Shown here one piece after another: positions 1 through 64,000 of a stretch of 64,000 nucleotides of DNA. The stretch is from contig CAXXDQ010000003.1 in NCBI GenBank assembly GCA_963664325.2, positions 224,001 to 288,000 of the forward strand, written 5' to 3'. Every line of letters begins with the position of its first letter. The stretch's first letter is position 1. Made by a program: the position numbers and the translations under genes. The DNA is from Desulfomonilia bacterium. Lineage in GTDB: Bacteria; Desulfobacterota; Desulfomonilia; UBA1062. The notes below the pieces were generated by a model that was given only the letters and a program-made list of their open reading frames with translations, was not told the DNA's origin and searched no databases.

Positions 1-1365
1 GTCATCCGATATTCCGAACCTGGCCCTTATTACCGGCTCGTCAAGCAGGGAGATGATATGAGAGGCCCTGAAGCGTTTGTCCGAAAGGCCAAGCAGGCCG
101 AAGAAGCCGTCGGTGAGGGGTTTTTCAATCTCCTGGGTATCGGAGACGTTGAAAGGTATGAATGTCTTGGTGCCAGCCTCGCCGCCGAAGACCGCCTCGA
201 TGTACGGCGCATAAGTGTTTATGTCGGGCGACATCACGAGGATTTCCTCTGGCTTGAGCGTCGGGTCCTTTTCGAACATCGAGAGGAGATTATCCCTGAG
301 CACTTCCACCTCGCGCATAGGGCTGTGGCAGGAATGTACGGCGATGGACTCGTCACCGGGGTCTATCATGCGTTTAGGCGAGTCATTGCCGCCTGAAAGG
401 TCGAGTAAGCCTTTTTTTATCTGGCCCAGGACTGAGGTTTCGTCAGGCTCTTCCCAGAGGCCCTCTTCATCCGTTATCGTTTCATCCTGGCCGTAGAGAT
501 ATCCAAGGAAATCGCCGCCCTGCTTTCCCATAGAGGCGAGCAGGCTGTTGCCTGTTTCGAGATGCAGGTCCTGAGCTGAGAGTCCCGCCTTTTTTTCTTT
601 CCCGATGATCTTCCTTTCGGATTCGATATCCATCCAGTACTGGCGGCAGGGGTTGAGCACGAAAACGTGCACGTCCGCAGTCAAGGCGCAAGCCTTCAGT
701 ATCTCCAGATGGAAATTGGGAAGGTGCGATATCCCGAACATGCATATGCGCTTTGCATTGCGAAGCGGCTTTTCGGAAACCAGCCTCGCAACGAGGTCCC
801 TTTTCAGGCCTGCGGGATGGGGCCCCAGAGCGGAACTAATCCTGCTCCAGATTATTGCCTGCCATTCCTCGGCCTCTTTTTCCGGGCTGTCAGCAAAAAA
901 TCTCTTGCCGTTTTCCCATCCGAGAACGATCTCCGGCCTGAAGACAAGGTACTGATCGAATGCGTCCGCTATGCGCGCCGAGAGCTGCACCAGCCTGACG
1001 CCTGTCTCGTCGCCCGAGACATATCTCTTAAGGGCCATGAATGTTTTTTCTTTCCCGGCGGCCTCTATTATCCCCATTATCCTGAAGATAAGGCGTTCCG
1101 GCGCATATCCCTTATCCGGCGCAGCGCCGAGAACCCGCTCGAAAAGCTCATATACAAAGGCGTTGGGGAAGGGGAAGCGACCGTTGGACAACACCCCAAG
1201 GCTTTCCGCAATGCGCATGGAGATCCAGCGCTGCATACCCCTGCTCTGTACGATTATTGTCTCAGGCTCAAAGGGATTTTCGATGCGGTTTTCTTTTATC
1301 AGGCCGGAGAGTCTTTCCGCCAGCCTGAGTAAACTGTTTCCTGTATGCAGGTAAAGCCCTGGCAT
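1..1365 (-). CDS. recC: Exodeoxyribonuclease V gamma subunit, 5' part (runs off the left edge)
   Basis: Not in the ORF track because it has no stop in the window. Manual translation from ATG 1365 gives MPGLYLHTGNSLLRLAERL...PFEPETIIVQSRGMQRWISMRIAE...FPFPN, then FGISHLP...LNPCRQYW...NSLLASMG...HSCHSPMREVEVLRD...ILVMSPDINTYAPYIEAVF, which are RecC motifs. Confidence 0.93.
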   Translation of the reverse strand, partial: MPGLYLHTGNSLLRLAERLSGLIKENRIENPFEPETIIVQSRGMQRWISMRIAESLGVLSNGRFPFPNAFVYELFERVLGAAPDKGYAPERLIFRIMGIIEAAGKEKTFMALKRYVSGDETGVRLVQLSARIADAFDQYLVFRPEIVLGWENGKRFFADSPEKEAEEWQAIIWSRISSALGPHPAGLKRDLVARLVSEKPLRNAKRICMFGISHLPNFHLEILKACALTADVHVFVLNPCRQYWMDIESERKIIGKEKKAGLSAQDLHLETGNSLLASMGKQGGDFLGYLYGQDETITDEEGLWEEPDETSVLGQIKKGLLDLSGGNDSPKRMIDPGDESIAVHSCHSPMREVEVLRDNLLSMFEKDPTLKPEEILVMSPDINTYAPYIEAVFGGEAGTKTFIPFNVSDTQEIEKPLTDGFFGLLGLSDKRFRASHIISLLDEPVIRARFGISDD

Positions 1366-1369
1366 GTGT

Positions 1370-2305
1370 TCAGGCCTTTTTCATGAATACGCCGTCCTGC
1401 GAAATTATCCCGCCCGTGTCAGCAAGTCTTGCGAGATGTTTGGAGACCATATTTGACTCTCCATAAAAGAGTATTTCATCCATCCTGCTTTTATAATCGC
1501 ATCCGTAAACGGGAGATATCCAGGTCATATCAGAGATGCTTACCGGAATTCCCTGCGGCATTAAATCAAATATAAGGCGGTCCCTTGATTCGATCACGGA
1601 TTCATAGGCCTCAAGACGCCTCAGGGCATGTGCCCTGTTGACGGGTTTTGCATGCGATGAAATGTATGTCTCAAACGGCAATGCCCTTATTTCAGCGATT
1701 GACTTGATGAACAGGCTTATATCGCTTTCAGGATTTCCGTACCAGGGCCCGAACGGGCTCAGATCGATATCAAAACCGAACACGAGTTTCCTGTCGGGCT
1801 CCCACAGGCAGTAGTGGTCATTTGTATGTCCGGGGGAGGAGATTGCCGTCAGTTTGATTTTGCCGGTGCTGAATTCATGGCCACCGGTGAATGTTTCAGC
1901 ATATCTAAAATCTCTGTAACCGGTTGCAGGAAGGTACTCTTTTTTCCATTTTTCAGACAGTTCGCTCCCCACCATCCGGTTTGCAAGTTTGTCGGCATTT
2001 CCGATGGAATCGGCATTTTCAGACGGAACCAGTATGCAGGTTCCAGCACTGTTTAAAAGCCATGATCCCGAGGTGTGGTCAGGATGGGAATGCGAAAGAA
2101 CCGCCAGATCGATTTTAATGTTTTTAAGGATGGTTTCTATAATGCTTATGCCGCAGCCTGAATCAAGGAGGAGGTTTATTCCGTCTGTTATGAGGAATGA
2201 ATTGGAAAAGGGCGACCGGCTCCTGTTCAGCCCGTGAATGATATGTATCTGATCATCGATTTCCGTAATTTTAATTCCATCTGAGATCAGCTTTTTAATG
2301 GGCAT
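1370..2305 (-). CDS. MBL-fold metallo-hydrolase
   Basis: SHSHPDH, PGHT, D and SHA motifs. Confidence 0.85.
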   Translation of the reverse strand: MPIKKLISDGIKITEIDDQIHIIHGLNRSRSPFSNSFLITDGINLLLDSGCGISIIETILKNIKIDLAVLSHSHPDHTSGSWLLNSAGTCILVPSENADSIGNADKLANRMVGSELSEKWKKEYLPATGYRDFRYAETFTGGHEFSTGKIKLTAISSPGHTNDHYCLWEPDRKLVFGFDIDLSPFGPWYGNPESDISLFIKSIAEIRALPFETYISSHAKPVNRAHALRRLEAYESVIESRDRLIFDLMPQGIPVSISDMTWISPVYGCDYKSRMDEILFYGESNMVSKHLARLADTGGIISQDGVFMKKA

Positions 2306-2332
2306 TGTTTCCAGGGGTTTGTTTCAAACATG

Positions 2333-2364
2333 CACGCCCATTCCCATGAAGGGAATGGGACGTG
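2333..2364. terminator. Stem-loop, probable terminator
   Basis: CCCATTCCC-ATGAA-GGGAATGGG inverted repeat downstream of the 84-aa ORF. Confidence 0.5.
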
Positions 2365-2408
2365 ATTTATTATATTTACGTCTGCCGGTAATTCCGGCAG
2401 GAAAGGGT

Positions 2409-2663
2409 TTACAGTCCCAGCATCCCGAGGACTTTCTTGCGTCTTTCCTCACTGCTGAACACGAATGCGGCTGCTCCGCCAAGACCGAGAATAAGCACTA
2501 ACGGATTTGTAAAAAGCTTCAATACTTTGAAAATGAGTTTTAAAATTGCGCCGAGTCCCTTGAAGACGATCTTTGTAATCTTTAGGGGGATCGTGATAAC
2601 AAGTAAAACCAGCTTAAAAGGCAAGAGGATGAGACTTTTTATCAGTGCAAGAATACCTTTCAT
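2409..2663 (-). CDS. Small basic/hydrophobic membrane protein, hypothetical
   Basis: GGAGG RBS; amphipathic K/L/I-rich helices and a C-terminal TM segment. Confidence 0.65.
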   Translation of the reverse strand: MKGILALIKSLILLPFKLVLLVITIPLKITKIVFKGLGAILKLIFKVLKLFTNPLVLILGLGGAAAFVFSSEERRKKVLGMLGL

Positions 2664-2723
2664 TTAAGAACCTCCTGGAAAATATTTTTATTATCCGGAT
2701 TATAAACCGTTAACAGATTCACT

Positions 2724-3353
2724 TCAATCTTTTTCATCCGATTTCATGAGCATGGAGAGCTTGAAAAGCGAAGGCAGCACATTTACATTTTCAACCCTTA
2801 CATGCCCGGGGACCTTGAGTGCGACAGGCGTAAAATTCCAGATTCCTCTTATGTTTGATTTAGCCAGAGCATCTGCAACATCCTGAGCCGAAGACGGAGG
2901 CGTCGCAATTATGCCTATCGAGATCCGTTCGCTAAGGACTACTTCAGCCATTGAATCCATCGGATAAACAGGAATGCCGTCGATTACTGAACCGATGATG
3001 TCAGACCTTTTGTCGAAGAGGGCCCTTAAAATAAAATTTTTTTCCATGAACAGTCTGCTGTGCGCCAGTGCAAGCCCGAGGCTGCCGATGCCTACAAGCG
3101 CCATGTTAGCTCCTCTTGATATGCCGAGAAGCTCTTCAAGAGCCGCCTTGAGGCTTGAAATACTGTAGCCGCTTGCAGAGCTGTCAAGTCTGCCGAGCGA
3201 CATCATATCCTGGCGAATCGTTGACGGGGTAAAGCCCAGATGCCCTGCTATCATGTTAGATGATACCGACGTTTTTCCCGCCTTCTCTATATCCAGCACA
3301 TATTCATAATAAAGCGGCAATCTGGCTGCGACAGGCAAAGGGATCTTAGGCAT
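2724..3353 (-). CDS. rex: Redox-sensing transcriptional repressor Rex
   Basis: RLPLYY, VSS..IA, TIRQD, GY, GIGSLG Rossmann motif and IWNFTP. Confidence 0.9.
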   Translation of the reverse strand: MPKIPLPVAARLPLYYEYVLDIEKAGKTSVSSNMIAGHLGFTPSTIRQDMMSLGRLDSSASGYSISSLKAALEELLGISRGANMALVGIGSLGLALAHSRLFMEKNFILRALFDKRSDIIGSVIDGIPVYPMDSMAEVVLSERISIGIIATPPSSAQDVADALAKSNIRGIWNFTPVALKVPGHVRVENVNVLPSLFKLSMLMKSDEKD

Positions 3354-3487
3354 TCTATTACCTTTCTAAAAAATAACAGAAATTATTTTCATGCAGTGTT
3401 ATCTGAAGATGATATCTTGTCTTGTGATCAGTCATTTGTTTGTTTTAAAAATAAATCAATAAAATCGCTTACAATTCTGAAACGGTT

Positions 3488-3832
3488 TTATTTATTCTTT
3501 GGCGCCGGGCGGAACAGATCCTTGAACTCCGGCAACTTGACCAAGTTGTCGAACCTGCTCTCCAATGCGGCAAAATCTCCCATCAGTCTTTTCCCGTCAG
3601 CGGTAAGTTTAGCCCCGGTCCTGCCCTGTCTGCCTTTTTCTACAAGGGTTATGCCCAGTCTTTTTTCATATTCCCTTATCCTTCCCCATGCTGCGCGATA
3701 GGACATCTCAAGCTCTTCGGCGGCCTTATGAAGCGAGCCTGTCTTCTCAATAAGCTCAAGCAATGACTGCACGCCCTTCCCGAATACGGGCATTCCGTTT
3801 TTTTCTATCCAGAGTCTGTATGAAATCTTCAT
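3488..3832 (-). CDS. modE: ModE-family regulator, winged-helix DNA-binding domain only
   Basis: LWIE...FGKG...LL..IEKTGSLHKAA..L.MSYRAAW..I...E..LG..LV; no TOBE domains. Confidence 0.85.
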   Translation of the reverse strand: MKISYRLWIEKNGMPVFGKGVQSLLELIEKTGSLHKAAEELEMSYRAAWGRIREYEKRLGITLVEKGRQGRTGAKLTADGKRLMGDFAALESRFDNLVKLPEFKDLFRPAPKNK

Positions 3833-3909
3833 GTTCTAATATTATTAACATCCATTTTTAAATTATCAAGATGCCATGTCATAAAAACTTTATGCATGAG
3901 GTTGTCTTA

Positions 3910-3929
3910 TTGTATACTGCCTGATATAA
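3910..3929. promoter_or_regulatory. ModE-type box 1 (modE/resB divergon)
   Basis: TTGTAT-N8-ATATAA, one mismatch to TTATRT-N8-AYATAA. Confidence 0.5.
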
Positions 3930-3956
3930 CAAACGGAAACCCATGGTTATCATTTT

Positions 3957-5003
3957 ATGAATATTAAAAACGTTTTCAACCGCTTAACAAGCAATCTTTC
4001 ATTGTTAAGGCTTGCGGTTTTTGTAATGTTGCTCCTGGCCGTCCTGCTGATAATCGAGACGGCAACGACGTTTATAATCCCTATGATACCAGGGGATTCC
4101 CTCAGGACAAGGTACCTGCTTAATCTTTTTGCAGAAAGCAGCCCCGTGTTGCTCGGGTTTATCGCGTCGGTACTCTGTCTCCTTATTGTCGCCTATGTCA
4201 TGAAGATGTCGATAATATCAAAAATCACCCTCAGACGTGCAGGGTTAATACTTTTTCACCTCGGAATACCAGTAATGCTTGCGGGTTACTTTGCAGGAAA
4301 ATTCGGACTAGATGCCGAGATGCATATACCAAAAGGGCAATCATCAAATATAATACACACCAAAGACGGAAGAACGGAGATGCTTGGCTTTTCAATCAGG
4401 TGCGAGGGGTTTGACGTAATTTATAATAAAGACGGCTCTCCGGCTGAGTTCGTTTCATATCTGAGCTTTATTAAAAATGGCGGGGTTCAAAAAAAATCAA
4501 TCCTGCGAGTAAATCATCCCGTCAGTTTTGAAGGAACGACATTGTACCAGTCCGCATATGCCTGCGAAGAAACTTCAATAATTAAGATCACAGACGGCAG
4601 TAAAACTACATGGTTTAAAACGGGGCCGGGTGATGAAATAAATCCTGTGAAAGGCGTGACGGTCCGGACAGGCCAGATATTTTCCGATCTCATGGATACG
4701 GGGCCTGCCGTGGAACTTTTCATCGAAACGCCTGATGGCTCGTACAATATGTGGCTTCTAAAAAATCTGAGGAAAATCATTGAAAGAAAGCCGGACTTCC
4801 TTGAAAGCCATCGTGAATTCGACCCGGCTCTTGTCAAGCCATTCATATTTATGCTGGAAGGCCTGAATTCGAGCTGCACAACGGGGCTTTCCGTCAGAAA
4901 AGACCCGGGATTAATCCTTGCAGCTTCTGGCGGGATAATGTTTGCAGTCGGGATAATCATAATCTTTATTCCACGGCCCGAGCCTGAAAAGCGGAGAGCA
5001 TGA
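3957..5003 (+). CDS. resB: Cytochrome c biogenesis protein ResB/Ccs1 (short form)
   Basis: TM with LFHLG, LRVNHPVSFEGTTLYQSAY, TGLSVRKDPG followed by a C-terminal TM. Confidence 0.85.
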   Translation: MNIKNVFNRLTSNLSLLRLAVFVMLLLAVLLIIETATTFIIPMIPGDSLRTRYLLNLFAESSPVLLGFIASVLCLLIVAYVMKMSIISKITLRRAGLILFHLGIPVMLAGYFAGKFGLDAEMHIPKGQSSNIIHTKDGRTEMLGFSIRCEGFDVIYNKDGSPAEFVSYLSFIKNGGVQKKSILRVNHPVSFEGTTLYQSAYACEETSIIKITDGSKTTWFKTGPGDEINPVKGVTVRTGQIFSDLMDTGPAVELFIETPDGSYNMWLLKNLRKIIERKPDFLESHREFDPALVKPFIFMLEGLNSSCTTGLSVRKDPGLILAASGGIMFAVGIIIIFIPRPEPEKRRA

Positions 5004-5004
5004 A

Positions 5005-5790
5005 ATGGATGCTAGGCTGACAATAGGTGCCCTGGTCTTATATGTATTTTCATTCCTGTGCCTGAGCAACAGGAAGACCTGGATAATTACTGCCGGAAAG
5101 TCCTTGGCCGTGACTGCTTTCGGGCTGCTGACAATAGCCCTTGCCCTGCGCTGGGTCGCTTCATACAGGGCAGGTTTTGGCCATGCCCCGGTATCGAACC
5201 TGTATGAGTCGCTTGTCGTGCTCTCATGGTCCTTTATGCTTGCCGCGCTATTATTTTTATGGATCAGGAAATCTTTGCAGGCGGTCATGTTTGCCTGTCC
5301 TATTATCGTGATGATCCTTTTGTATGCATGCTTTGCGCCGGGCGTGGACAATTCGATCAAGCCTCTTGTGCCGGCCCTTAAAAGCAACTGGCTGCTTATC
5401 CATGTGACAACCTGCATGACCGGCTATGCATTGCTGGCGCTTGGCACGGTTCTGACAGCGTATGATGCATATTCCAGATCTGGGCAAAAAAACAACAGGG
5501 CCCAGGAAGCGGCATCGGCATTCATTACCGCCGGATTTATCATTTTTTCATTCGGCATCATGACAGGCGCGGTCTGGGCGCAGACAGCCTGGGGAAGATA
5601 CTGGGGATGGGATCCCAAGGAGACATGGGCATTAATCACATGGCTTGTTTATGCCGCAAGCCTGCACGCCAGAAAGAAAAGCGGCAATTCAAGCATGTTG
5701 TATGCAGGTCTGGCCGTCTTCGGTTTGGCCTGCATAGTCTTCACTTATCTGGGCGTTAATTACATGCCAGGTTTGCACAGCTACTTCTGA
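5005..5790 (+). CDS. ccsA: System II cytochrome c synthetase CcsA/ResC
   Basis: HAPVSNLYES, PALKSNWLLIHV, WWD motif WAQTAWGRYWGWDPKETW, GLHSY. Confidence 0.95.
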   Translation: MDARLTIGALVLYVFSFLCLSNRKTWIITAGKSLAVTAFGLLTIALALRWVASYRAGFGHAPVSNLYESLVVLSWSFMLAALLFLWIRKSLQAVMFACPIIVMILLYACFAPGVDNSIKPLVPALKSNWLLIHVTTCMTGYALLALGTVLTAYDAYSRSGQKNNRAQEAASAFITAGFIIFSFGIMTGAVWAQTAWGRYWGWDPKETWALITWLVYAASLHARKKSGNSSMLYAGLAVFGLACIVFTYLGVNYMPGLHSYF

Positions 5791-5909
5791 GCCCGGCCCT
5801 ACAGCGGCATTTCATTACACAGCAGTTAAAGGTTTTATGCTTGATAGTGTGAAAAAGGCTGGGCCATCGGCTTATATGCTCTCAATATACAGCGGCATGA
5901 AATCTCGAC

Positions 5910-5937
5910 TTGACATATTATGTTGTGATTAACATAA
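5910..5937 (+). promoter_or_regulatory. -35 hexamer plus ModE-type box 2 upstream of the diheme protein
   Basis: TTGACA (5910-5915) followed by the perfect palindrome TTATGTT-GTGATT-AACATAA (5918-5937). Confidence 0.7.
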
Positions 5938-6060
5938 CATTCGGATTGCGGGATTTATTTTTTCCCGCATAGCAAAGAAAATGTGAAAGCAAGTGACGGG
6001 GATTATGTTTAACGGGCAATAAGCTTTGGCAAATCGATATTCTGTGGAAAAGAGGAACCC

Positions 6061-7539
6061 ATGAAAAATCACAAGATCTGGATCATGGCAACAGGAACCG
6101 TGCTCTTTATATGCGCCGCTTTTATATGCTACGCGGCATATACGCATGAAGGCGAGATCGATTCGCAAAAATTTCATGCCGTCTATCCCCGGACTGCAGG
6201 TACCAAACTTGACGATTGTTCCTTATGCCACAGGGGCGGCTCCAGTGTATCCGGAGGAAAAACGACTAACCTGGGCAGCTGCCAGTGGTGCCATTACAAG
6301 AGCAATTATGGCAAAACAGAAAAATATGATTATGCGGAAACCCTCAACAATTATGGGAAGGACTACCTCAGACAAGGCAGAAATGAAGCTGCAATAACGG
6401 CTATCCAGGATCTCGACTCCGATGGAGACGGGTACTCGAACAGAATAGAAATTGCCGCCCTCAGGTATCCCGGCGATCCGAATGACGACCCTGCGAAAGT
6501 TGCCGCACCTTCAAAGGTTTTCACGCGCGGGCAGCTTGAAGCCATGCCTCAACATACCCAGTTTCTCTTGTCTAATGCAAGCAAGTCAACAGATACCTAT
6601 GCCGAATACACTGGTGTTCCGATGGAGGACCTGTTGAAGCCGCTGTTGCTGCCATCGGCGACTGAAGTTACGGTCCTTTCCCCGGACGGTTACTCGCAAA
6701 CCCATCCATTCAATTATGATGCAACTCTCAACGTCTATTATGTGTACGGCAAATACCCTGCTGCAAAATTCTTTTATAACGATCAGGCCGACGTGGCAAA
6801 ACACCCTGAAACCGGATGGTGCGACTATTCGGCTCCATCGGTGGGGAAAAGGGTGAACGGTGATCGGATCGTCAACAAAGACGGGTTGAAGATGATACTT
6901 GCGTTCAAGAGGGATGGACAGTACCTGGCACCAGGCGTGCTGAATCTCCAGAATAAGCTAGATGGTGAGGGTCCCTTCAGAGTCGTCCCGCCCCAGAAGG
7001 TTGTCGGTCCTCCGGACCAGAGATCGACAGCGAAAAACGCACAGGACCCTGGTGCATGGATCTGGCCGTACCTGCCAAACGGGGACCACAATGTAGGAGC
7101 GTCGACCCGTTCTACAACAATCATGAGGGTAGGTCCCTTGCCAAAAGGGACAACCGACATTAATCTCCTCGAAGCCGGCTGGAACTATATCGGCCAGGAT
7201 AAAATCGTAATCTATGGGGCCATCAACCCGCTCGAAAACATCAATGAAAAGCTCATTCAACTGGCGGCCGCCATCGACTCAATGCCTCCGGAAAACTTTA
7301 CGACACCGACCGGGAAAGCGGCATTGAAGAGCAATGTGAAATCAGTACGGAAGATTCTTGATAAAGGTAATTACAGCGAGGCCTATCAGAAACTGCAGGA
7401 TGACATCATGGTTAAAATCAATATATGTAAAAATTCTGCTCATCCAGATGGAAGCGACTGGCTGAAAGACTGCGATACCCGGACAAAGCTCCACTGGGCT
7501 GTCAATGACATCATGGTGCTGCTGAAGATTTTACTATGA
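6061..7539 (+). CDS. GEGP-motif diheme c-type cytochrome with a sulfite-oxidase-like (molybdopterin-binding-type) domain
   Basis: Sec-type leader, CSLCH and CQWCH, DxDxDG (DSDGDG), then YTGVPMEDLL...SPDGY...MILAFKRDG...DGEGPFRVVPP; C-terminal helical domain. Confidence 0.75.
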   Translation: MKNHKIWIMATGTVLFICAAFICYAAYTHEGEIDSQKFHAVYPRTAGTKLDDCSLCHRGGSSVSGGKTTNLGSCQWCHYKSNYGKTEKYDYAETLNNYGKDYLRQGRNEAAITAIQDLDSDGDGYSNRIEIAALRYPGDPNDDPAKVAAPSKVFTRGQLEAMPQHTQFLLSNASKSTDTYAEYTGVPMEDLLKPLLLPSATEVTVLSPDGYSQTHPFNYDATLNVYYVYGKYPAAKFFYNDQADVAKHPETGWCDYSAPSVGKRVNGDRIVNKDGLKMILAFKRDGQYLAPGVLNLQNKLDGEGPFRVVPPQKVVGPPDQRSTAKNAQDPGAWIWPYLPNGDHNVGASTRSTTIMRVGPLPKGTTDINLLEAGWNYIGQDKIVIYGAINPLENINEKLIQLAAAIDSMPPENFTTPTGKAALKSNVKSVRKILDKGNYSEAYQKLQDDIMVKINICKNSAHPDGSDWLKDCDTRTKLHWAVNDIMVLLKILL

Positions 7540-7553
7540 CCTGCTTAAATCAA

Positions 7554-8297
7554 TTATTCAAGGTGGTACGTGATGGGAATGACAAGCTGGGCCTCACCGG
7601 GCGGCCTGGGGAATGGTGCGGTGTCGCGGACAGTCTTGATGGCGCTTTTATCCAGCACTATATAGCCTGAACTTTGAATTATCTTGAATGCCCTTACAGA
7701 GCCATTATCCGTTATGACAAAGGAAAGAAGGACCTTTCCCTGCCAGCCCATCCGTCTGGCCATATCTGGGTAGCTGACGTTCCCCAGGATTTTATCCCGG
7801 ATATAGGCAAAATGTTCGTTTAAATATTTCGTCCTGGCCGATTCTATGCTACCGTCACCGTTGCCCATGCCTGGGTTCGTCCCCGTTCCTTCTTTTATTC
7901 CTCCTGCGATACCGGGAGAACCTTCCTTCATATCCTTTGCCTGATCCGATATTTCCGCTCCCATGGGGCTGCTTTCCAGATTATTGGCTTCCGGCAGTTT
8001 CTCCACCGGCGGGACTTCCTGTACAGAGGATTTCCGGGGGGCCTCTTCCGGTTGCGGGGGAGGTTCTTCTTTCTTCATGACTGGACGGACTGCGGGACTA
8101 ATCAATTTTGTATTCATCAAAGGTGTCGGAACAAGCTCCTCGACCTTCTTGACTTCGGGAGGGGGCTTCAGCAGATCAAAATCCATGACCCTAGCCTTCT
8201 TGTATTGCCCCAGGAAAAGACTTCCAATGACGGCAAGGACAATAATTGCGGTATGAAGCAGGAAGGATATCTGGAAGGCTCTGGTCTGGTAGTTCAT
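7554..8297 (-). CDS. tonB: Energy transducer TonB
   Basis: SxxLH TM motif, Pro-rich linker, YPDMARRMGWQGKV...SSG..VLD. Confidence 0.93.
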   Translation of the reverse strand: MNYQTRAFQISFLLHTAIIVLAVIGSLFLGQYKKARVMDFDLLKPPPEVKKVEELVPTPLMNTKLISPAVRPVMKKEEPPPQPEEAPRKSSVQEVPPVEKLPEANNLESSPMGAEISDQAKDMKEGSPGIAGGIKEGTGTNPGMGNGDGSIESARTKYLNEHFAYIRDKILGNVSYPDMARRMGWQGKVLLSFVITDNGSVRAFKIIQSSGYIVLDKSAIKTVRDTAPFPRPPGEAQLVIPITYHLE

Positions 8298-8680
8298 GGA
8301 CCTTCCTCAGTCTGGAGACTGATGCGTTTAAATTCAAGCCCTTTGATAACGTCCAGGACGCTGACGAAGTTTTGAAGGATGATGCTGCGGTCCGCCCTGA
8401 TCAGGACAGGGGCTTTTTTGTTCATGTTTCCCAGATCGCTTTTCAATTCCTCCAGAGATACAAGTCTGGAGTTCAAATAAATTTTTCCGGCCTTATCGAT
8501 TTCAATCGTCTGGGTTTTCAGTATCTCCCCCGAGCTTCTATGGGCTTTGGGCAGGTCCATGGGGATCATTCCGCTGGCTATAAATGAAGAGGTCGTGAGC
8601 ACAATCGTAAGGAGCACTAGCATGACGTCGACCAGAGGAATGACATTGATGTAGTCAAACTCTTTTTCTTTCATGTTCAA
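8294..8680 (-). CDS. exbD: Biopolymer transporter ExbD
   Basis: INVIPLVDVMLVLL, LPKA, IRAD. Confidence 0.93.
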   Translation of the reverse strand: MNMKEKEFDYINVIPLVDVMLVLLTIVLTTSSFIASGMIPMDLPKAHRSSGEILKTQTIEIDKAGKIYLNSRLVSLEELKSDLGNMNKKAPVLIRADRSIILQNFVSVLDVIKGLEFKRISLQTEEGP

Positions 8681-9089
8681 TTTCCCAGCTCATTTGCAGG
8701 ACCTTAACTTTTCTCAAGAGAAAATTGTACAGGGAGACAGCGGGGATGGCCACCAGAAGACCTACGGCAGTGGCCTTCAATGCCAGCGCCAGACCTACCA
8801 TTATCTTTCCCGTATCCATAAAACCTTCCTTTCCGATCATGTAAAAGGTAAGCATGATGCCCAGAACAGTTCCCAGAAGGCCGATGTACGGTGCATTGCT
8901 GCCGATGGTTGCAATGAGGTGGATTTTTCTGGTGAGCTCAAGTTCCAGACTCTTTTGATCCGGGTAAGCGTCAAGTTTTACATGTTTAAAAAAATAAAAC
9001 CTTTCGATGGCAACTCCGATGGCAATGATGCTCAGGAAGATCAGAAAACCTATGATTCCATAATCTACGACAGCTTTAAGCCATTCCAT
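8655..9089 (-). CDS. exbB: TonB-system energizer ExbB (short type)
   Basis: IATIGSNAPYIGLLGTVLGIM and ALKATAVGLLVAIPA. Confidence 0.95.
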   Translation of the reverse strand: MEWLKAVVDYGIIGFLIFLSIIAIGVAIERFYFFKHVKLDAYPDQKSLELELTRKIHLIATIGSNAPYIGLLGTVLGIMLTFYMIGKEGFMDTGKIMVGLALALKATAVGLLVAIPAVSLYNFLLRKVKVLQMSWEIEHERKRV

Positions 9090-9145
9090 TTTCTCTCCTC
9101 TGTCTGCACCTATTTATAGGGCACAGGTGCATATATGTAATCCTT

Positions 9146-11569
9146 CTAAAAGCTTGCCCTTGCGCCTGCATACCACATTCGGCCGGGGCCGGGGTTGAAC
9201 GGGTCGGCGTTATAATCATCAAGTATATTTTTGCACATTATATATGCCTCGTAGTGTTTTAAAAATTTCTGTGAAAGCTTGACGTCTATTGAAATGGGAT
9301 TGTGGAGTTCCTGTTCATAGAAGTATGATGTGGAAAAAGGATCGGTGGATTTAGGTACGGATGCCATTACATACTGGATCTGATTATATTCCATATAGCC
9401 GAAAATGACCAGGCTTGTGCCTGTTTTAAAATATGTCCTCAAGTCAAAGGTTATTTTATGTTCAGGGAACTTCTCAAATTTATCGCCTTTATTTATAAAG
9501 GAATCGTCGATATCCGCCTGATTCCTGGCAAAGATATAGGTGTATGAAGGCGAGAAACTGACATCCGCTATATTGAAGACATCCATAAGATTCAAATTCA
9601 GTGTTGCCTCTAAACCGTGTATGACTGCAGAATCAATATTTCTGTATATATAGTCGTCGATCTTCGTAATATAAATTTTTGTGATTTTATCTTTATAATT
9701 GCTGTAAAAATAATCCCCGCCGAATGTCAGTTGCTTATCAAATAATGAGAGTTCAAAGCCCAGATCAACATTGATCATTTTTTCGGGTTGAATAATAACA
9801 TCCCTGCTTCCCAAGTCAGATGAAGTCTGATAGGGAGACAACGTTTTAGAATATGCCTGAAGCGTAGGGAAAGACGTTTTCCTGGATGCGGCAGCCTTGA
9901 GTTTTAAAACGTCCTTTACAGGCTCATATAAAATGTCTCCAACGGGATTGAAGGAATCGCGCGTCCCCCAAAGCGTGGAATCATCCGCGGCAATGTACTG
10001 GTCTACCATTTCCGTGCTTCCGTCAATTCCAAGTTTTCTCTGGTAATTTATTAGATCCTGGGCATCATAAGAAACTCCTAGCGTCAGATCTATATCTTTC
10101 ATTATATGCAGTTCGTCTTCAATGGCGCATGTAAGATAAGCGGCCCCGATTTCCAGTGTTTTGTATTTTCCTGTGCCGTAATATTTAATGGTTGTTGTTG
10201 ACTCATCATTGTATGCCTGTTCCTCTTCCAGATGATTGTTTACATAATATAGGAAAGCAAAGTTCAACCTGTTCCATGACGAAAGTTTGTATGAAGGATA
10301 TATGTTGAATCCATAGGTGCTGCTCGTCCATATGGACCATGTCATGGTGTCTGTATCCCTATGATATGCCAGAACTTTTTCCAGAGGATCGGCATAAGCC
10401 ATAAACTTGTTGGTATTTTCATAGTAGTAAGCATTGGCTTTCAATCCGAAGCCGCCTTTCTCGAAAATTATATATGGAGATACGGCGAAATCATTGTATT
10501 CGGGCCAGCTGCTTGAAATGTTGCGCAGGATATACGTGGTGTCAGGCAGTAGCCAGCCTTTCTCCTTTGTATAATCGTTATAAGTATACATGCTTCTCAT
10601 ATCTGTAAAGTAAGAGCTGTTTTCCATTTGAGTCAGATTATAAAAACCCGTTGCCCCTATATCCAGTTCAGGCGTTATATGGTATCCGACTTTACCGTTC
10701 AGTTTGTATTTTTCGTGCCCTATGTGATCCCATATCCCTGATTCATTCAGATAATAAGTGGCTGCGGAACTGCTTGGATGAGAGTAGATATCATTCAGGG
10801 TAAATCCGTAAAGATCATAACGGGAAAGCTTTAAAAGCCAGTCCTCACGTTCCTGGCGGTCGAGTTTATCTGATACCTTATACCCGTCCGACTTGTCATA
10901 CATGGCGGAGAACTGATAGTAAAAGTTACCAATAGGCGCACCATGAGCTATGCTTGCAACGAAGTTATTATATTCGCCATACTCTGCGGTGACATCAAGG
11001 TAAAGTTTAGTTGGTTTTTTTCTGATGAGATTGATTGAACCGACGGCGCCCTTCGTGCCGTACAAAGCAGACGTCGTGCCGCGGCTTACAATGATCTCCG
11101 CTATATCCGTCAGGCCTATGTTATCAATGTCCATGGTTCCGTTGAAGGAATCGATCAGAGGAATGTCATCCACCATTATGGCTACCTTTGACATGTCATA
11201 TCCGCGCATGTAAAACTGGGTAGTCCCTTTTCTCTGCGTTGAGACCTGAATGCCCGGCACCTGATACAGGACGTCCTTAAGCACTTTATCGCTTCTCTCT
11301 TCTATATCTTCTTCGGTAACCTCGGTTGTTGCGCCCCCTTTTACTATCTTGCCTTTATCAATATCTTTAATGCGGCGTTCCTTGACGACAATTTCCTCAA
11401 GCTGATATTCATTATCGGTTTTAGTTTTTTTGACCGGTTTGTCCTGTTTTTCCGAAGGCTGGTTTTGTGATTGCACTTCACCTGCTTTTTCGGTCTTGTT
11501 CGTTTCCTGTGCCATTAATTGTACACCATACACAAACAGCAACAGTGTTATCAGACTTAATAATCTCAT
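9146..11569 (-). CDS. TonB-dependent outer membrane receptor
   Basis: Likely start MRLLSLI at 11569; TonB box LEEIVV; plug VPGI...YMRG...IIVSRGTTSALYG..GAVGSINLI; NILD..Y...PGR and a terminal Phe. Confidence 0.93.
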   Translation of the reverse strand: MRLLSLITLLLFVYGVQLMAQETNKTEKAGEVQSQNQPSEKQDKPVKKTKTDNEYQLEEIVVKERRIKDIDKGKIVKGGATTEVTEEDIEERSDKVLKDVLYQVPGIQVSTQRKGTTQFYMRGYDMSKVAIMVDDIPLIDSFNGTMDIDNIGLTDIAEIIVSRGTTSALYGTKGAVGSINLIRKKPTKLYLDVTAEYGEYNNFVASIAHGAPIGNFYYQFSAMYDKSDGYKVSDKLDRQEREDWLLKLSRYDLYGFTLNDIYSHPSSSAATYYLNESGIWDHIGHEKYKLNGKVGYHITPELDIGATGFYNLTQMENSSYFTDMRSMYTYNDYTKEKGWLLPDTTYILRNISSSWPEYNDFAVSPYIIFEKGGFGLKANAYYYENTNKFMAYADPLEKVLAYHRDTDTMTWSIWTSSTYGFNIYPSYKLSSWNRLNFAFLYYVNNHLEEEQAYNDESTTTIKYYGTGKYKTLEIGAAYLTCAIEDELHIMKDIDLTLGVSYDAQDLINYQRKLGIDGSTEMVDQYIAADDSTLWGTRDSFNPVGDILYEPVKDVLKLKAAASRKTSFPTLQAYSKTLSPYQTSSDLGSRDVIIQPEKMINVDLGFELSLFDKQLTFGGDYFYSNYKDKITKIYITKIDDYIYRNIDSAVIHGLEATLNLNLMDVFNIADVSFSPSYTYIFARNQADIDDSFINKGDKFEKFPEHKITFDLRTYFKTGTSLVIFGYMEYNQIQYVMASVPKSTDPFSTSYFYEQELHNPISIDVKLSQKFLKHYEAYIMCKNILDDYNADPFNPGPGRMWYAGARASF

Positions 11570-11610
11570 TGTTGCATCCCTATGCCCAGAATCTATTTTT
11601 GCTGAGAAAA

Positions 11611-11671
11611 TGAATGCCGGTAGATATACCGGCATTCATTAGTGTTTATTCGGTATGATATCAACCGAATA
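11611..11671. terminator. Two stem-loops between lipoprotein 3 and the receptor gene
   Basis: TGAATGCCGGTA-GATA-TACCGGCATTCA and TATTCGGT...ACCGAATA inverted repeats. Confidence 0.5.
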
Positions 11672-11681
11672 AAATTAGTTC

Positions 11682-12920
11682 TTATTCATCATATGCTTTC
11701 GTGTAAGCCGGGGGATTCTTGGCTGAATAGTCATACGCAACGGTAGAACCGCTGATGAGCTCTATCCTGACCGGGAAATTGACCTTGGTGCCGCTGATAA
11801 CTTTATTGGAGGAGTCAACCTGGACAATGAAATCATAATCAACCAGATAATAGGCCTGCTGCATTTTTGCGTACGTCCAGCCGTTTTTATAGGTACCATC
11901 CAGGGCAACGATCTTATAGGTATAGTTCCCCGGTACATTGGTGACATAATCTGTAAGGAACTGTGTCAGTGGAATAACCTTGACATTGGTGTACGTTCCA
12001 AAGCTCTTCGTTTCGTAATTGAATTTTGTAGTCCACAGGCCAGTGTTTGCATGGAAGAATGTGTCATCCACATAGTTGTCGGTGGTTGCCTGGACTTCAA
12101 AGGTGGCAATTGTCCCGGTTGCATCCGGTCTCTTAACATCGATCTTACGGAACATATATATGTCATAGGCATACTTCGTATTATGTTTACTGGCAACACC
12201 GACTGATGCCGGTAAAAATACCCTTCCACTATAGTGCAGATCCAGCAGATATCCCTGGATAAACTGATCCCATCTCAGGTCGGGGGTATAAAGAGCCAGT
12301 TCGAGAAAATGCGTTCTTATGCTGAAACCATCCATATTGGACCTAGTGAACAGCGAATATAATGCCCGGGCATCATTGGTTCCCAATGCTTTATCAGGAT
12401 CCGGGGTCGCTGCATTCACTGTGGCTTTGTTCACGAACTGGTCCAGTGAATATCCTGAAACATATACTGGCGGGGGACCGGCATTATAAAGGATATTATT
12501 CGTCAGCACATAGCCGGAAAACAGGTCTGCCGCCTCATCTGGCCAGGGAGATGCGTGACTCAGTGAATATGAATATTGATCCGGGAGGGTATAGTGCAGA
12601 TAGCTGGCAATACCGACAATAACCCTTATGTTCCACGATTTGCTTGAAGATGAACTGCCAGTTTCTTTAACTGTAAGTATGTGGTCGCCGACCTCCGCAT
12701 CCGTCGGTGCATAGGTGTATGTCTTGCCTGTCGCCACCTGCACGTCATCCATATACCATGATGTGGCTGATGTGGCTGTTACGGTGAAGGCCTGGGTCTT
12801 ACCGGCCACAACAACAACCACGCTCTTGTTGCTGGGCGTTACAGCTGTGATGCACCCGCTTATCAATGCTGCCAGAGTAATCAGCATGATCAGACACAAA
12901 ACACTCTTTCGGTTTTTCAT
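11682..12920 (-). CDS. Lipoprotein paralog 3: one Ig-like repeat plus a conserved ~300-aa domain
   Basis: Lipobox ISGC; W(Y)xDD..VA.G..YTYAPTDAEVG.H repeat; C-terminal domain highly similar to the two neighbours. Confidence 0.85.
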   Translation of the reverse strand: MKNRKSVLCLIMLITLAALISGCITAVTPSNKSVVVVVAGKTQAFTVTATSATSWYMDDVQVATGKTYTYAPTDAEVGDHILTVKETGSSSSSKSWNIRVIVGIASYLHYTLPDQYSYSLSHASPWPDEAADLFSGYVLTNNILYNAGPPPVYVSGYSLDQFVNKATVNAATPDPDKALGTNDARALYSLFTRSNMDGFSIRTHFLELALYTPDLRWDQFIQGYLLDLHYSGRVFLPASVGVASKHNTKYAYDIYMFRKIDVKRPDATGTIATFEVQATTDNYVDDTFFHANTGLWTTKFNYETKSFGTYTNVKVIPLTQFLTDYVTNVPGNYTYKIVALDGTYKNGWTYAKMQQAYYLVDYDFIVQVDSSNKVISGTKVNFPVRIELISGSTVAYDYSAKNPPAYTKAYDE

Positions 12921-13039
12921 TTTTACCCTCCTTAGTTCTTGATCTTGTCCTGGGTTTTAAATTTCTCTGCCCTTGTCATGTTCACGGGCCTGTCAGTGAC
13001 GTTCTCCTGCCCTTGGATCAAATTCCATACTACAATCTG

Positions 13040-13091
13040 AAAAAAAGCAGCCGTGCATGCCGGCTGTTAACATGCATGCAGGGCTGCTTTT
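13040..13091 (-). terminator. Rho-independent terminator-like hairpin inside the lipoprotein array
   Basis: AAAAGCAGCC...GGCTGCTTTT arms with a U-run on the minus strand (A7 at 13040-13046). Confidence 0.55.
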
Positions 13092-13125
13092 GCTGCACTA
13101 CTGTCCAAACAGCATAAGCAAATTA

Positions 13126-14607
13126 TCAAAACGCCGCAAAAGCAGGCGCGGCTTTGGCGGAATAGCTGTACGCAACCGGGGATGGGCTGATGAGTTCAAT
13201 CCTGACCGGGAAATTGATCTTGGTGCCGCTGATCTCATTGTTTGAGCCGTCAACCTGGACAATCAGATCATAGTCCACCAGATAATAGGCCTGCTGCATT
13301 TCGGTATACGTCCATCCGTCCTTTGAGGAGCCGTCTACGGCGACTATCTTATAGGTGTAGTCCGCCGGCACATCGGTGACATAATCCGTAAGGAACTGTG
13401 TCAACGGGATGACCCTTGCATCCGTGTAAGTCCCGAAGCTCTTGGTTTCGTATGTAAATTTCGTGGTCCATAAGCCGGTCAAGGTGTGATAGGCAGTATC
13501 GTCCACATAGTTGGATGTAGTGGCCTGAACTTCAAAGGTGGCAATTGTCCCTGTTGCATCAGGTCTCTTCACATCGATCCTGCGGAACATGTAGATGTCA
13601 TATGCCCACTTGTTATTATACTTTTTAGCAACGCCGGTGGATGTCGGGAAGAATGCCCTTCCGTCGTAGTCTATCCTCAGCAGATATCCCAGGATGAACT
13701 GGTCCCATCTCAGATCAGTAGTGTATGTTCCCGAACCGACGAACTGTGTACGGGTGGTGAAGCCGTCATTGTTGGAACGGGTTACTAAAGAATACAGAGT
13801 CCTGGCATCATTCGTCCCCAATACCCCGTCAGGGTCCGGTGTCGCTGCATTTACCACATCCTGGTCAACAAACTGGTTAAGAGCATATCCTGAAACATAT
13901 ACTGCCGGTGGTCCAGCAGAATACAGAATATTGTCTGTCAGTGTATAGTCGGAAAACAGTGCGGAGTGCTCATCTTCAAGTGTACCTCCACCATTTTTGT
14001 ATGCTAGTTGATCAGGGAAGTTATAGTGCAGATAACCGGCAACGCCAATGATAACCCTTACGTTCCATATCCTGCTCTGGGTGAAAGGACCGTTCTCCTG
14101 TACTTTGACTATATGGTCGCCGAGGTCTGCGTCTATCGGCGCATAGGTGTAGGCGCTCCCATCCGCCACCTTCACGTCATCAAGATACCATGATGTGGCT
14201 GATGTACAAGTGGCAGTGAAGTCCTGTGTCTGGCCGCTCACGACAACGACCACGCTTGCATTTTCAGGCGAAATCGCCGAGAACCCGTCTACCGATATGT
14301 TCCATGTCCTTATTTGGGCAAAAATACCAACGCCGTTATACCCTTTTTCTTTCACTACCAGCACGTGATTCCCGACCTCTGCATCTGTTGGTGCATAGGT
14401 GTAGGCGCTCCCATCCGCAACCTTTACGTCATCAAGATACCATGATGTGGCTTCTGTGGCAGTGACAGCGAAGTCCATTGTTGTACCACTGGCGATACTG
14501 ATCACGTTTGTGTAGTCAGGGGTAGCCTTCAAGATACACCCGTTCAGCAGGACAACTGCAATGAACAAGAACAGAACTCCCGATAATCTCCTCTCAAATC
14601 TTTCCAT
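13126..14607 (-). CDS. Lipoprotein paralog 2: two Ig-like repeats plus the conserved domain
   Basis: Lipobox LNGC; two copies of ATSWYLDDVKVADGSAYTYAP. Confidence 0.85.
   Translation of the reverse strand: MERFERRLSGVLFLFIAVVLLNGCILKATPDYTNVISIASGTTMDFAVTATEATSWYLDDVKVADGSAYTYAPTDAEVGNHVLVVKEKGYNGVGIFAQIRTWNISVDGFSAISPENASVVVVVSGQTQDFTATCTSATSWYLDDVKVADGSAYTYAPIDADLGDHIVKVQENGPFTQSRIWNVRVIIGVAGYLHYNFPDQLAYKNGGGTLEDEHSALFSDYTLTDNILYSAGPPAVYVSGYALNQFVDQDVVNAATPDPDGVLGTNDARTLYSLVTRSNNDGFTTRTQFVGSGTYTTDLRWDQFILGYLLRIDYDGRAFFPTSTGVAKKYNNKWAYDIYMFRRIDVKRPDATGTIATFEVQATTSNYVDDTAYHTLTGLWTTKFTYETKSFGTYTDARVIPLTQFLTDYVTDVPADYTYKIVAVDGSSKDGWTYTEMQQAYYLVDYDLIVQVDGSNNEISGTKINFPVRIELISPSPVAYSYSAKAAPAFAAF
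14140..14452. repeat. Near-identical intragenic direct repeat encoding the Ig-like module
   Basis: gcataggtgtaggcgctcccatccgc..cgtcatcaagataccatgatgtggct occurs at ~14140 and ~14393; a diverged copy lies at ~12709-12780. Confidence 0.8.
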
Positions 14608-14666
14608 AACACTCTCCTTATATTTTTTTGAAATTATTTACCTAATATCTGAAAAACCAAATTCTG

Positions 14667-15722
14667 TTATTTTTCATCATATGCCTTTGCATAAGCCGGG
14701 GGATTTTTTGCAGAATAGTCATACTCAACAGGTGAACCGCTGATCAATTCAATCCTGACAGGATAATTTATCTTTGTACCGCTGACCACATTATTGGAAG
14801 CGTCAACCCTGATAATCAAGTCATAATCCGGCAAATAATAAGCCTGCTGCATATCGGCATAGGTCCAGCCGTTTTTATAGGTGCCGTCCAAGGCAATGAT
14901 CTTATAGGTAAAGCTTCCCGGTTTATCAGTAACATAATCAGTCAGGAACTGTTTCAATGGGATGACCTTTACATCCGTGTAATCTCCAAAGCTCACGGTT
15001 CCTACAGTGAATTTGGTAGTCCATAAGCCAGTGATAGAGTGATAGTATGTGTCATCCACATAGCTGTCGGCGGTTGCCTGGACTTCAAAGGTAGCAAGCG
15101 AGCCGGCTGCATCAGGTCTTTTCACGTCGATCTTGCGAAACATATACATGTCATAGGCATATTTATTATTATGTTTTTTCACAACACCGACTGATGCCGG
15201 GTAAAATACCCTTCCGCTATAATTCATGTCCAGCAGATAGCCCTGGATAAACTGGTCCCATCTCAGATCGGCAGTATATATTCCTAAACTCAGGAAATGA
15301 GAGCGGATGCTGAATCCATCCATGTTAGAGCGAACCAGTACAGAATATAATGCTCTGGCATCATTCGTTACCAATATGCCGTCAGGGTCCGGGGTTGCCT
15401 CATTTACGGCAGCTTTGTCTACAAACTGACCCAGCGCATATCCTGAAATCAGCGATCCGTCCTGATAAAGAATTGAATTTGTAAGGGCATAGCCGGAGAA
15501 AAGGGTTGCCGCCTCATCTGCAGCTTGACCTCCATTTTGCACATACGAATATTGATCCGGCAGGGTGTAGTGTAAAAATTGAGGTGCGATGCCGTCATAA
15601 GGCGTATTTTCAGAAGGCGTGTTAACACTGTCGCTTCCTCCTCCTCCGCCACCGCCTCCGCCGCAGGCGCTCAGAAATAGTGCAAGCAATAAAACAAAAA
15701 GCAATTTGGATATTTTGTTCAT
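14667..15722 (-). CDS. Lipoprotein paralog 1: poly-Gly tether plus the conserved domain
   Basis: Likely start MNKISK at 15722; lipobox LSAC followed by G9. Confidence 0.85.
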   Translation of the reverse strand: MNKISKLLFVLLLALFLSACGGGGGGGGGSDSVNTPSENTPYDGIAPQFLHYTLPDQYSYVQNGGQAADEAATLFSGYALTNSILYQDGSLISGYALGQFVDKAAVNEATPDPDGILVTNDARALYSVLVRSNMDGFSIRSHFLSLGIYTADLRWDQFIQGYLLDMNYSGRVFYPASVGVVKKHNNKYAYDMYMFRKIDVKRPDAAGSLATFEVQATADSYVDDTYYHSITGLWTTKFTVGTVSFGDYTDVKVIPLKQFLTDYVTDKPGSFTYKIIALDGTYKNGWTYADMQQAYYLPDYDLIIRVDASNNVVSGTKINYPVRIELISGSPVEYDYSAKNPPAYAKAYDEK

Positions 15723-15845
15723 ATGTAACACCCCCTGAATTTATTATGAAATAATATAGGGTATATCTAACACACTCCTTTCAAAGCCATCTGCTTGATC
15801 CAATAATTCATATTGAATAGCACCCAATTATTATAAGCACACTAT

Positions 15846-15874
15846 ATATTATGCATCATCAAACATAATGTCAA
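15846..15874 (-). promoter_or_regulatory. sigma70 promoter with ModE-type box 3 in the spacer, driving the lipoprotein-TBDR-exbBD-tonB operon
   Basis: Minus strand reads TTGACA-17 nt-TAATAT; TTATGT-N8-GCATAA (15849-15868) fills the spacer and overlaps the -10. Confidence 0.75.
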
Positions 15875-16294
15875 TGAAGTTTTAAGGGTAAAATACCTGG
15901 TGCATTAATGATCATTAAACTGAAAAGGCATAATGATATTTTTTTGTTAGGTCTGCCTGGCCATATTTATTGTTACAAAGGACAAAACAATATTAATTTG
16001 CCAAAAATTATTGCACTGTTCTTCCGGGATATATGAGCATGAAAGGGAAATGCACCCGAAAACCATTAAAAAGTTTTTTATATGATGGATGATTATACGC
16101 GCAACGTGTATGTTCGAAAAAATTACAAAGGATATTGTATGCCTCCGGCTGAGTTCGAGAAGCTATTTAAAGACATTCCAATTTTAAACTCTGCATCATG
16201 TTTGAAACTTTCGTCCATATTTATAAGCGTATTTCTGCGACCTGTAAGAAAAAGGCTTCATCCCTTAAGTAAACATATCATGGAAGGCAAATAG

Positions 16295-17410
16295 ATGGTT
16301 TGGTTAGCAAGATGTCCTTCCGTCCGTATTGTGCTATTCCTTTTGCTGCTGGCATCATGCGCACATAACCCCGGTTCGCATGCACAGGAACAAATACCTC
16401 CGTGGAAGTTCGCCGTTCTCTCTGATACTCAGGGTTCCCGGATGGCAGAGTCCCGGAAGCCATACATCAACGAAAGAATCCTTACGATAATTGTGCGCGA
16501 CATTGTCCTTGAACAGCCCGATTTTGTACTTGTTGCCGGTGATCTTGTGAACGGCTGGCTCCACAACGGCGGGACAGATTATCCAACCCAGTTTGAGGAA
16601 TGGAAAAAGATCATGCAGCCCGTTTATGAGGCCGGGATCAGAGTCTACCCCATACGGGGCAATCATGAAGACGGACCGGAGCGCTTTGCCCTGCCTCCTC
16701 TTCCGGCTCGCCTCGAACCGCCGGCCGACACGCAGAGAGCACTCAAGGAGGCTTTCCAACAGGCCTTTGACCAGGACTATATACCGCATAACGGCCCTTC
16801 AGGAGAAGAGGGGCTCACCTACAGTTTTCGTCACAAGAACGCCCTTATAATCGGCATAGACGTCTTCACCAATCATCAGCATAAAGTGAATCAGGCCTGG
16901 CTTGACGCCCAGTTGTCGTCCAAGACAGAGGCGCATCTCTTTGTTTATGGCCATGAGCCTGCATTTGGTGCAGGCCACATTGACAATCTCGCATTTTTTC
17001 CTCAGGAACGGGATCAATTCTGGAACTCAATCAGTAATGCAGGCGGACGCGTATACTTCTGTGGACATGACCATATGTATAACCGCGCCGCTATCGCTGA
17101 TAAAACCGGGAATGTGGTTCGCCAGATCGTATCCGGCACGGGCGGGGGTACACCGATGACATGGTCAGGCAAGTATGGCGAGGCAAAGAAAGTCAAGGGG
17201 GAATATTCCAAGAGCGGCCTTTACGGATATGTGCTGGTCACCGTTGAAGGACCCAGGGCAACAATAAAGTGGAAGGCAATAACTGATGGTCAGACCGGTG
17301 ATGCCTGGCAGGTTCTCGACACTTTTTCTTATACCATTTCTGAAAGGTCGGATAAGCAAGGGCAGATCCGACAATTCCCGGTGGCGGACAGGCTGCCGGC
17401 TTCTCCCTAG
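16295..17410 (+). CDS. Calcineurin-like metallophosphoesterase, probable lipoprotein
   Basis: LLLASC lipobox; SDTQ, GDLV, GNHE, GHEP and GHDH motifs. Confidence 0.88.
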   Translation: MVWLARCPSVRIVLFLLLLASCAHNPGSHAQEQIPPWKFAVLSDTQGSRMAESRKPYINERILTIIVRDIVLEQPDFVLVAGDLVNGWLHNGGTDYPTQFEEWKKIMQPVYEAGIRVYPIRGNHEDGPERFALPPLPARLEPPADTQRALKEAFQQAFDQDYIPHNGPSGEEGLTYSFRHKNALIIGIDVFTNHQHKVNQAWLDAQLSSKTEAHLFVYGHEPAFGAGHIDNLAFFPQERDQFWNSISNAGGRVYFCGHDHMYNRAAIADKTGNVVRQIVSGTGGGTPMTWSGKYGEAKKVKGEYSKSGLYGYVLVTVEGPRATIKWKAITDGQTGDAWQVLDTFSYTISERSDKQGQIRQFPVADRLPASP

Positions 17411-17487
17411 GGGTTTCAAAAAAGAAGTTGTTTCTGCGTTAATATCAAAAGCGACAAGTAACGGAGAGGTCCCAGTTCTTTTTTTAT

Positions 17488-17700
17488 CTAGTGGTCGACG
17501 CCAACCATCACATCAGAGGCTTTGATTATTGCATAGACCTCCTTGCCTTTGGCAAGGGCCAGTGATGTTGCGGATTCAAGGGTAATGATTGAAGTTACCT
17601 GTGCACCGCCTGCCAGTTCGATTACGACTTCAGCATTGACAGCGCCTTTTGTGAATTTTACCACCTTGCCTTTTAAAATGTTTCTCGCACTGATCTTCAT
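17488..17700 (-). CDS. mop: Molbindin / single TOBE (Mop) molybdate-tungstate binding protein
   Basis: MKISARNILKGKV...SIIT...L.L..GKEVYAIIKASDV. Confidence 0.93.
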   Translation of the reverse strand: MKISARNILKGKVVKFTKGAVNAEVVIELAGGAQVTSIITLESATSLALAKGKEVYAIIKASDVMVGVDH

Positions 17701-17717
17701 ATTTGTTTCCTCCTTTT

Positions 17718-18803
17718 CTATTGTTTATTAATTACATGAACCCCGGTGGCCTTGAATGATACAGTCACAACTTTGCCTTTTTCAAGCATTAATTCGGCTG
17801 CAGAGTTCTCAGTCACATAAGCGGTAAGTGAAAAGCCGCAATCAATATCGATCTTCAGGTAAAAGCTCTTCGGGACGATGCGCGTTATAATACCTGAAAG
17901 GACGTTTCTTGCACTGGTGTTGAAATCCTGAGAAAGCGAAACAGTGACGTTTTCAGGTCTTATTCCCAGCAGGACTTTACCGCCTGTTTTTGCCCGTCCA
18001 ATTGCCTCGAGCTGCCTGTTCGATGCCTCGACTATAATCATGCTGTTTTCTGATGATTTTACTGTCCCTTCTATCAAGGTTTCCATGCCCATGAACGATG
18101 CTATGAATTCATTCTCGGGATGGTTCATGACATCGACAGGGGCGCCTTTCTGCACGATCCTTCCCTTATCCATTACTGCAATTACGGTTGATAGTCTTAG
18201 CGCCTCATCCTGGTCATGCGTCACTATAACGGCGGTCGTGCCCGTTTCTCTCAGCACTTCACCAAAGTCATCAATCATAATCTCGCGGGTAGGTTTATCG
18301 AGTGAGGAAAAAGGTTCGTCCATGAATATTATGTCCGGCAGGACTGCGAATGCGCGTGCAAGACTGACCCTCTGCGCCTCTCCGCCCGAAAGGTTTCTTG
18401 CTGAACGCTTTAAAAGATGGGTGATGCCGAAACGTTCCGCCTGAAGATTGACCATCTCCAATATATCCTGCCTGTCCGCCTTCCTGAACCTTAGTCCTGA
18501 TGCAATGTTGGCGAAAACACTCGTGTCGAAAAGGAGCGCATCCTGGAAGACGCAGGCGGTCAAACGTCTGTAGTCAAGCATGTCCCCGTTATGGGACACC
18601 TCTTTCCCTCTGAAGACGATTGTCCCGGATGAGGGTTTAAGCAGGCCTGCAATGGCGAGCAGCAGGCTTGACTTGCCTGCGCCATTGGGCCCGATGAGGG
18701 TAAGGTGCGATCCTTTTTCAATTTCAAGTTCATCAATATTGACAACCTCAACTCCGCCGCGGGCGACTTGAAAAGATGTTATTGAAAGTATGGGTGCCTG
18801 CAT
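17718..18803 (-). CDS. tupC: Tungstate ABC transporter ATPase with C-terminal TOBE domains
   Basis: GPNGAGKS, LSGGEAQRV, MDEP; C-terminal TSARN...SFKATGVH. Confidence 0.88.
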   Translation of the reverse strand: MQAPILSITSFQVARGGVEVVNIDELEIEKGSHLTLIGPNGAGKSSLLLAIAGLLKPSSGTIVFRGKEVSHNGDMLDYRRLTACVFQDALLFDTSVFANIASGLRFRKADRQDILEMVNLQAERFGITHLLKRSARNLSGGEAQRVSLARAFAVLPDIIFMDEPFSSLDKPTREIMIDDFGEVLRETGTTAVIVTHDQDEALRLSTVIAVMDKGRIVQKGAPVDVMNHPENEFIASFMGMETLIEGTVKSSENSMIIVEASNRQLEAIGRAKTGGKVLLGIRPENVTVSLSQDFNTSARNVLSGIITRIVPKSFYLKIDIDCGFSLTAYVTENSAAELMLEKGKVVTVSFKATGVHVINKQ

Positions 18804-18805
18804 GC

Positions 18806-19504
18806 TTATCTCGGTCGTTTTCTCTGCTGTATCATTGTAAGTCCAAGATTAATAAGGAATGTCAGCAGGAGAAGTATAACACCCAGTGCTATCGCCACGT
18901 CAAAGTTCCCTTTACCGGTTTCCATGACAGTGGCCGTTGTAAGCACCCGGGTGTAGTTCTTGATATTGCCGCCCACCATTATTGAAGCGCCCACTTCGGA
19001 TATAACGCCTCCGAAGCCGGCCATAATGGCGGCCATCAAGGGCAATCTGGCCTCTTTTGCAAGCATCCAGAGCATCTGGGCCCGGGTTGCCCCGAGCCCC
19101 AGTATTTGAAGGCGCATTTTTTCTGGCAGGTTCTGAATGGCTGCAATGGAAAGCCCCATGATTATGGGTGTGGCGATAACCGCCTGGGCAATGATTATAG
19201 CGGTCGGCGTATAAAGAAGCCCCAGACTTCCTAGCGGGCCGTTTCTCCATAAAAAGATTGTTACAAAAAGGCCGACAACCACTGGCGGCAGTCCCATGCC
19301 TGTGTTTATGGTGCTGATGACAAGTTGTCTTCCCGGAAACTGATTCAGGCCTATCAGCATTCCTAAGCCTATACCCAGAAAAAGGCTTATGAAAGTGGCA
19401 AGGCCTGAGACTTTAAGAGTAAGCAGTGTGATCCCGATTACTTCCGGGTCAAAAGAAAAAAGCAGGACTATAGCCTGCCATATGCCTTTGAAGATTAGAT
19501 CCAT
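18806..19504 (-). CDS. tupB: Tungstate ABC transporter permease
   Basis: NTGMGLPPVVVGL, GPLG, SEVGASIMVGGNI...TRVLTTA. Confidence 0.92.
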   Translation of the reverse strand: MDLIFKGIWQAIVLLFSFDPEVIGITLLTLKVSGLATFISLFLGIGLGMLIGLNQFPGRQLVISTINTGMGLPPVVVGLFVTIFLWRNGPLGSLGLLYTPTAIIIAQAVIATPIIMGLSIAAIQNLPEKMRLQILGLGATRAQMLWMLAKEARLPLMAAIMAGFGGVISEVGASIMVGGNIKNYTRVLTTATVMETGKGNFDVAIALGVILLLLTFLINLGLTMIQQRKRPR

Positions 19505-19517
19505 GAGTTAAATATAA

Positions 19518-19544
19518 GGGCCTTCCTTGTCCAGGGGAAGGCCC
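19518..19544. other. Intercistronic stem-loop after tupA
   Basis: GGGCCTTCC...GGAAGGCCC arms; typical mRNA stabiliser after an SBP gene. Confidence 0.5.
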
Positions 19545-19598
19545 GCTCAACCGGAAATAGGAGAGGTTGCCTGGTTGAGTTCAAAATACTAATATTTT

Positions 19599-20435
19599 CT
19601 ACTCGGCTTTGCCTGCATCGGGGAAGAACAACGGCGAGCCGTATTTCTTTACGCCGAACTTTCCAATGTCGGCCTGAATTTGCTTTGACACCATGAAGTC
19701 GGAAAACGCTTTTGCGCCTTCCGCATTGACCTTCGGGAATTTTGCAGGGTTGATTTCGATGACGTGGTAGATATTGAGCAGGCTCTTGTCACCCTCGGAA
19801 AGAATAACGAGCCCAAGGTTTTTCTTCAATGAAAGGTATGTTCCGCGGTCTGCAATTGTATAGCCGTTCTTTTCTGCGGCTACATTGAGTGTCTGCCCCA
19901 TGCCGAGCCCTGTCTGCTGATACCATTTCTGGCCTTCGGGATTAATCCCGGCGGCTTTCCAGAGCCCCTTTTCCTTGGCATGTGTGCCGGAATTGTCGCC
20001 GCGTGAGATAAACAGGGATCCGCTGTCGGCAATCAGTTTCATTGCATCTTTAACCGTTTTTGCGGATTTTATTTTTGCAGGATCTGACTCGGGTCCCACA
20101 ATGATGAAGTCGTTATGCATGATGAGTTTGCGGTTTACACCATTGCCGGCATCCATAAACTTTTTTTCGGCGTCAGGTGAATGAACGAGCAGCACATCTG
20201 CCTCACCCCTTTCTCCCATTGCCATTGCCTGGCCAGAACCGACGGCTATGGTTTTGACAAAATAGCCGGTCTGCTTCTCGAATATTGGCAGAAGCTCATC
20301 AAGAAGGCCTGTGTCCTGTGTGCTTGTCGTTGTGGCAAGGATGACCGTCTTGTTTGCAGGGGCCGCTTGCACAGGAACGACAAGCATCAATGCGGTGATA
20401 AGGGCAATGATAACAGTTAAAAATTGCTTTCTCAT
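19599..20435 (-). CDS. tupA: Tungstate-binding protein TupA (canonical)
   Basis: ATTTSTQDTGLL, VHSP, HNDFIIVGP, SRGDNSGTH, DRGT. Confidence 0.93.
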   Translation of the reverse strand: MRKQFLTVIIALITALMLVVPVQAAPANKTVILATTTSTQDTGLLDELLPIFEKQTGYFVKTIAVGSGQAMAMGERGEADVLLVHSPDAEKKFMDAGNGVNRKLIMHNDFIIVGPESDPAKIKSAKTVKDAMKLIADSGSLFISRGDNSGTHAKEKGLWKAAGINPEGQKWYQQTGLGMGQTLNVAAEKNGYTIADRGTYLSLKKNLGLVILSEGDKSLLNIYHVIEINPAKFPKVNAEGAKAFSDFMVSKQIQADIGKFGVKKYGSPLFFPDAGKAE

Positions 20436-20450
20436 GGTATTATCCTCCAG

Positions 20451-21293
20451 TTATTTGTTTTTAATATATGCTTTTGATTCAGGAACAAACAAAGCTTGGC
20501 CGTATTTGTCAACGCCGAAGGTCTTGATGATTTTCTGGCCCTTATCAGGATCGGTGAGCCATGCAGCAAAGGTCAGGGCGTCTTTCGAGTTGACGTCTTT
20601 ACATTTGTCCTGGTTTACCGGAATAATGCTTATATGGTTTATAAGTGCTTCATCCCCTTCGACAAGAATGACCAGATTTGTCTCTTTCCCGGCACCGAGC
20701 CATGTCGCCCTGTCTATTATAGTGTAGGCTTGCCCGTCGGAAGCTTCCTTAAGTGTTGCCGTATTTCCAAGGTCTCCTTTTAATCCTTTGAAATACCATG
20801 CGCCCTGCGGAACGATACCGGCCTTTTTCCATATGGCGAGTTCTGCGACATTGGTCCCTGATTTATCCCCGCGGGTTAAGAACTTTACGTTTTTGCCGGC
20901 GATTGCAGTAAAGGCTTCCGATGCTGTTTTCATGCCTTTAATACCTGCTGGATCAGCTGTCGGGCCCACTATTACAAAGTCATTGTACATCAAAGGCATA
21001 CGCTCGGTTCCGAAACCCTCTGCAATGAATTTATCTTCAAGCTCCTTTGCATGTACCAGAACGATATCCACCTGGCATTTGCGTGCGATATCAAGCGCAG
21101 CGCCCGTGCCTGCCGAAATATGCCTTACTGTTATGCCTGTATCTTTTAAAAAACCCTGCTCCAGGACATCTATTATGCCTGAATCGACCGGTCCTATCGT
21201 GCTTGCCAGAAGTACGAAGCCGCTGTTTCCTGCGGCAACTGTCTGGGTATAAATGACAAGGATAAAAAAGGCTGAAATTAATATTTTCTTCAC
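20451..21293 (-). CDS. TupA-like substrate-binding protein, variant
   Basis: Same fold motifs as TupA, but STIGP replaces TTTS and SGTN replaces SGTH. Confidence 0.85.
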   Translation of the reverse strand: MKKILISAFFILVIYTQTVAAGNSGFVLLASTIGPVDSGIIDVLEQGFLKDTGITVRHISAGTGAALDIARKCQVDIVLVHAKELEDKFIAEGFGTERMPLMYNDFVIVGPTADPAGIKGMKTASEAFTAIAGKNVKFLTRGDKSGTNVAELAIWKKAGIVPQGAWYFKGLKGDLGNTATLKEASDGQAYTIIDRATWLGAGKETNLVILVEGDEALINHISIIPVNQDKCKDVNSKDALTFAAWLTDPDKGQKIIKTFGVDKYGQALFVPESKAYIKNK

Positions 21294-21303
21294 ATTATCC
21301 CCC

Positions 21304-22220
21304 TCATGTCTCCGGCCATATTACCGTGCCGGAACATTTGAAATCGTAATGTTCGAATGCATTGGCCTGGGCCTTGAATTCATCAGACCTTAAAACCGAT
21401 ATAAGGTCCTGAACCTGACGTTTAAAGAAATTATTCTTGGCAAGCACCATGTCGAATCTTTCGCTGGAAAGCGGAAAAAAATTAAGCCCCAGCATTGATG
21501 CTACAGAACCTGTGGCAACGCCAGCATCGGCCCTTCCCGATAACACGGCAAGACCTACTTCAAGGTGTGTAAAAACCACATTATCGTAACCAGCGATTGA
21601 TGATGGATCAATGTCTGATCTCTGAATAAGATCATCAAGCAAAAGTCTTGTCCCCGAGCCCGCCTGACGGTTTACAATCCTTATGTCTTTTTTCCAAGGT
21701 CCGGAATTGTTTTAATGTGCTTGGAGCTCTTTGGGGATGTTACTATACCTGTCTCCCGTGTAAACATGCTCAGTATGACTGCATCCAGCCCGGGTGCCAG
21801 TCTGGAGATGAACGGGAGATTGTACTGTCCGCTGTCCTTATCGAATAAATGTGACCATGCTATATCAACCAGGCCTTTTCCTAGCGCTGTAAGCCCATGA
21901 GAACTCCCGGTATTGGCTGAAAATACAATAATATCGGGATGAGACAACCTGAACGTTGAAAGTAGAAGGTCGAGTACAGGGTCGTTGCTGCCTGCGGCGA
22001 GAAGAGCACCCGGCATCCGGGCCGCCTTTTCCATTGCCTGTTTCATGCCTGCCCTGACATTGTCCTCAATCCATGAATCAATTATATATTTAGGAAATAT
22101 CCATTTGCCGGTAGCCTTGGTACACGGGATTTTACCTTCTTTTATAAGTGCATAAACCTGTTTTTCATGTATCTCGAGATAGGATGCAACCTCTTTTGTG
22201 TTCATCATTTCTTTTGACAT
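21304..22220 (-). CDS. Excisionase-HTH + PBP molybdate/tungstate regulator (TaoR-like), split by a frameshift at 21688-21693
   Basis: N-terminal MNTKEVASYLEIHEKQVY...IPCTKATGKWIFP; GSND; after a -1 shift it continues DIRIVNRQAGSGTRLLLD...THLEVG.AV..G.ADAG...ERFD. Confidence 0.82.
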
Positions 22221-22396
22221 GATCGCTTTCCAATAAGTCTAAATATCCTTGTTGTCCAGAAAAAAGATACACATATTAACTCGTATTTACATATATAGGC
22301 TGCCGGTGGAAAAGGTACCGCTCCTTTTTTATGAATTATTATTTTAAAATTAATTTCCGATAAATATTTAAACGGTAGGCCAGATATGGAGAAGAT

Positions 22397-23305
22397 ATGA
22401 TCAAATCCGGAGAAATTGATACTGGAATACTGGACATAATGCATGACGGGATATATTTCATAGATCTTGAAAGAAAGATAACGTACTGGAACAAGGGTGC
22501 GGAAGCAATTTCCGGGTTCAGCAGGGATGAGGTTATCGGAAAAAGCTGTGCAGACAATATCCTGATTCATATTGATGCCGCCGGCACACAGCTTTGTGAT
22601 GTTGCATGTCCTGTCAAAGCGGCATTGAAGGATTGCTCGGAAAAAGAGGTTGATGTGTTTCTGCATCACAAGAAAGGTCACAGGGTACCTGTAACGGTCA
22701 GAACAGTACCCATTCTCGATAATTCCGGCAGTGTATCAGGTGCAGTTGAAATTTTCTGGGATAATTCGGAAAATGCTTTGGATGCAGGTCTTGTTGAAGA
22801 GCTGAAAAAGGCAGCCCTCTTTGATTACCTGACTGGTCTTCCAAACAGACGCTATCTCGAAATGAGGCTGAAGATTGCATTTGATGAAATGAAACGGTAT
22901 GGTTTTCTGTTCGGGTTGATATTTACCGACATTGATCACTTTAAAAAGATAAATGATGAACACGGCCATGAAGTGGGTGATAATGTCCTGAAAATGGTCT
23001 CATCGACACTCGGCTCGAATCTCCGCTCCTCAGACCTGGCTGGCCGATGGGGAGGAGATGAGTTTATTCTGGTCATAAAGCATCTGAAAGAACCTTCGCG
23101 CATTAAAAACACTGCTGAGAAATTAAGGATGCTTGTAGAGGAATCGGGCCTTATCTTTAAGAATGAAACAATAAAGGCTACTGTCACCATGGGGGCGGCT
23201 ATTGTAAGGATGGGTGATACTCAGGAAGCCCTTATAAAAAGAGCTGACAGCCTGCTGTATAATGGAAAGGAATCAGGCAGGAATAAGGTGGTTTTTGAAA
23301 CTTAA
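22397..23305 (+). CDS. PAS-GGDEF diguanylate cyclase
   Basis: PAS domain (YWNKGAE..SG); DYLTGLPNRR, DIDHFK, RSSD I-site and intact GGDEF. Confidence 0.92.
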   Translation: MIKSGEIDTGILDIMHDGIYFIDLERKITYWNKGAEAISGFSRDEVIGKSCADNILIHIDAAGTQLCDVACPVKAALKDCSEKEVDVFLHHKKGHRVPVTVRTVPILDNSGSVSGAVEIFWDNSENALDAGLVEELKKAALFDYLTGLPNRRYLEMRLKIAFDEMKRYGFLFGLIFTDIDHFKKINDEHGHEVGDNVLKMVSSTLGSNLRSSDLAGRWGGDEFILVIKHLKEPSRIKNTAEKLRMLVEESGLIFKNETIKATVTMGAAIVRMGDTQEALIKRADSLLYNGKESGRNKVVFET

Positions 23306-24276
23306 GCCTTAGACTGTTTCCTGCGCTCGGACTCGCTTAAAAAACATCCGCCAATACATTTTGGTATGCACCGTCCGTTGCACGGCTCAACATGGATTGT
23401 AACGCTTGTGTCGGGAAAATGCTCGGAAATGTGCATCGAAAGGTCATCGGTAATGTCATGGGAGGCTTCTACTGTCATATTGGGATCTACCATCAGATGA
23501 AATTCAACAAATCTGTAATGTCCAGCTTTTCTCGTGCGCAGTTGATGGAATCCAAGAACCTGTGGCCTATGCATTATCACAAGCTCATGTATCCAATCGA
23601 TCTCGGAAGACGGAAGCCCGACATCCAGGAGGTCCTTTGCGGATTCTTTAGTAAGGTCGAAAGCTGCTTTGATTATCATGAGTGCAACGACCATGGCTGC
23701 TATGGGATCTACCCAGTGGAGGTTGAAGGGAAGTTTTAACAGGTCGTCAATGAACAGGGCGATCATTCCGAGCATGACGCCACCGGATGTATATACATCA
23801 GTCCTTAAATGCCAGGCATCTGCAATAAGAGCTACTGAATCAGTCTCTTTGCCGACTTTGAACAGGCTGTGTGAAACAATAATGTTGACCACAACCGAGA
23901 GGAACATGACAAGAACACCAAGGCTGGTTTCTCCGACAGCTGTCGGCTTAATGAACTTGTGAATTGCCTCATAGATGATCCATGTCGCAGCAAGAAAGAT
24001 GAGAAGGGCTTCAACGGTGCCTGATATGTTTTCGATTTTACCGTGGCCCCAGGGATGCTGCCTGTCAGCGGGAATTCCCGAGGTTCGTACTGAAAATAGT
24101 GCAATTACCGCAGCCAGGAGGTCAACTCCGGAATGTATGGCCTCGGAGATGATCGAAACCGAACCTATGGCAACACCAACTATGAGCTTTAGCAAAACAA
24201 GGGTTGAGTTTGATACAACGGACAGTGTGGCTACCCTTGTTTTCTTTATGTAATTTTTAGAATTGTCAATGGACAT
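23302..24276 (-). CDS. Cation diffusion facilitator transporter
   Basis: EAIHSGVD, HPWGHGKIE, ADAWHLRTD, IHVEP; Cys-rich tail. Confidence 0.92.
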   Translation of the reverse strand: MSIDNSKNYIKKTRVATLSVVSNSTLVLLKLIVGVAIGSVSIISEAIHSGVDLLAAVIALFSVRTSGIPADRQHPWGHGKIENISGTVEALLIFLAATWIIYEAIHKFIKPTAVGETSLGVLVMFLSVVVNIIVSHSLFKVGKETDSVALIADAWHLRTDVYTSGGVMLGMIALFIDDLLKLPFNLHWVDPIAAMVVALMIIKAAFDLTKESAKDLLDVGLPSSEIDWIHELVIMHRPQVLGFHQLRTRKAGHYRFVEFHLMVDPNMTVEASHDITDDLSMHISEHFPDTSVTIHVEPCNGRCIPKCIGGCFLSESERRKQSKA

Positions 24277-24578
24277 GATTACACCCTATTGTGGTTAAAT
24301 ATAGTTTTTATACATATATGCATGTTATATTATTAATTACATACGCATAAGATTTTGACAATTAAACAATCAAGGTATTATCTGTTTTTAATATTATAGA
24401 TTCTGTATGGCTGTTATTGCCGTCAGGTGAGCCGTCCCTGAAGAGGTTCCAGGTTTATGGGGCTTCGGATATCATCAAGGATTAATGAAGCTATCGCTTC
24501 AGACTGGTAATGAATGTAAATCACAACTCAAACTCCACCTTGACTGGACAGAGCTTTAATAATCTTAACTGTTATCTG

Positions 24579-24770
24579 CTAAGCCTGCTCAGGAAGGATA
24601 TTCTTAATACGTTCAAGCAGGCCAATAACAAGCTTGTCCCGCTCTTTGAGAATGTCTTTGAATTCAAAAGTCCGGGCATGATGCAATTCGATTCTTGTTA
24701 CTACTTCTTCCTTTTTTAATAACATGCTGATAAGGCCAAGTTCTTCTTTACTGACTTCAAGATTTAACAT
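24579..24770 (-). CDS. Small helical hypothetical protein
   Basis: AAGGAG RBS; co-oriented downstream of lysR. Confidence 0.6.
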   Translation of the reverse strand: MLNLEVSKEELGLISMLLKKEEVVTRIELHHARTFEFKDILKERDKLVIGLLERIKNILPEQA

Positions 24771-24815
24771 GGATTACTCCTTATCAAACAATATTTATGG
24801 ATCTGTTTCTAGATC

Positions 24816-25718
24816 CTATTCTTTTATCCTGTCTTTGGCTTCAAGCATAAACTCATAGAATTTATTCATCATTGACATAAATTTGCGTTTCTTATTGTAT
24901 ACAATAAAAAATTCCCTGTGGGCATCAAGACCTTTAACGGTCAGTGCCGACAATGTACCATCCTTGACCTCTCTATTAACTACGCTTCTTGACAGAATGG
25001 CGACTCCAAGATTTGCTTCAACTGCTGCCTTTATTGCCTCGGTACTTGTCAGTTCCATGGCAATCTTGGCTTCAAAACTGTATTTCCTGGCCATGTAGTC
25101 AATAATGTCCCTGGTTCCTGAACCTTCTTCTCTGGCGATAATTTCAACAGGTTCTTCCTTGATCTTTTCAACAGTCAGATATGGAAGTTTTGCCCATTTA
25201 TGTTTATTTGAACAGATAATGACCAGTTCATCCTTCATGAAGAATTCTGATTCAAGGTCGGGATGCTTTGGTATCATCTGCACAAATGCAAAGTCAATCT
25301 CACCTGAGAGAACCTGATCCGTTGCCTCCTGTCTGTTTAACGAGTGCATCGATATTTCGGCCTTTGGATATAGCTCTTTAAATTCTCCAAGGAATCGTGG
25401 AAGTATATAAATACCTATAGTGTTGGGAGCCCCAATGGTAATCTTTCCCTTGTCACCGCTCCCGAACTCGCTCATGACCGCCTTGGTTTCTTCTATGAGG
25501 GATATAATTTTTACAGCGTAATTGTAAAAAACCTGGCCTGCATCAGTCAGTGATATTTTCCGGCTTATTCTATCAAACAGCTTTACATTAAGCGAGTCTT
25601 CAAGATCCTTTATCTGAATGCTTACCGAAGGCTGGGAGAGGTGGAGCTTTTTTGCAGTTTTGGTAATGCTTAGAGTTTGAGCAGCCATGTAAAATATTCT
25701 TACTTGATGAATATTCAC
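24816..25718 (-). CDS. LysR-family regulator (CysL/CbbR-like)
   Basis: Likely GTG start after GGAGG; SITKTA..LHLSQPSVS.QIK.LE; REEGSGTR. Confidence 0.92.
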   Translation of the reverse strand: MNIHQVRIFYMAAQTLSITKTAKKLHLSQPSVSIQIKDLEDSLNVKLFDRISRKISLTDAGQVFYNYAVKIISLIEETKAVMSEFGSGDKGKITIGAPNTIGIYILPRFLGEFKELYPKAEISMHSLNRQEATDQVLSGEIDFAFVQMIPKHPDLESEFFMKDELVIICSNKHKWAKLPYLTVEKIKEEPVEIIAREEGSGTRDIIDYMARKYSFEAKIAMELTSTEAIKAAVEANLGVAILSRSVVNREVKDGTLSALTVKGLDAHREFFIVYNKKRKFMSMMNKFYEFMLEAKDRIKE

Positions 25719-25814
25719 TTTTCCTCCAAACAGAGCCAATTTTATATATTTTTATTTAATTAACTCATAGGAGAAATGTATTTGACATCTGTTTAATAAT
25801 CCTTATATATGATT

Positions 25815-25896
25815 ATAAGCTATAGCACAAGTCTATGGGCTATAGACCTCCTTTTTTAGGCCCACTACCACCTTATTGAGTGGGCCCTTTTTTTTT
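25815..25896 (+). ncRNA. Candidate small RNA divergent from lysR
   Basis: TTGACA at 25782, 5' hairpin, ACCTCCT anti-SD sequence, strong terminator; no ORF. Confidence 0.4.
25859..25896 (+). terminator. Rho-independent terminator
   Basis: GGCCCACT...AGTGGGCC stem followed by T9. Confidence 0.8.
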
Positions 25897-25905
25897 GCTA
25901 TTTAG

Positions 25906-26613
25906 ATGATAATGAAAAAAAAGGCCGGATTCAATGTACCGTTTGAAATTCTTAAAAGCTTCACGAGCATAAAAAGTAAACCGGAGCAGAAAAAAACGAG
26001 TTTGTCAGTTGCTGAACCGGCGACAGCAAATAATCTATCGAATGAAGATGTTTTTAACATGGCCATGGCAGGTACAAAACGTTTTAAACAGAACAGGATA
26101 ACTCCTGAAGCTGCAAATAAATCGATGCTCTTGGAAAACATAAGTAAGTCCATAAACTCGGAAAATATTGAAGTTCTGAATACTCTGAAGTCTATTGTAA
26201 ACGGCAGTTCAAGGTTTGATATAAGGCAGACGGGAGAGTATGTTGAAGGGCATATAGTTCCACTTGAACCCTTGATAATTGAAAAATTGAAAAAAGGAGA
26301 ACTGGCTGTACAGGCTTATCTGGACCTGCATGGTCTTATGATGGAAGAAGCAAAGGATAGCTTCTCCCTTTTTATCAGGAACAGCTATGCAATAGGGCAT
26401 CGTTGTCTGATAGTTATTCATGGCCGCGGCCTTAAATCCAATGAAGGCCCTGTCCTGAAAAATTGTGTAGTAAACTGGCTGTCTTCAGGGATTTTATCAA
26501 GTTATATTCTGGCATTTTGTTCTGCAAGACCTTGCGATGGTGGTACGGGAGCGGTTTACGTACTTCTAAAAGCAAGGCCTGATAAAAAAAAGAAAATAAA
26601 GAGAACGGCCTGA
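25906..26613 (+). CDS. Smr/MutS2 C-terminal domain protein
   Basis: LDLHG, VIHGRG, GPVLK..V..WL, GGTGAVYVLL. Confidence 0.92.
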   Translation: MIMKKKAGFNVPFEILKSFTSIKSKPEQKKTSLSVAEPATANNLSNEDVFNMAMAGTKRFKQNRITPEAANKSMLLENISKSINSENIEVLNTLKSIVNGSSRFDIRQTGEYVEGHIVPLEPLIIEKLKKGELAVQAYLDLHGLMMEEAKDSFSLFIRNSYAIGHRCLIVIHGRGLKSNEGPVLKNCVVNWLSSGILSSYILAFCSARPCDGGTGAVYVLLKARPDKKKKIKRTA

Positions 26614-26634
26614 AAGGTCATATCAGACCTTGAT

Positions 26635-27558
26635 TCATCTTTGAATTGAAGTGCCCATTTGATAGAGGATTCCGCTAAGAGCCGTTTTCATATTGATGCT
26701 GCTATCCTGCATTGATCTTAATTCATTCAGGGTTCTCGAAATATTATTAAAAAAATTAGAATCCTTAGTAAGTAAAGAAAGTGAAAGGACTTCTTCATTG
26801 ATTACATTACGGCCTCCGAGATAGGCAACAATGAAATCCCTTATGAAAGATTCAATGAGCGATAATGCGATTGAGATATCACCGTCTTTTCTGGTTATGG
26901 ATTCTGCAGCGCTGAAAGGGTCACTTCCGTTCAGGGTATCGATTATTTTGTTTCTTATGAAATTTACATAATCCACATCACTGTCAACTAGACCTCCGAT
27001 AGCACCGGACGTCAGCTTCAGGATGACCGGATCAATATTCAGTTCTGTACTGTCGGGGGAAATCGGTTTGAATGTGATTTCTTGGCATCTCGAAATAATT
27101 GTAGGCAGGAGCAGACTGGGTTTATGGCTTATTAAAATGAATATTGTAGTATTAGGAGGCTCTTCAAGAGATTTTAAAAGTATGTTCGCACTGGATTTAT
27201 TCAACGTTTCGGCCGGCTCGATAACAACTACCCTGTACCTGGCAAGAAATGGTTTCAGGCCGAGTTCGTTCAGTATTTTCTTGCGGACATCGTCAACCTT
27301 TATTTCAGAACCATCCGGGACAATTTTAAGCAGGTCAGGGTGGTTTCCACTATCGGCTTTTATGCAACTGCCGCATTTGTCACATGGATCGGCAGGTGAT
27401 GCAGTACAGTTAAGCGCCTTGAAGAATTCAAGGGCTACCATGCTTTTGCCTATCCCCTTCATGCCTGAAAAAAGAAGTGTCCTTGGGATTTTGTCTGTAT
27501 GGATGTAGGATCTCAGCAGGTCAATTTCTCTTGAGTGGCTTATTATATTTTTCCACAT
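26635..27558 (-). CDS. holB: DNA polymerase III delta' subunit
   Basis: G.KGIGK, C..C..C zinc module, HPD, ANILLKSLEEPP, LLPTIISRC. Confidence 0.9.
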   Translation of the reverse strand: MWKNIISHSREIDLLRSYIHTDKIPRTLLFSGMKGIGKSMVALEFFKALNCTASPADPCDKCGSCIKADSGNHPDLLKIVPDGSEIKVDDVRKKILNELGLKPFLARYRVVVIEPAETLNKSSANILLKSLEEPPNTTIFILISHKPSLLLPTIISRCQEITFKPISPDSTELNIDPVILKLTSGAIGGLVDSDVDYVNFIRNKIIDTLNGSDPFSAAESITRKDGDISIALSLIESFIRDFIVAYLGGRNVINEEVLSLSLLTKDSNFFNNISRTLNELRSMQDSSINMKTALSGILYQMGTSIQR

Positions 27559-27577
27559 ATTTTATTTTCTGTGTGAG

Positions 27578-29239
27578 TTATCTCAAATCTTTAAGAAGCT
27601 GTCTCCGTTCCTTTGACAGGTCGATAATTTTCTGTTCAACGGCTTCTGTCTGCTTGATGTTGTTGGCTGCAATATAAGCGTCAATGGCATCCTTGACATA
27701 TTTTGCTTTGATTCTTCCATTTTTTGTATCAGCAACCTTTTCCAGGGTACTTGCCAGTATTAAAGCAACATCATAGTCCTGATATTTCCCGAGATATTTT
27801 TTACATGCACTTATAGTTTTTTGAGAGTCATTCAATGCGTAGGAAGATTCAACAAGACCTTTCAGATTTTCCTTTGTTTCTTTTAACCCACTGAGTTTGT
27901 TGAAATACTTATAGGCTTCAGCATTGCGGCCTTGTTTCAGATAAAGGGCAGATATCCTTGAAAGGGCATCCGGGTCCCCGGGCTTTATTTTCAAGAGTCT
28001 GTTATAGGTGTTAAGCGCTCCTTTGGCATTGCCTGCATTTTCATAAGCGACACCAAGGTTGAACATTACAACAGGGTCATTCGGCGACAGGTCCAATGCC
28101 TTTTTATAGTATTCAACCTGGGATTCAGGATCGCCGACGCTACCCATTATCTTTCCCAGCAGAGCGACTGCATTCTTATCTGTCGGATATAAACTGATAT
28201 ATCGTTTTAACAGGGGTTCTGCAGTTTCATAATCTTTTTTCTTGACGGCATCCTGTATGACGGCAACAAGAACCTCTTTGCTGGTGGATTCATATGAAAT
28301 GGATTTGAATAGCTCAATGGCCTTTGCCTTATCGCCTTTTTCTTCATAGGCTCTACCCAGTTCGAGCAAAAGCGCGCTGTTGGTCCGGTCAATAAGAAGG
28401 CCGTCTTGGAGATATGATATCTTTTTGTCAAGGTCAGACCTGGCCCCGGCGGTCAGGGCAAGCCTGTAATAGGTTGAGGCTGTTTGCCTGTTACTGTTTA
28501 TTATATTTAAATTAAGTTTTTCGGCATCATCGAGAAGGCCGAGCCTGATATATATATTTGTCAGCTTTGTTAATATGCTTTCATTGTACCCGTCACTCTC
28601 CAGCTGTTTTTTGTATATGCCAATTAAACCCTGAAGATCGCCTTTTCCAATCAGTGCATCTTCAAGTTGATTTAAGAAAAAGCTGTTTTGAGGAAAAGTA
28701 TTAAATGCGTTTTTCAGTATGGTGATCTGCTCGTTCGTATCTCTGGCGGTTTTAAGCTGTTTTATGAAATCATCTTCGCTTACTTCGATCTCTATTGGGA
28801 CTTTTGCTATGACTCGGCTGATATAATAGATATCAATGGGGATTGATCTGATGCCTGCATTTATCAACTGGTTTCTTATTTCGGATGTGGATATGCTCTG
28901 GTTCAATTCGCTCTGTTTTCCGAAGCCCTCTATATCGGCATTCAAGTAGCATTTGAAAAATGTGTTCGCGTTAACCCCCGTTATTACAAGTTTTTCATTT
29001 CCATGAATAAGGAGTGACTGACCTGCCCTTACAGTTCTTGGTTCATCATTAATTTTGATATCAATGGATATAAATCTGGGGGGGGTCCTTAAAATAAATG
29101 ATATGACAGACTCCCTCACCTGTCCTACTGATCCCCCAACAGGCAGGATAAAAAATAGTGTTATCAAAATAACAGCCAGGATCAGGATAATTATCAATAT
29201 ATTTCCGGTACCGTTCCTGTTTATATTCCTCATATTCAT
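27578..29239 (-). CDS. Membrane-anchored TPR protein
   Basis: N-terminal TM; multiple TPRs (e.g. YKKALDLSPNDPVVMFNLGVAYE). Confidence 0.8.
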   Translation of the reverse strand: MNMRNINRNGTGNILIIILILAVILITLFFILPVGGSVGQVRESVISFILRTPPRFISIDIKINDEPRTVRAGQSLLIHGNEKLVITGVNANTFFKCYLNADIEGFGKQSELNQSISTSEIRNQLINAGIRSIPIDIYYISRVIAKVPIEIEVSEDDFIKQLKTARDTNEQITILKNAFNTFPQNSFFLNQLEDALIGKGDLQGLIGIYKKQLESDGYNESILTKLTNIYIRLGLLDDAEKLNLNIINSNRQTASTYYRLALTAGARSDLDKKISYLQDGLLIDRTNSALLLELGRAYEEKGDKAKAIELFKSISYESTSKEVLVAVIQDAVKKKDYETAEPLLKRYISLYPTDKNAVALLGKIMGSVGDPESQVEYYKKALDLSPNDPVVMFNLGVAYENAGNAKGALNTYNRLLKIKPGDPDALSRISALYLKQGRNAEAYKYFNKLSGLKETKENLKGLVESSYALNDSQKTISACKKYLGKYQDYDVALILASTLEKVADTKNGRIKAKYVKDAIDAYIAANNIKQTEAVEQKIIDLSKERRQLLKDLR

Positions 29240-29408
29240 TTAATATCTGTAAAGACTGAAAATTGTCCACCGGTTTTTGTCGAAACCACCTCATTTTGGC
29301 AAAGCCAGCGCATAGTGTCCGGGGCTTTATAAGTTGACAATAAATATATAAGTAATTAGTTTAATTTTTGTCGGCATCAAAATATCTTCTCTTCAATAGG
29401 GGATAAAT

Positions 29409-29984
29409 ATGTATAGGGTTCTTACCGTTGAAATTATCATACCGGTTATTATTATAGCTCTTTGCTCATGTTCGTCAGCAATGAAATCACGGCAGGAAAG
29501 CGTGTCTGGTCAGAAAATTCAGGATAATGAAACGGAATATGCATCACAGCAGGAAATATTAAGTTTCAAAGATTATGATACCAATAATGACAATAAGATA
29601 TCTGTAGACGAATATATCGCTAAACAGCAGGAGATTTTCGATAAGGCGGATAGGAATAAGAACGGAGAAATTGATATTGATAAATTCATAGTCTACTGGT
29701 GCGGTGATGCATCACTGAAGAAAGGTGTTAAAGATCCGACTTTAGGTCCAGTATATCGGGAAATGGACATAAATAAAGATGGAATCATTACTTATCAGGA
29801 ATGCAGTGCCTATTGGCTAAAGATTCTCAACGAAGCTGATTTGGATAAGAACAATAAAATATCAAGATATGAATACAACGCGCTGATGAGGGACCGTTTC
29901 AAGCGTCTTCTGGATGGCCCCGACCAGGACGGACATATTACGAATCAAGAATACGATTCTTTCTGGCCGTACGTGAGGCCGTAA
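29409..29984 (+). CDS. EF-hand calcium-binding lipoprotein
   Basis: LCSC lipobox-like; [36 protein letters not shown] loops. Confidence 0.8.
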
Positions 29985-30010
29985 ATAAAAATTTAACAAG
30001 TGAGGTTAAA

Positions 30011-30424
30011 ATGGCAGGTTCGCTTAATAAGGCAATTCTCATCGGAAGGCTTGGTAAGGACCCTGAAATGAGATTCACCCCCTCGGGAAGGGCAGTGACT
30101 AATTTTACTATGGCAACAAGCGATTACTGGATGGACCAGAACAATGAACGTCAGGAAAGGACTGAGTGGCATAGAATTGTGGCCTGGGGAAAGCTTGCGG
30201 AAACATGTGCAAAGATTTTGTCTAAAGGTAAACTGGTTTATGTTGAGGGCAGGCTGCAGACCAGGGCGTGGGATGACCGTGACGGAAATAAACGCTATAC
30301 AACTGAGATTGTGGCAAATGCAATGCAAATCCTTAGCCCAATGGATAATTCGGAGTCAAGGGATTATAATGATACCGGCACTGTTACTCAGGAACCCGAG
30401 GGATTTGACGATATTCCGTTTTAG
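30011..30424 (+). CDS. ssb: Single-stranded DNA-binding protein
   Basis: [22 protein letters not shown]-terminal DDIPF. Confidence 0.97.
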
Positions 30425-30507
30425 GGTTTAATGTCTATTAAATGTTGAACTTATAATCGGGAAGGGCATGCATTAATACAAGCAATTGTTCCCTGCTTTC
30501 AGTGATT

Positions 30508-31485
30508 TTAATTTTCTGGAATGCTTTCTGTATGCAAAGTGAATGATTCGTCAAATAAAGATATGAATTTGTCAACAATTTCAGGGTCAAGGACGTTTCC
30601 TTTCATGGAGGACAGAATTTCGAGAGCGGTCTCTTTTGAGAATGCGTCGCGGTAAGATCTTTTTGTTGTAAGTGCGTCATATACATCAGCTACAGCAACT
30701 ATCCTTGCTTCTAAAGGGATATTGTCACCCTTCGATCCGAATGGATAACCGTTTCCGTCGAATCTTTCATGATGATACCTTATTATGTTTACTGTAATCT
30801 CAGAGAGGTGAGCATCTTTAACAATGTTGACACCCCATAAAGGGTGATTTTTTATGATATGCAGCTGCGCCTCATCCAATGGACCTTCACCATGCAGAAT
30901 GTTTTCAGATATACCGATTTTACCGCAGTCGTGGAGCCATCCCCCATATTTAATCGCATTGAGGTTCTCGGGTTGAATATCAAGTGCCTGTGCTATCAAG
31001 ATCGAATACTCGGCAACCCTCTCGGAATGTCCTTTTGTATATGAATCTCTTAATTCAAGGGCATGTATGAGGGAAAGCATTGTCGCTTCATCACCTGTCC
31101 TGATCGATTTTTTAAGTTTATAGCGCTTCATGGCGTCGTCTACCATTTCAATCAGAGACTGATTATCCCACGGTTTAACTATAAACCTGAAAGCCTCGGC
31201 TTTGTTTATTGCATCAAGGGCGGTCTGGAGATTGGCGTAACCGGTCATTAAAATACTTACAGTATCAGGTGATATAACGCGTACCTTGGATAGCAGCTCT
31301 ATTCCGGTCATGGTGGGCATCATATTGTCGGATACAAGTACGGCTATTTCATTGTTTTTTACACACTCAAGCGCATCCTGCGCATTCAAGAAGGTAAGAA
31401 TATTGAAACCGCTGTCCTGGAAAATTCTTTCAGCCAGACTTAAAACAAACTTTTCGTCATCTACAAAAAGTATCTGCTCTGACAT
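30508..31485 (-). CDS. Response regulator with HD-GYP phosphodiesterase domain
   Basis: REC domain (VDD, SDNMMP, KPW); LHDCGK, HHERFDGNGYP. Confidence 0.92.
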   Translation of the reverse strand: MSEQILFVDDEKFVLSLAERIFQDSGFNILTFLNAQDALECVKNNEIAVLVSDNMMPTMTGIELLSKVRVISPDTVSILMTGYANLQTALDAINKAEAFRFIVKPWDNQSLIEMVDDAMKRYKLKKSIRTGDEATMLSLIHALELRDSYTKGHSERVAEYSILIAQALDIQPENLNAIKYGGWLHDCGKIGISENILHGEGPLDEAQLHIIKNHPLWGVNIVKDAHLSEITVNIIRYHHERFDGNGYPFGSKGDNIPLEARIVAVADVYDALTTKRSYRDAFSKETALEILSSMKGNVLDPEIVDKFISLFDESFTLHTESIPEN

Positions 31486-31617
31486 AATCCCCCGCAAATG
31501 TAATTCAATAAACTGTTAATAGCATATTTCCTCCTTTTGCAAAAAAATAAATAAAAATATCTGAAGAATATCTTCATTTGTTTGAAATGGATAGCGGGCA
31601 TATGTTAAAGGTGAAAT

Positions 31618-31956
31618 ATGCGGAATATAGGAGAAATCGTCGCTGTATACATTGATGACAAACCTTCAATATATGCCAGAATTGAGGATTACGAAGCGGA
31701 TGTAAAACCCAGATGGTTCAAGGTTAGAATGCTGTTCCTGACCTTTCCCCCACAGGAAGTGACCTGGATTCTGAGAGAGGGCCAGGTTGATGGCGAACCG
31801 TTCACAATGAATGATATTCCAGTTAAACTTAAAACCGTAAGCAGCCATAACGAAACAACAGACAATGTTAAAACAAAAGCACAGCCTCCCAAAAGATCCA
31901 GTGGCAAGATCATTAGCCTTGCCGAAAGGGCAAAAATTTCCAGAGATGAGAAATAA
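31618..31956 (+). CDS. Hypothetical protein
   Basis: Plausible globular ORF (ARIEDY..D.KP.W...TWILR...GEPFTM). Confidence 0.65.
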   Translation: MRNIGEIVAVYIDDKPSIYARIEDYEADVKPRWFKVRMLFLTFPPQEVTWILREGQVDGEPFTMNDIPVKLKTVSSHNETTDNVKTKAQPPKRSSGKIISLAERAKISRDEK

Positions 31957-32134
31957 CCTGTTTGTAACAGGGTGATTTAAATAACGCTCTGTAATTGTTT
32001 CATTACCGGTATATGTTATTGATACGGGATGACGGTTGCCTTATATATTGATGTTATTAAAGTTATTAAATAATATTTGTTTGTTTCACTAAAGAAGATA
32101 TAAGGTCTTGCCGATAGGCTTAGCGAGGAGTGCA

Positions 32135-33844
32135 ATGGCTACCGAAAGAATTGGCGAAAAATTAATTAAAAACGCGCTTATCACACCCGAACAGTTGCTG
32201 GAAGCACAAAAAGCCCAAAGGGTCAGCGGTGTGAGGCTTGGCTCTCAACTTGTAAAGCTCGGCTATATTTCCGAGGAAGAACTGGTTCAATTTTTAGGTC
32301 AGCAGTACGGACTGCCCTCTATTGTCTTGAAGAATGTCAAGACGGATCACGAAGCGATAAAACTCGTCCCGCAAAACATCGTATTGAAATATAATGCCAT
32401 CCCGTTTGAAAGATCTGGTTCAACACTAAAGGTGGCAATGACCGATCCATCGAATATATTTGCTGTTGACGACATTAAATTTCTCACAGGGTATTCAATC
32501 GAAGTGTATGTAACATCTGAGGAATCCCTGAGATGGGCGATTGACAACCTCTATGGCAAAAACGAAGAGGAAGCGATTGAAGATACTCTGTCTGGTCTTG
32601 AAGGGTTTGAAGATGGAATTGAAATTGATGAAGGGTTCGACGATGTTACGGCCGGAGCACTGGCCCATGAGGCTGAAGAAGCCCCGATAATAAAGCTTGT
32701 AAATCTTATTCTTATTGACGCGATTAAAAAGGGGGCTAGTGATATTCATATCGAGCCCTATGAAAAGTTCGTCCGGGTAAGATTCAGGCTTGACGGCATG
32801 CTGCAGGAAATAATGAAACCGCCCATGCGTTTTAAAAATGCTATTACATCAAGGCTCAAAATTATGAGCAAGCTTGACATAGCAGAAAGAAGGCTTCCGC
32901 AAGACGGAAGGATAAAGCTGAGGGTTCAGGGCGGCAAAGAGGTTGAATTCCGTGTTTCAGTATTACCGACACTGTTCGGGGAAAAGGTTGTTTTGCGTAT
33001 TCTGGATAAGGCGACTCTGCAGCTTGACATGACAAAACTCGGATTTGAGGAAGAGGCGCTGAAGTATTTCAAGGAAGGCATTTACAAACCATGGGGTATG
33101 GTTCTGGTTACAGGCCCCACAGGCTCCGGCAAGACAACGACTTTATATTCGGCTATTTCCGAGTTGAACAGGATAGATACCAATATATCAACCGCCGAGG
33201 ATCCGGTCGAGTTTGATCTGCCGGGCATCAACCAGGTACAGATGCACGAGGAAATAGGACTGACGTTTGCTTCCGCATTAAGGTCTTTTCTAAGGCAGGA
33301 CCCTGATATAATTCTTGTCGGGGAGATCAGGGACTTTGAAACGGCAGAAATAGGCATCAAAGCTGCCCTTACAGGCCATCTTGTCCTGTCAACACTTCAC
33401 ACGAACGATGCCCCGGCAACAATCAACAGGCTTCTTAATATGGGAATCGAGCCTTTCCTTGTAGCATCTTCGGTCAACCTCATAGTTGCCCAGAGGCTTG
33501 CAAGAAAGAATTGCAAGGAGTGCATTACAGACGACGATGTCCCGTCGGGGACTCTTGTCCAGATGGGAATGGACCCTGAAATTGCGAAAAAAGTTGTAGC
33601 CAAAAAGGGGAGCGGCTGTCCTGCATGCAATAATTCGGGGTACAAAGGCAGAGTTGCCCTTTACGAGGTTATGACGGTAGGAGAATCTCTCAAGGAATTG
33701 ATCCTGATGGGTGCATCGGCATCCGAGATAAAGAGAGAGGCGATAAATCAGGGGATGAAGACATTAAGGCAAAGCGGTCTGACTAAAATAGCCGAAGGTG
33801 TAACATCCGTGTCCGAAGTTCTCAGGACAACTATGCCGGATTGA
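32135..33844 (+). CDS. pilB: Type IV pilus assembly ATPase PilB
   Basis: MshEN-like N-terminus, ASDIHIEP, GPTGSGKTTT, LRQDPD, tetracysteine motif, GYKGR. Confidence 0.96.
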   Translation: MATERIGEKLIKNALITPEQLLEAQKAQRVSGVRLGSQLVKLGYISEEELVQFLGQQYGLPSIVLKNVKTDHEAIKLVPQNIVLKYNAIPFERSGSTLKVAMTDPSNIFAVDDIKFLTGYSIEVYVTSEESLRWAIDNLYGKNEEEAIEDTLSGLEGFEDGIEIDEGFDDVTAGALAHEAEEAPIIKLVNLILIDAIKKGASDIHIEPYEKFVRVRFRLDGMLQEIMKPPMRFKNAITSRLKIMSKLDIAERRLPQDGRIKLRVQGGKEVEFRVSVLPTLFGEKVVLRILDKATLQLDMTKLGFEEEALKYFKEGIYKPWGMVLVTGPTGSGKTTTLYSAISELNRIDTNISTAEDPVEFDLPGINQVQMHEEIGLTFASALRSFLRQDPDIILVGEIRDFETAEIGIKAALTGHLVLSTLHTNDAPATINRLLNMGIEPFLVASSVNLIVAQRLARKNCKECITDDDVPSGTLVQMGMDPEIAKKVVAKKGSGCPACNNSGYKGRVALYEVMTVGESLKELILMGASASEIKREAINQGMKTLRQSGLTKIAEGVTSVSEVLRTTMPD

Positions 33845-33855
33845 TTGGAGGTATT

Positions 33856-34959
33856 GTGGAGAGCACAATTTATGACCTGTTGAAAAAAATGGTGGAAAAG
33901 GGCGCATCCGATCTTCACGTCACTACTGGATCTCCACCGCAGATAAGGGTGAGGGGAGATTTGTTCCCTCTGGACGAGCCGGCTCTTACACCGCCTGACA
34001 CCAGGCAGTTGCTATATTCCCTGCTGACCGAGGCGCAAAAGCATAAATTCGAAGAAGATCTGGAACTCGATTTTTCATTCGGCCTGAAGGGGCTGGCACG
34101 CTTCAGGGGCAATGTTTTTATTCAAAGAGGCGCACCTGCTGGTGTTTTCAGGATGATCCCCTACGAAATCATGTCTCTGGAAACACTCGGATTGCCGAGT
34201 GTTACCGGAAAGCTTACCAGCTATCCCAGGGGGATGGTCCTTGTAACGGGTCCTACCGGAAGCGGAAAATCAACAACGCTTGCGGCATTTCTCGACAAGA
34301 TAAACCAGGAACGCAAGGCTCATGTTATAACGATAGAAGATCCTATAGAATTTGTTCACAAACATAAGAATTGTCTGGTCAACCAGAGGGAAATTGGAAG
34401 CGATACAAGGAACTTTGGAAATGCACTGAAGCACATTCTCAGACAGGATCCGGATGTCGTATTCATAGGTGAAATGAGAGACCTGGAAACAATGCAGGCG
34501 GCGCTTACGATCTCTGAAACAGGACACCTGGTTTTTGCAACGCTGCATACGAATTCATCAGTTCAGACTATTAACAGGATTGTAGATGCCTTTCCCTCAC
34601 ACCAGCAGCCCCAGGTACGGGCTCAGCTGGCATTCGTTCTCGAAGCGGTTATTGCCCAGCAGCTTCTGCCAAGAGCCGACGGTTTGGGCAGAGTCCTGAC
34701 ATGTGAAGTAATGATAGCTACACCTGCAATAAGAAATCTTATCAGGGAAGACAAGATTCACCAGATATATTCTCAGATGCAGGTAGGACAATCAAAGCAC
34801 AACATGCAAACCATGAACCAGTCTTTATATAACCTATATCTTAAGAAACTGATAACCCTTGAGGATGCCCTGGGGTGGGCGGTGGATGTTGATGAACTCA
34901 AACAGATGATGTCTTCAACAGGTGGGATAAAGATAAATTCTGGAGGAGAGAGGAGATAG
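33856..34959 (+). CDS. pilT: Type IV pilus retraction ATPase PilT
   Basis: ASDLH, GPTGSGKSTT, AIRNLIRE. Confidence 0.96.
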   Translation: MESTIYDLLKKMVEKGASDLHVTTGSPPQIRVRGDLFPLDEPALTPPDTRQLLYSLLTEAQKHKFEEDLELDFSFGLKGLARFRGNVFIQRGAPAGVFRMIPYEIMSLETLGLPSVTGKLTSYPRGMVLVTGPTGSGKSTTLAAFLDKINQERKAHVITIEDPIEFVHKHKNCLVNQREIGSDTRNFGNALKHILRQDPDVVFIGEMRDLETMQAALTISETGHLVFATLHTNSSVQTINRIVDAFPSHQQPQVRAQLAFVLEAVIAQQLLPRADGLGRVLTCEVMIATPAIRNLIREDKIHQIYSQMQVGQSKHNMQTMNQSLYNLYLKKLITLEDALGWAVDVDELKQMMSSTGGIKINSGGERR

Positions 34960-34962
34960 CCT

Positions 34963-36159
34963 ATGCCAATATTCGTTTGGGAGGGCAAACTTGCTGACGG
35001 GACTGTAAAAAAGGGTGAGGTTGATGCCGGAAGCAAGGCGGCAGTAAACACCATCCTCAGAAGGCAGAAGATAACTCCAACAACAATAAAATCTAAATCA
35101 AGACAGATCGCACTGTTCAAGAAAAAAGTTAAGACGAAAGAACTTGTTGTTTTTGTCAGACAGTTTGCAACCATGATAAATGCGGGACTCCCTCTTGTTC
35201 AATGTCTTGAAATACTGGGAGGCCAGCAGGACAACTCCGAATTTAAAAGGATTATTACGATAATCAGACAGGATGTGGAGGGAGGCTCGACATTTGCCGA
35301 TGCTCTCAAAAAACATCCGCAAATATTTGATGAGCTTTTTGTCAACCTGGTAGCGGCAGGTGAACTTGGCGGAGTCCTTGATGTAATTCTTAACAGGCTC
35401 GCTTTGCATATGGAGAAGGCTGAAGCGATCAAAGGCAAAGTTAAAAGTGCAATGGTATACCCGATAATCGTTGTTTGTGTGGCCGTTGCTGTCGTCTCAG
35501 TACTTATGATATTTGTCATTCCGACATTTAAAGAGATGTTTACCTCGTTCGGAGGAACCCTGCCGGCCCCGACCCAGATTGTTATAGGCATGAGCAATTT
35601 CTTCAGGGGGTACTGGTGGGTCTTGATAATTATTATTGTGGTAATTGTTGTCGCCTATAAAAACGCAATGAAGATGCCTAAGATCCGATATCAGAAGGAT
35701 AAGATAATGCTCAAACTGCCTTTATTCGGGCCTCTTCTCCGAAAGGTCGCGGTTGCAAAATTCTCCAGGACGCTTTCAACCATGATATCTTCTGGTGTGC
35801 CGATTATGGATGGCCTTGAAATAACATCAAAGTCTTCTGGAAACATGGTGATTGAAGAAGGCATTAAAAATGTCAGACAGTCGATAAGCGAAGGAAAACC
35901 GATGGCCGAACCGCTTGAGGCAACTGGACTCTTTCCCGGCATGGTTGTTCAGATGGTTTCCGTTGGCGAGGCAACCGGAGCTCTTGATAATATGCTTTCC
36001 AAAATTGCGGATTTTTATGATGAAGAAGTCGATGCCGCGGTTTCGGCCCTTACTTCTTCACTGGAACCTTTGCTCATGGTGTTTCTCGGCGGTACAATCG
36101 GATTCCTGGTAGTGGCGATGTACCTGCCTATCTTCAAAATGGGTGCGGTTGTCGGTTAG
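34963..36159 (+). CDS. pilC: Type IV pilus platform protein PilC
   Basis: RQFATMINAGLPL, AMVYP, VGEATG.LD.ML, LEP, MYLPIF. Confidence 0.95.
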   Translation: MPIFVWEGKLADGTVKKGEVDAGSKAAVNTILRRQKITPTTIKSKSRQIALFKKKVKTKELVVFVRQFATMINAGLPLVQCLEILGGQQDNSEFKRIITIIRQDVEGGSTFADALKKHPQIFDELFVNLVAAGELGGVLDVILNRLALHMEKAEAIKGKVKSAMVYPIIVVCVAVAVVSVLMIFVIPTFKEMFTSFGGTLPAPTQIVIGMSNFFRGYWWVLIIIIVVIVVAYKNAMKMPKIRYQKDKIMLKLPLFGPLLRKVAVAKFSRTLSTMISSGVPIMDGLEITSKSSGNMVIEEGIKNVRQSISEGKPMAEPLEATGLFPGMVVQMVSVGEATGALDNMLSKIADFYDEEVDAAVSALTSSLEPLLMVFLGGTIGFLVVAMYLPIFKMGAVVG

Positions 36160-36165
36160 TCCCAG

Positions 36166-36432
36166 ATGAGTATTTTTGAGGCCATGATGCTGATATGTTT
36201 CGGGGCGGCATGGCCTTCATCTATTTATAAATCCTATACATCACGGACATCCCGGGGGAAAAGTCTTGCATTCCTGATCATTGTCCTTGTCGGCTATGCA
36301 GCAGGAATCATGCATAAGGTTTTTTACAGTTTCGATCCGGTTATTTATCTTTATATAATCAACGCACTTATGGTTCTGGCGGACATTTTTCTTTACTTCA
36401 GAAACATCAGATTTGATCACAGCCCGGTATAA
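36166..36432 (+). CDS. Small 3-TM membrane protein (PQ-loop/SemiSWEET-like)
   Basis: FE..MLICFGAAWP.SIYKSY.SR...GKS..FL. Confidence 0.6.
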   Translation: MSIFEAMMLICFGAAWPSSIYKSYTSRTSRGKSLAFLIIVLVGYAAGIMHKVFYSFDPVIYLYIINALMVLADIFLYFRNIRFDHSPV

Positions 36433-37130
36433 CCGGAGAAAAAAAGTTCCTCATTAACAAGCGTTTTTCTGCTTCCTTTTATTTCAACTACCAGAAAGCC
36501 ATTGGAGTCTATGTCTTTGATATCGATTTCAGTTCCGTCGGACAGCATGGGCTTGAAGTCGGATTTTATATGATGTCTGAGGAAGCATTCTTTTATCGGA
36601 TCGAATCCGTCTTTTATTAGTATATGATACCACTTCCCGATTGAATCAATGATAAGGCCTGAGACATCAATGATATTATAATGGTTGCCGGAAACAAGTT
36701 TAAGGGACACTGCTTTAGAAACAAGATCATCGGGCCATTCAGTCTGATTAATGTTAACCCCGATGCCGACGGCCGTGATGGGAGGTCTTGATTCGCAGAG
36801 GATTCCTGCAATCTTTCTGCCTTTGACAAGGATGTCGTTAGGCCATTTAATAAGAGATGCTTCACCGGGAAGGATCCCGGATATAGCCTCCCGTGCAGCC
36901 ACACCTGCCATCACCGTATATCTTGTATCTATACCCGGCAATGTAATGCTAAGAAAAAGGTTGCCCTCAGGCGAAAACCACTGGTGTCCCCTCCGGCCTC
37001 TTCCGGCGCTTTGCCTTTCTGCTGAGACTGCTACAAATGGTTTTCCGTGATCAAGGGCATACCTGTTGGTCGAATCTACAGTCTCAAGGTTGATAAGCTC
37101 TGTTGCGAAGCCTTTTTTATCAGCCTTCAA
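36417..37130 (-). CDS. birA: Biotin-protein ligase (no HTH)
   Basis: DSTN, QSAGRGRRG..W.SP, KWPND, KIAGIL.E, GIGVN. Confidence 0.93.
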   Translation of the reverse strand: MKADKKGFATELINLETVDSTNRYALDHGKPFVAVSAERQSAGRGRRGHQWFSPEGNLFLSITLPGIDTRYTVMAGVAAREAISGILPGEASLIKWPNDILVKGRKIAGILCESRPPITAVGIGVNINQTEWPDDLVSKAVSLKLVSGNHYNIIDVSGLIIDSIGKWYHILIKDGFDPIKECFLRHHIKSDFKPMLSDGTEIDIKDIDSNGFLVVEIKGSRKTLVNEELFFSGYTGL

Positions 37131-39770
37131 GGAGTTTTCTGGCCCTCTCTATTTTTTCAAGCTTGAAGCTTAACTCTTCCTTCAGCCTTTTCTGCTCCTC
37201 AACGACCTCCGGGTCGGCCTTCTCCATGAAATTTCTGTTTGAAAGTTTCTTGTTTTTTGCATCCAGGTCTGAGCTTACGTTTTTGAGCTGCTTGTTCAGC
37301 CGGTCCATCTCCTTGCTGATGTCTATGACGCCTTCAAGCGGTATGTATATTTCCATGTCGGCCGTTACTGCAAAGGCGCTCTCTTTTCGGGGCATCCTCT
37401 TCTACAAAGGAAAGCCCCTTGACCCTCGCAAGCCTTTTGACAAGATTTATATGGCCTTCAAGTATTGTCCTTACATCGGGCGATTTCGGTTTGAGTATTG
37501 CATCGAGCTCAATGGACGGTGATATGTTAGATTCGCCCCTTATGCTCCTTATCCCTGAAATCAGCTCGATAATAACATCCATGAAACGGGCCTCATCCAT
37601 GAAACTGAAACGTTCGTCAACAGAAGGGAAATTCGTAATGGTTATAGACTCTGGTTTTTTCCCGGGGTATGAGCTGCCAGACCTCTTCCGTTACAAAAGG
37701 TATGATCGGGTGCAGCATTTCCAGGATCGTCCTGAATACATGAACCAAAACCCATTTAGTCGTATCCGCTGTCTCGCTTTCAAGCATGGGTTTTGAAAGT
37801 TCGATGTACCAGTCGCAGAATGTGTGCCATGTAAAGTGATAAAGGATTTCCGCCACATCGTTGAACCTGTATTCATCGAGCGCCGAACGAGTGTCTGAGC
37901 AATCGTCTTGTTGAGTTCCGTCAGCACCCATTTATCCGAAGTCGAGAGCTTGAGACCCATTGCTTCAACCGACTCTGGATTGAAGTCATCGCCGATATTA
38001 TTCAGTACAAAGCGGCCTGCATTCCATATCTTGTTTATGAAAAAGCGGTAGCCCTGTATGCGCTTCTCGCTCATGCGGACATCCCGGCCCATTGCAGCAA
38101 AAGCGGCCAGGGTAAACCTGAGTGCATCCGCGCCGAAACGGTCCATCTCGGACAATGGGATCGACGAAATTCCCCTTGGTCTTGCTCATCTTCTGCCCGT
38201 GCTCGTCGCGGATCAGGCGCGTGCAGGTAAACCGTATGGAAACGGCACATCTCCCCGGTGAACTCCATGCCCATCCATGATCATGCGCGCCACCCAGAAG
38301 AACAGGATGTCAAACCCGGTCACGAGGACACTGCCCGGATAGAATATCTTGAGTTCGGGTGTCTCATCCGGCCAGCCCATTGTTGAAAAAGGCCAGAGAG
38401 CGTGCGGATGAAAACCACGTATCAAGCACGTCGGTTTCCTGCCGCAGGTTGGCGGAAGAACATTTTTGTGCATTTATCCGGGTCAGTCGTGCTTACGATG
38501 ACCTCACCGCAGTCGTCGCAGAACCAGGCGGGAATTCTGTGTCCCCACCATATCTGCCTTGAGATGCACCATTCACGGATGTTGTTCATCCATTCGTAAT
38601 ATGTCTTTTCCCATTGCTGGGGGATTATGCGCGTCGCGCCTGTTTTCACAGCCTCGGTTGCCTTTTCCGGCCAGGGGCTTTGTCCTGACGAACCACTGCT
38701 TCGAGAGGTACGGTTCGATAACGGTCCTTGCAGCGGTAGCATTTTCCCACGGGGACTTTGTATGGCGTCTTGCCAACTAAATAGCCTTGCTCTTCCAGGT
38801 CTTTTTCAAGCTGTTTTCCTGCATTCGAAACGGTCCATCCCCTTGTATGGTCCTGTATTTGATGACATAAAGCCTGATTCGTCGATTATCACGATAATCT
38901 CAAGGTTATGCCTTATTCCCATTTCATAGTCGTTCAGGTCATGAGCAGGTGTTACCTTGACCGCGCCTGTGCCGAATTCCAGGTCAACAACAGGGTCAGG
39001 TATGATTTCTATCGGCCTGTTGATTATGGGCAGGATGGCATTTTTCCCCACAAATGATTTATAGCGGCTGTCCTCGGGGTTTACGGCAATGGCCGTGTCC
39101 CCAAGCATGGTCTCGGGCCTTGTCGTGGCGACCACCACTTCGCCGCCATTTTCCATGGGGTAGCGTATATGCCACAGAAAGCTGTCCTCTTCCTCGTGAT
39201 CGACTTCGAGGTCGGAAATCGCGCTGTGACATCTCGGACACCAGTTCACGATGTAATCGCTCCTGTAGATCAGGTCTTCATTATACAGGCTTACAAAAAC
39301 TTTTCTGACCGCCCTGGAAAGGCCTTCGTCCATGGTGAACCTTATTCTGTCCCAGTCCGCATGACGCCCCCAGGCGTTTGAGCTGGTTTATGATCAGGCT
39401 GCCGTGCTTTTCCCTCCATTTCCAGACCTCTTCGATAAAGGCCATCCCTTCCCAGTTCGTGGACGGGAAGTCCCTTTTTCGGCCAGGTGCCTTTCAACGA
39501 CAGTCTGAGTTGCGATTCCTGCATGGTCGGTCCCGGGCATCCAGAGGGTGTTGTAGCCGTCCATGCGTTTATAAACGGCAGAGTATGTCCTGAAGAGTAG
39601 TATTGAGGGCGTGTCCCATATGAAGGACGCCGGTTATATTGGGAGGCGGGATGACTATGCAGAAGGCCTGTTTTTTTATTATCAGAGGGTGCATGGAAAA
39701 ATTTTTTGGTAAGCCAGAATCCATACCATTTCTGTTCAATATCGGCCGGGGTGTATTCCTGGTCAAGCAT
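37120..39770 (-). CDS. valS: Valine-tRNA ligase, many frameshifts (probable sequence errors)
   Basis: Fragments in alternating frames: [89 protein letters not shown] and a C-terminal coiled coil. Confidence 0.92.
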
Positions 39771-39828
39771 ATTACATCTCCTGAATTAATCTTCAACCCA
39801 CCCCATATCATTTATTAACAAATATTAG

Positions 39829-40410
39829 TCAATCTATCTTTTTCAGTTTTTCAATCTCTTCCCGTATCACCTTTTCAATAATGCCCGGCAGATCCCTTTT
39901 AACGGATGAGGCTATCTCATTGACAAGTTCAGATACAACAGGTCTGACAATGGATTCCACCATATCAGGGATATCCTTTTTTAAATATTCTATGGCAGCC
40001 TCGATGCCGGCCTTTTCAAATTCCGGTTTTGCAGACTGTTCGGGTCTATGTTCGAATTCCTGTTCAACTTTATCCTCTAAAGGTTTTTCAGCCATAACCT
40101 CATCAGGCTTTTCTTCAAAGGGGAACTCATGTTCGTCATTCTTTGGGGATGGTTTGGGCTCCTGCTTTGCTGCTGCGGCTATACCGTCCAATGACTCCCT
40201 GAACACCTTGTCAAAGTCGAATTCCTCTTTAGATTTATTTTCAGGCTGGTCGTCATTCAAGAGTTCCCTGCCCAGATCAAAGGTCTCTGCCTCGATTTTG
40301 AGAGTTTTTTCTTCAGTCTTGGGTTTTTCCGGAGCCGGTTTTTTGGCAGGGTCCTCTTCATCCATTAAGTCCGTGAGATCAATAATCAGGTCGTCATTGT
40401 CATTTGACAT
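39829..40410 (-). CDS. Acidic disordered protein with a PopZ/RomR-like C-terminal helix
   Basis: DDLIIDLTD, E/P/K-rich linker, LPGIIEKVIREEIEKL; immediately upstream of valS. Confidence 0.65.
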   Translation of the reverse strand: MSNDNDDLIIDLTDLMDEEDPAKKPAPEKPKTEEKTLKIEAETFDLGRELLNDDQPENKSKEEFDFDKVFRESLDGIAAAAKQEPKPSPKNDEHEFPFEEKPDEVMAEKPLEDKVEQEFEHRPEQSAKPEFEKAGIEAAIEYLKKDIPDMVESIVRPVVSELVNEIASSVKRDLPGIIEKVIREEIEKLKKID

Positions 40411-40433
40411 GATGAACTCCTTCGATATGTTTT

Positions 40434-41759
40434 TCAGTTTTTCATAACCGGCTGTCCGGTGGATTCCATTACGCTCATCCAGAGCGGTCCCCCGACATCA
40501 ATTTTTTTCCTCTCACCGACGCTTAAAGCAATAGGTATATGCACATAACTGTTTCCCCAATTGCCTATGAGCATATCGGTCTTCCCCGACATGCCTGCAT
40601 GCACCGCCATCTGAGCCAGAAGGCCGCAGAATATTGAATCGGTAGCATCGGCTTCAATACTGCGAATCATATAACTGGGGTCTATATATTTAAGATTTAT
40701 AGGTATGTCTTTGCCGGAAAAGAATTTCTGAATGTTATCTTTCAGGAAGATACCTATATCCCCCATTTTTATATTTCCCGAGGCATCTTTATGTGCTTTG
40801 GCACTGTCAAAAAATTTGAGACCTGCACCCTCGGCCACCACTACGACCGCATGACCCCGCTCTTTAATCCTTTTCTCGAGACAGGAGAGGAACCCGTTAT
40901 CCCCTTCGAGATCAAAATCCATTTCGGGGACAAGGACAAAATTAGCATCGCCCTGGGCTAACGCTGCATATGCGGTTATGAAGCCCGAATCCCTGCCCAT
41001 GAACTTGACAAGGCCAATGCCGTTAGGCGCGCCTTTTGCCTCGGCATGCGCGCACATAATGGCCTTTTTCGCCTCTTTTACCGCGGTGTCGAAGCCGAAG
41101 GTTTTCGATACGAAGCTGATGTCATTATCGATTGTTTTGGGTATGCCTATAACCGAACATTTATAGTTCCTTGAGAGCACTTCTTTTGCTACGGCGGAGG
41201 CAGCCTTTAATGTCCCGTCGCCTCCGATGAAAAATAAAATATTGAGGTTAAGCCTTTCAATTGCATCGACTATTTCGGTTATATCCTGGCCTCCGCGTGA
41301 CGAACCGAGAACCGTTCCGCCCCTCTCGTGTATATGTTCTACCGTTTCCGGGGTCAGGTCGATTATCGGGTGGGCGTAGCTCGGTATGAAACCCTGAAGG
41401 CCGTAAGGTATTCCGCATATGTTATGGACGCCGTACATATAATAAAATTCCATTACAATGCTTCGTATGACATTGTTTATGCCCGGGCAAAGTCCGCCGC
41501 AGGTCACTATTCCCGCCTTTGTCTTTGACGGGTCGAAGAATATCTTCTTCCTGGGGCCCGCTATTTCCAGGGTTGAAGGATACCGTCCCTGTTGCCTGCA
41601 TCTTTCCAGGGAGGCCAGTGATGAGTCAATCAGTGTCCGTTCGCCGTCTTCAACAAACATCGTGCCCATAACGGGCGAATCAATCCTGGCATTTCCCAGG
41701 GAAGCGATTTTCGTATCTATATCACCTTCCATATATGTAAATGAATTACCTGAAGCCAT
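40434..41759 (-). CDS. pfkA: ATP-dependent 6-phosphofructokinase
   Basis: TCGGLCPG, GGTVLGSSRG, IGGDGT, PKTIDND, MGR, YIDPSYMIRS. Confidence 0.93.
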   Translation of the reverse strand: MASGNSFTYMEGDIDTKIASLGNARIDSPVMGTMFVEDGERTLIDSSLASLERCRQQGRYPSTLEIAGPRKKIFFDPSKTKAGIVTCGGLCPGINNVIRSIVMEFYYMYGVHNICGIPYGLQGFIPSYAHPIIDLTPETVEHIHERGGTVLGSSRGGQDITEIVDAIERLNLNILFFIGGDGTLKAASAVAKEVLSRNYKCSVIGIPKTIDNDISFVSKTFGFDTAVKEAKKAIMCAHAEAKGAPNGIGLVKFMGRDSGFITAYAALAQGDANFVLVPEMDFDLEGDNGFLSCLEKRIKERGHAVVVVAEGAGLKFFDSAKAHKDASGNIKMGDIGIFLKDNIQKFFSGKDIPINLKYIDPSYMIRSIEADATDSIFCGLLAQMAVHAGMSGKTDMLIGNWGNSYVHIPIALSVGERKKIDVGGPLWMSVMESTGQPVMKN

Positions 41760-41878
41760 ATGTCCTCCCATGCAATTCTTTTATCGGTTTTATTATGGTA
41801 TTTCTTTATTCACAGGCATAAAAAATATTAGTTTCAAACCGCCTTTGATGAGAAGCGTATATGTGATATAGCCGCCTT

Positions 41879-43229
41879 ATGCAAAAAGGCAAGTATGACT
41901 TGTTTATAATCGGCGCAGGACCCGGCGGATATACTGCTGCGATACTGGCCTCAAAAAAAGGGCTCAAAGTCGGATTAGCCGAGGCGGGTAAAACGGGCGG
42001 AACCTGCACAAATCTGGGATGCATCCCGACAAAGAGTTATATTGAAAGCGTTAAACTGTTTGCTGGAATAAGGAATGCATCAAGGTTCGGCCTTGAAGCG
42101 GAAATAAAACCTTTAAACCTTGAGAACATCTTCAACCGTAAAGAGAGGATTATTACAAGGCTGTCAAAAGGCATTGAGTTCCTCTTGAAGACAAATGGTG
42201 TAGAGCTCATAAAAGGTGCTGCCACCATTACCGGACGGAATGAAGCGATGATTGGTAATGAGATTTATAATTTCGACAATCTGATCATATCGACAGGTTC
42301 CGGGCCGAAGCCGTGCCCGTTCGATGTCCCCGGAATATGGACCAGCAACGAGGCGCTGTCGGTTAAAATAATACCGCAGTCCCTGCTGATTGTAGGCGGC
42401 GGTGTCATAGGCATGGAAATGGCCGGTATTTTTTCATCTATGGGTGTTAATGTTACTGTTGTCGAAGCGCTGGAGAGAATATTGCCAGGGGAGGAGCCGG
42501 ATGCCTCGCAGTTCCTGGTCAAGGTAATGAGAAATGTCCGCTTCATGACTTCCTCTATTGTCAAAGGGATCGAAAAAGGAGAATGGTACAAAACCAGTAT
42601 TTTATCAGGCGAAAAGATCGAGATGATAGAAACAGAAAAAGTCCTGTGGTGCACAGGACGGTCGCCGGTCGTACCTGTTGGCGTGGAGAATCTAGGGATA
42701 GAAAGGCATGCCTCGGGCGGTATAAAAGTGGACAAAGGGATGAAGACTTCCGTTCCATGTGTATACGCAATAGGAGACGCAACGGGAGAATGGATGCTTG
42801 CCTATATTGCATCAAGGGAAGCGGAAGTGGCCCTTGAAAATATCATGGGCGGGGATGCTCTGATGGATTATTCATGTGTGCCGTCGATAATATTTACAAG
42901 CCCTGAAATAGCATCGGTCGGTAATATGCACCATGATGCTACCGGATTGATAAAGGGGACATTCCCTGTGTCGGCGCTAGGAAGGGCCAGGACTGCTGAA
43001 GCCAATGACGGATTTGCAAATGTCTATACAGATGAGAAAGGCAGGCTGGTAAGAGTGACCATTGCCGCCCCCCCATGCAACCGACCTTATTGCATGGGCA
43101 AGTCTCGCGGTCGGAAGGTGCATGACTGTCCAGGAATTTCTTGAACCGGTGTATACGCATCCGACGTTCTCCGAACTTATTAAAGAGGCTGCTGAGGATA
43201 CTCTTGGACTGAGCGTTCACAAAGGATAG
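41879..43229 (+). CDS. lpdA: Dihydrolipoamide dehydrogenase, +1 frameshift in the C7 run at 43068-43074
   Basis: GAGPGGY, GGTCTNLGCIPTK, GGGVIG.E; removing one C restores APHATDLI...HPTFSE...VHKG-stop(43229). Confidence 0.88.
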
Positions 43230-43235
43230 CAAGCG

Positions 43236-43709
43236 GTGGAAGGGATGATAAAAGGTGTTGTGATATCTGTTAATACCAGCCTTTTAAAAGGCGAGAAAAA
43301 GTCCCCGGTTGGCAAGGCTCACATTGTACCCTGTCTCGGTATTGAGGGGGATGCCCATGCAGGCCCCGGAGACAGGCAGATAAGCCTTCTAGCATGGGAA
43401 AGCATCGAGAAGATGAGGGAAAAAGGGTATGATGCAAAAAACGGTGATTTTGCCGAAAACCTTACGATTAAAGGTATACTTCTCTGGGAACTGAAACCCG
43501 GGGATGAACTGAAAGTCGGCAGTAAAGTTGTTTTGCGGATAACCCGGATCGGAAAAATATGCCACCAGCGCTGCAGTATCTATTATCAGGTGGGTGATTG
43601 TGTAATGCCGAAGGAAGGAGTTTTTGCAGAAGTTGCAAACGGGGGTGTTGTCAAATCCGGTGATCCCGTAGAATTAATAAATAATGATGATAAACGTATT
43701 GCTGTTTAA
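43236..43709 (+). CDS. MOSC domain protein
   Basis: GIEGDAHAG..RQISLL, GDFAENL, IGKICH..C, CVMPKEGVFA.V. Confidence 0.9.
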   Translation: MEGMIKGVVISVNTSLLKGEKKSPVGKAHIVPCLGIEGDAHAGPGDRQISLLAWESIEKMREKGYDAKNGDFAENLTIKGILLWELKPGDELKVGSKVVLRITRIGKICHQRCSIYYQVGDCVMPKEGVFAEVANGGVVKSGDPVELINNDDKRIAV

Positions 43710-43741
43710 GTTTGTACAGTCATTCTGACGTAATGTTTTAA

Positions 43742-46249
43742 ATGAATAAAATTATCCTTACCGGCCTTATAGTTATCCTGTGTTGCAGTGATGCCTTCGC
43801 ACTGAAATCAATGGAAAAAGACGGTGTTTATTTGTACTATCCAGAGGAAGAAGAGGCCTTGGCTGCATCCCTGATGACAAAGCTTGACCCGATAATGGAT
43901 TTTCTTAAGTCATACAGCCTTAGCGTCCCAAAACCACTGCATGTGATAATCGATGAAAAAAAAGATTATCCCGGAGTGGACGTACATGTGATCCCCCATT
44001 ACGAGATCCGCATTCCGATCAAGGCCCCAGGCGTACTGGATGAAGGGTATATGGAAGAAGACCCCTGGGGTTATTTCCTGTTTAAGGGGATGTGCCTTCA
44101 GTCGATATATACAATCAGGTCGGGTTTGCCGGATGCGTTGCATTATGTGTTTGGCGAAGTAATGTCGCCGAACGGTATTATGGCCCCATGGTTCGACGAG
44201 GGTTTTTCAAGCCTCATGTACAAGCTGTATTGCGGCAGGCCGGTTCAGGATCCATATGACAAGGCGATATTCATGGCATCGCTGAAGCCTGATATCGCCA
44301 AACTGAGCAATCATCCCGGGATATGGCCCGGCCATTATGCCTACAGGATTTTCGGGAGGCCCTTTATCGAATGGGTATATGGCAAGTACGGGATGAACAG
44401 GCTGATGGATTTCATAAGGGTACATGGAAATGGTATTATTCCTCTTGAGATTGATCTGAAGGCGAGGGAGGTCTTTGGCAAAACCTGGCATGAGATGTGG
44501 GAAGATTTTATGGGAGAATCCGCCAGGGATTCCGATGATGCGGCAGGCATATTTATCCAGGGATACTGGCCTGAACCTTTTATCTACTGGAATAATTCGG
44601 GTGTGTACCCCGGTGTGGAAAGAAATTCCGTATGCGGCAGGTACGGATACAGAAATACAAGAGGAACAGTATGGCTTCAGGAATATGACTGGGAGGAAAA
44701 ATCACGCATCGTTGCATATATGGACGGGATTTCCAGGATTACCGAGGTCAAGCATGTATGGGATGCGGGACCGGGTGACGTTGCGGTTACCAGAAAAGGC
44801 CATGTCCCGTATCTCATTGATCTTAAATCGAAGGATATCCTCGGCATAGAGACGTTGATCAGAAGCTCCGAGTTCATACCTGGACCCCCGGGGGCTATAC
44901 AGATGTCAGGTCCGGTCAGGGATGCCAGGGGAAGGATTGCCGTTTCCGCCAATGTAAAAGGGAACTGGGATATATGGGTCTATGATAAAAGCTGGACCCG
45001 AATGACGGATTCGCCTTCGACAGAGATGGACCCATGGTGGGATGGCGAGACGCTTGTATATGCCTCCGATTCGTCAGGCAAATTCCAGATATATACGCCG
45101 GGAACGGTTCAGCTGACTGACACCCCGCATGGTGCCGTCATGCCCAGGGGGGGCAAGTATCTGAGCCTGATGCATAACGGTTGGAGGATGGAGAGTTACA
45201 AAATCAGCGAGGAGACCGGCAACAAAATACTTTCTCTTCAACCGACAAGCCCGGAAAGCATATCTCCGGATGCCGATAAAGGAAATAAATACAATCCTTT
45301 TAACAGCCTGTTTCCCAACTGGATGATACCGGATTTCTATGCCGATTTATCCGACGTGCAGATCGGCCTGGTTACGTACAGCAGGGATGTCTCGACAGAC
45401 TATACGTTAAACGGCGGGTTCAGGTATTCATTCTACGAGAACTATCTTAGCGCAAGGCTTGGCGGAAGCGCAAAAGGCCTCGATATAAACCTGTCAAGAT
45501 ACCCTCTTGATTATTCCTCTGATATTGCTGACGTCGACGAATCAAGGCTTGAGGGCAAGCTTGCATACCGTCCTTTCAACAACAGATGGTTTGAACTCTC
45601 ATGTAACTGGCTGGGCTGGGAAGAGCGTGAATTTGACGATGTCAATGGTGAAGACATCTGGGGGGCTGTCAGCATTAATAAGATTTTCGGAAGCCTTGGA
45701 ACATCCCTGACCTATGAACACTATTCCGGTGGCATGAACTCCGCCTATGCGAGCTTCAGGCTGAAAGAAGGGAAAGAGATATTCAGTGTGTTCAGCCTGA
45801 GTGCGGCAAGAACATGGGGTGATTATGAACCGGGACACGGTTCTTTCAGAATGGGAGGGGATGTAGGAGAAGGATATTTTACCAGAAGACCGTCAAGACT
45901 TTATCCTTTAAGGGGGTTTCCATCCAACACTTTTGAGGCCGGTCAAGCGTATACAGCAGGGGCCGAGGTCTATTGGCCGATCGCTAACATTCAGAAGGGC
46001 TACAAGACAATACCACTTTTCCTGCACAGGCTCAAACTGGGAACATTTGTGGACAGCGGCATATGTTCTGATGAGGTATCTACGGATGACATTGCTTTAG
46101 GGGCTGGTATTGAACTGGTCACATCCATGGAAGTTGCTTGGGGGGTAATGACGGAATTCAGGTTCGGGATAGCCTTGCCGGTTGTCAAACCTGATTATAT
46201 AGACAGTGCTGGGTATGTGATCTTATTACAGATAGGCCGGCCTCTTTAA
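43742..46249 (+). CDS. Omp85-family outer membrane protein with N-terminal gluzincin-like and beta-propeller-like regions
   Basis: Signal peptide; PWFDEG; WDIW...EMDPWW...YASD.SGKFQIY; PLRGF, FVDSG, GAGIEL barrel motifs. Confidence 0.6.
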   Translation: MNKIILTGLIVILCCSDAFALKSMEKDGVYLYYPEEEEALAASLMTKLDPIMDFLKSYSLSVPKPLHVIIDEKKDYPGVDVHVIPHYEIRIPIKAPGVLDEGYMEEDPWGYFLFKGMCLQSIYTIRSGLPDALHYVFGEVMSPNGIMAPWFDEGFSSLMYKLYCGRPVQDPYDKAIFMASLKPDIAKLSNHPGIWPGHYAYRIFGRPFIEWVYGKYGMNRLMDFIRVHGNGIIPLEIDLKAREVFGKTWHEMWEDFMGESARDSDDAAGIFIQGYWPEPFIYWNNSGVYPGVERNSVCGRYGYRNTRGTVWLQEYDWEEKSRIVAYMDGISRITEVKHVWDAGPGDVAVTRKGHVPYLIDLKSKDILGIETLIRSSEFIPGPPGAIQMSGPVRDARGRIAVSANVKGNWDIWVYDKSWTRMTDSPSTEMDPWWDGETLVYASDSSGKFQIYTPGTVQLTDTPHGAVMPRGGKYLSLMHNGWRMESYKISEETGNKILSLQPTSPESISPDADKGNKYNPFNSLFPNWMIPDFYADLSDVQIGLVTYSRDVSTDYTLNGGFRYSFYENYLSARLGGSAKGLDINLSRYPLDYSSDIADVDESRLEGKLAYRPFNNRWFELSCNWLGWEEREFDDVNGEDIWGAVSINKIFGSLGTSLTYEHYSGGMNSAYASFRLKEGKEIFSVFSLSAARTWGDYEPGHGSFRMGGDVGEGYFTRRPSRLYPLRGFPSNTFEAGQAYTAGAEVYWPIANIQKGYKTIPLFLHRLKLGTFVDSGICSDEVSTDDIALGAGIELVTSMEVAWGVMTEFRFGIALPVVKPDYIDSAGYVILLQIGRPL

Positions 46250-46457
46250 TTGGAATACGCAGACTATTTCCTAATTTGTTGAATGCGGCCATTTCAAGGC
46301 CTCCCAGGCTGATTTTAGCGAAATGAATGGTATATGGCGCTTAGTTATAAGAAAGAACAAATTTAAAGAATCTGTTTCTGTTGATTAATCCATTATTTTA
46401 TCTGCCGGCCGGAATTCACTGACACCGGTTTTGCACCTATCAGACCGTCTCAGGGTA

Positions 46458-46700
46458 TCAGACTTCAATCTCTTTAAGGATTTCTTTTAGCCCTTTTTTA
46501 ATCTGTTTTGTATCTTCCTTTTTTTGAAGAAACTGTCTTTCCAGATCATCATGCCTTTTTGTTAGCTTACCCAGTTCCTGCCTGATGGATGCCAGTTCAT
46601 CATTCAGTTTTTTAATTTCGCCGTTAAGATCGACTTCGCTTGATATATCATCAACGAGTGAGAACAGATCGGTTACCTTCTGTTTTGTCTTAGAGTCCAT
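46458..46700 (-). CDS. Small coiled-coil protein
   Basis: Heptad pattern; start overlaps the stop of the upstream gene. Confidence 0.7.
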   Translation of the reverse strand: MDSKTKQKVTDLFSLVDDISSEVDLNGEIKKLNDELASIRQELGKLTKRHDDLERQFLQKKEDTKQIKKGLKEILKEIEV

Positions 46701-47505
46701 AGGCCTCCCGCTTTGCCTTTAGCCTTATCTGTGCCAGGGACGCATGCACCTGTTCCAGAGTTGATTTAAGTTCAACAATCTCATCTTCAAGCGGCATGCG
46801 TTTATTGTTTTCTTCTTCCAGAAGGGATTCAAGCTTCTTGATCCTCTGATATGAGGCTTTGAGGTCTCTTTCAAGAATGGAGGCCTTGACGTCGAGCAGG
46901 GCCTTGTCTTTGACCTCGCTTTCAATCTTTGCTAACCTTTCCTCCAGATCCTGCTTAAGAGATATCTGTTCGTTTAAAGCCTTATCTTTTTCGCTGATAA
47001 TCGTAAGCAGCCCCTGTATGTAAAGGTTGGCATCCTGAAGCTGTTCATTAAGGAAATCGATCTCCCTGTTCAGATGACTGGCTGATGTTGCAGCGCTTTG
47101 AAGGGCGGACAACTGCTGGTTCAGTTCAAGATTTTCCTTGAGAGCGTCTTCAAGGGCATGGTCTTTAAGACCTAGCAAACGATTTGCCTCCTTCTTTTCT
47201 ATAATCATGCTGGTAAACTGGGAATCGATTTCTTTTAATGTCTTTTCCGTATGTTTTATTCCTGCAGGAATCATCTTGTCAGGGCGCTGTAGCTGTGTTT
47301 CAAGTTTAATTTCCACAGGTTCATTTTCATAGGTATAACTTTCTGTTTCCTGCTGCTCGAAGTTTTGAATTTCAATTGTTGCAGGTTCCATTTCTTCAGT
47401 TCTTGAGGTTAATTGAACAGGGTTAATGTTCCATGGTCTGTTTGGTCTGACTTTCTGGATTTTCGGCATTTTTTCCGCAACATTTTTATCAAAGCCGTCT
47501 TTCAT
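46690..47505 (-). CDS. Coiled-coil protein, PomX-like
   Basis: N-terminal MKDGFDKNVAEKMPK, disordered linker, long C-terminal coiled coil. Confidence 0.65.
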   Translation of the reverse strand: MKDGFDKNVAEKMPKIQKVRPNRPWNINPVQLTSRTEEMEPATIEIQNFEQQETESYTYENEPVEIKLETQLQRPDKMIPAGIKHTEKTLKEIDSQFTSMIIEKKEANRLLGLKDHALEDALKENLELNQQLSALQSAATSASHLNREIDFLNEQLQDANLYIQGLLTIISEKDKALNEQISLKQDLEERLAKIESEVKDKALLDVKASILERDLKASYQRIKKLESLLEEENNKRMPLEDEIVELKSTLEQVHASLAQIRLKAKREAYGL

Positions 47506-47579
47506 TACACGCTCCCTTTTATTAAGATTATATCGCTTAAGCTTAATATTTTACATTCAGTCATTATAATACCAGGTTC

Positions 47580-48539
47580 TTAAAAAACAATCGGCAGTTC
47601 AGGAAAAATTTCCTTAATCATGGAGTCGATATCGGATGCGCCCCTGCCCTTGGAAGTATATAAATGTATTGGAAGCCCCATACTGGCTGCCTCTGCCATT
47701 TTTGTATCCTGCCTGACAATGGTGCCGAGAAGGTAATCGCTGTAATGCTCTTTCAGGGCTTCTTTTGCCCGCTGGCAAATATTTAAGGCCGCATTATAGT
47801 GATTTATGATTATATGGATGCTGTCTAATATAAAATCAAAATCTTCTTCTATTCCGGAAAGTGTTTCAAAGAGAATCTTGAGGCCGTGATAGGAAAGAAA
47901 ATCTGCCAGGACGGGTACAAACAGGTCTGTGCTTGCAAGAATGCCGTTAAGGTTTAACAGGCCGATTGAAGGAGACGCATCCATTACGATAACGTCATAC
48001 TGATCCTGAACTGTGGCAAGACTCTTTTTAAGCCTCAATTCCCGTGCATTCATCGATGTCAGTGCAAGTTCAACAGGAGACAGGTCGAGGGTTGCCGGAA
48101 TAAGCTTGAGATTGGACATAGGGGTATCGATTATTACATCTTTTATATCCATGCGTTCGATCAGTACATTATAGAGAGTCGCCTCAAAATGATCTGAAGA
48201 TATGCCAAGACATTGCGTAAGATGACCTTGCGGGTCGAGGTCTATCAGAAGGACTTTCATACCGAGATGTGCAAGCCTGAATGCATAAAAGGCAGACAAT
48301 GTTGTTTTACCCGTGCCTCCCTTGAAGTTCAGAAAAATCTGCCGCTTTTTCATTTTCAACAATGGGCCTTTGCCAAGCCTGTCAAGATAAAGAGGTATGT
48401 CATGCGGCCAGTAATAACGTATACCGTCAATTAGTGTTGGCTCCGGGAACATGCCCTCGGATTCCATTTTTTTATGCTGCGACTTTGATATTCCTATTAG
48501 TCTGGCAAAATCCTTTGCTGTGTATTTGGGCTGATTCAT
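47580..48539 (-). CDS. ParA/MinD ATPase with an N-terminal HTH, PomZ-like
   Basis: Start MNQPKY (TAATG coupling); RQIFLNFKGGTGKT, DLDPQG, DLFVPVLADFLSYHGLKILFET. Confidence 0.88.
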   Translation of the reverse strand: MNQPKYTAKDFARLIGISKSQHKKMESEGMFPEPTLIDGIRYYWPHDIPLYLDRLGKGPLLKMKKRQIFLNFKGGTGKTTLSAFYAFRLAHLGMKVLLIDLDPQGHLTQCLGISSDHFEATLYNVLIERMDIKDVIIDTPMSNLKLIPATLDLSPVELALTSMNARELRLKKSLATVQDQYDVIVMDASPSIGLLNLNGILASTDLFVPVLADFLSYHGLKILFETLSGIEEDFDFILDSIHIIINHYNAALNICQRAKEALKEHYSDYLLGTIVRQDTKMAEAASMGLPIHLYTSKGRGASDIDSMIKEIFPELPIVF

Positions 48540-49189
48540 TATATATCCTTGATAATTTTCCACCAGCCCTGCCACTTGGCTACTATCCAGGAAAGTTCAT
48601 CATCGGTTGCGCCGGATGGATTGCCGAAGTCTTCGCCGGTTATCTTTTTCAGCGTGCAGATAGCCTGTATTTTTACTTCGGCATCTTTATCCTTAAGTGC
48701 GTCGATAATATTTCCGGCATCATTTTTTCTTCCCCATACGCTGGTAAGTTTAAGTGCGTCTTTTCTAACTTTCGAGTCTTCGTCCTTGACAGCGATGTGC
48801 ATTATTGAACTCAGACTTGATCTGTCATTCATCCATGAGAGGTAGCTGATTACCCTTCTTCTTACATAGGGGTCATGATCATTCAGCCAGGCTATTCCTT
48901 CGCTAGGTTTGAACGAACCGTTTCTGAACAGGTATCTTATTGACTGGCAACGAATATTCGGGTCCTTTTCTTTGGTGCCTTTGTAAAACACCTTTGTAAA
49001 ATCGCCCGGTGTATCGAAAAGGATGTCATAGATTATTGTTGCAGTATCTCTATCGACTGATTCCAAGGCCTCAAGTATCATATTTTGCGATGTTTTTCCA
49101 TGCTGTGCCAGGGCTTTTACAGCAAGCCTTTTTATCTCAGGGTTGCTGTCCTTTAGATCCTGTAGGATATCATTCATATTTAATTTCAA
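48539..49189 (-). CDS. HEAT-repeat protein, PomY-like position
   Basis: Likely TTG start after GGAGG; repeats LKDSNPEIKRLAV, LNDHDPYVRR, LKDKDAEVKIQA. Confidence 0.8.
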   Translation of the reverse strand: MKLNMNDILQDLKDSNPEIKRLAVKALAQHGKTSQNMILEALESVDRDTATIIYDILFDTPGDFTKVFYKGTKEKDPNIRCQSIRYLFRNGSFKPSEGIAWLNDHDPYVRRRVISYLSWMNDRSSLSSIMHIAVKDEDSKVRKDALKLTSVWGRKNDAGNIIDALKDKDAEVKIQAICTLKKITGEDFGNPSGATDDELSWIVAKWQGWWKIIKDI

Positions 49190-49276
49190 GAAATTTTCCT
49201 CCTGCCTGAACATTGTAAGTATAAATGGGAAAAACAAAGGTAGTCAAGCCATTCATTGTAATGATATTTGTATAAT

Positions 49277-51232
49277 ATGAATGTGGCCGAAGTCGTAGTT
49301 TTTTCTGGTATGCCTAAAGTACTGTCATACAGGATTCCCGCTGATATGTATATTTGTGCGGGCATGAGGGTAAATGTTCCCCTTAGAAATTCCATCAAAA
49401 CGGGATTGGTTATTGATATAAAGGAAGGAGAGAATGAAGGATTAAGAGATATAAACGAATCACTCGACTCGATTCCTCTTATACAGCAAGATATAATCGA
49501 TTTGCTTGTCTGGACTTCGAGATATTATCATGCCCCGATAGGTGCTTGTATGCAGCTTGCATTTCCTCCTCTAATCAGAAAGGGTATAGATGCAGGAAAA
49601 ATATCTGCCAAGCAATCAATGCAGGACAGGAATATTGAAAGTCCTCCGAAACATACCAAAGAACAGGCACATGCTATTGAAACGATATGTCCTTTGATTG
49701 AAAGAAAACGTTTTCATGTTGTTGTACTCCATGGTGTGACAGGTTCAGGAAAAACCGAGGTATACATTGAGGCGGCAGTAAAAACTCTCTCAATGGGCGG
49801 TTCGGTTATTTATATGGTTCCGGAAATTGCCTTGACACCACAGACCATTCACCGGATAAACAGCAGGATTCCTTTTGAATCGGCAGTGTTTCATTCAGGA
49901 CTTAGTCCGAATGACAGGTCAAGGGAGTTTATCAGAGTCACATCTGGAAAGGTCAGATTTGTAATCGGAACCAGATCGGCAATTTTTGCCCCCTTAAAGG
50001 ATATCGGTCTTATTATTGTCGATGAGGAACATGACCAGAGCTATAAACAGTCCGATGGCGTAACATATAATGCAAGGGACCTTGCTATTATGAGAGCCAG
50101 CAAAACCGGTGCAGTCGTAATTCTCGGTTCTGCGACTCCCAGCATTGAGACATATGAGAGAACCCAGAAGACTAGTCATACACTTATTACCATAAAGGAA
50201 AGGGCGGGAAATGCCTCGCTTCCGAAGATATCCGTTATTGATATGCGGGGACGCAGTGAGGTTATTTCACAAGAACTCGTTACGGCTATAAACGAAACCC
50301 TTGAGAAAAACCAGCAGGCACTTCTTTTTCTTAACAGACGAGGATTTTCTTCCGTCATGATCTGCCCAGGGTGCGGTAAGGTGCTGGAATGCAGGAGGTG
50401 TTCAAGAGGGCTAACCTATCACAAATCCAGACAGCATGCGATATGCCATTATTGCGGACATATCCAGGCTGTACCGGAGATATGCCCTAATTGCGGATGT
50501 ATTGAAATGAAACATGTCGGGCTGGGTGTAGAAAGAATAATTGAGGAGATTGAAGGACTAATTCCCGGTGCAAGACTACTGCAGATGGATTCGGATAAAA
50601 TAGATACAAATTACAGGCTTAACAGAGCACTGAAAGCCATATCAGACAAGGAAATCGACATAATTGTCGGGACCCAGATGATTTCAAAAGGGCATGATTT
50701 CCCCGATCTTACTCTTGTCGGTATCATACATGCCGAACAGCTGCTTTATATGCCTGATTTCAGGGCAGCTGAAAGGACCTTCCAGCAGGTTGTCCAGGTT
50801 GCAGGAAGGGCCGGCAGGAAAATGCCTGATACAACAGTGATCCTTCAAACGCTGATACCCGAGCATCCTATTATGGGTTTTATATCCGGGCATGACTATT
50901 CATCTATGATTTCTTTTGAAGCAAGGGTCAGAAAAAAGACCGGATTCCCACCGTTCAGATACATGGCCAGATGTATCTTTTCTTCTCAAAAAGAAAATGA
51001 ACCTGAAGAATATGCAAGTAGGACATCGAAAAAACTTAAGGAATACGGAGTCAGTATTTTAGGACCAACGCCGGCCCCCATAGAGATGCTCAGAAATTCC
51101 TACCGATGGAATTTCTTTGTGTTATCTGGAAACAGAAGCAGACTGCATTTATGCCTTGATAATTTAGGAAAGATGAAGTTTCCTTCATCACTCAAAATCA
51201 AGATAGATATAGACCCTTATGATATGCTTTGA
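49277..51232 (+). CDS. priA: Primosomal protein N'
   Basis: GVTGSGKTEVY, PEIALT, DEEH, SATPS, NRRG, CxxC clusters, QVAGRAGR, IDIDP. Confidence 0.96.
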   Translation: MNVAEVVVFSGMPKVLSYRIPADMYICAGMRVNVPLRNSIKTGLVIDIKEGENEGLRDINESLDSIPLIQQDIIDLLVWTSRYYHAPIGACMQLAFPPLIRKGIDAGKISAKQSMQDRNIESPPKHTKEQAHAIETICPLIERKRFHVVVLHGVTGSGKTEVYIEAAVKTLSMGGSVIYMVPEIALTPQTIHRINSRIPFESAVFHSGLSPNDRSREFIRVTSGKVRFVIGTRSAIFAPLKDIGLIIVDEEHDQSYKQSDGVTYNARDLAIMRASKTGAVVILGSATPSIETYERTQKTSHTLITIKERAGNASLPKISVIDMRGRSEVISQELVTAINETLEKNQQALLFLNRRGFSSVMICPGCGKVLECRRCSRGLTYHKSRQHAICHYCGHIQAVPEICPNCGCIEMKHVGLGVERIIEEIEGLIPGARLLQMDSDKIDTNYRLNRALKAISDKEIDIIVGTQMISKGHDFPDLTLVGIIHAEQLLYMPDFRAAERTFQQVVQVAGRAGRKMPDTTVILQTLIPEHPIMGFISGHDYSSMISFEARVRKKTGFPPFRYMARCIFSSQKENEPEEYASRTSKKLKEYGVSILGPTPAPIEMLRNSYRWNFFVLSGNRSRLHLCLDNLGKMKFPSSLKIKIDIDPYDML

Positions 51233-51250
51233 TAATCTGGATATTTAGAT

Positions 51251-52384
51251 ATGTATAATGTGGATATTGTAATTATCGGAGCCGGGGTGACAGGGCTTAG
51301 TATCGCATCATCTCTATTACTGAGGAAAGATCTGAATATAGTTGTTATTGAAAAGGAGCCGGGTCCAGGCAGAGGTATAAGTTCAAGGAGCAGTGAGGTA
51401 ATACATGCAGGCATTTATTACCCTGAGTATTTTCTAAAAACAAGGCTTTGCGTTCAGGGGGCAAGGCTTCTTTATGAATTTTGCAATAGATATGAAGTGC
51501 CGTCAATTAAGATTGGCAAGCTGATAGTTGCATCTGATAATTCGGGTGTTAATGCAATTGAAGTCCTATATGAACAGGGTACAAAGAATGGAGTTGAAAA
51601 TTTAAAACTGCTTGACAGAAAGGATTTGAAAAATATTGAACCTAATATCAGAGGCATTGAAGCCTTATACTCTCCCGACTCTGGTATTATAAATTCACAT
51701 TATCTGATCAAGGTTCTTGAAGCGCTGTTATCTAATAATTGTGTAAAATTGCTTTATAACACAGAGTTAACTGCCATGGACTTTTCGAATACAGGATATA
51801 TATGTACGGTAAGAGATCTTTCAGAAGAATACTCTTTCCGGTCAAGAATTGTTATTAATGCGTCAGGTCTGAATTCTGACAGAATTGCGGGGATGGTTGG
51901 GATCGATATCGATATGACTGGTTATAGAATTTATAAAGTCAAGGGCGAATATTTCAGGCTGAAAGCAAGCAAGGCAAGCCTTGTTAACGGCCTTGTTTAC
52001 CCGAGCCCGGATAAGGATATGACAGGGCTTGGCATTCATGTAACCAAAGATATTGCAGGAGGTGTTCGACTCGGACCAAATGCATTTTATATCGATCAAA
52101 TGGATTATGATGTCGACCCATCCCACAAAAATGAATTTTATTTTGGTATCAAAGACTATTTGCCATTTGTTGAAAAACAAGATCTGTCACCGGATACGGC
52201 TGGCATAAGACCGAAGATCCAGGCAAAAGGGGAAGAGACAAAAGACTTCATTATCAGGCATGAGAAAGATAAAAGTCTGCCGGGTCTGATAAATCTTATT
52301 GGAATAGAGTCTCCCGGGCTCACATCATGTCTGGCGACAGGAAAATTTGTTAATCGCATTCTGTATGATGATGGTTTGCTGTAA
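51251..52384 (+). CDS. FAD-dependent oxidoreductase, L-2-hydroxyglutarate oxidase (LhgO)-like
   Basis: GAGVTG, SSRSSEVIHAGIYY, KGEYF, LGIH, GIRPK, GIESPGLTS. Confidence 0.88.
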   Translation: MYNVDIVIIGAGVTGLSIASSLLLRKDLNIVVIEKEPGPGRGISSRSSEVIHAGIYYPEYFLKTRLCVQGARLLYEFCNRYEVPSIKIGKLIVASDNSGVNAIEVLYEQGTKNGVENLKLLDRKDLKNIEPNIRGIEALYSPDSGIINSHYLIKVLEALLSNNCVKLLYNTELTAMDFSNTGYICTVRDLSEEYSFRSRIVINASGLNSDRIAGMVGIDIDMTGYRIYKVKGEYFRLKASKASLVNGLVYPSPDKDMTGLGIHVTKDIAGGVRLGPNAFYIDQMDYDVDPSHKNEFYFGIKDYLPFVEKQDLSPDTAGIRPKIQAKGEETKDFIIRHEKDKSLPGLINLIGIESPGLTSCLATGKFVNRILYDDGLL

Positions 52385-52457
52385 ATTGTCTGATGAAAAA
52401 TTCAAGGATAGACTTTCGGTTCTTGACAAGATGGTCTTATGAATCTATTTTAACTTT

Positions 52458-52646
52458 ATGAGCAGAGATAGAATATTTTGTCCGGTATGTGCATGGAGGG
52501 GGGACTGCAACAAGAAATTCAAATCGACGGGCGGTATTAACTGCCCCGATTTCAGCAGGGATGTTACAATAAAAGCTATAGAAGAGCCGTCGCCACAACC
52601 AAAGAAGGAAGAAAAGAAGCCCAAAAAGGGTCTCTGGCCTATATAA
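52458..52646 (+). CDS. Small Cys-rich protein
   Basis: CPVCAWRGDCNKKF...CPDFSRD. Confidence 0.65.
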   Translation: MSRDRIFCPVCAWRGDCNKKFKSTGGINCPDFSRDVTIKAIEEPSPQPKKEEKKPKKGLWPI

Positions 52647-52649
52647 TTT

Positions 52650-53996
52650 TTAAATATTATCTTTAAGGCTGACGGTTCTGAGCAGAGTCCCTTCATCTGT
52701 TACGATGAGTATAAGAATTTTGTCATCTGTCACAGCAAAATCTACACCATAACCTAATGTCGATCTTAAAGGTATGGTTTCTGTGAAGTCATTCACATTC
52801 CAGGTGTAAACCCTAATCTGGCATGATTTATATATGGTGACTTTATCGAGCACACCCCAAAGACCCTGATTGTTGTCGATCGTGATCATACTATTGGAAT
52901 CTACTACAATACGCGGGGGTAAAAAGTAATCAATTTCTGTTTCCCTGGACTCCGCATCTTCAGACGCACTTGATTTTTTTTCAATATATATTTGCTCCAA
53001 ATATAAAGGCAGCCGTGAAAATTGGATTTCGGATGTCCAGAGTGCTTTTTTGTCTACATCCGAGAAGGTAAAGGCCCCCTTGAACTTTTCCCAGGAACTT
53101 TTCGATGAGTGTTTTGGATTTTTCATGTCCTTGCTGTAAACACGGAGCTTTCCGTTGGTACTGGAAAAGGTTATTATTTCCTTTCCGTCACTCCATGGCA
53201 TTATATCAGCCCTTACGGATGCCAGCGGGTCCATCGATACCGGCAGCAGATCCGGGGTTCCTTCAACAGCCTTTGTTGACGACCACCTGTTGATCTCCTG
53301 GGTTAAATCAGGGAGCATGGATATATCAGTCTGCAATAAGCCATTACCCATTGGTAGAACCACTCCTGTCCAGGTATTTATGGTCACTCCTTCTTTTATC
53401 TGATTGGTTAAAAAAACATCCTTGTTATAACCGCCATTATATTTAATCAATGCAATGATCGTATCATTGTAAGGCCACATACGGAAAATCGGACCTGGCC
53501 CTTTGCATGTCCACCATGCATTTGCCTTCCCATCTTTTATTATATAAATTGTATTTTTGGCGGAAACATAAATATTTTCATTTAATAAAACTATAGATGT
53601 TGCTTTGAAATCAAACCTGATATCTTTGGTTACAGCTGGAGCTACGGGAGGTCTTGTGAGAGAAAAAAGCGATGAAATCATTTCATCAATTGTTGATGTC
53701 AGTTCTGAAAATGATTTCATATCCTTATGATAAGCTTTCGGAGGTGTGCCATCGAGTATTGCATCGAAGGAATATATATCTCCGAGTTTGTTAATTCCGA
53801 TATCGAGCTTGTTGTATTTCCCAGTATCGATGCCCCTTGCAAGGCATCTTGTCTCTATAGTTCTGTTTATCGCATCTTTCTGGTTTTTTAATTCATCCGG
53901 TCCGTTTATCTGGATGTCTACAGCCATTGCAGACAATTGAGATGTGATGCCAAACAAGGCAATTATTGATATTATCAGAATGGATAATTTTTTCAT
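52650..53996 (-). CDS. Exported hypothetical protein
   Basis: Signal peptide; beta-rich C-terminal part. Confidence 0.7.
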   Translation of the reverse strand: MKKLSILIISIIALFGITSQLSAMAVDIQINGPDELKNQKDAINRTIETRCLARGIDTGKYNKLDIGINKLGDIYSFDAILDGTPPKAYHKDMKSFSELTSTIDEMISSLFSLTRPPVAPAVTKDIRFDFKATSIVLLNENIYVSAKNTIYIIKDGKANAWWTCKGPGPIFRMWPYNDTIIALIKYNGGYNKDVFLTNQIKEGVTINTWTGVVLPMGNGLLQTDISMLPDLTQEINRWSSTKAVEGTPDLLPVSMDPLASVRADIMPWSDGKEIITFSSTNGKLRVYSKDMKNPKHSSKSSWEKFKGAFTFSDVDKKALWTSEIQFSRLPLYLEQIYIEKKSSASEDAESRETEIDYFLPPRIVVDSNSMITIDNNQGLWGVLDKVTIYKSCQIRVYTWNVNDFTETIPLRSTLGYGVDFAVTDDKILILIVTDEGTLLRTVSLKDNI

Positions 53997-54120
53997 AGCT
54001 TCCCCCTAATTTCTAATTGTTATATTTATTATAACATATCATATTATATTAACAAAACATTTGAATAAATATCAACAAACCGACATTTATTAATTGTATT
54101 ATTAGATCTGTTAATAGTAT

Positions 54121-54140
54121 ATGAATGACGATTCATTTTT
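54121..54140 (+). promoter_or_regulatory. FadR(YsiA)-type TetR operator upstream of acs
   Basis: ATGAATGACGATTCATT, adjacent to a TTGACC -35 element at ~54142. Confidence 0.55.
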
Positions 54141-54213
54141 CCTTGACCTGATTGTCGCATTCGGTTATATGATGGCACGTTGCGAATAAAACCAATAATT
54201 AAGGAGGCAATTT

Positions 54214-56184
54214 ATGGCAGAAGATACCATGAGTATGTACGAAAAGATTTTCCCGGTTCCTCCCAAGGTTAGGGAAAAGGCCTACATCAAGAGCAAGGCT
54301 GAGTATGAGGCAATGTACAAGGATTCAATCGACAATCCGGAAAAATTCTGGGCAAAACAGGCCGAGAGACTCGACTGGTTCAAAAAGCCGACAAAGATCT
54401 GGGACTGGTCATTCACTTCACCTGTGAGCGTAAAATGGTTCGAAGACGGCGAGCTTAATGTCAGCTATAATTGCCTCGACCGCCATATTAAGAACGGAAA
54501 AAAGAATAAAGCAGCTATAATCTGGGAAGGAAACGACCCGTCAGAAAGCATAACATTAAGCTATATGGATATGTACCGAGAAGTAAACAAGGCCGCCAAT
54601 GTTCTCAAGCAGCTTGGTGTTAAAAAGGGCGACCGTGTAACAATATATCTTCCAATGGTTCCAGAACTTGCGATTACGATGCTCGCCTGCACAAGACTTG
54701 GCGCTATCCACTGCATAGTTTTCGGCGGTTTTTCGGCTGATGCGCTTCGCGACAGAATAGTAGACAGCGACTCCAAAGTTCTTATCACATGCGATGGCAC
54801 ATTCCGCGGTGCAAAGGCTGTTCCGCAGAAAGACAATGCAGATAAGGCAGTCGAACAATGTCCTTCGATCCAGAAGATGATAGTGGTTAAGAGAACTGGC
54901 GACCAAATCAAATGCGCATGGAAAGACGGTCGCGATCTCTGGTACGATGATCTTATGAAAGATGCAGCTCCTTACTGCGAACCTGAGAAGATGAATGCAG
55001 AAGATCCTCTGTTCATTCTTTACACATCAGGTTCAACAGGAAAACCCAAAGGTGTTGTTCATACGACCGGCGGTTACCTCTTGTATGCATCGGTAACGCA
55101 TCAATACATATTTGATTATCATGACGATGATATATACTGGTGCACAGCTGATATAGGCTGGGTAACAGGACATACCTATATAGTTTATGGTCCTCTGGCA
55201 AATGCTGCAACTTCAATAATGTTCGAAGGCGTTCCCAGTTATCCCGGTTTTGACAGGTTCTGGGCAGTAGTTGAGAAGTACAAGGTTGACATATTCTATA
55301 CCGCCCCTACAGCGATACGTGCGGTTGCAAAAGAAGGCGACAAATGGGTTGACATGCACGACATTACGTCAATCAGAATTCTCGGTTCGGTAGGAGAACC
55401 CTTGAACCCGGAAGCCTGGAGATGGTACTATGAAAAGATAGGGCGCAGTGAGTGCACGATTGTTGATACATGGTGGCAGACAGAGACAGGCGGTATTCTG
55501 ATTACCCCGCTGCCGGGTGCTATCGATATAAAGCCTGCAAAGGCTACAGTTCCTTTCTTCGGTATCGAACCCTGCATAGTTGACGATGACGGTAAAGAGC
55601 TTCAGGGTGTAGCCAGAGGCAATCTCTGCATCAAGAGACCATGGCCGGGCATGATGAGGGGTGTATGGGGCGATCCTAAGCGTTTTGAAGATACATACTT
55701 TGTTCAGTTCCCTGGTAAATATTTCACAGGTGACGGTTCCGAAAGAGACGATCTCGGCTATTACAAGATTACAGGCCGCGTTGACGACGTTATAAATGTA
55801 TCCGGTCACAGAATGGGTACGGCAGAAGTTGAAAGCGCTCTTGTTTCACATCCGAAGGTTGCAGAATCAGCAGTTGTCGGCTTCCCGCATGAGATCAAAG
55901 GCCAGGGTATCTTTGCTTATGTTACCTTGAATACAGGCGTTGAAAAAACTGATGAACTTAAGAAAGAACTTATAGCTCATGTCCGTAAGGAAATTGGACC
56001 TATAGCAACACCTGATCATATACTCTGGGCTGACGGTCTTCCTAAGACACGTTCTGGCAAAATCATGCGACGTGTTCTTAAAAAGGTTGCAGCTGCTGAT
56101 TATAGTGATTTCGGTGATACATCGACACTCGCAGATCCGAATGTTGTGAATGTTCTGGTCGACGAAAGAAAGAAACTGAAGTAA
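54214..56184 (+). CDS. acs: AMP-forming acetyl-CoA synthetase
   Basis: [45 protein letters not shown]. Confidence 0.97.
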
Positions 56185-56198
56185 GATTTGGTTTTGGA

Positions 56199-56227
56199 GC
56201 CGGGGGCATATTTTGCCCCCGGGTTTA
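56199..56227 (+). terminator. Stem-loop after acs
   Basis: CCGGGGGCA-TATTT-TGCCCCCGG. Confidence 0.65.
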
Positions 56228-56284
56228 GATACTAACTGTTCTGAAATTTTGCTGTAACTTTCTGCATAAGGTGAAGGGATCTAT

Positions 56285-56863
56285 ATGAGAGGTGAAGAAA
56301 AATACAGAACAATATTGAATGCTGCAAAGCAAGTATTTGCTAAAGAGGGATTCTATAACTCCAAAGTTTCGGAAATAGCCAGAGAAGCCCATGTGGCAGA
56401 CGGTACTATATATCTATATTTCAAAAATAAAGATGATATTCTAATATCTCTTTTTGAAGAAGAACTTACAAGAATCATTAAACTTGTAAAAAGTGAGCTT
56501 GAAGGCATTGATGATCCCAAGCAAAAAATAGTCAGATTTTTCGAAACACACCTCGGAATGGTTGAATCAGATAGACCTCTGGCTGAGGTAATCCAGGTTG
56601 AATTAAAACAGTCAAACAAATTTATGAGAGAGTACAAAAATAAGCATTTTCTGGCTTATCTTAATATAGTTGCAGAAATAATAATCGATGGACAACAGCG
56701 CGGGGTGTTTAGAAGGGATATAAAACCTGAAATCACATCAAGGGCAATCTACGGATCACTCGATGAACTGTCCACATATCTTGTAACATCAAAAAGAAAA
56801 AGGTTTGATGTCCGCGATATAGCAATAGAGGTAGCTGCATATTTTATAAACGGGCTCTGTTAA
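56285..56863 (+). CDS. TetR-family regulator, Bacillus FadR(YsiA)-like
   Basis: VADGTIYLYFKNKDDILISLF, QVELKQSN. Confidence 0.88.
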   Translation: MRGEEKYRTILNAAKQVFAKEGFYNSKVSEIAREAHVADGTIYLYFKNKDDILISLFEEELTRIIKLVKSELEGIDDPKQKIVRFFETHLGMVESDRPLAEVIQVELKQSNKFMREYKNKHFLAYLNIVAEIIIDGQQRGVFRRDIKPEITSRAIYGSLDELSTYLVTSKRKRFDVRDIAIEVAAYFINGLC

Positions 56864-56895
56864 CAGTTTAGCAGGTTTTTTAAAAGGGGTTTTGA

Positions 56896-58875
56896 ATGCA
56901 GATAAAAAAAGCAGCTGTTATTGGCGGCGGGGCAATGGGAGGCTCAATTGCCCATCTTTTGACCACGGTCGGGATTGAATGCTTTGTCAAAGACGTTGAT
57001 CAAAAGTTTGTCGACAAGGCCATAAGCCTTTCAAAAGGTGTTTATGAAAAACTTGTAGCCAAGGGTAAACTTGCTGTTGAAAAGGCGGAAGCAAGGCAGG
57101 CGCTATTAAAAGGCGGCATTCAATATGATCTTGAATATATGAAAGATGTTGACCTTATTATTGAGGCCGTACCAGAGATACTCAAACTCAAAAAACAAAT
57201 ATTTGCCGAACTTGATAAAATTTGTCCTGAAAAAACCATTCTTGCCTCGAACACATCATCATTGAGTCTGACTGATATAGCCGAGGAAATTCAAAGAAAA
57301 GACCGATTTATAGGACTTCATTTCTTTAATCCGGCACATGTAATGAAGCTGGTGGAGGTCATTTATGACCAGAACACTTCACATGAGACCCTTGAGGAAA
57401 TGATGAAATTTACAACCATAATTGATAAGGTCGCCATCAAATGTAAAAATGCACCAGGGTTTGTGGTTAACCGAATACTTATTCCATACATGAATGAGGC
57501 TCTGCTTGCCCTTATGGATGGGTCGGGCACAATGGAAGAGATAGATGAAACAATGGTTAAATTCGGAATGCCTATGGGACCGTTTACACTCTGGGATCTC
57601 GTTGGTCTGGATGTGGCTATGCACGCTTCCGTTTCGCTTGAAGAGGCATTTGGAAAAAGAACTCCTGTACCTGACATACTCAAAGTCATGGTCGGTAAAA
57701 AAATGTTTGGCCAGAAAACCGGCAAAGGTTTTTATGATTACTCAGATAAGTCTAAGAAAACAGCCAACACCGAGGTCGAGAAATATTTAAATAAACTATG
57801 GAAAGAGAATCCTCCTGAGGGCCTGGATTTTGAGCCTGAGAGGTTGCTTGCTGTTCAGGCGAGAGAGGCCCTTCTGATTGCTGCCGAAGAAGTTGCAGGT
57901 GCTCATGATATAGATACCGGGATGGTTTATGGAACGAATTTCCCAACCAAAGTTGCATATGGTCCCCTGCACTGGGCTGAAGAAGTTATGGGCTGGTCGA
58001 ATGTTGCAGATATAGCTGAAATGTATGCGAACGAAGTTGGCCCTGAAAGGTTTACTTTACCTTCTTCAATTGAGGCTCTGGCAAATGGTGGCAGTATATT
58101 TATCAATTGCACATATGAAGTAGACAAAAACGGAGTTGCATTAGTAACAGTGGAAAATCCTCCGATGAATGTCCTAAGCGTCAAAACTGTCAATGATATT
58201 TCAAACTGCATGCTCAAGGCAATAGCAGATCCTTCTGTAAGGGTAATTGTTCTTACCGGCAAAGGAAGGGCATTTGTTGCAGGTGCAGATATAAAGGAAT
58301 TCCAGCAGATAATGACGCTGGGTAGTGCCAAAGAATATTCAGAGCGCGGCCAGCTGATGACCAATATAATAGAAGGTTCAGATAAGCCAGTTATATGTGC
58401 CATAAATGGCTTTGCATTGGGCGGAGGACTTGAACTAGCAATGCCCTGTCATATCAGGATAGCTGCAGATTCGGCTAAACTCGGACTTCCAGAGATAAAT
58501 CTTGGCATCATCCCGGGATTTGCGGGAACACAAAGATTGCCTAGACTTGTCGGAAAAGCAAAAGGCATTGAGATGATACTGACAGGCGCACCGATAAATG
58601 CTCAGGAGGCCTTGGCTGTCGGGCTGGTTAACAAGGTAGTGCCCTTGGCGTCATTGATAGAGGAAGCCAAAGATTTGGCTAATGTGATATCAAAAAAAGG
58701 AAGGGTTGCTGTTTCTTCCGCCCTGATGTCCGTAATGGATGGATACGATGAAACTTTTGAAGACGGATGCACGATTGAGTCTGAAAATTTTGCACGCGTA
58801 AAGGTGTCAGCGGATGGAGTTGAAGGTGTTGATGCCTTCCTGACAAAACGTGCTGCAAAGTTCAGAGATATGTAA
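56896..58875 (+). CDS. 3-hydroxyacyl-CoA dehydrogenase / enoyl-CoA hydratase fusion (HAD first)
   Basis: GGGAMG, EAVPE, SNTSS, HFFNP, PMGP; C-terminal AGADI, GGGLE, PEINLG. Confidence 0.93.
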   Translation: MQIKKAAVIGGGAMGGSIAHLLTTVGIECFVKDVDQKFVDKAISLSKGVYEKLVAKGKLAVEKAEARQALLKGGIQYDLEYMKDVDLIIEAVPEILKLKKQIFAELDKICPEKTILASNTSSLSLTDIAEEIQRKDRFIGLHFFNPAHVMKLVEVIYDQNTSHETLEEMMKFTTIIDKVAIKCKNAPGFVVNRILIPYMNEALLALMDGSGTMEEIDETMVKFGMPMGPFTLWDLVGLDVAMHASVSLEEAFGKRTPVPDILKVMVGKKMFGQKTGKGFYDYSDKSKKTANTEVEKYLNKLWKENPPEGLDFEPERLLAVQAREALLIAAEEVAGAHDIDTGMVYGTNFPTKVAYGPLHWAEEVMGWSNVADIAEMYANEVGPERFTLPSSIEALANGGSIFINCTYEVDKNGVALVTVENPPMNVLSVKTVNDISNCMLKAIADPSVRVIVLTGKGRAFVAGADIKEFQQIMTLGSAKEYSERGQLMTNIIEGSDKPVICAINGFALGGGLELAMPCHIRIAADSAKLGLPEINLGIIPGFAGTQRLPRLVGKAKGIEMILTGAPINAQEALAVGLVNKVVPLASLIEEAKDLANVISKKGRVAVSSALMSVMDGYDETFEDGCTIESENFARVKVSADGVEGVDAFLTKRAAKFRDM

Positions 58876-58914
58876 AATAAGGCTTGAGGCCAATAAACGG
58901 TAAGGAGGTTTAAT

Positions 58915-59694
58915 GTGAACAGTGTAGTATGCATTAAGCAGGTACCTGATACCGAGACATTGATCAAAATTGACGGCTCGGGAATAGGTATTGCGACGGA
59001 CGGTGTCAAATGGGTTATGAATCCCTATGACGAATTTGCAGTAGAAGAGGCCCTTAAACAGAAGGAAAAGGCCGGAGCTGGTAATATAACAATCGTATCG
59101 CTCGGTCCGGATAGGGCAATCGAAACCATCAGAACAGCCCTTGCAATGGGTGCTGATAACGGTATCCATATACAGGATGCCGATTTTGCAGCCAAAGCAG
59201 ACCCTTATGCTACAGCTTCTGCACTTGCTGCAGCAATCAAGGGAATTGCAGATGTAAAGACTATCTGGTGCGGAAAACAGGCCATTGATGATGATGCCGC
59301 CCAGGTTCCGTCAATACTAGGCGAATTGCTCGGTCTTCCGGTTATCACAATGGTCACGAAGTTCGAAGTAGCCGGGGATAAGGCAGTTGCAACAAGAGAA
59401 ATAGAAGGTGGCCAGGCAGTTATTGAAGTACCTCTTCCAGCTATTTTTACGGCACAGAAGGGTCTTAATGAGCCCAGGTATGCATCACTACCCGGAATTA
59501 TGAAGGCAAAGAAGAAGCCGGTTGATGTAAAGACGGCAGCAGACCTTGGTGTCGGCGCAGCAGCGAAGACCGCTATAAAAAATATGACCCTTCCGCCCGC
59601 CCGCCAGGCCGGCAAGAAAATAGAAGGTGACGATGCCGATATTAAGGCAGCAGCACTTGCTAAAGCCCTTAATGAAGAAGCAAAGGTCATCTAG
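58915..59694 (+). CDS. etfB: Electron transfer flavoprotein beta subunit
   Basis: KQVPD, NPYDEFAVE, GKQAIDDD, NEPRY. Confidence 0.96.
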   Translation: MNSVVCIKQVPDTETLIKIDGSGIGIATDGVKWVMNPYDEFAVEEALKQKEKAGAGNITIVSLGPDRAIETIRTALAMGADNGIHIQDADFAAKADPYATASALAAAIKGIADVKTIWCGKQAIDDDAAQVPSILGELLGLPVITMVTKFEVAGDKAVATREIEGGQAVIEVPLPAIFTAQKGLNEPRYASLPGIMKAKKKPVDVKTAADLGVGAAAKTAIKNMTLPPARQAGKKIEGDDADIKAAALAKALNEEAKVI

Positions 59695-59712
59695 GGGAAG
59701 GAGGATAGGACA

Positions 59713-60684
59713 ATGGCAGGAATATTAATAGTAGCGGAAGTTCAAAAAGGCGAAATCAAAAAGGCTGCGTATGAAATAACAAGCAAGGCGAAGACGCTTG
59801 GAGGCGAGGTTTCAGCGGTTATAGTAGGTTCAGGTGTAGCTTCTCTTGCAGGCAATCTTGCGAAGTTCGGGGCGGATAAAATCTTTGTTGTTGATGCACC
59901 TGATTATGCCAACTATTCAACAGAAGCCTATGTACAGGCAGTTGCAGCGGTTGTGGCGAAGGTCAGCCCGTCGGTGATTCTGATTGCGGCGTCTGCACAG
60001 GGTAAAGATCTGACGCCGGCCCTTGCCGCCAGGCTTGGCGTAGGTTCCATATCCGACGTAGTCGACCTTAGTATGGAAGGCGGCAAGGTTGTTGCAAAAA
60101 GGCCGATATATGCCGGCAAGGCATATACAATGATAGAGTGTGTTGCAGATCCGCAGGTAATCTCAGTAAGACCGAATTCATTTATTGCTTCAGAGGTAGC
60201 GGGCGCGGGTGCAATTGAAAATGTAGCGGTTGCACTTGATGCTGCAAAGATCAAAGCTGTTGTTAAATCGGTTGAAGTAGCGGCATCCAAAGAACCGGAT
60301 CAGACAGAAGCTGAAATTATTGTATCCGGTGGCCGTGGCATGAAAGGTCCTGATGAGTTTAATATTCTCCGTGAACTGGCAAAGGCACTGGGACCAACAG
60401 CAACAATCGGTGCATCCCGTGCAGCAGTTGATGCCGGCTGGATCGGACATGGTTATCAGGTCGGACAAACAGGAAAGACCGTCAGCCCCAATCTGTATAT
60501 TGCATGCGGTATCTCAGGCGCAATCCAGCATCTTGCAGGTATGGGTACCTCCAAGGTGATTGTGGCAATAAATAAGGATGCCGAGGCTCCTATATTCAGC
60601 AAGGCAGACTTTGGTGTAGTCGATGACCTTTTCAAGGTTGTTCCTGCACTTACCAATGAAGTCAAGAAAATAAAGGGAGCCTAA
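59713..60684 (+). CDS. etfA: Electron transfer flavoprotein alpha subunit
   Basis: [26 protein letters not shown]. Confidence 0.96.
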
Positions 60685-60691
60685 CCTAGAA

Positions 60692-60721
60692 GAAAAAAGG
60701 GCGGGGATCTCCCGTCCTTTT
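60692..60721 (+). terminator. Stem-loop/terminator after etfA
   Basis: AAAAGGGCGGG-GATCT-CCCGTCCTTTT. Confidence 0.65.
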
Positions 60722-60816
60722 ATTTCGCAAATACGGGGCGGCATGCAGTAATGAGCTGCATGCGGCCCGGTTTTTGGGAATAAGGTAGTGATTATCAAAG
60801 CTCTATAGGGGGATAT

Positions 60817-62970
60817 ATGATCGCTTCTTCTGGTATCACGAGAGAGATATTCTGGAATGTCAAGGGAGACGGATTCCCGATTGTTGAGCCGCTTACCTAC
60901 ATACTGGCGCTTGTTGCAATTGTGATAATGATCCATGGTCTGTATGTCGGTGGTTTTTGGACCAGGTTGAAAATTGCAATGAAGGCAACCGGAACAGAAA
61001 CAAACAGGCTTAATAATATTGGAAAACGAATTTGGGATACAATTGTTGATGTGTTTGGCCATAAGAAAATACTTAGAGAGCCATTCCAGGGCATAATGCA
61101 CTTCCTGATATTCTGGGGGTTTGTAATCCTGTTTGCAGGCGCAGGAATTGATTTCTTGCAGGTCGATGTCATTGAGCCTATATTCCATTATCATTTCATG
61201 GAAAACGGTTTGTATATAGGATATTCACTGATAACTGATACTGCCGGCCTCATGGTAATAATCGGTCTCCTGATGGCGCTTTACCGCCGCTATGTGATGA
61301 AGCCTGCATGGCTTGATGAAAAACCGGAAGACAAGTGGATACTTTGGCTGCTTCTGGCAATTATCATCACTGGCTTTATGGTTGAGGGGCTTCGTATGCA
61401 GTCGACAGAAGCCCAGCCGGGCAATCCTATGCACAACTATATGTGGGCCAGTTATGTTGGTTATGTATTTTCCCTTATATTCAGTGCAATGAGCGTGCAG
61501 GCTGCAAAATCCACGCACCTGGTTGTCTGGTGGGTGCATTTCTTCACCGCGCTGGTATTCTTTGTATTGATAGCTTACACCAAACTGCTTCATATATTTA
61601 CTATTCCGGCAAACGTTCTGCTCAAGTCCGATGCGGCTGTTCCCCAGATCAAGTTCATGCCGCCTGAAATGTTCGAAAATGCCGAGACGTTCGGGATACA
61701 CAATGCCGAAGAATATTCATGGAAAGATATATTCGATACGGATGCATGTGTACGGTGCGGCAGATGTGTTGAAGTATGCCCGGCAAACCTTACCGACAAA
61801 CCTCTCAAACCGAGAGATGTAATACAGAACCTCAGGTCCCATCTTGAAGCCAAGTCCAAGCTGATCATCGGCCCGGACGGCAAGGTCAAGGCAATTCCCG
61901 ACGATCAATACACAGGTCCGCAGCTAATAGGTGATGCAATATCGCCAGATACGTTATGGGCATGTACGACATGTATGGCGTGTGTAGAGGCATGCCCCGC
62001 TTATATTACACAGTTTCCGAAACTTATTGACCTCAGGCGTTATCTGGTCATGATGATGTCCGACTTCCCGCCCGAAGTGCAGGTTGTCTTCAAGGGTTTT
62101 GAGAACAATTCCAACCCGTGGTGCATCGGTGCTCACAGCCGCGGCGATTGGACAAAGACCTGCAGTTCGATTACCCTTAGCGATGGAACTATTAAAGAGC
62201 TGCACATACCGCTTATGTCCGAAAAGGGAGGTGCTGAATATCTGTTCTATATCGGATGTGCAGGATCTTTTGATGAAAGAAACAAGAAAGTCACGATTGC
62301 ACTTGCCAAACTGTTTAACGAAGCAGGTCTTGATTACGCAATACTTGGCACTGAGGAAGGCTGCTGCGGTGATTCTGCAAAGAAGATTGGAAACGAGTAC
62401 ATTTACCAGGCACTTGCAATGGCCAATATAGAGACGTTTAAGACATACAATGTTAAAAAGATCATTACTTTGTGTCCGCACGGGTACAATACGCTTAAGC
62501 ACGATTACAAGGAACTTGGCGGAGACTTTGAAGTCTATCACTATACTGAGATTCTTGACGGCCTTATCAAGAGCGGCAAGATTAAGATGAAAAAGAAAAT
62601 TGAAGGACTTGGGAACATCACACTGCACGACTCGTGCTATCTCGGACGCTACAATAAAATATATGAACAGCCGAGAAACATACTGTCATCTCTCAATAGT
62701 GGCAGTCTGGTTGAAATGGCCAGCCATCATGCAAAGAGCTTCTGCTGCGGCGCAGGCGGCGGCAGGATGTGGATGGAAGAACACCTTGGAACACGTATAA
62801 ACCAGAAGAGGACGCAGCAAGCGTTGGCAACCGGTGCGAAAACCGTCTGTACCGCATGCCCATTCTGTCTCACCATGATTTCCGACGGCATTAAAGAGCT
62901 TGGGTTCGAAGAAAAACTACAGAGTTTTGATATCGCAGAACTGGTAGTTAAAGCAGCTGAACTCGAATAG
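60817..62970 (+). CDS. Membrane Fe-S oxidoreductase (NarI-like heme b + 2x4Fe-4S + CCG), ETF:menaquinone oxidoreductase/FadF type
   Basis: TM helices with His; CVRCGRCVEVCP, CTTCMACVEACP; CCG motifs (EGCCG, CCGAGG, CPFC); downstream of etfBA. Confidence 0.9.
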   Translation: MIASSGITREIFWNVKGDGFPIVEPLTYILALVAIVIMIHGLYVGGFWTRLKIAMKATGTETNRLNNIGKRIWDTIVDVFGHKKILREPFQGIMHFLIFWGFVILFAGAGIDFLQVDVIEPIFHYHFMENGLYIGYSLITDTAGLMVIIGLLMALYRRYVMKPAWLDEKPEDKWILWLLLAIIITGFMVEGLRMQSTEAQPGNPMHNYMWASYVGYVFSLIFSAMSVQAAKSTHLVVWWVHFFTALVFFVLIAYTKLLHIFTIPANVLLKSDAAVPQIKFMPPEMFENAETFGIHNAEEYSWKDIFDTDACVRCGRCVEVCPANLTDKPLKPRDVIQNLRSHLEAKSKLIIGPDGKVKAIPDDQYTGPQLIGDAISPDTLWACTTCMACVEACPAYITQFPKLIDLRRYLVMMMSDFPPEVQVVFKGFENNSNPWCIGAHSRGDWTKTCSSITLSDGTIKELHIPLMSEKGGAEYLFYIGCAGSFDERNKKVTIALAKLFNEAGLDYAILGTEEGCCGDSAKKIGNEYIYQALAMANIETFKTYNVKKIITLCPHGYNTLKHDYKELGGDFEVYHYTEILDGLIKSGKIKMKKKIEGLGNITLHDSCYLGRYNKIYEQPRNILSSLNSGSLVEMASHHAKSFCCGAGGGRMWMEEHLGTRINQKRTQQALATGAKTVCTACPFCLTMISDGIKELGFEEKLQSFDIAELVVKAAELE

Positions 62971-62990
62971 TTATTGTAAGAAAATTCATT

Positions 62991-63025
62991 AAAAATAGGG
63001 GTACTTAAAGTACCCCTATTTTTTT
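62991..63025 (+). terminator. Rho-independent terminator
   Basis: AAAAATAGGGGTACT-TAA-AGTACCCCTATTTTTTT. Confidence 0.85.
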
Positions 63026-63076
63026 CTTGCCTTCTGATAACCTCTAAGTATACCTCAATATCAGGGGTACTATCGC

Positions 63077-63835
63077 ATGAAAATCGGTTTTCTGGTTAAA
63101 GATAAAGCTCAGCTTGAAAACCTTATAAAAGGCCTCAAGAACCAAGGTTGCGATACAGCAGTTTATATTGCCCCCGACCAATTAAAATCAATTGATATTA
63201 TGAAACTTTCTGAATTTATATATGAAACAGATTGTGATGTCATACATAATGAATTAGGTACACTTCCGCTTGCTTTGAATCAGGGAGGAATAACTCCCAT
63301 TTTAACTATCTTGTATTCCTGCCTGAGTGATGAGGATTTATTCATTGTCACCTCTTCCTCTAAGAGATGTTATTTTGCATCGGATAATATGGCGCTTTTC
63401 CCCAAGGAAATATTAAACAGGGCCTTTACGCTGAACGGATCGGACATAACAGGTTCATATTATGGAATTTATGAGAATATTCAAAAGGAAACAGCACGAG
63501 TTGACAGAAGACCATGGGGCTTTTATGAGGTTCTATCCGATAAGAATGATCACAAGGTGAAGAGGATTACTGTAAATCCGGGTAAAAGGCTTAGTCTGCA
63601 GTCTCATAAAATGAGGTCCGAGCACTGGATAGTTGTAAAAGGCAAGGGAGTTGTTACCATTAATGACAATAATTTTGAACTTGGAGAGGGCGAATCAATA
63701 GACATCGTGAAAGGAGCAGCCCATCGTATTTTAAATCCGGATGAGATCCCACTTGTATTCATTGAAATTCAAATGGGGGATTATTTCGGTGAGGATGATA
63801 TTATAAGATTTGAGGATGATTTCGGGAGAATCTGA
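63077..63835 (+). CDS. Mannose-6-phosphate isomerase type II cupin with an uncharacterised N-terminal domain
   Basis: RPWGFYEVL...VKRITVNPGKRLSLQSH..RSEHW...EIQ.G.Y.GEDDIIRFEDDFGR. Confidence 0.85.
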   Translation: MKIGFLVKDKAQLENLIKGLKNQGCDTAVYIAPDQLKSIDIMKLSEFIYETDCDVIHNELGTLPLALNQGGITPILTILYSCLSDEDLFIVTSSSKRCYFASDNMALFPKEILNRAFTLNGSDITGSYYGIYENIQKETARVDRRPWGFYEVLSDKNDHKVKRITVNPGKRLSLQSHKMRSEHWIVVKGKGVVTINDNNFELGEGESIDIVKGAAHRILNPDEIPLVFIEIQMGDYFGEDDIIRFEDDFGRI

Positions 63836-63837
63836 TC

Positions 63838-64000
63838 ATGCATAACGAAAAGTACTATAAAGAGGTTAATAAAAAACTCCTCAATGAGGCACAAAAAGCA
63901 GGACTTTCTATTATTGAAGACAAAATAAATCGCAGGGGCGGCGTATGTCGCCTTGATGAAAAAATAATTGTAATCTATGACAGGAATACTGTTTGGCAGG
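63838..64000 (+). CDS. Hypothetical protein, partial (runs off the right edge)
   Basis: MHNESTIKRL...RGGVCRLDEKIIVIYD, open to the window end. Confidence 0.55.
   Translation, partial: MHNEKYYKEVNKKLLNEAQKAGLSIIEDKINRRGGVCRLDEKIIVIYDRNTVWQ

Follow-up and report, generated by a model that had tools for sequence, protein, structure and literature searches.

A possible tungsten and molybdenum acquisition island with its own energised outer-membrane set in a Desulfomonilia bacterium

What does the island hold, and what might it do?

What might be the purpose of a gene block that sets a Tup-type importer beside a diheme cytochrome and a complete TonB-energised outer-membrane set? The block lies at 3488-22220 of the window, by which we mean the whole 64,000-nucleotide stretch analysed, and its predicted genes were found at their expected positions. 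The original prediction saw in it a system for scavenging molybdenum or tungsten (Mo/W), either bound to a pterin or chelated, and this interpretation has gained support from modelled folds, from gene linkage and from the riboswitch-bearing operons of relatives. We give roughly an even chance to the whole statement that this is a dedicated W/Mo acquisition locus of three modules, leaning to a pterin-cofactor ligand. Some role of the outer-membrane module in Mo/W acquisition seems to us quite probable, and a pterin cofactor as its ligand falls a little short of even. The earlier gene list was mostly correct, its 'modE' and 'mop' assignments being wrong in detail, and now reads as follows.

3488-3832, minus strand: ModE-N-like regulator, 114 aa, helix-turn-helix (HTH) only; PF00126 44.9 bits, TIGR00637 58 bits (below the 98.5 cut-off)
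3957-5003, plus strand: ResB-like System II cytochrome c maturation protein; PF05140 100.8 bits
5005-5790, plus strand: CcsA-like cytochrome c assembly protein; PF01578 150.9 bits
6061-7539, plus strand: GEGP-motif diheme c-type protein; NF041762 438.9 bits (above the 300 cut-off)
7554-8297, minus strand: TonB; PF03544 65.1 bits
8294-8680, minus strand: ExbD; PF02472 82 bits
8655-9089, minus strand: ExbB; PF01618 100 bits
9146-11635, minus strand: TonB-dependent receptor (TBDR) of a rare divergent clade; Plug domain 65.4 bits
11682-12920, minus strand: lipoprotein paralog, 412 aa; lipobox, one Ig-like repeat and the conserved domain of ~300 aa
13126-14607, minus strand: lipoprotein paralog, 493 aa; two Ig-like repeats and the conserved domain
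14667-15731, minus strand: lipoprotein paralog, 354 aa; conserved domain alone, its C-terminal half predicted to be SUOX/PruR-like
16295-17410, plus strand: lipoprotein calcineurin-like metallophosphoesterase; PF00149 53.3 bits, lipobox LLASC
17718-18803, minus strand: TupC/WtpC-like ABC ATPase with C-terminal TOBE domain; PF00005 and PF03459, NF040840 298.7 bits (below the 440 cut-off)
18806-19504, minus strand: TupB-like permease; PF00528
19599-20435, minus strand: TupA-like binding protein 1; PF12849 184.8 bits, NF041772 268 bits (below the 400 cut-off)
20451-21293, minus strand: TupA-like binding protein 2; PF12849 117.8 bits, NF041772 188.7 bits
21304-22220, minus strand: TunR/TaoR-type regulator (HTH_17 and PBP_like), split into two open reading frames by a frameshift at an A-run near 21690

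A PAS-GGDEF gene adjoins the island at 22397-23305.

Three modules can be proposed. The first would be a Tup-type ABC importer of the inner membrane, served by two TupA-like proteins and co-transcribed with the TunR/TaoR-type regulator; the second, the diheme protein with its putative Cys-less SUOX/PruR-like domain, the adjoining ResB/CcsA pair probably being its own (a profile search of the whole genome gives two PF01578 matches, this CcsA being one); and the third, an energised outer-membrane set of three lipoproteins, the TBDR, ExbB, ExbD and TonB, with the lipoprotein phosphoesterase apparently transcribed divergently from it. Lipoproteins exposed at the surface would catch an extracellular Mo/W species, for which we favour the pterin cofactor (Moco or Wco) or a fragment of it, and the receptor would draw it into the periplasm. 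Its dismantling may then fall to the phosphoesterase and the diheme protein, after which the freed tungstate or molybdate would pass to TupA and, through TupBC, into the cell for its own cofactor synthesis.

How might the island be regulated?

The product of the gene called 'modE' does have a ModE-like HTH DNA-binding domain, but lacks the Mop/TOBE part and stays below the TIGR00637 cut-off; it has an ortholog at 80% identity in the syntenic locus L010, and the Smithella locus L013 has a relative at 38%. The supposed 'mop' gene at 21304-21642 is instead the C-terminal half of the TunR/TaoR-type regulator (PF12727 positions 109-193), out of frame with the N-terminal half at 21681-22220. In L010 and L011 the orthologs are intact, each a single frame of ~305 aa. 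The frameshift that the regulator gene carries in the present assembly does count against the favoured Mo/W reading.

5917-5938: palindrome ATTATG-N10-CATAAc (one mismatch) beside a TTGACA box, upstream of the diheme gene
13043-13091: hairpin with 18-nt arms, 94% complementary, then a T-run, between lipoprotein genes 2 and 3
15846-15874, minus strand: promoter-like site TTGACA-17-TAATAT, upstream of the lipoprotein-TBDR-exbBD-tonB operon

The same palindrome had been reported at three promoters. Half-sites (TTATG/CATAA) are indeed present in three intergenic regions of the island, but the TTATG-N10-CATAA layout occurs at two only, at 5918 (diheme gene) and 15849 (lipoprotein operon), while the region between modE and resB (3880) has CATAA-N5-TTATG. 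The perfect copy, ATTATG-N10-CATAAT at 15848-15869, overlaps the promoter-like site, and L010 and L011 retain it in their orthologous promoters; the diheme gene also has a weaker copy upstream, at 6002-6023, and a similar box stands in the promoter of its L010 ortholog. Since 18 of 100 shuffles reach the two TTATG-N8-12-CATAA matches of the window (0.70 expected), the count is not significant taken alone. These boxes may take part in regulating the island, and the hairpin is a possible internal terminator or attenuator.

What do the exported proteins resemble?

Four exported proteins, the three lipoproteins and the diheme protein, had been claimed to carry SUOX-like folds with neither the catalytic Cys nor a consensus twin-arginine leader. 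The leader is indeed absent from all four, the RR pair at the start of the 493-aa lipoprotein (MERFERRLSG) having a non-consensus context, and structure prediction came out favourably, bearing out the Cys-less folds at the level of modelled fold only (Z 8.0-9.4 for the lipoproteins, 9.1-9.9 for the diheme protein). When the AF2 model of the 354-aa paralog (pLDDT 87.1) was compared with 48,161 chains by VIA-align, the ten best chains were all of the SUOX fold (Z 5.6-9.4; next unrelated match Z 4.6), among them SoxC (Z 9.4, rmsd 2.9, 107 aa) and PruR (7kp2, Z 8.4, 112/138; 7rkb, Z 8.0, 118/146). The resemblance is confined to the C-terminal domain (residues ~196-334), and the N-terminal half (residues 50-195) matched no fold. 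The diheme protein (AF2 model, pLDDT 71) is laid out as a signal peptide, two CxxCH motifs, a Cys-less SUOX/PruR-like domain at 148-360 and a C-terminal four-helix bundle; its domain 148-360 matches PruR at Z 9.9 (7rkb, 122/146 residues aligned) and 9.6, and SoxC at Z 9.1. Matches of the lipoprotein and diheme domains span SoxC, SorA, SorT, YedY, the nitrate reductase Mo domain and PruR at Z 8.0-9.9; for scores of Z 8-10 the tool cautions about common arrangements, although the SUOX matches here are set apart from unrelated rows.

At the sequence level, Pfam gave no match on the 354-aa lipoprotein and PF00174 none on any of the four candidates, profile searches against PDB sequences found nothing, and when the lipoproteins were compared with SUOX-like neighbours by hhalign, signal peptides alone were matched. 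The SUOX/PruR-like domain of the lipoproteins is confirmed in the models as a fold-level resemblance only, a point that counts against the favoured reading. No Cys is invariant besides that of the lipobox in the lipoprotein alignment and the four heme-motif Cys in the diheme family; acidic and aromatic residues account for many of the invariant positions in the lipoprotein domain.

Does the island travel with molybdenum and tungsten genes?

The TBDR exceeds no NCBIfam cut-off and matches solved TBDRs at plug level only. It shares 60-87% identity with seven orthologs, and neither it (at E<=1e-40) nor the lipoprotein was found in the 400 other genomes of the phylum sample. The lipoprotein gene stands directly upstream of the TBDR gene in 11 of 12 close-family loci, the remaining one (L017) having both genes in one cluster, and modABC, tupABC or MoeA lie beside the pair in 6/7 lineages, counted within ~10 kb. 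In the window, L010 and L011 these are tup genes, with the regulator and ModE-N; L016 has ModA (197.5 bits, cut-off 62.5), ModB, ModC and an HTH-PBP_like regulator; L018 has ModD (252.8 bits, cut-off 178.85), two ModA, ModB and ModC; L021 has TupABC and a tandem SUOX-like protein; L013 has ModA (179.5 bits), FmdE, a ModE-N-like gene and a Mo-oxidoreductase; and L020 has MoeA. The metallophosphoesterase has orthologs in the L017 and L018 clusters (57% and 53% identity, respectively).

The diheme (GEGP) family is found in 26 of those 400 genomes. Across 20 loci of other genomes, a tupA-like gene lies within 9 kb of the GEGP gene in 11, from 6 genome families, a TunR-like regulator occurs in 3, two of which lack tupA, and a further locus has a ModE-N gene, some Mo/W marker being present in 13/20 overall. 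One ORF cluster is also shared by 13 of the 20 loci, its three scanned members being Porin_O_P, and the cluster lies directly upstream of GEGP in the four examples listed, a pairing with an anion porin that suggests a small anion and not a cofactor. The original prediction would have fallen had homologs lacked linkage to Mo/W genes; linkage was found for the lipoprotein and TBDR pair, for GEGP and for the distant homologs discussed below, and nothing emerged that answers to its other grounds for refutation, operons unresponsive to Mo/W or a receptor for iron, B12 or nickel.

Is the ligand a pterin cofactor?

The host encodes MoaC, MoaA and MoeA along with 6 AOR-family genes; its only TupA-like matches by profile search are the two island genes, and ModA was not found in this genome (completeness 95.6%). 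MoaC is present in every close-family genome tested (own, L018, L013, L021), so these bacteria make Moco and do not need cofactor import as such. This favours the strongest alternative, which we consider possible but rather unlikely: that the purpose is still W/Mo acquisition and the ligand a trace oxyanion, a thio- or poly-oxometalate, or organically chelated W/Mo. On this view the SUOX-like domains would bind anions or chelates in a generic way, the diheme protein would perform redox chemistry on metal species, and the phosphoesterase would be a binder or cleave the chelator. Consistent with this, the close-family module is always coupled with the oxyanion importers Mod/Tup, no Moco riboswitch was found in the window or nine close-family loci, and GEGP normally sits between the anion-selective Porin_O_P gene and tupA (L010 has both systems, with a porin and a second GEGP gene alongside the TBDR module). 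L013 and L020 hold DUF364 'heavy-metal chelation', radical SAM and methyltransferase genes that could make a chelator; however, domain searches of the window's ORFs found no chelator biosynthesis genes there. The fold that the four exported proteins appear to share in the models is a Moco/pterin-binding one, and the acidic and aromatic invariant residues would be unexpected at an oxyanion site.

Distant relatives speak against a non-pterin ligand too. A protein in a Cloacimonadota-labelled genome (L023) aligns with the island lipoprotein over 219 columns across both domain halves (hhalign probability 99.3%, E 7e-21) and is, judging by sequence, a true though distant homolog, the two branches sharing only about 30% identity. 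Itself a lipoprotein, it is encoded at the head of an operon whose other products include an ECF S-like protein, an exported SUOX protein (zero Cys; PF00174 38.8 bits against a cut-off of 24), a type I phosphodiesterase that is also a lipoprotein, an ABC ATPase, a TBDR and CbiQ. At 15 further loci a related TBDR is present in 15/15, the SUOX protein in 12/15 and the phosphodiesterase in 8/15, and RF01055, the Moco/Wco riboswitch, lies directly upstream on the same strand in 8/8 scanned operons (59-76 bits, cut-off 36).

In a sample of 81 genomes of that phylum (completeness of at least 80% requested; related, hence not independent), MoaC was found in 9, MoeA in the same 9, AOR in 58 and the lipoprotein homolog in 40, with no MoaC or MoeA match in the other 72; MoaA was likewise not found in source genomes G401 and G402. 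Cross-tabulated by hand from separate profile searches, the homolog occurs in 37/51 genomes with AOR and without MoaC, in 3/21 with neither, and in 0/9 with MoaC (and MoeA). TupA-like genes occur in one of the 81, a MoaC-bearing genome, and MoeA in only 9: the Cloacimonadota-type homolog operates without Tup and without MoeA, in cells that would have no use for free metal.

Could the island do something else?

It is improbable, in our opinion, that the lipoprotein-TBDR module imports a tetrapyrrole-like or corrinoid compound, heme or iron, its Mo/W neighbours reflecting a general clustering of metal-uptake genes. Among NCBIfam models the receptor comes nearest, though weakly, to those for siderophore, heme and B12 receptors, every score lying far below its cut-off; the ECF parts of the Cloacimonadota operons bear 'cobalt' family names (PF09819, CbiQ); tetrapyrrole-methylase-family proteins occur at other loci (L013 and L020 among them), one fused to exported SUOX-like domains, with CcsA-like proteins, DUF364, Peripla_BP_2 and a second TBDR as further neighbours; and novel metal porphyrins have been speculated on beside such channels, in the part of Aklujkar et al. 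2012 (PMC3543383) that treats them. Against this cargo stand the Mo/W genes adjoining the module in most lineages, though with one to three such loci per genome, the Moco riboswitch ahead of all eight scanned distant operons, where no cobalamin or other riboswitch was found, and the absence of the homolog from Moco-making genomes.

We can largely dismiss the idea that the Cys-less SUOX-like proteins are sensors in PruR-like pterin signalling, or redox enzymes in an extracytoplasmic electron-transfer chain of diheme protein and lipoproteins: PruR is among the best matches of both models, a PAS-GGDEF gene adjoins and GEGP, a c-type cytochrome, comes with maturation genes of its own, but the syntenic L010 locus lacks the GGDEF gene, the lipoproteins are constant companions of a TBDR that has a dedicated TonB-ExbBD, and relatives' operons encode importers.

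How does the island compare with known systems?

PruR acts with a membrane DcpA-type partner, as set out in part of PMC11194511, whereas the GGDEF protein beside the island consists of PAS and GGDEF domains only and has no periplasmic part. Within the wider family, the partner importer is Mod/Tup for oxyanions in the close branch and ECF-type in the Cloacimonadota operons, and the substrate may have changed between the two. The exported phosphoesterases are unrelated, calcineurin-like in the island and alkaline-phosphatase-like in Cloacimonadota, and that two unrelated kinds accompany the module fits a ligand with a phosphate or pyrophosphate ester. Distant relatives of the putative capture protein follow cofactor-sensing riboswitches in bacteria that appear unable to make Moco. 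The claim that no such layout had been described needs softening in view of Pelobacter carbinolicus, in which ligand-gated outer-membrane channels lie beside c-type cytochromes, 'molybdopterin-binding proteins' and Moco riboswitches, and for which Aklujkar et al. 2012, in the portion of PMC3543383 on these channels, guessed at metal transport.

What does the island encode?

Open reading frame (ORF) listing and Pfam/NCBIfam scans of the window confirm that the genes listed below form a single block at 3488-22220, as the original prediction had it, save that two of its labels were wrong. The flanks are unrelated, with RecC, a metallo-beta-lactamase and a Rex-like protein upstream, and PAS-GGDEF, CDF efflux and LysR genes downstream.

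Features of the island (window coordinates, strand, product, basis)
3488-3832, minus: ModE-N-like HTH protein, 114 aa (Pfam/NCBIfam)
3957-5003 and 5005-5790, plus: ResB and CcsA (Pfam/NCBIfam)
6061-7539, plus: GEGP motif-containing diheme protein, 492 aa (NF041762, 438.9 bits, cut-off 300)
7554-9089, minus: TonB, ExbD and ExbB (Pfam/NCBIfam)
9146-11635, minus: TonB-dependent receptor (TBDR), 829 aa (plug domain, 65.4 bits)
11682-15731, minus: three lipoproteins, 412, 493 and 354 aa (lipoboxes)
16295-17410, plus: lipoprotein calcineurin-like phosphoesterase, divergently transcribed (Pfam/NCBIfam)
17718-21293, minus: TupC (with TOBE), TupB and two TupA-like genes (PF00005 + PF03459, PF00528, PF12849)
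21304-21642 and 21681-22220, minus: TunR/TaoR-type regulator in two ORFs (HTH_17 + PF12727)

The two TupA-like proteins score 268.2 and 188.7 bits against NF041772, for which the cut-off is 400. In the phosphoesterase at 16295-17410 the first metallophosphoesterase motif reads SDTQG and the second GDLVNG; the Gln of the first stands where a His is usual, and this protein might bind instead of hydrolysing. Between lipoprotein genes 2 and 3 there is a strong hairpin with a T-run (13043-13091; 18-nt arms, 94% complementary), which may set the first two lipoproteins and the downstream receptor genes at different levels.

How might these genes be regulated?

By a TunR/TaoR-type regulator we mean an excisionase-type HTH fused in a single frame to a PBP_like (PF12727) oxyanion-binding domain; in the open literature we found TunR/TaoR mentioned in a Methanosarcina ModE paper alone. 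The ORF at 21304-21642, formerly labelled mop, turns out to be the C-terminal half of this regulator (PF12727 positions 109-193), while the ORF at 21681-22220, formerly labelled taoR-like, does carry HTH_17 and PF12727 positions 4-91 but is half a gene, of which the supposed mop ORF is the rest. A one-base frameshift in an A-run near 21690 (21680-21700) splits the two, and could be either a homopolymer assembly error or real gene loss; at L010 and L011, loci in near relatives of the window, the ortholog is an intact single frame of ~305 aa that matches NF011068 (C-terminal part) at 220 bits. As for the second regulator, ModE consists of an N-terminal HTH domain and two Mop/TOBE molybdate-binding domains, and the island's 114-aa modE product has a ModE-N-like HTH but not the molybdate-binding part, scoring 58 bits against TIGR00637, below the cut-off of 98.5.

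The idea that one palindrome recurs at three promoters survives in part: TTATG/CATAA half-sites are indeed present in three intergenic regions, but the layout is identical at two (TTATG-N10-CATAA at 5918 and 15849) and differs at the third (CATAA-N5-TTATG at 3880). The pattern is not enriched (2 found against 0.70 expected, with 18 of 100 shuffles reaching 2). The perfect copy overlaps a promoter-like TTGACA-17-TAATAT site, both N10 boxes recur at L010 and L011 in the promoters of the orthologs, and a role as operator is plausible.

Divergent from the regulator gene lies a PAS-GGDEF gene (22397-23305), which is missing at the syntenic L010 locus and is for that reason probably outside the system. 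We also considered it as a partner of the kind used by PruR, a pterin-binding protein discussed below, and rejected it, given this absence and the presence of PAS and GGDEF domains alone.

What are the four exported proteins?

All three lipoproteins are paralogous to one another, with a common domain of ~300 aa (66-75% identity) that follows 0, 1 or 2 Ig-like repeats and has no Pfam or NCBIfam model. The family is small: there are 80 matches in a 5.8-billion-protein index, a search of 1.84 billion proteins yields 110 cluster representatives at E<=1e-3, of which 23 reach E<=1e-30, and there is no match in 400 other genomes sampled from the window's own phylum. ESM Atlas returned unnamed lipoprotein clusters alone, at 0.90-0.91, and its recognition value fell short of the range that counts as reliable.

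These lipoproteins and the diheme (GEGP) protein had been proposed to carry SUOX-like folds, and this is upheld at the level of fold, though not at that of sequence family. When the AlphaFold model of a lipoprotein (36-sequence alignment, pLDDT 87.1) was compared with 48,161 chains by VIA-align, the best ten matches were all SUOX-fold proteins (Z 5.6-9.4), namely SoxC at 9.4, PruR at 8.4 and 8.0, SorA at 8.2, then SorT, the nitrate reductase Mo domain, sulfite oxidases and YedY down to 5.6, with the best unrelated match at 4.6. These matches are confined to residues ~196-334, and the N-terminal half had no fold match among the same chains. The model of the GEGP protein is weaker (pLDDT 71); its residues 148-360 match at Z 8.0-9.9, led by PruR at 9.9 (122 of 146 residues) and 9.6, followed by SoxC at 9.1, the nitrate reductase Mo domain at 8.6 and SorA at 8.5, and residues 389-492 form a four-helix bundle. 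Across both models the PruR matches cover 112-123 of 138-146 residues. Foldseek against the PDB matched neither model at E<=0.001, SUOX-fold proteins and PruR appearing weakly at E 0.1-0.8. At the level of sequence, PF00174 matched none of the four proteins at E<=0.01, and phmmer and profile hmmsearch against PDB sequences gave nothing relevant. By hhalign, the lipoproteins show no relation to the GEGP protein, the lipoproteins align with tandem SUOX-like proteins through signal peptides and nothing else, and the GEGP-family alignment (A2) against alignment A4 reaches a probability of 16.7.

SUOX-fold molybdoenzymes have a conserved Mo-ligand cysteine, and Tat exports the cofactor-loaded enzyme. 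As predicted, a catalytic Cys appears to be absent here: apart from the lipobox in the lipoprotein-family alignment and the heme motifs in the GEGP-family alignment, no Cys is invariant or nearly so, and the leaders of all four proteins are of Sec or lipoprotein type. The heme motifs of the GEGP protein are CSLCH and CQWCH (C53, C56, C74 and C77, invariant in 35 sequences), and its eponymous motif is DGEGPF at residues 301-306.

Two further SUOX-like proteins come from close-family loci in other genomes. The one encoded at L021:3617-4651 is exported, has its SUOX-like domains in tandem and carries one CxxCH; its matches to both PF00174 (26.1 bits) and the GEGP model (33.6 bits) tie the GEGP protein indirectly to the SUOX sequence family, and it is a possible evolutionary bridge from plain SUOX-like carriers to the GEGP cytochrome. 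L013:6474-8222, which has counterparts at L012 and L014, encodes a protein of 582 aa that has a signal peptide, a tandem pair of SUOX-like domains and, at its C-terminus, a domain of the tetrapyrrole-methylase family, the last an oddity in an exported protein, as SAM would not be expected beyond the cytoplasm.

Do the lipoprotein and its receptor keep company with Mo/W genes?

The answer is yes in six of seven lineages, as the neighbourhood survey had been expected to reveal, and this is far beyond chance, since a genome has only one to three such loci. Scanning one genome per species gave 14 loci, 12 of the close family and 2 distant, and the close-family neighbours were identified by tblastn with window proteins and by Pfam/NCBIfam scans, Mo/W genes being counted within ~10 kb. 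The lipoprotein gene sits directly upstream of an orthologous TBDR in 11 of the 12 close-family loci, and in the same cluster at the other, L017. Near the module lie tup genes, the regulator and ModE-N at L010 and L011; ModA, ModB, ModC and an HTH-PBP_like regulator at L016; ModD, two ModA, ModB, ModC and a phosphoesterase at L018; TupABC and the tandem SUOX-like protein with one CxxCH at L021; ModA-type ABC genes, FmdE, a ModE-N-like protein and a Mo-oxidoreductase at L013; and MoeA at L020. L017, which has short flanks, is the sole locus with no Mo/W gene and carries the GEGP gene and the phosphoesterase. The neighbourhood of L010 also differs in detail from the window, having two lipoprotein genes rather than three and, where the window has the phosphoesterase, a Porin_O_P gene and a second GEGP gene of shorter length (6936-9450, between the lipoprotein genes and tupC).

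The receptor matches solved receptors at the level of the plug alone, and its clade is as rare as the lipoprotein, with none in 400 sampled genomes of the window's phylum at E<=1e-40. The close-family receptors (L010-L021) are 60-87% identical across genomes labelled Spirochaetota, Desulfobacterales, Smithella and others; such identity under distant labels, together with the module's absence from those 400 genomes, looks like recent horizontal spread among anaerobes.

What do the distant relatives tell us?

The Moco/Wco riboswitch, RF01055, was not found in the window at gathering score, at E<=1 over 3300-22800, or in 9 close-family loci. In all 8 distant loci scanned it immediately precedes the operon on the same strand, at 59-76 bits against a cut-off of 36. 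At L023, one of the two distant loci, both of which are labelled Cloacimonadota-type, the homolog is a 266-aa lipoprotein that matches the family profile by hhalign at 99.3% (E 7e-21), over 219 columns that span both domain halves at 30% identity. Its cluster begins with the lipoprotein homolog and then encodes, in order, an ECF S-like protein, a PF00174 protein that is exported and contains zero Cys, a type I phosphodiesterase that is a lipoprotein, a small protein, an ABC ATPase, a protein of 217 aa, a TBDR and, last, CbiQ. Among 15 further loci of this phylum with a homolog, all 15 have a related TBDR, 12 the SUOX protein, 8 the phosphodiesterase and 8 an ECF S-like gene.

Both genomes from which the distant loci came have genes of the AOR family of tungsten enzymes and no MoaC or MoaA match. 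In 81 genomes sampled from the phylum, MoaC is found in 9 and MoeA in the same 9, AOR in 58 (57 over cut-off), a TupA-like gene in one, which has MoaC, and the lipoprotein homolog in 40; several of the matches are on megabase contigs. The homolog occurs in 37 of the 51 genomes with AOR and no MoaC, in 3 of the 21 with neither and in 0 of the 9 with MoaC, which, the genomes being kin, is a pattern and not a statistic. PF13531 was tried as a stand-in for ModA/WtpA and discarded as too broad (57 of 81 match); at 110 bits or more it marks 8 of the 9 MoaC-containing genomes and 2 others (G438 and G449).

That AOR-family genes occur with no MoaC or MoeA match in 51 of the 81, and TupA-like genes in one, suggests that this phylum depends widely on W/Mo cofactor supplied from outside. 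A cell that has tungsten enzymes and lacks MoaA, MoaC, MoeA and Tup must obtain the finished cofactor externally, and the riboswitch operon, with its TBDR, lipoprotein, Moco-fold carrier, phosphodiesterase and ECF importer, is the obvious candidate for its uptake.

What of the diheme protein and the host?

Of 400 other genomes in the sample from the window's phylum, 26 have NF041762, at one copy each, and we fetched 20 of these 26 loci. A tupA-like gene lies within 9 kb of the GEGP gene in 11 of the 20, across six genome families; a TunR-type regulator is found in 3 (two of them with no tupA) and ModE-N in one more, and 13 of the 20 have some Mo/W marker. On these counts the GEGP protein generally accompanies Tup uptake, an association for which we found no description in the open literature. 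One ORF cluster also recurs in 13 of the 20 loci; its three scanned members are Porin_O_P, and in the four examples inspected it adjoined the GEGP gene on the upstream side.

The window genome encodes MoaC, MoaA, MoeA and six AOR-family proteins, and this cell is not dependent on ready-made cofactor. Its only two TupA-like genes are those of the island and ModA was not found (completeness 95.6%), which points to the island as the main, and perhaps the only, entry for W/Mo.

What might the system do?

The boldest reading is that the lipoprotein family signals a pathway, the first in bacteria, by which the Mo/W pterin cofactor (Moco/Wco) is taken up, and we would put the chances of this, taken jointly with all the steps that follow, at somewhat below even. 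A lipoprotein with its Cys-less SUOX-like domain would pass extracellular Moco/Wco to a dedicated TBDR. In the Cloacimonadota type, a Moco/Wco riboswitch would govern the operon, and the exported SUOX-fold carrier, phosphodiesterase and ECF importer would carry the cofactor into cells with AOR enzymes and no MoaA, MoaC or MoeA match. Such bacteria would be auxotrophic for the cofactor and supplied with it by their neighbours. In the lineage of the window, the outer-membrane module would have been joined to Tup and the diheme protein, and W/Mo would be stripped from the scavenged cofactor.

The main rival is a non-pterin W/Mo species as the ligand. The close family's lack of the Moco riboswitch, the anion porin that is GEGP's usual partner and the tetrapyrrole-methylase-like and DUF364 genes of some loci all speak against a pterin. 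On the other side, the window lipoproteins have the same kinds of partner as the distant branch (a TBDR, Cys-less SUOX-fold proteins and an exported phosphoesterase). This sharing of family and partners with the riboswitch operons, in a module that nonetheless goes with oxyanion importers and belongs to cells able to synthesise pterin themselves, leads us to favour the reading already put forward in the original prediction, in which the island would scavenge metal from extracellular cofactor.

Why would this matter? The passage of molybdate and tungstate across the outer membrane is usually ascribed to porins, and no transporter for a Mo or W cofactor is known from any bacterium. If the reading holds, it would supply an energised outer-membrane route tied to Mo/W. 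Syntrophs and fermenters in anaerobic communities depend on tungsten enzymes, and a candidate cofactor-sharing economy would come into view there. Three families that are unnamed or have merely descriptive names would also gain a function, namely the lipoproteins, the TBDR clade that goes with them and the GEGP diheme protein, which is widespread, and there would be an explanation for the AOR genes that most of the Cloacimonadota-type sample keeps with no MoaC or MoeA.

How does it compare with known systems?

TBDRs paired with lipoproteins are familiar from TbpB/TbpA and HpuA/HpuB of Neisseria and from BtuG/BtuB and SusD/SusC of Bacteroidota. The island resembles these in the fixed position of its lipoprotein gene beside the TBDR and in the lipoprotein-then-receptor order, as in tbpBA; its locus brings its own TonB-ExbBD, and BtuG/BtuB is a precedent for capture of a complex cofactor. 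The putative pair differs in that the SUOX/PruR-like fold of its lipoproteins is shared by none of those partners. The accepted route for molybdate and tungstate runs through porins and then the Mod, Tup and Wtp ABC importers, of which the island has two TupA-like proteins, TupB and a TupC with a TOBE domain; the GEGP gene, too, stands in most genomes between tupA and a gene for an anion porin. By contrast, an energised outer-membrane step with capture lipoproteins is absent from that route, and we found no TonB-dependent tungstate or molybdate system in open-access full text.

PruR, as PMC11194511 describes it, is a stand-alone periplasmic pterin-binding protein of ~140 aa, with a SUOX fold and no Mo-ligand cysteine, that controls a DcpA-type diguanylate cyclase-phosphodiesterase composed of a periplasmic loop and GGDEF/EAL domains. 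Its ligands are small non-Moco pterins, held in a shortened pocket by a Tyr/Trp sandwich, an Asn contact and a PW motif (PMC11194511), and it sets the precedent that a Cys-less SUOX fold can bind pterin in the periplasm. The island proteins are likewise exported SUOX folds that lack the Mo-ligand cysteine, a likeness at fold level; unlike PruR, their fold is part of larger lipoproteins and a cytochrome, is tied to transport genes and has no DcpA-type partner in the operon.

ECF-type importers offer another comparison, with thiamin, B12, folate and queuosine among the coenzyme uptake categories under riboswitches, and no Moco transporter listed among those of the survey in question (PMC3766115). 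Like the loci for B12 uptake, the relatives of Cloacimonadota type bring a TBDR and ECF parts together with a cofactor riboswitch, whereas the window has neither ECF parts nor riboswitch. In Pelobacter carbinolicus, according to Aklujkar et al. 2012 (PMC3543383), ligand-gated outer-membrane channels lie beside c-type cytochromes, 'molybdopterin-binding proteins', Moco riboswitches and tetrapyrrole methyltransferase-like genes, for which the authors suggested metal transport in an annotation remark that carries no analysis. Those clusters are closer to L013 and L021 than to the window, and the lipoprotein family was not found in P. carbinolicus (none of the 14 loci, at one genome per species, is so named). 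Within the open literature this remark is the nearest printed precedent, and we found there no description of such a system under Cloacimonadota or under Moco salvage either. TBDR-lipoprotein pairs and cofactor piracy are known kinds; it is for a Mo/W or Moco/Wco version that we found no description in that literature.
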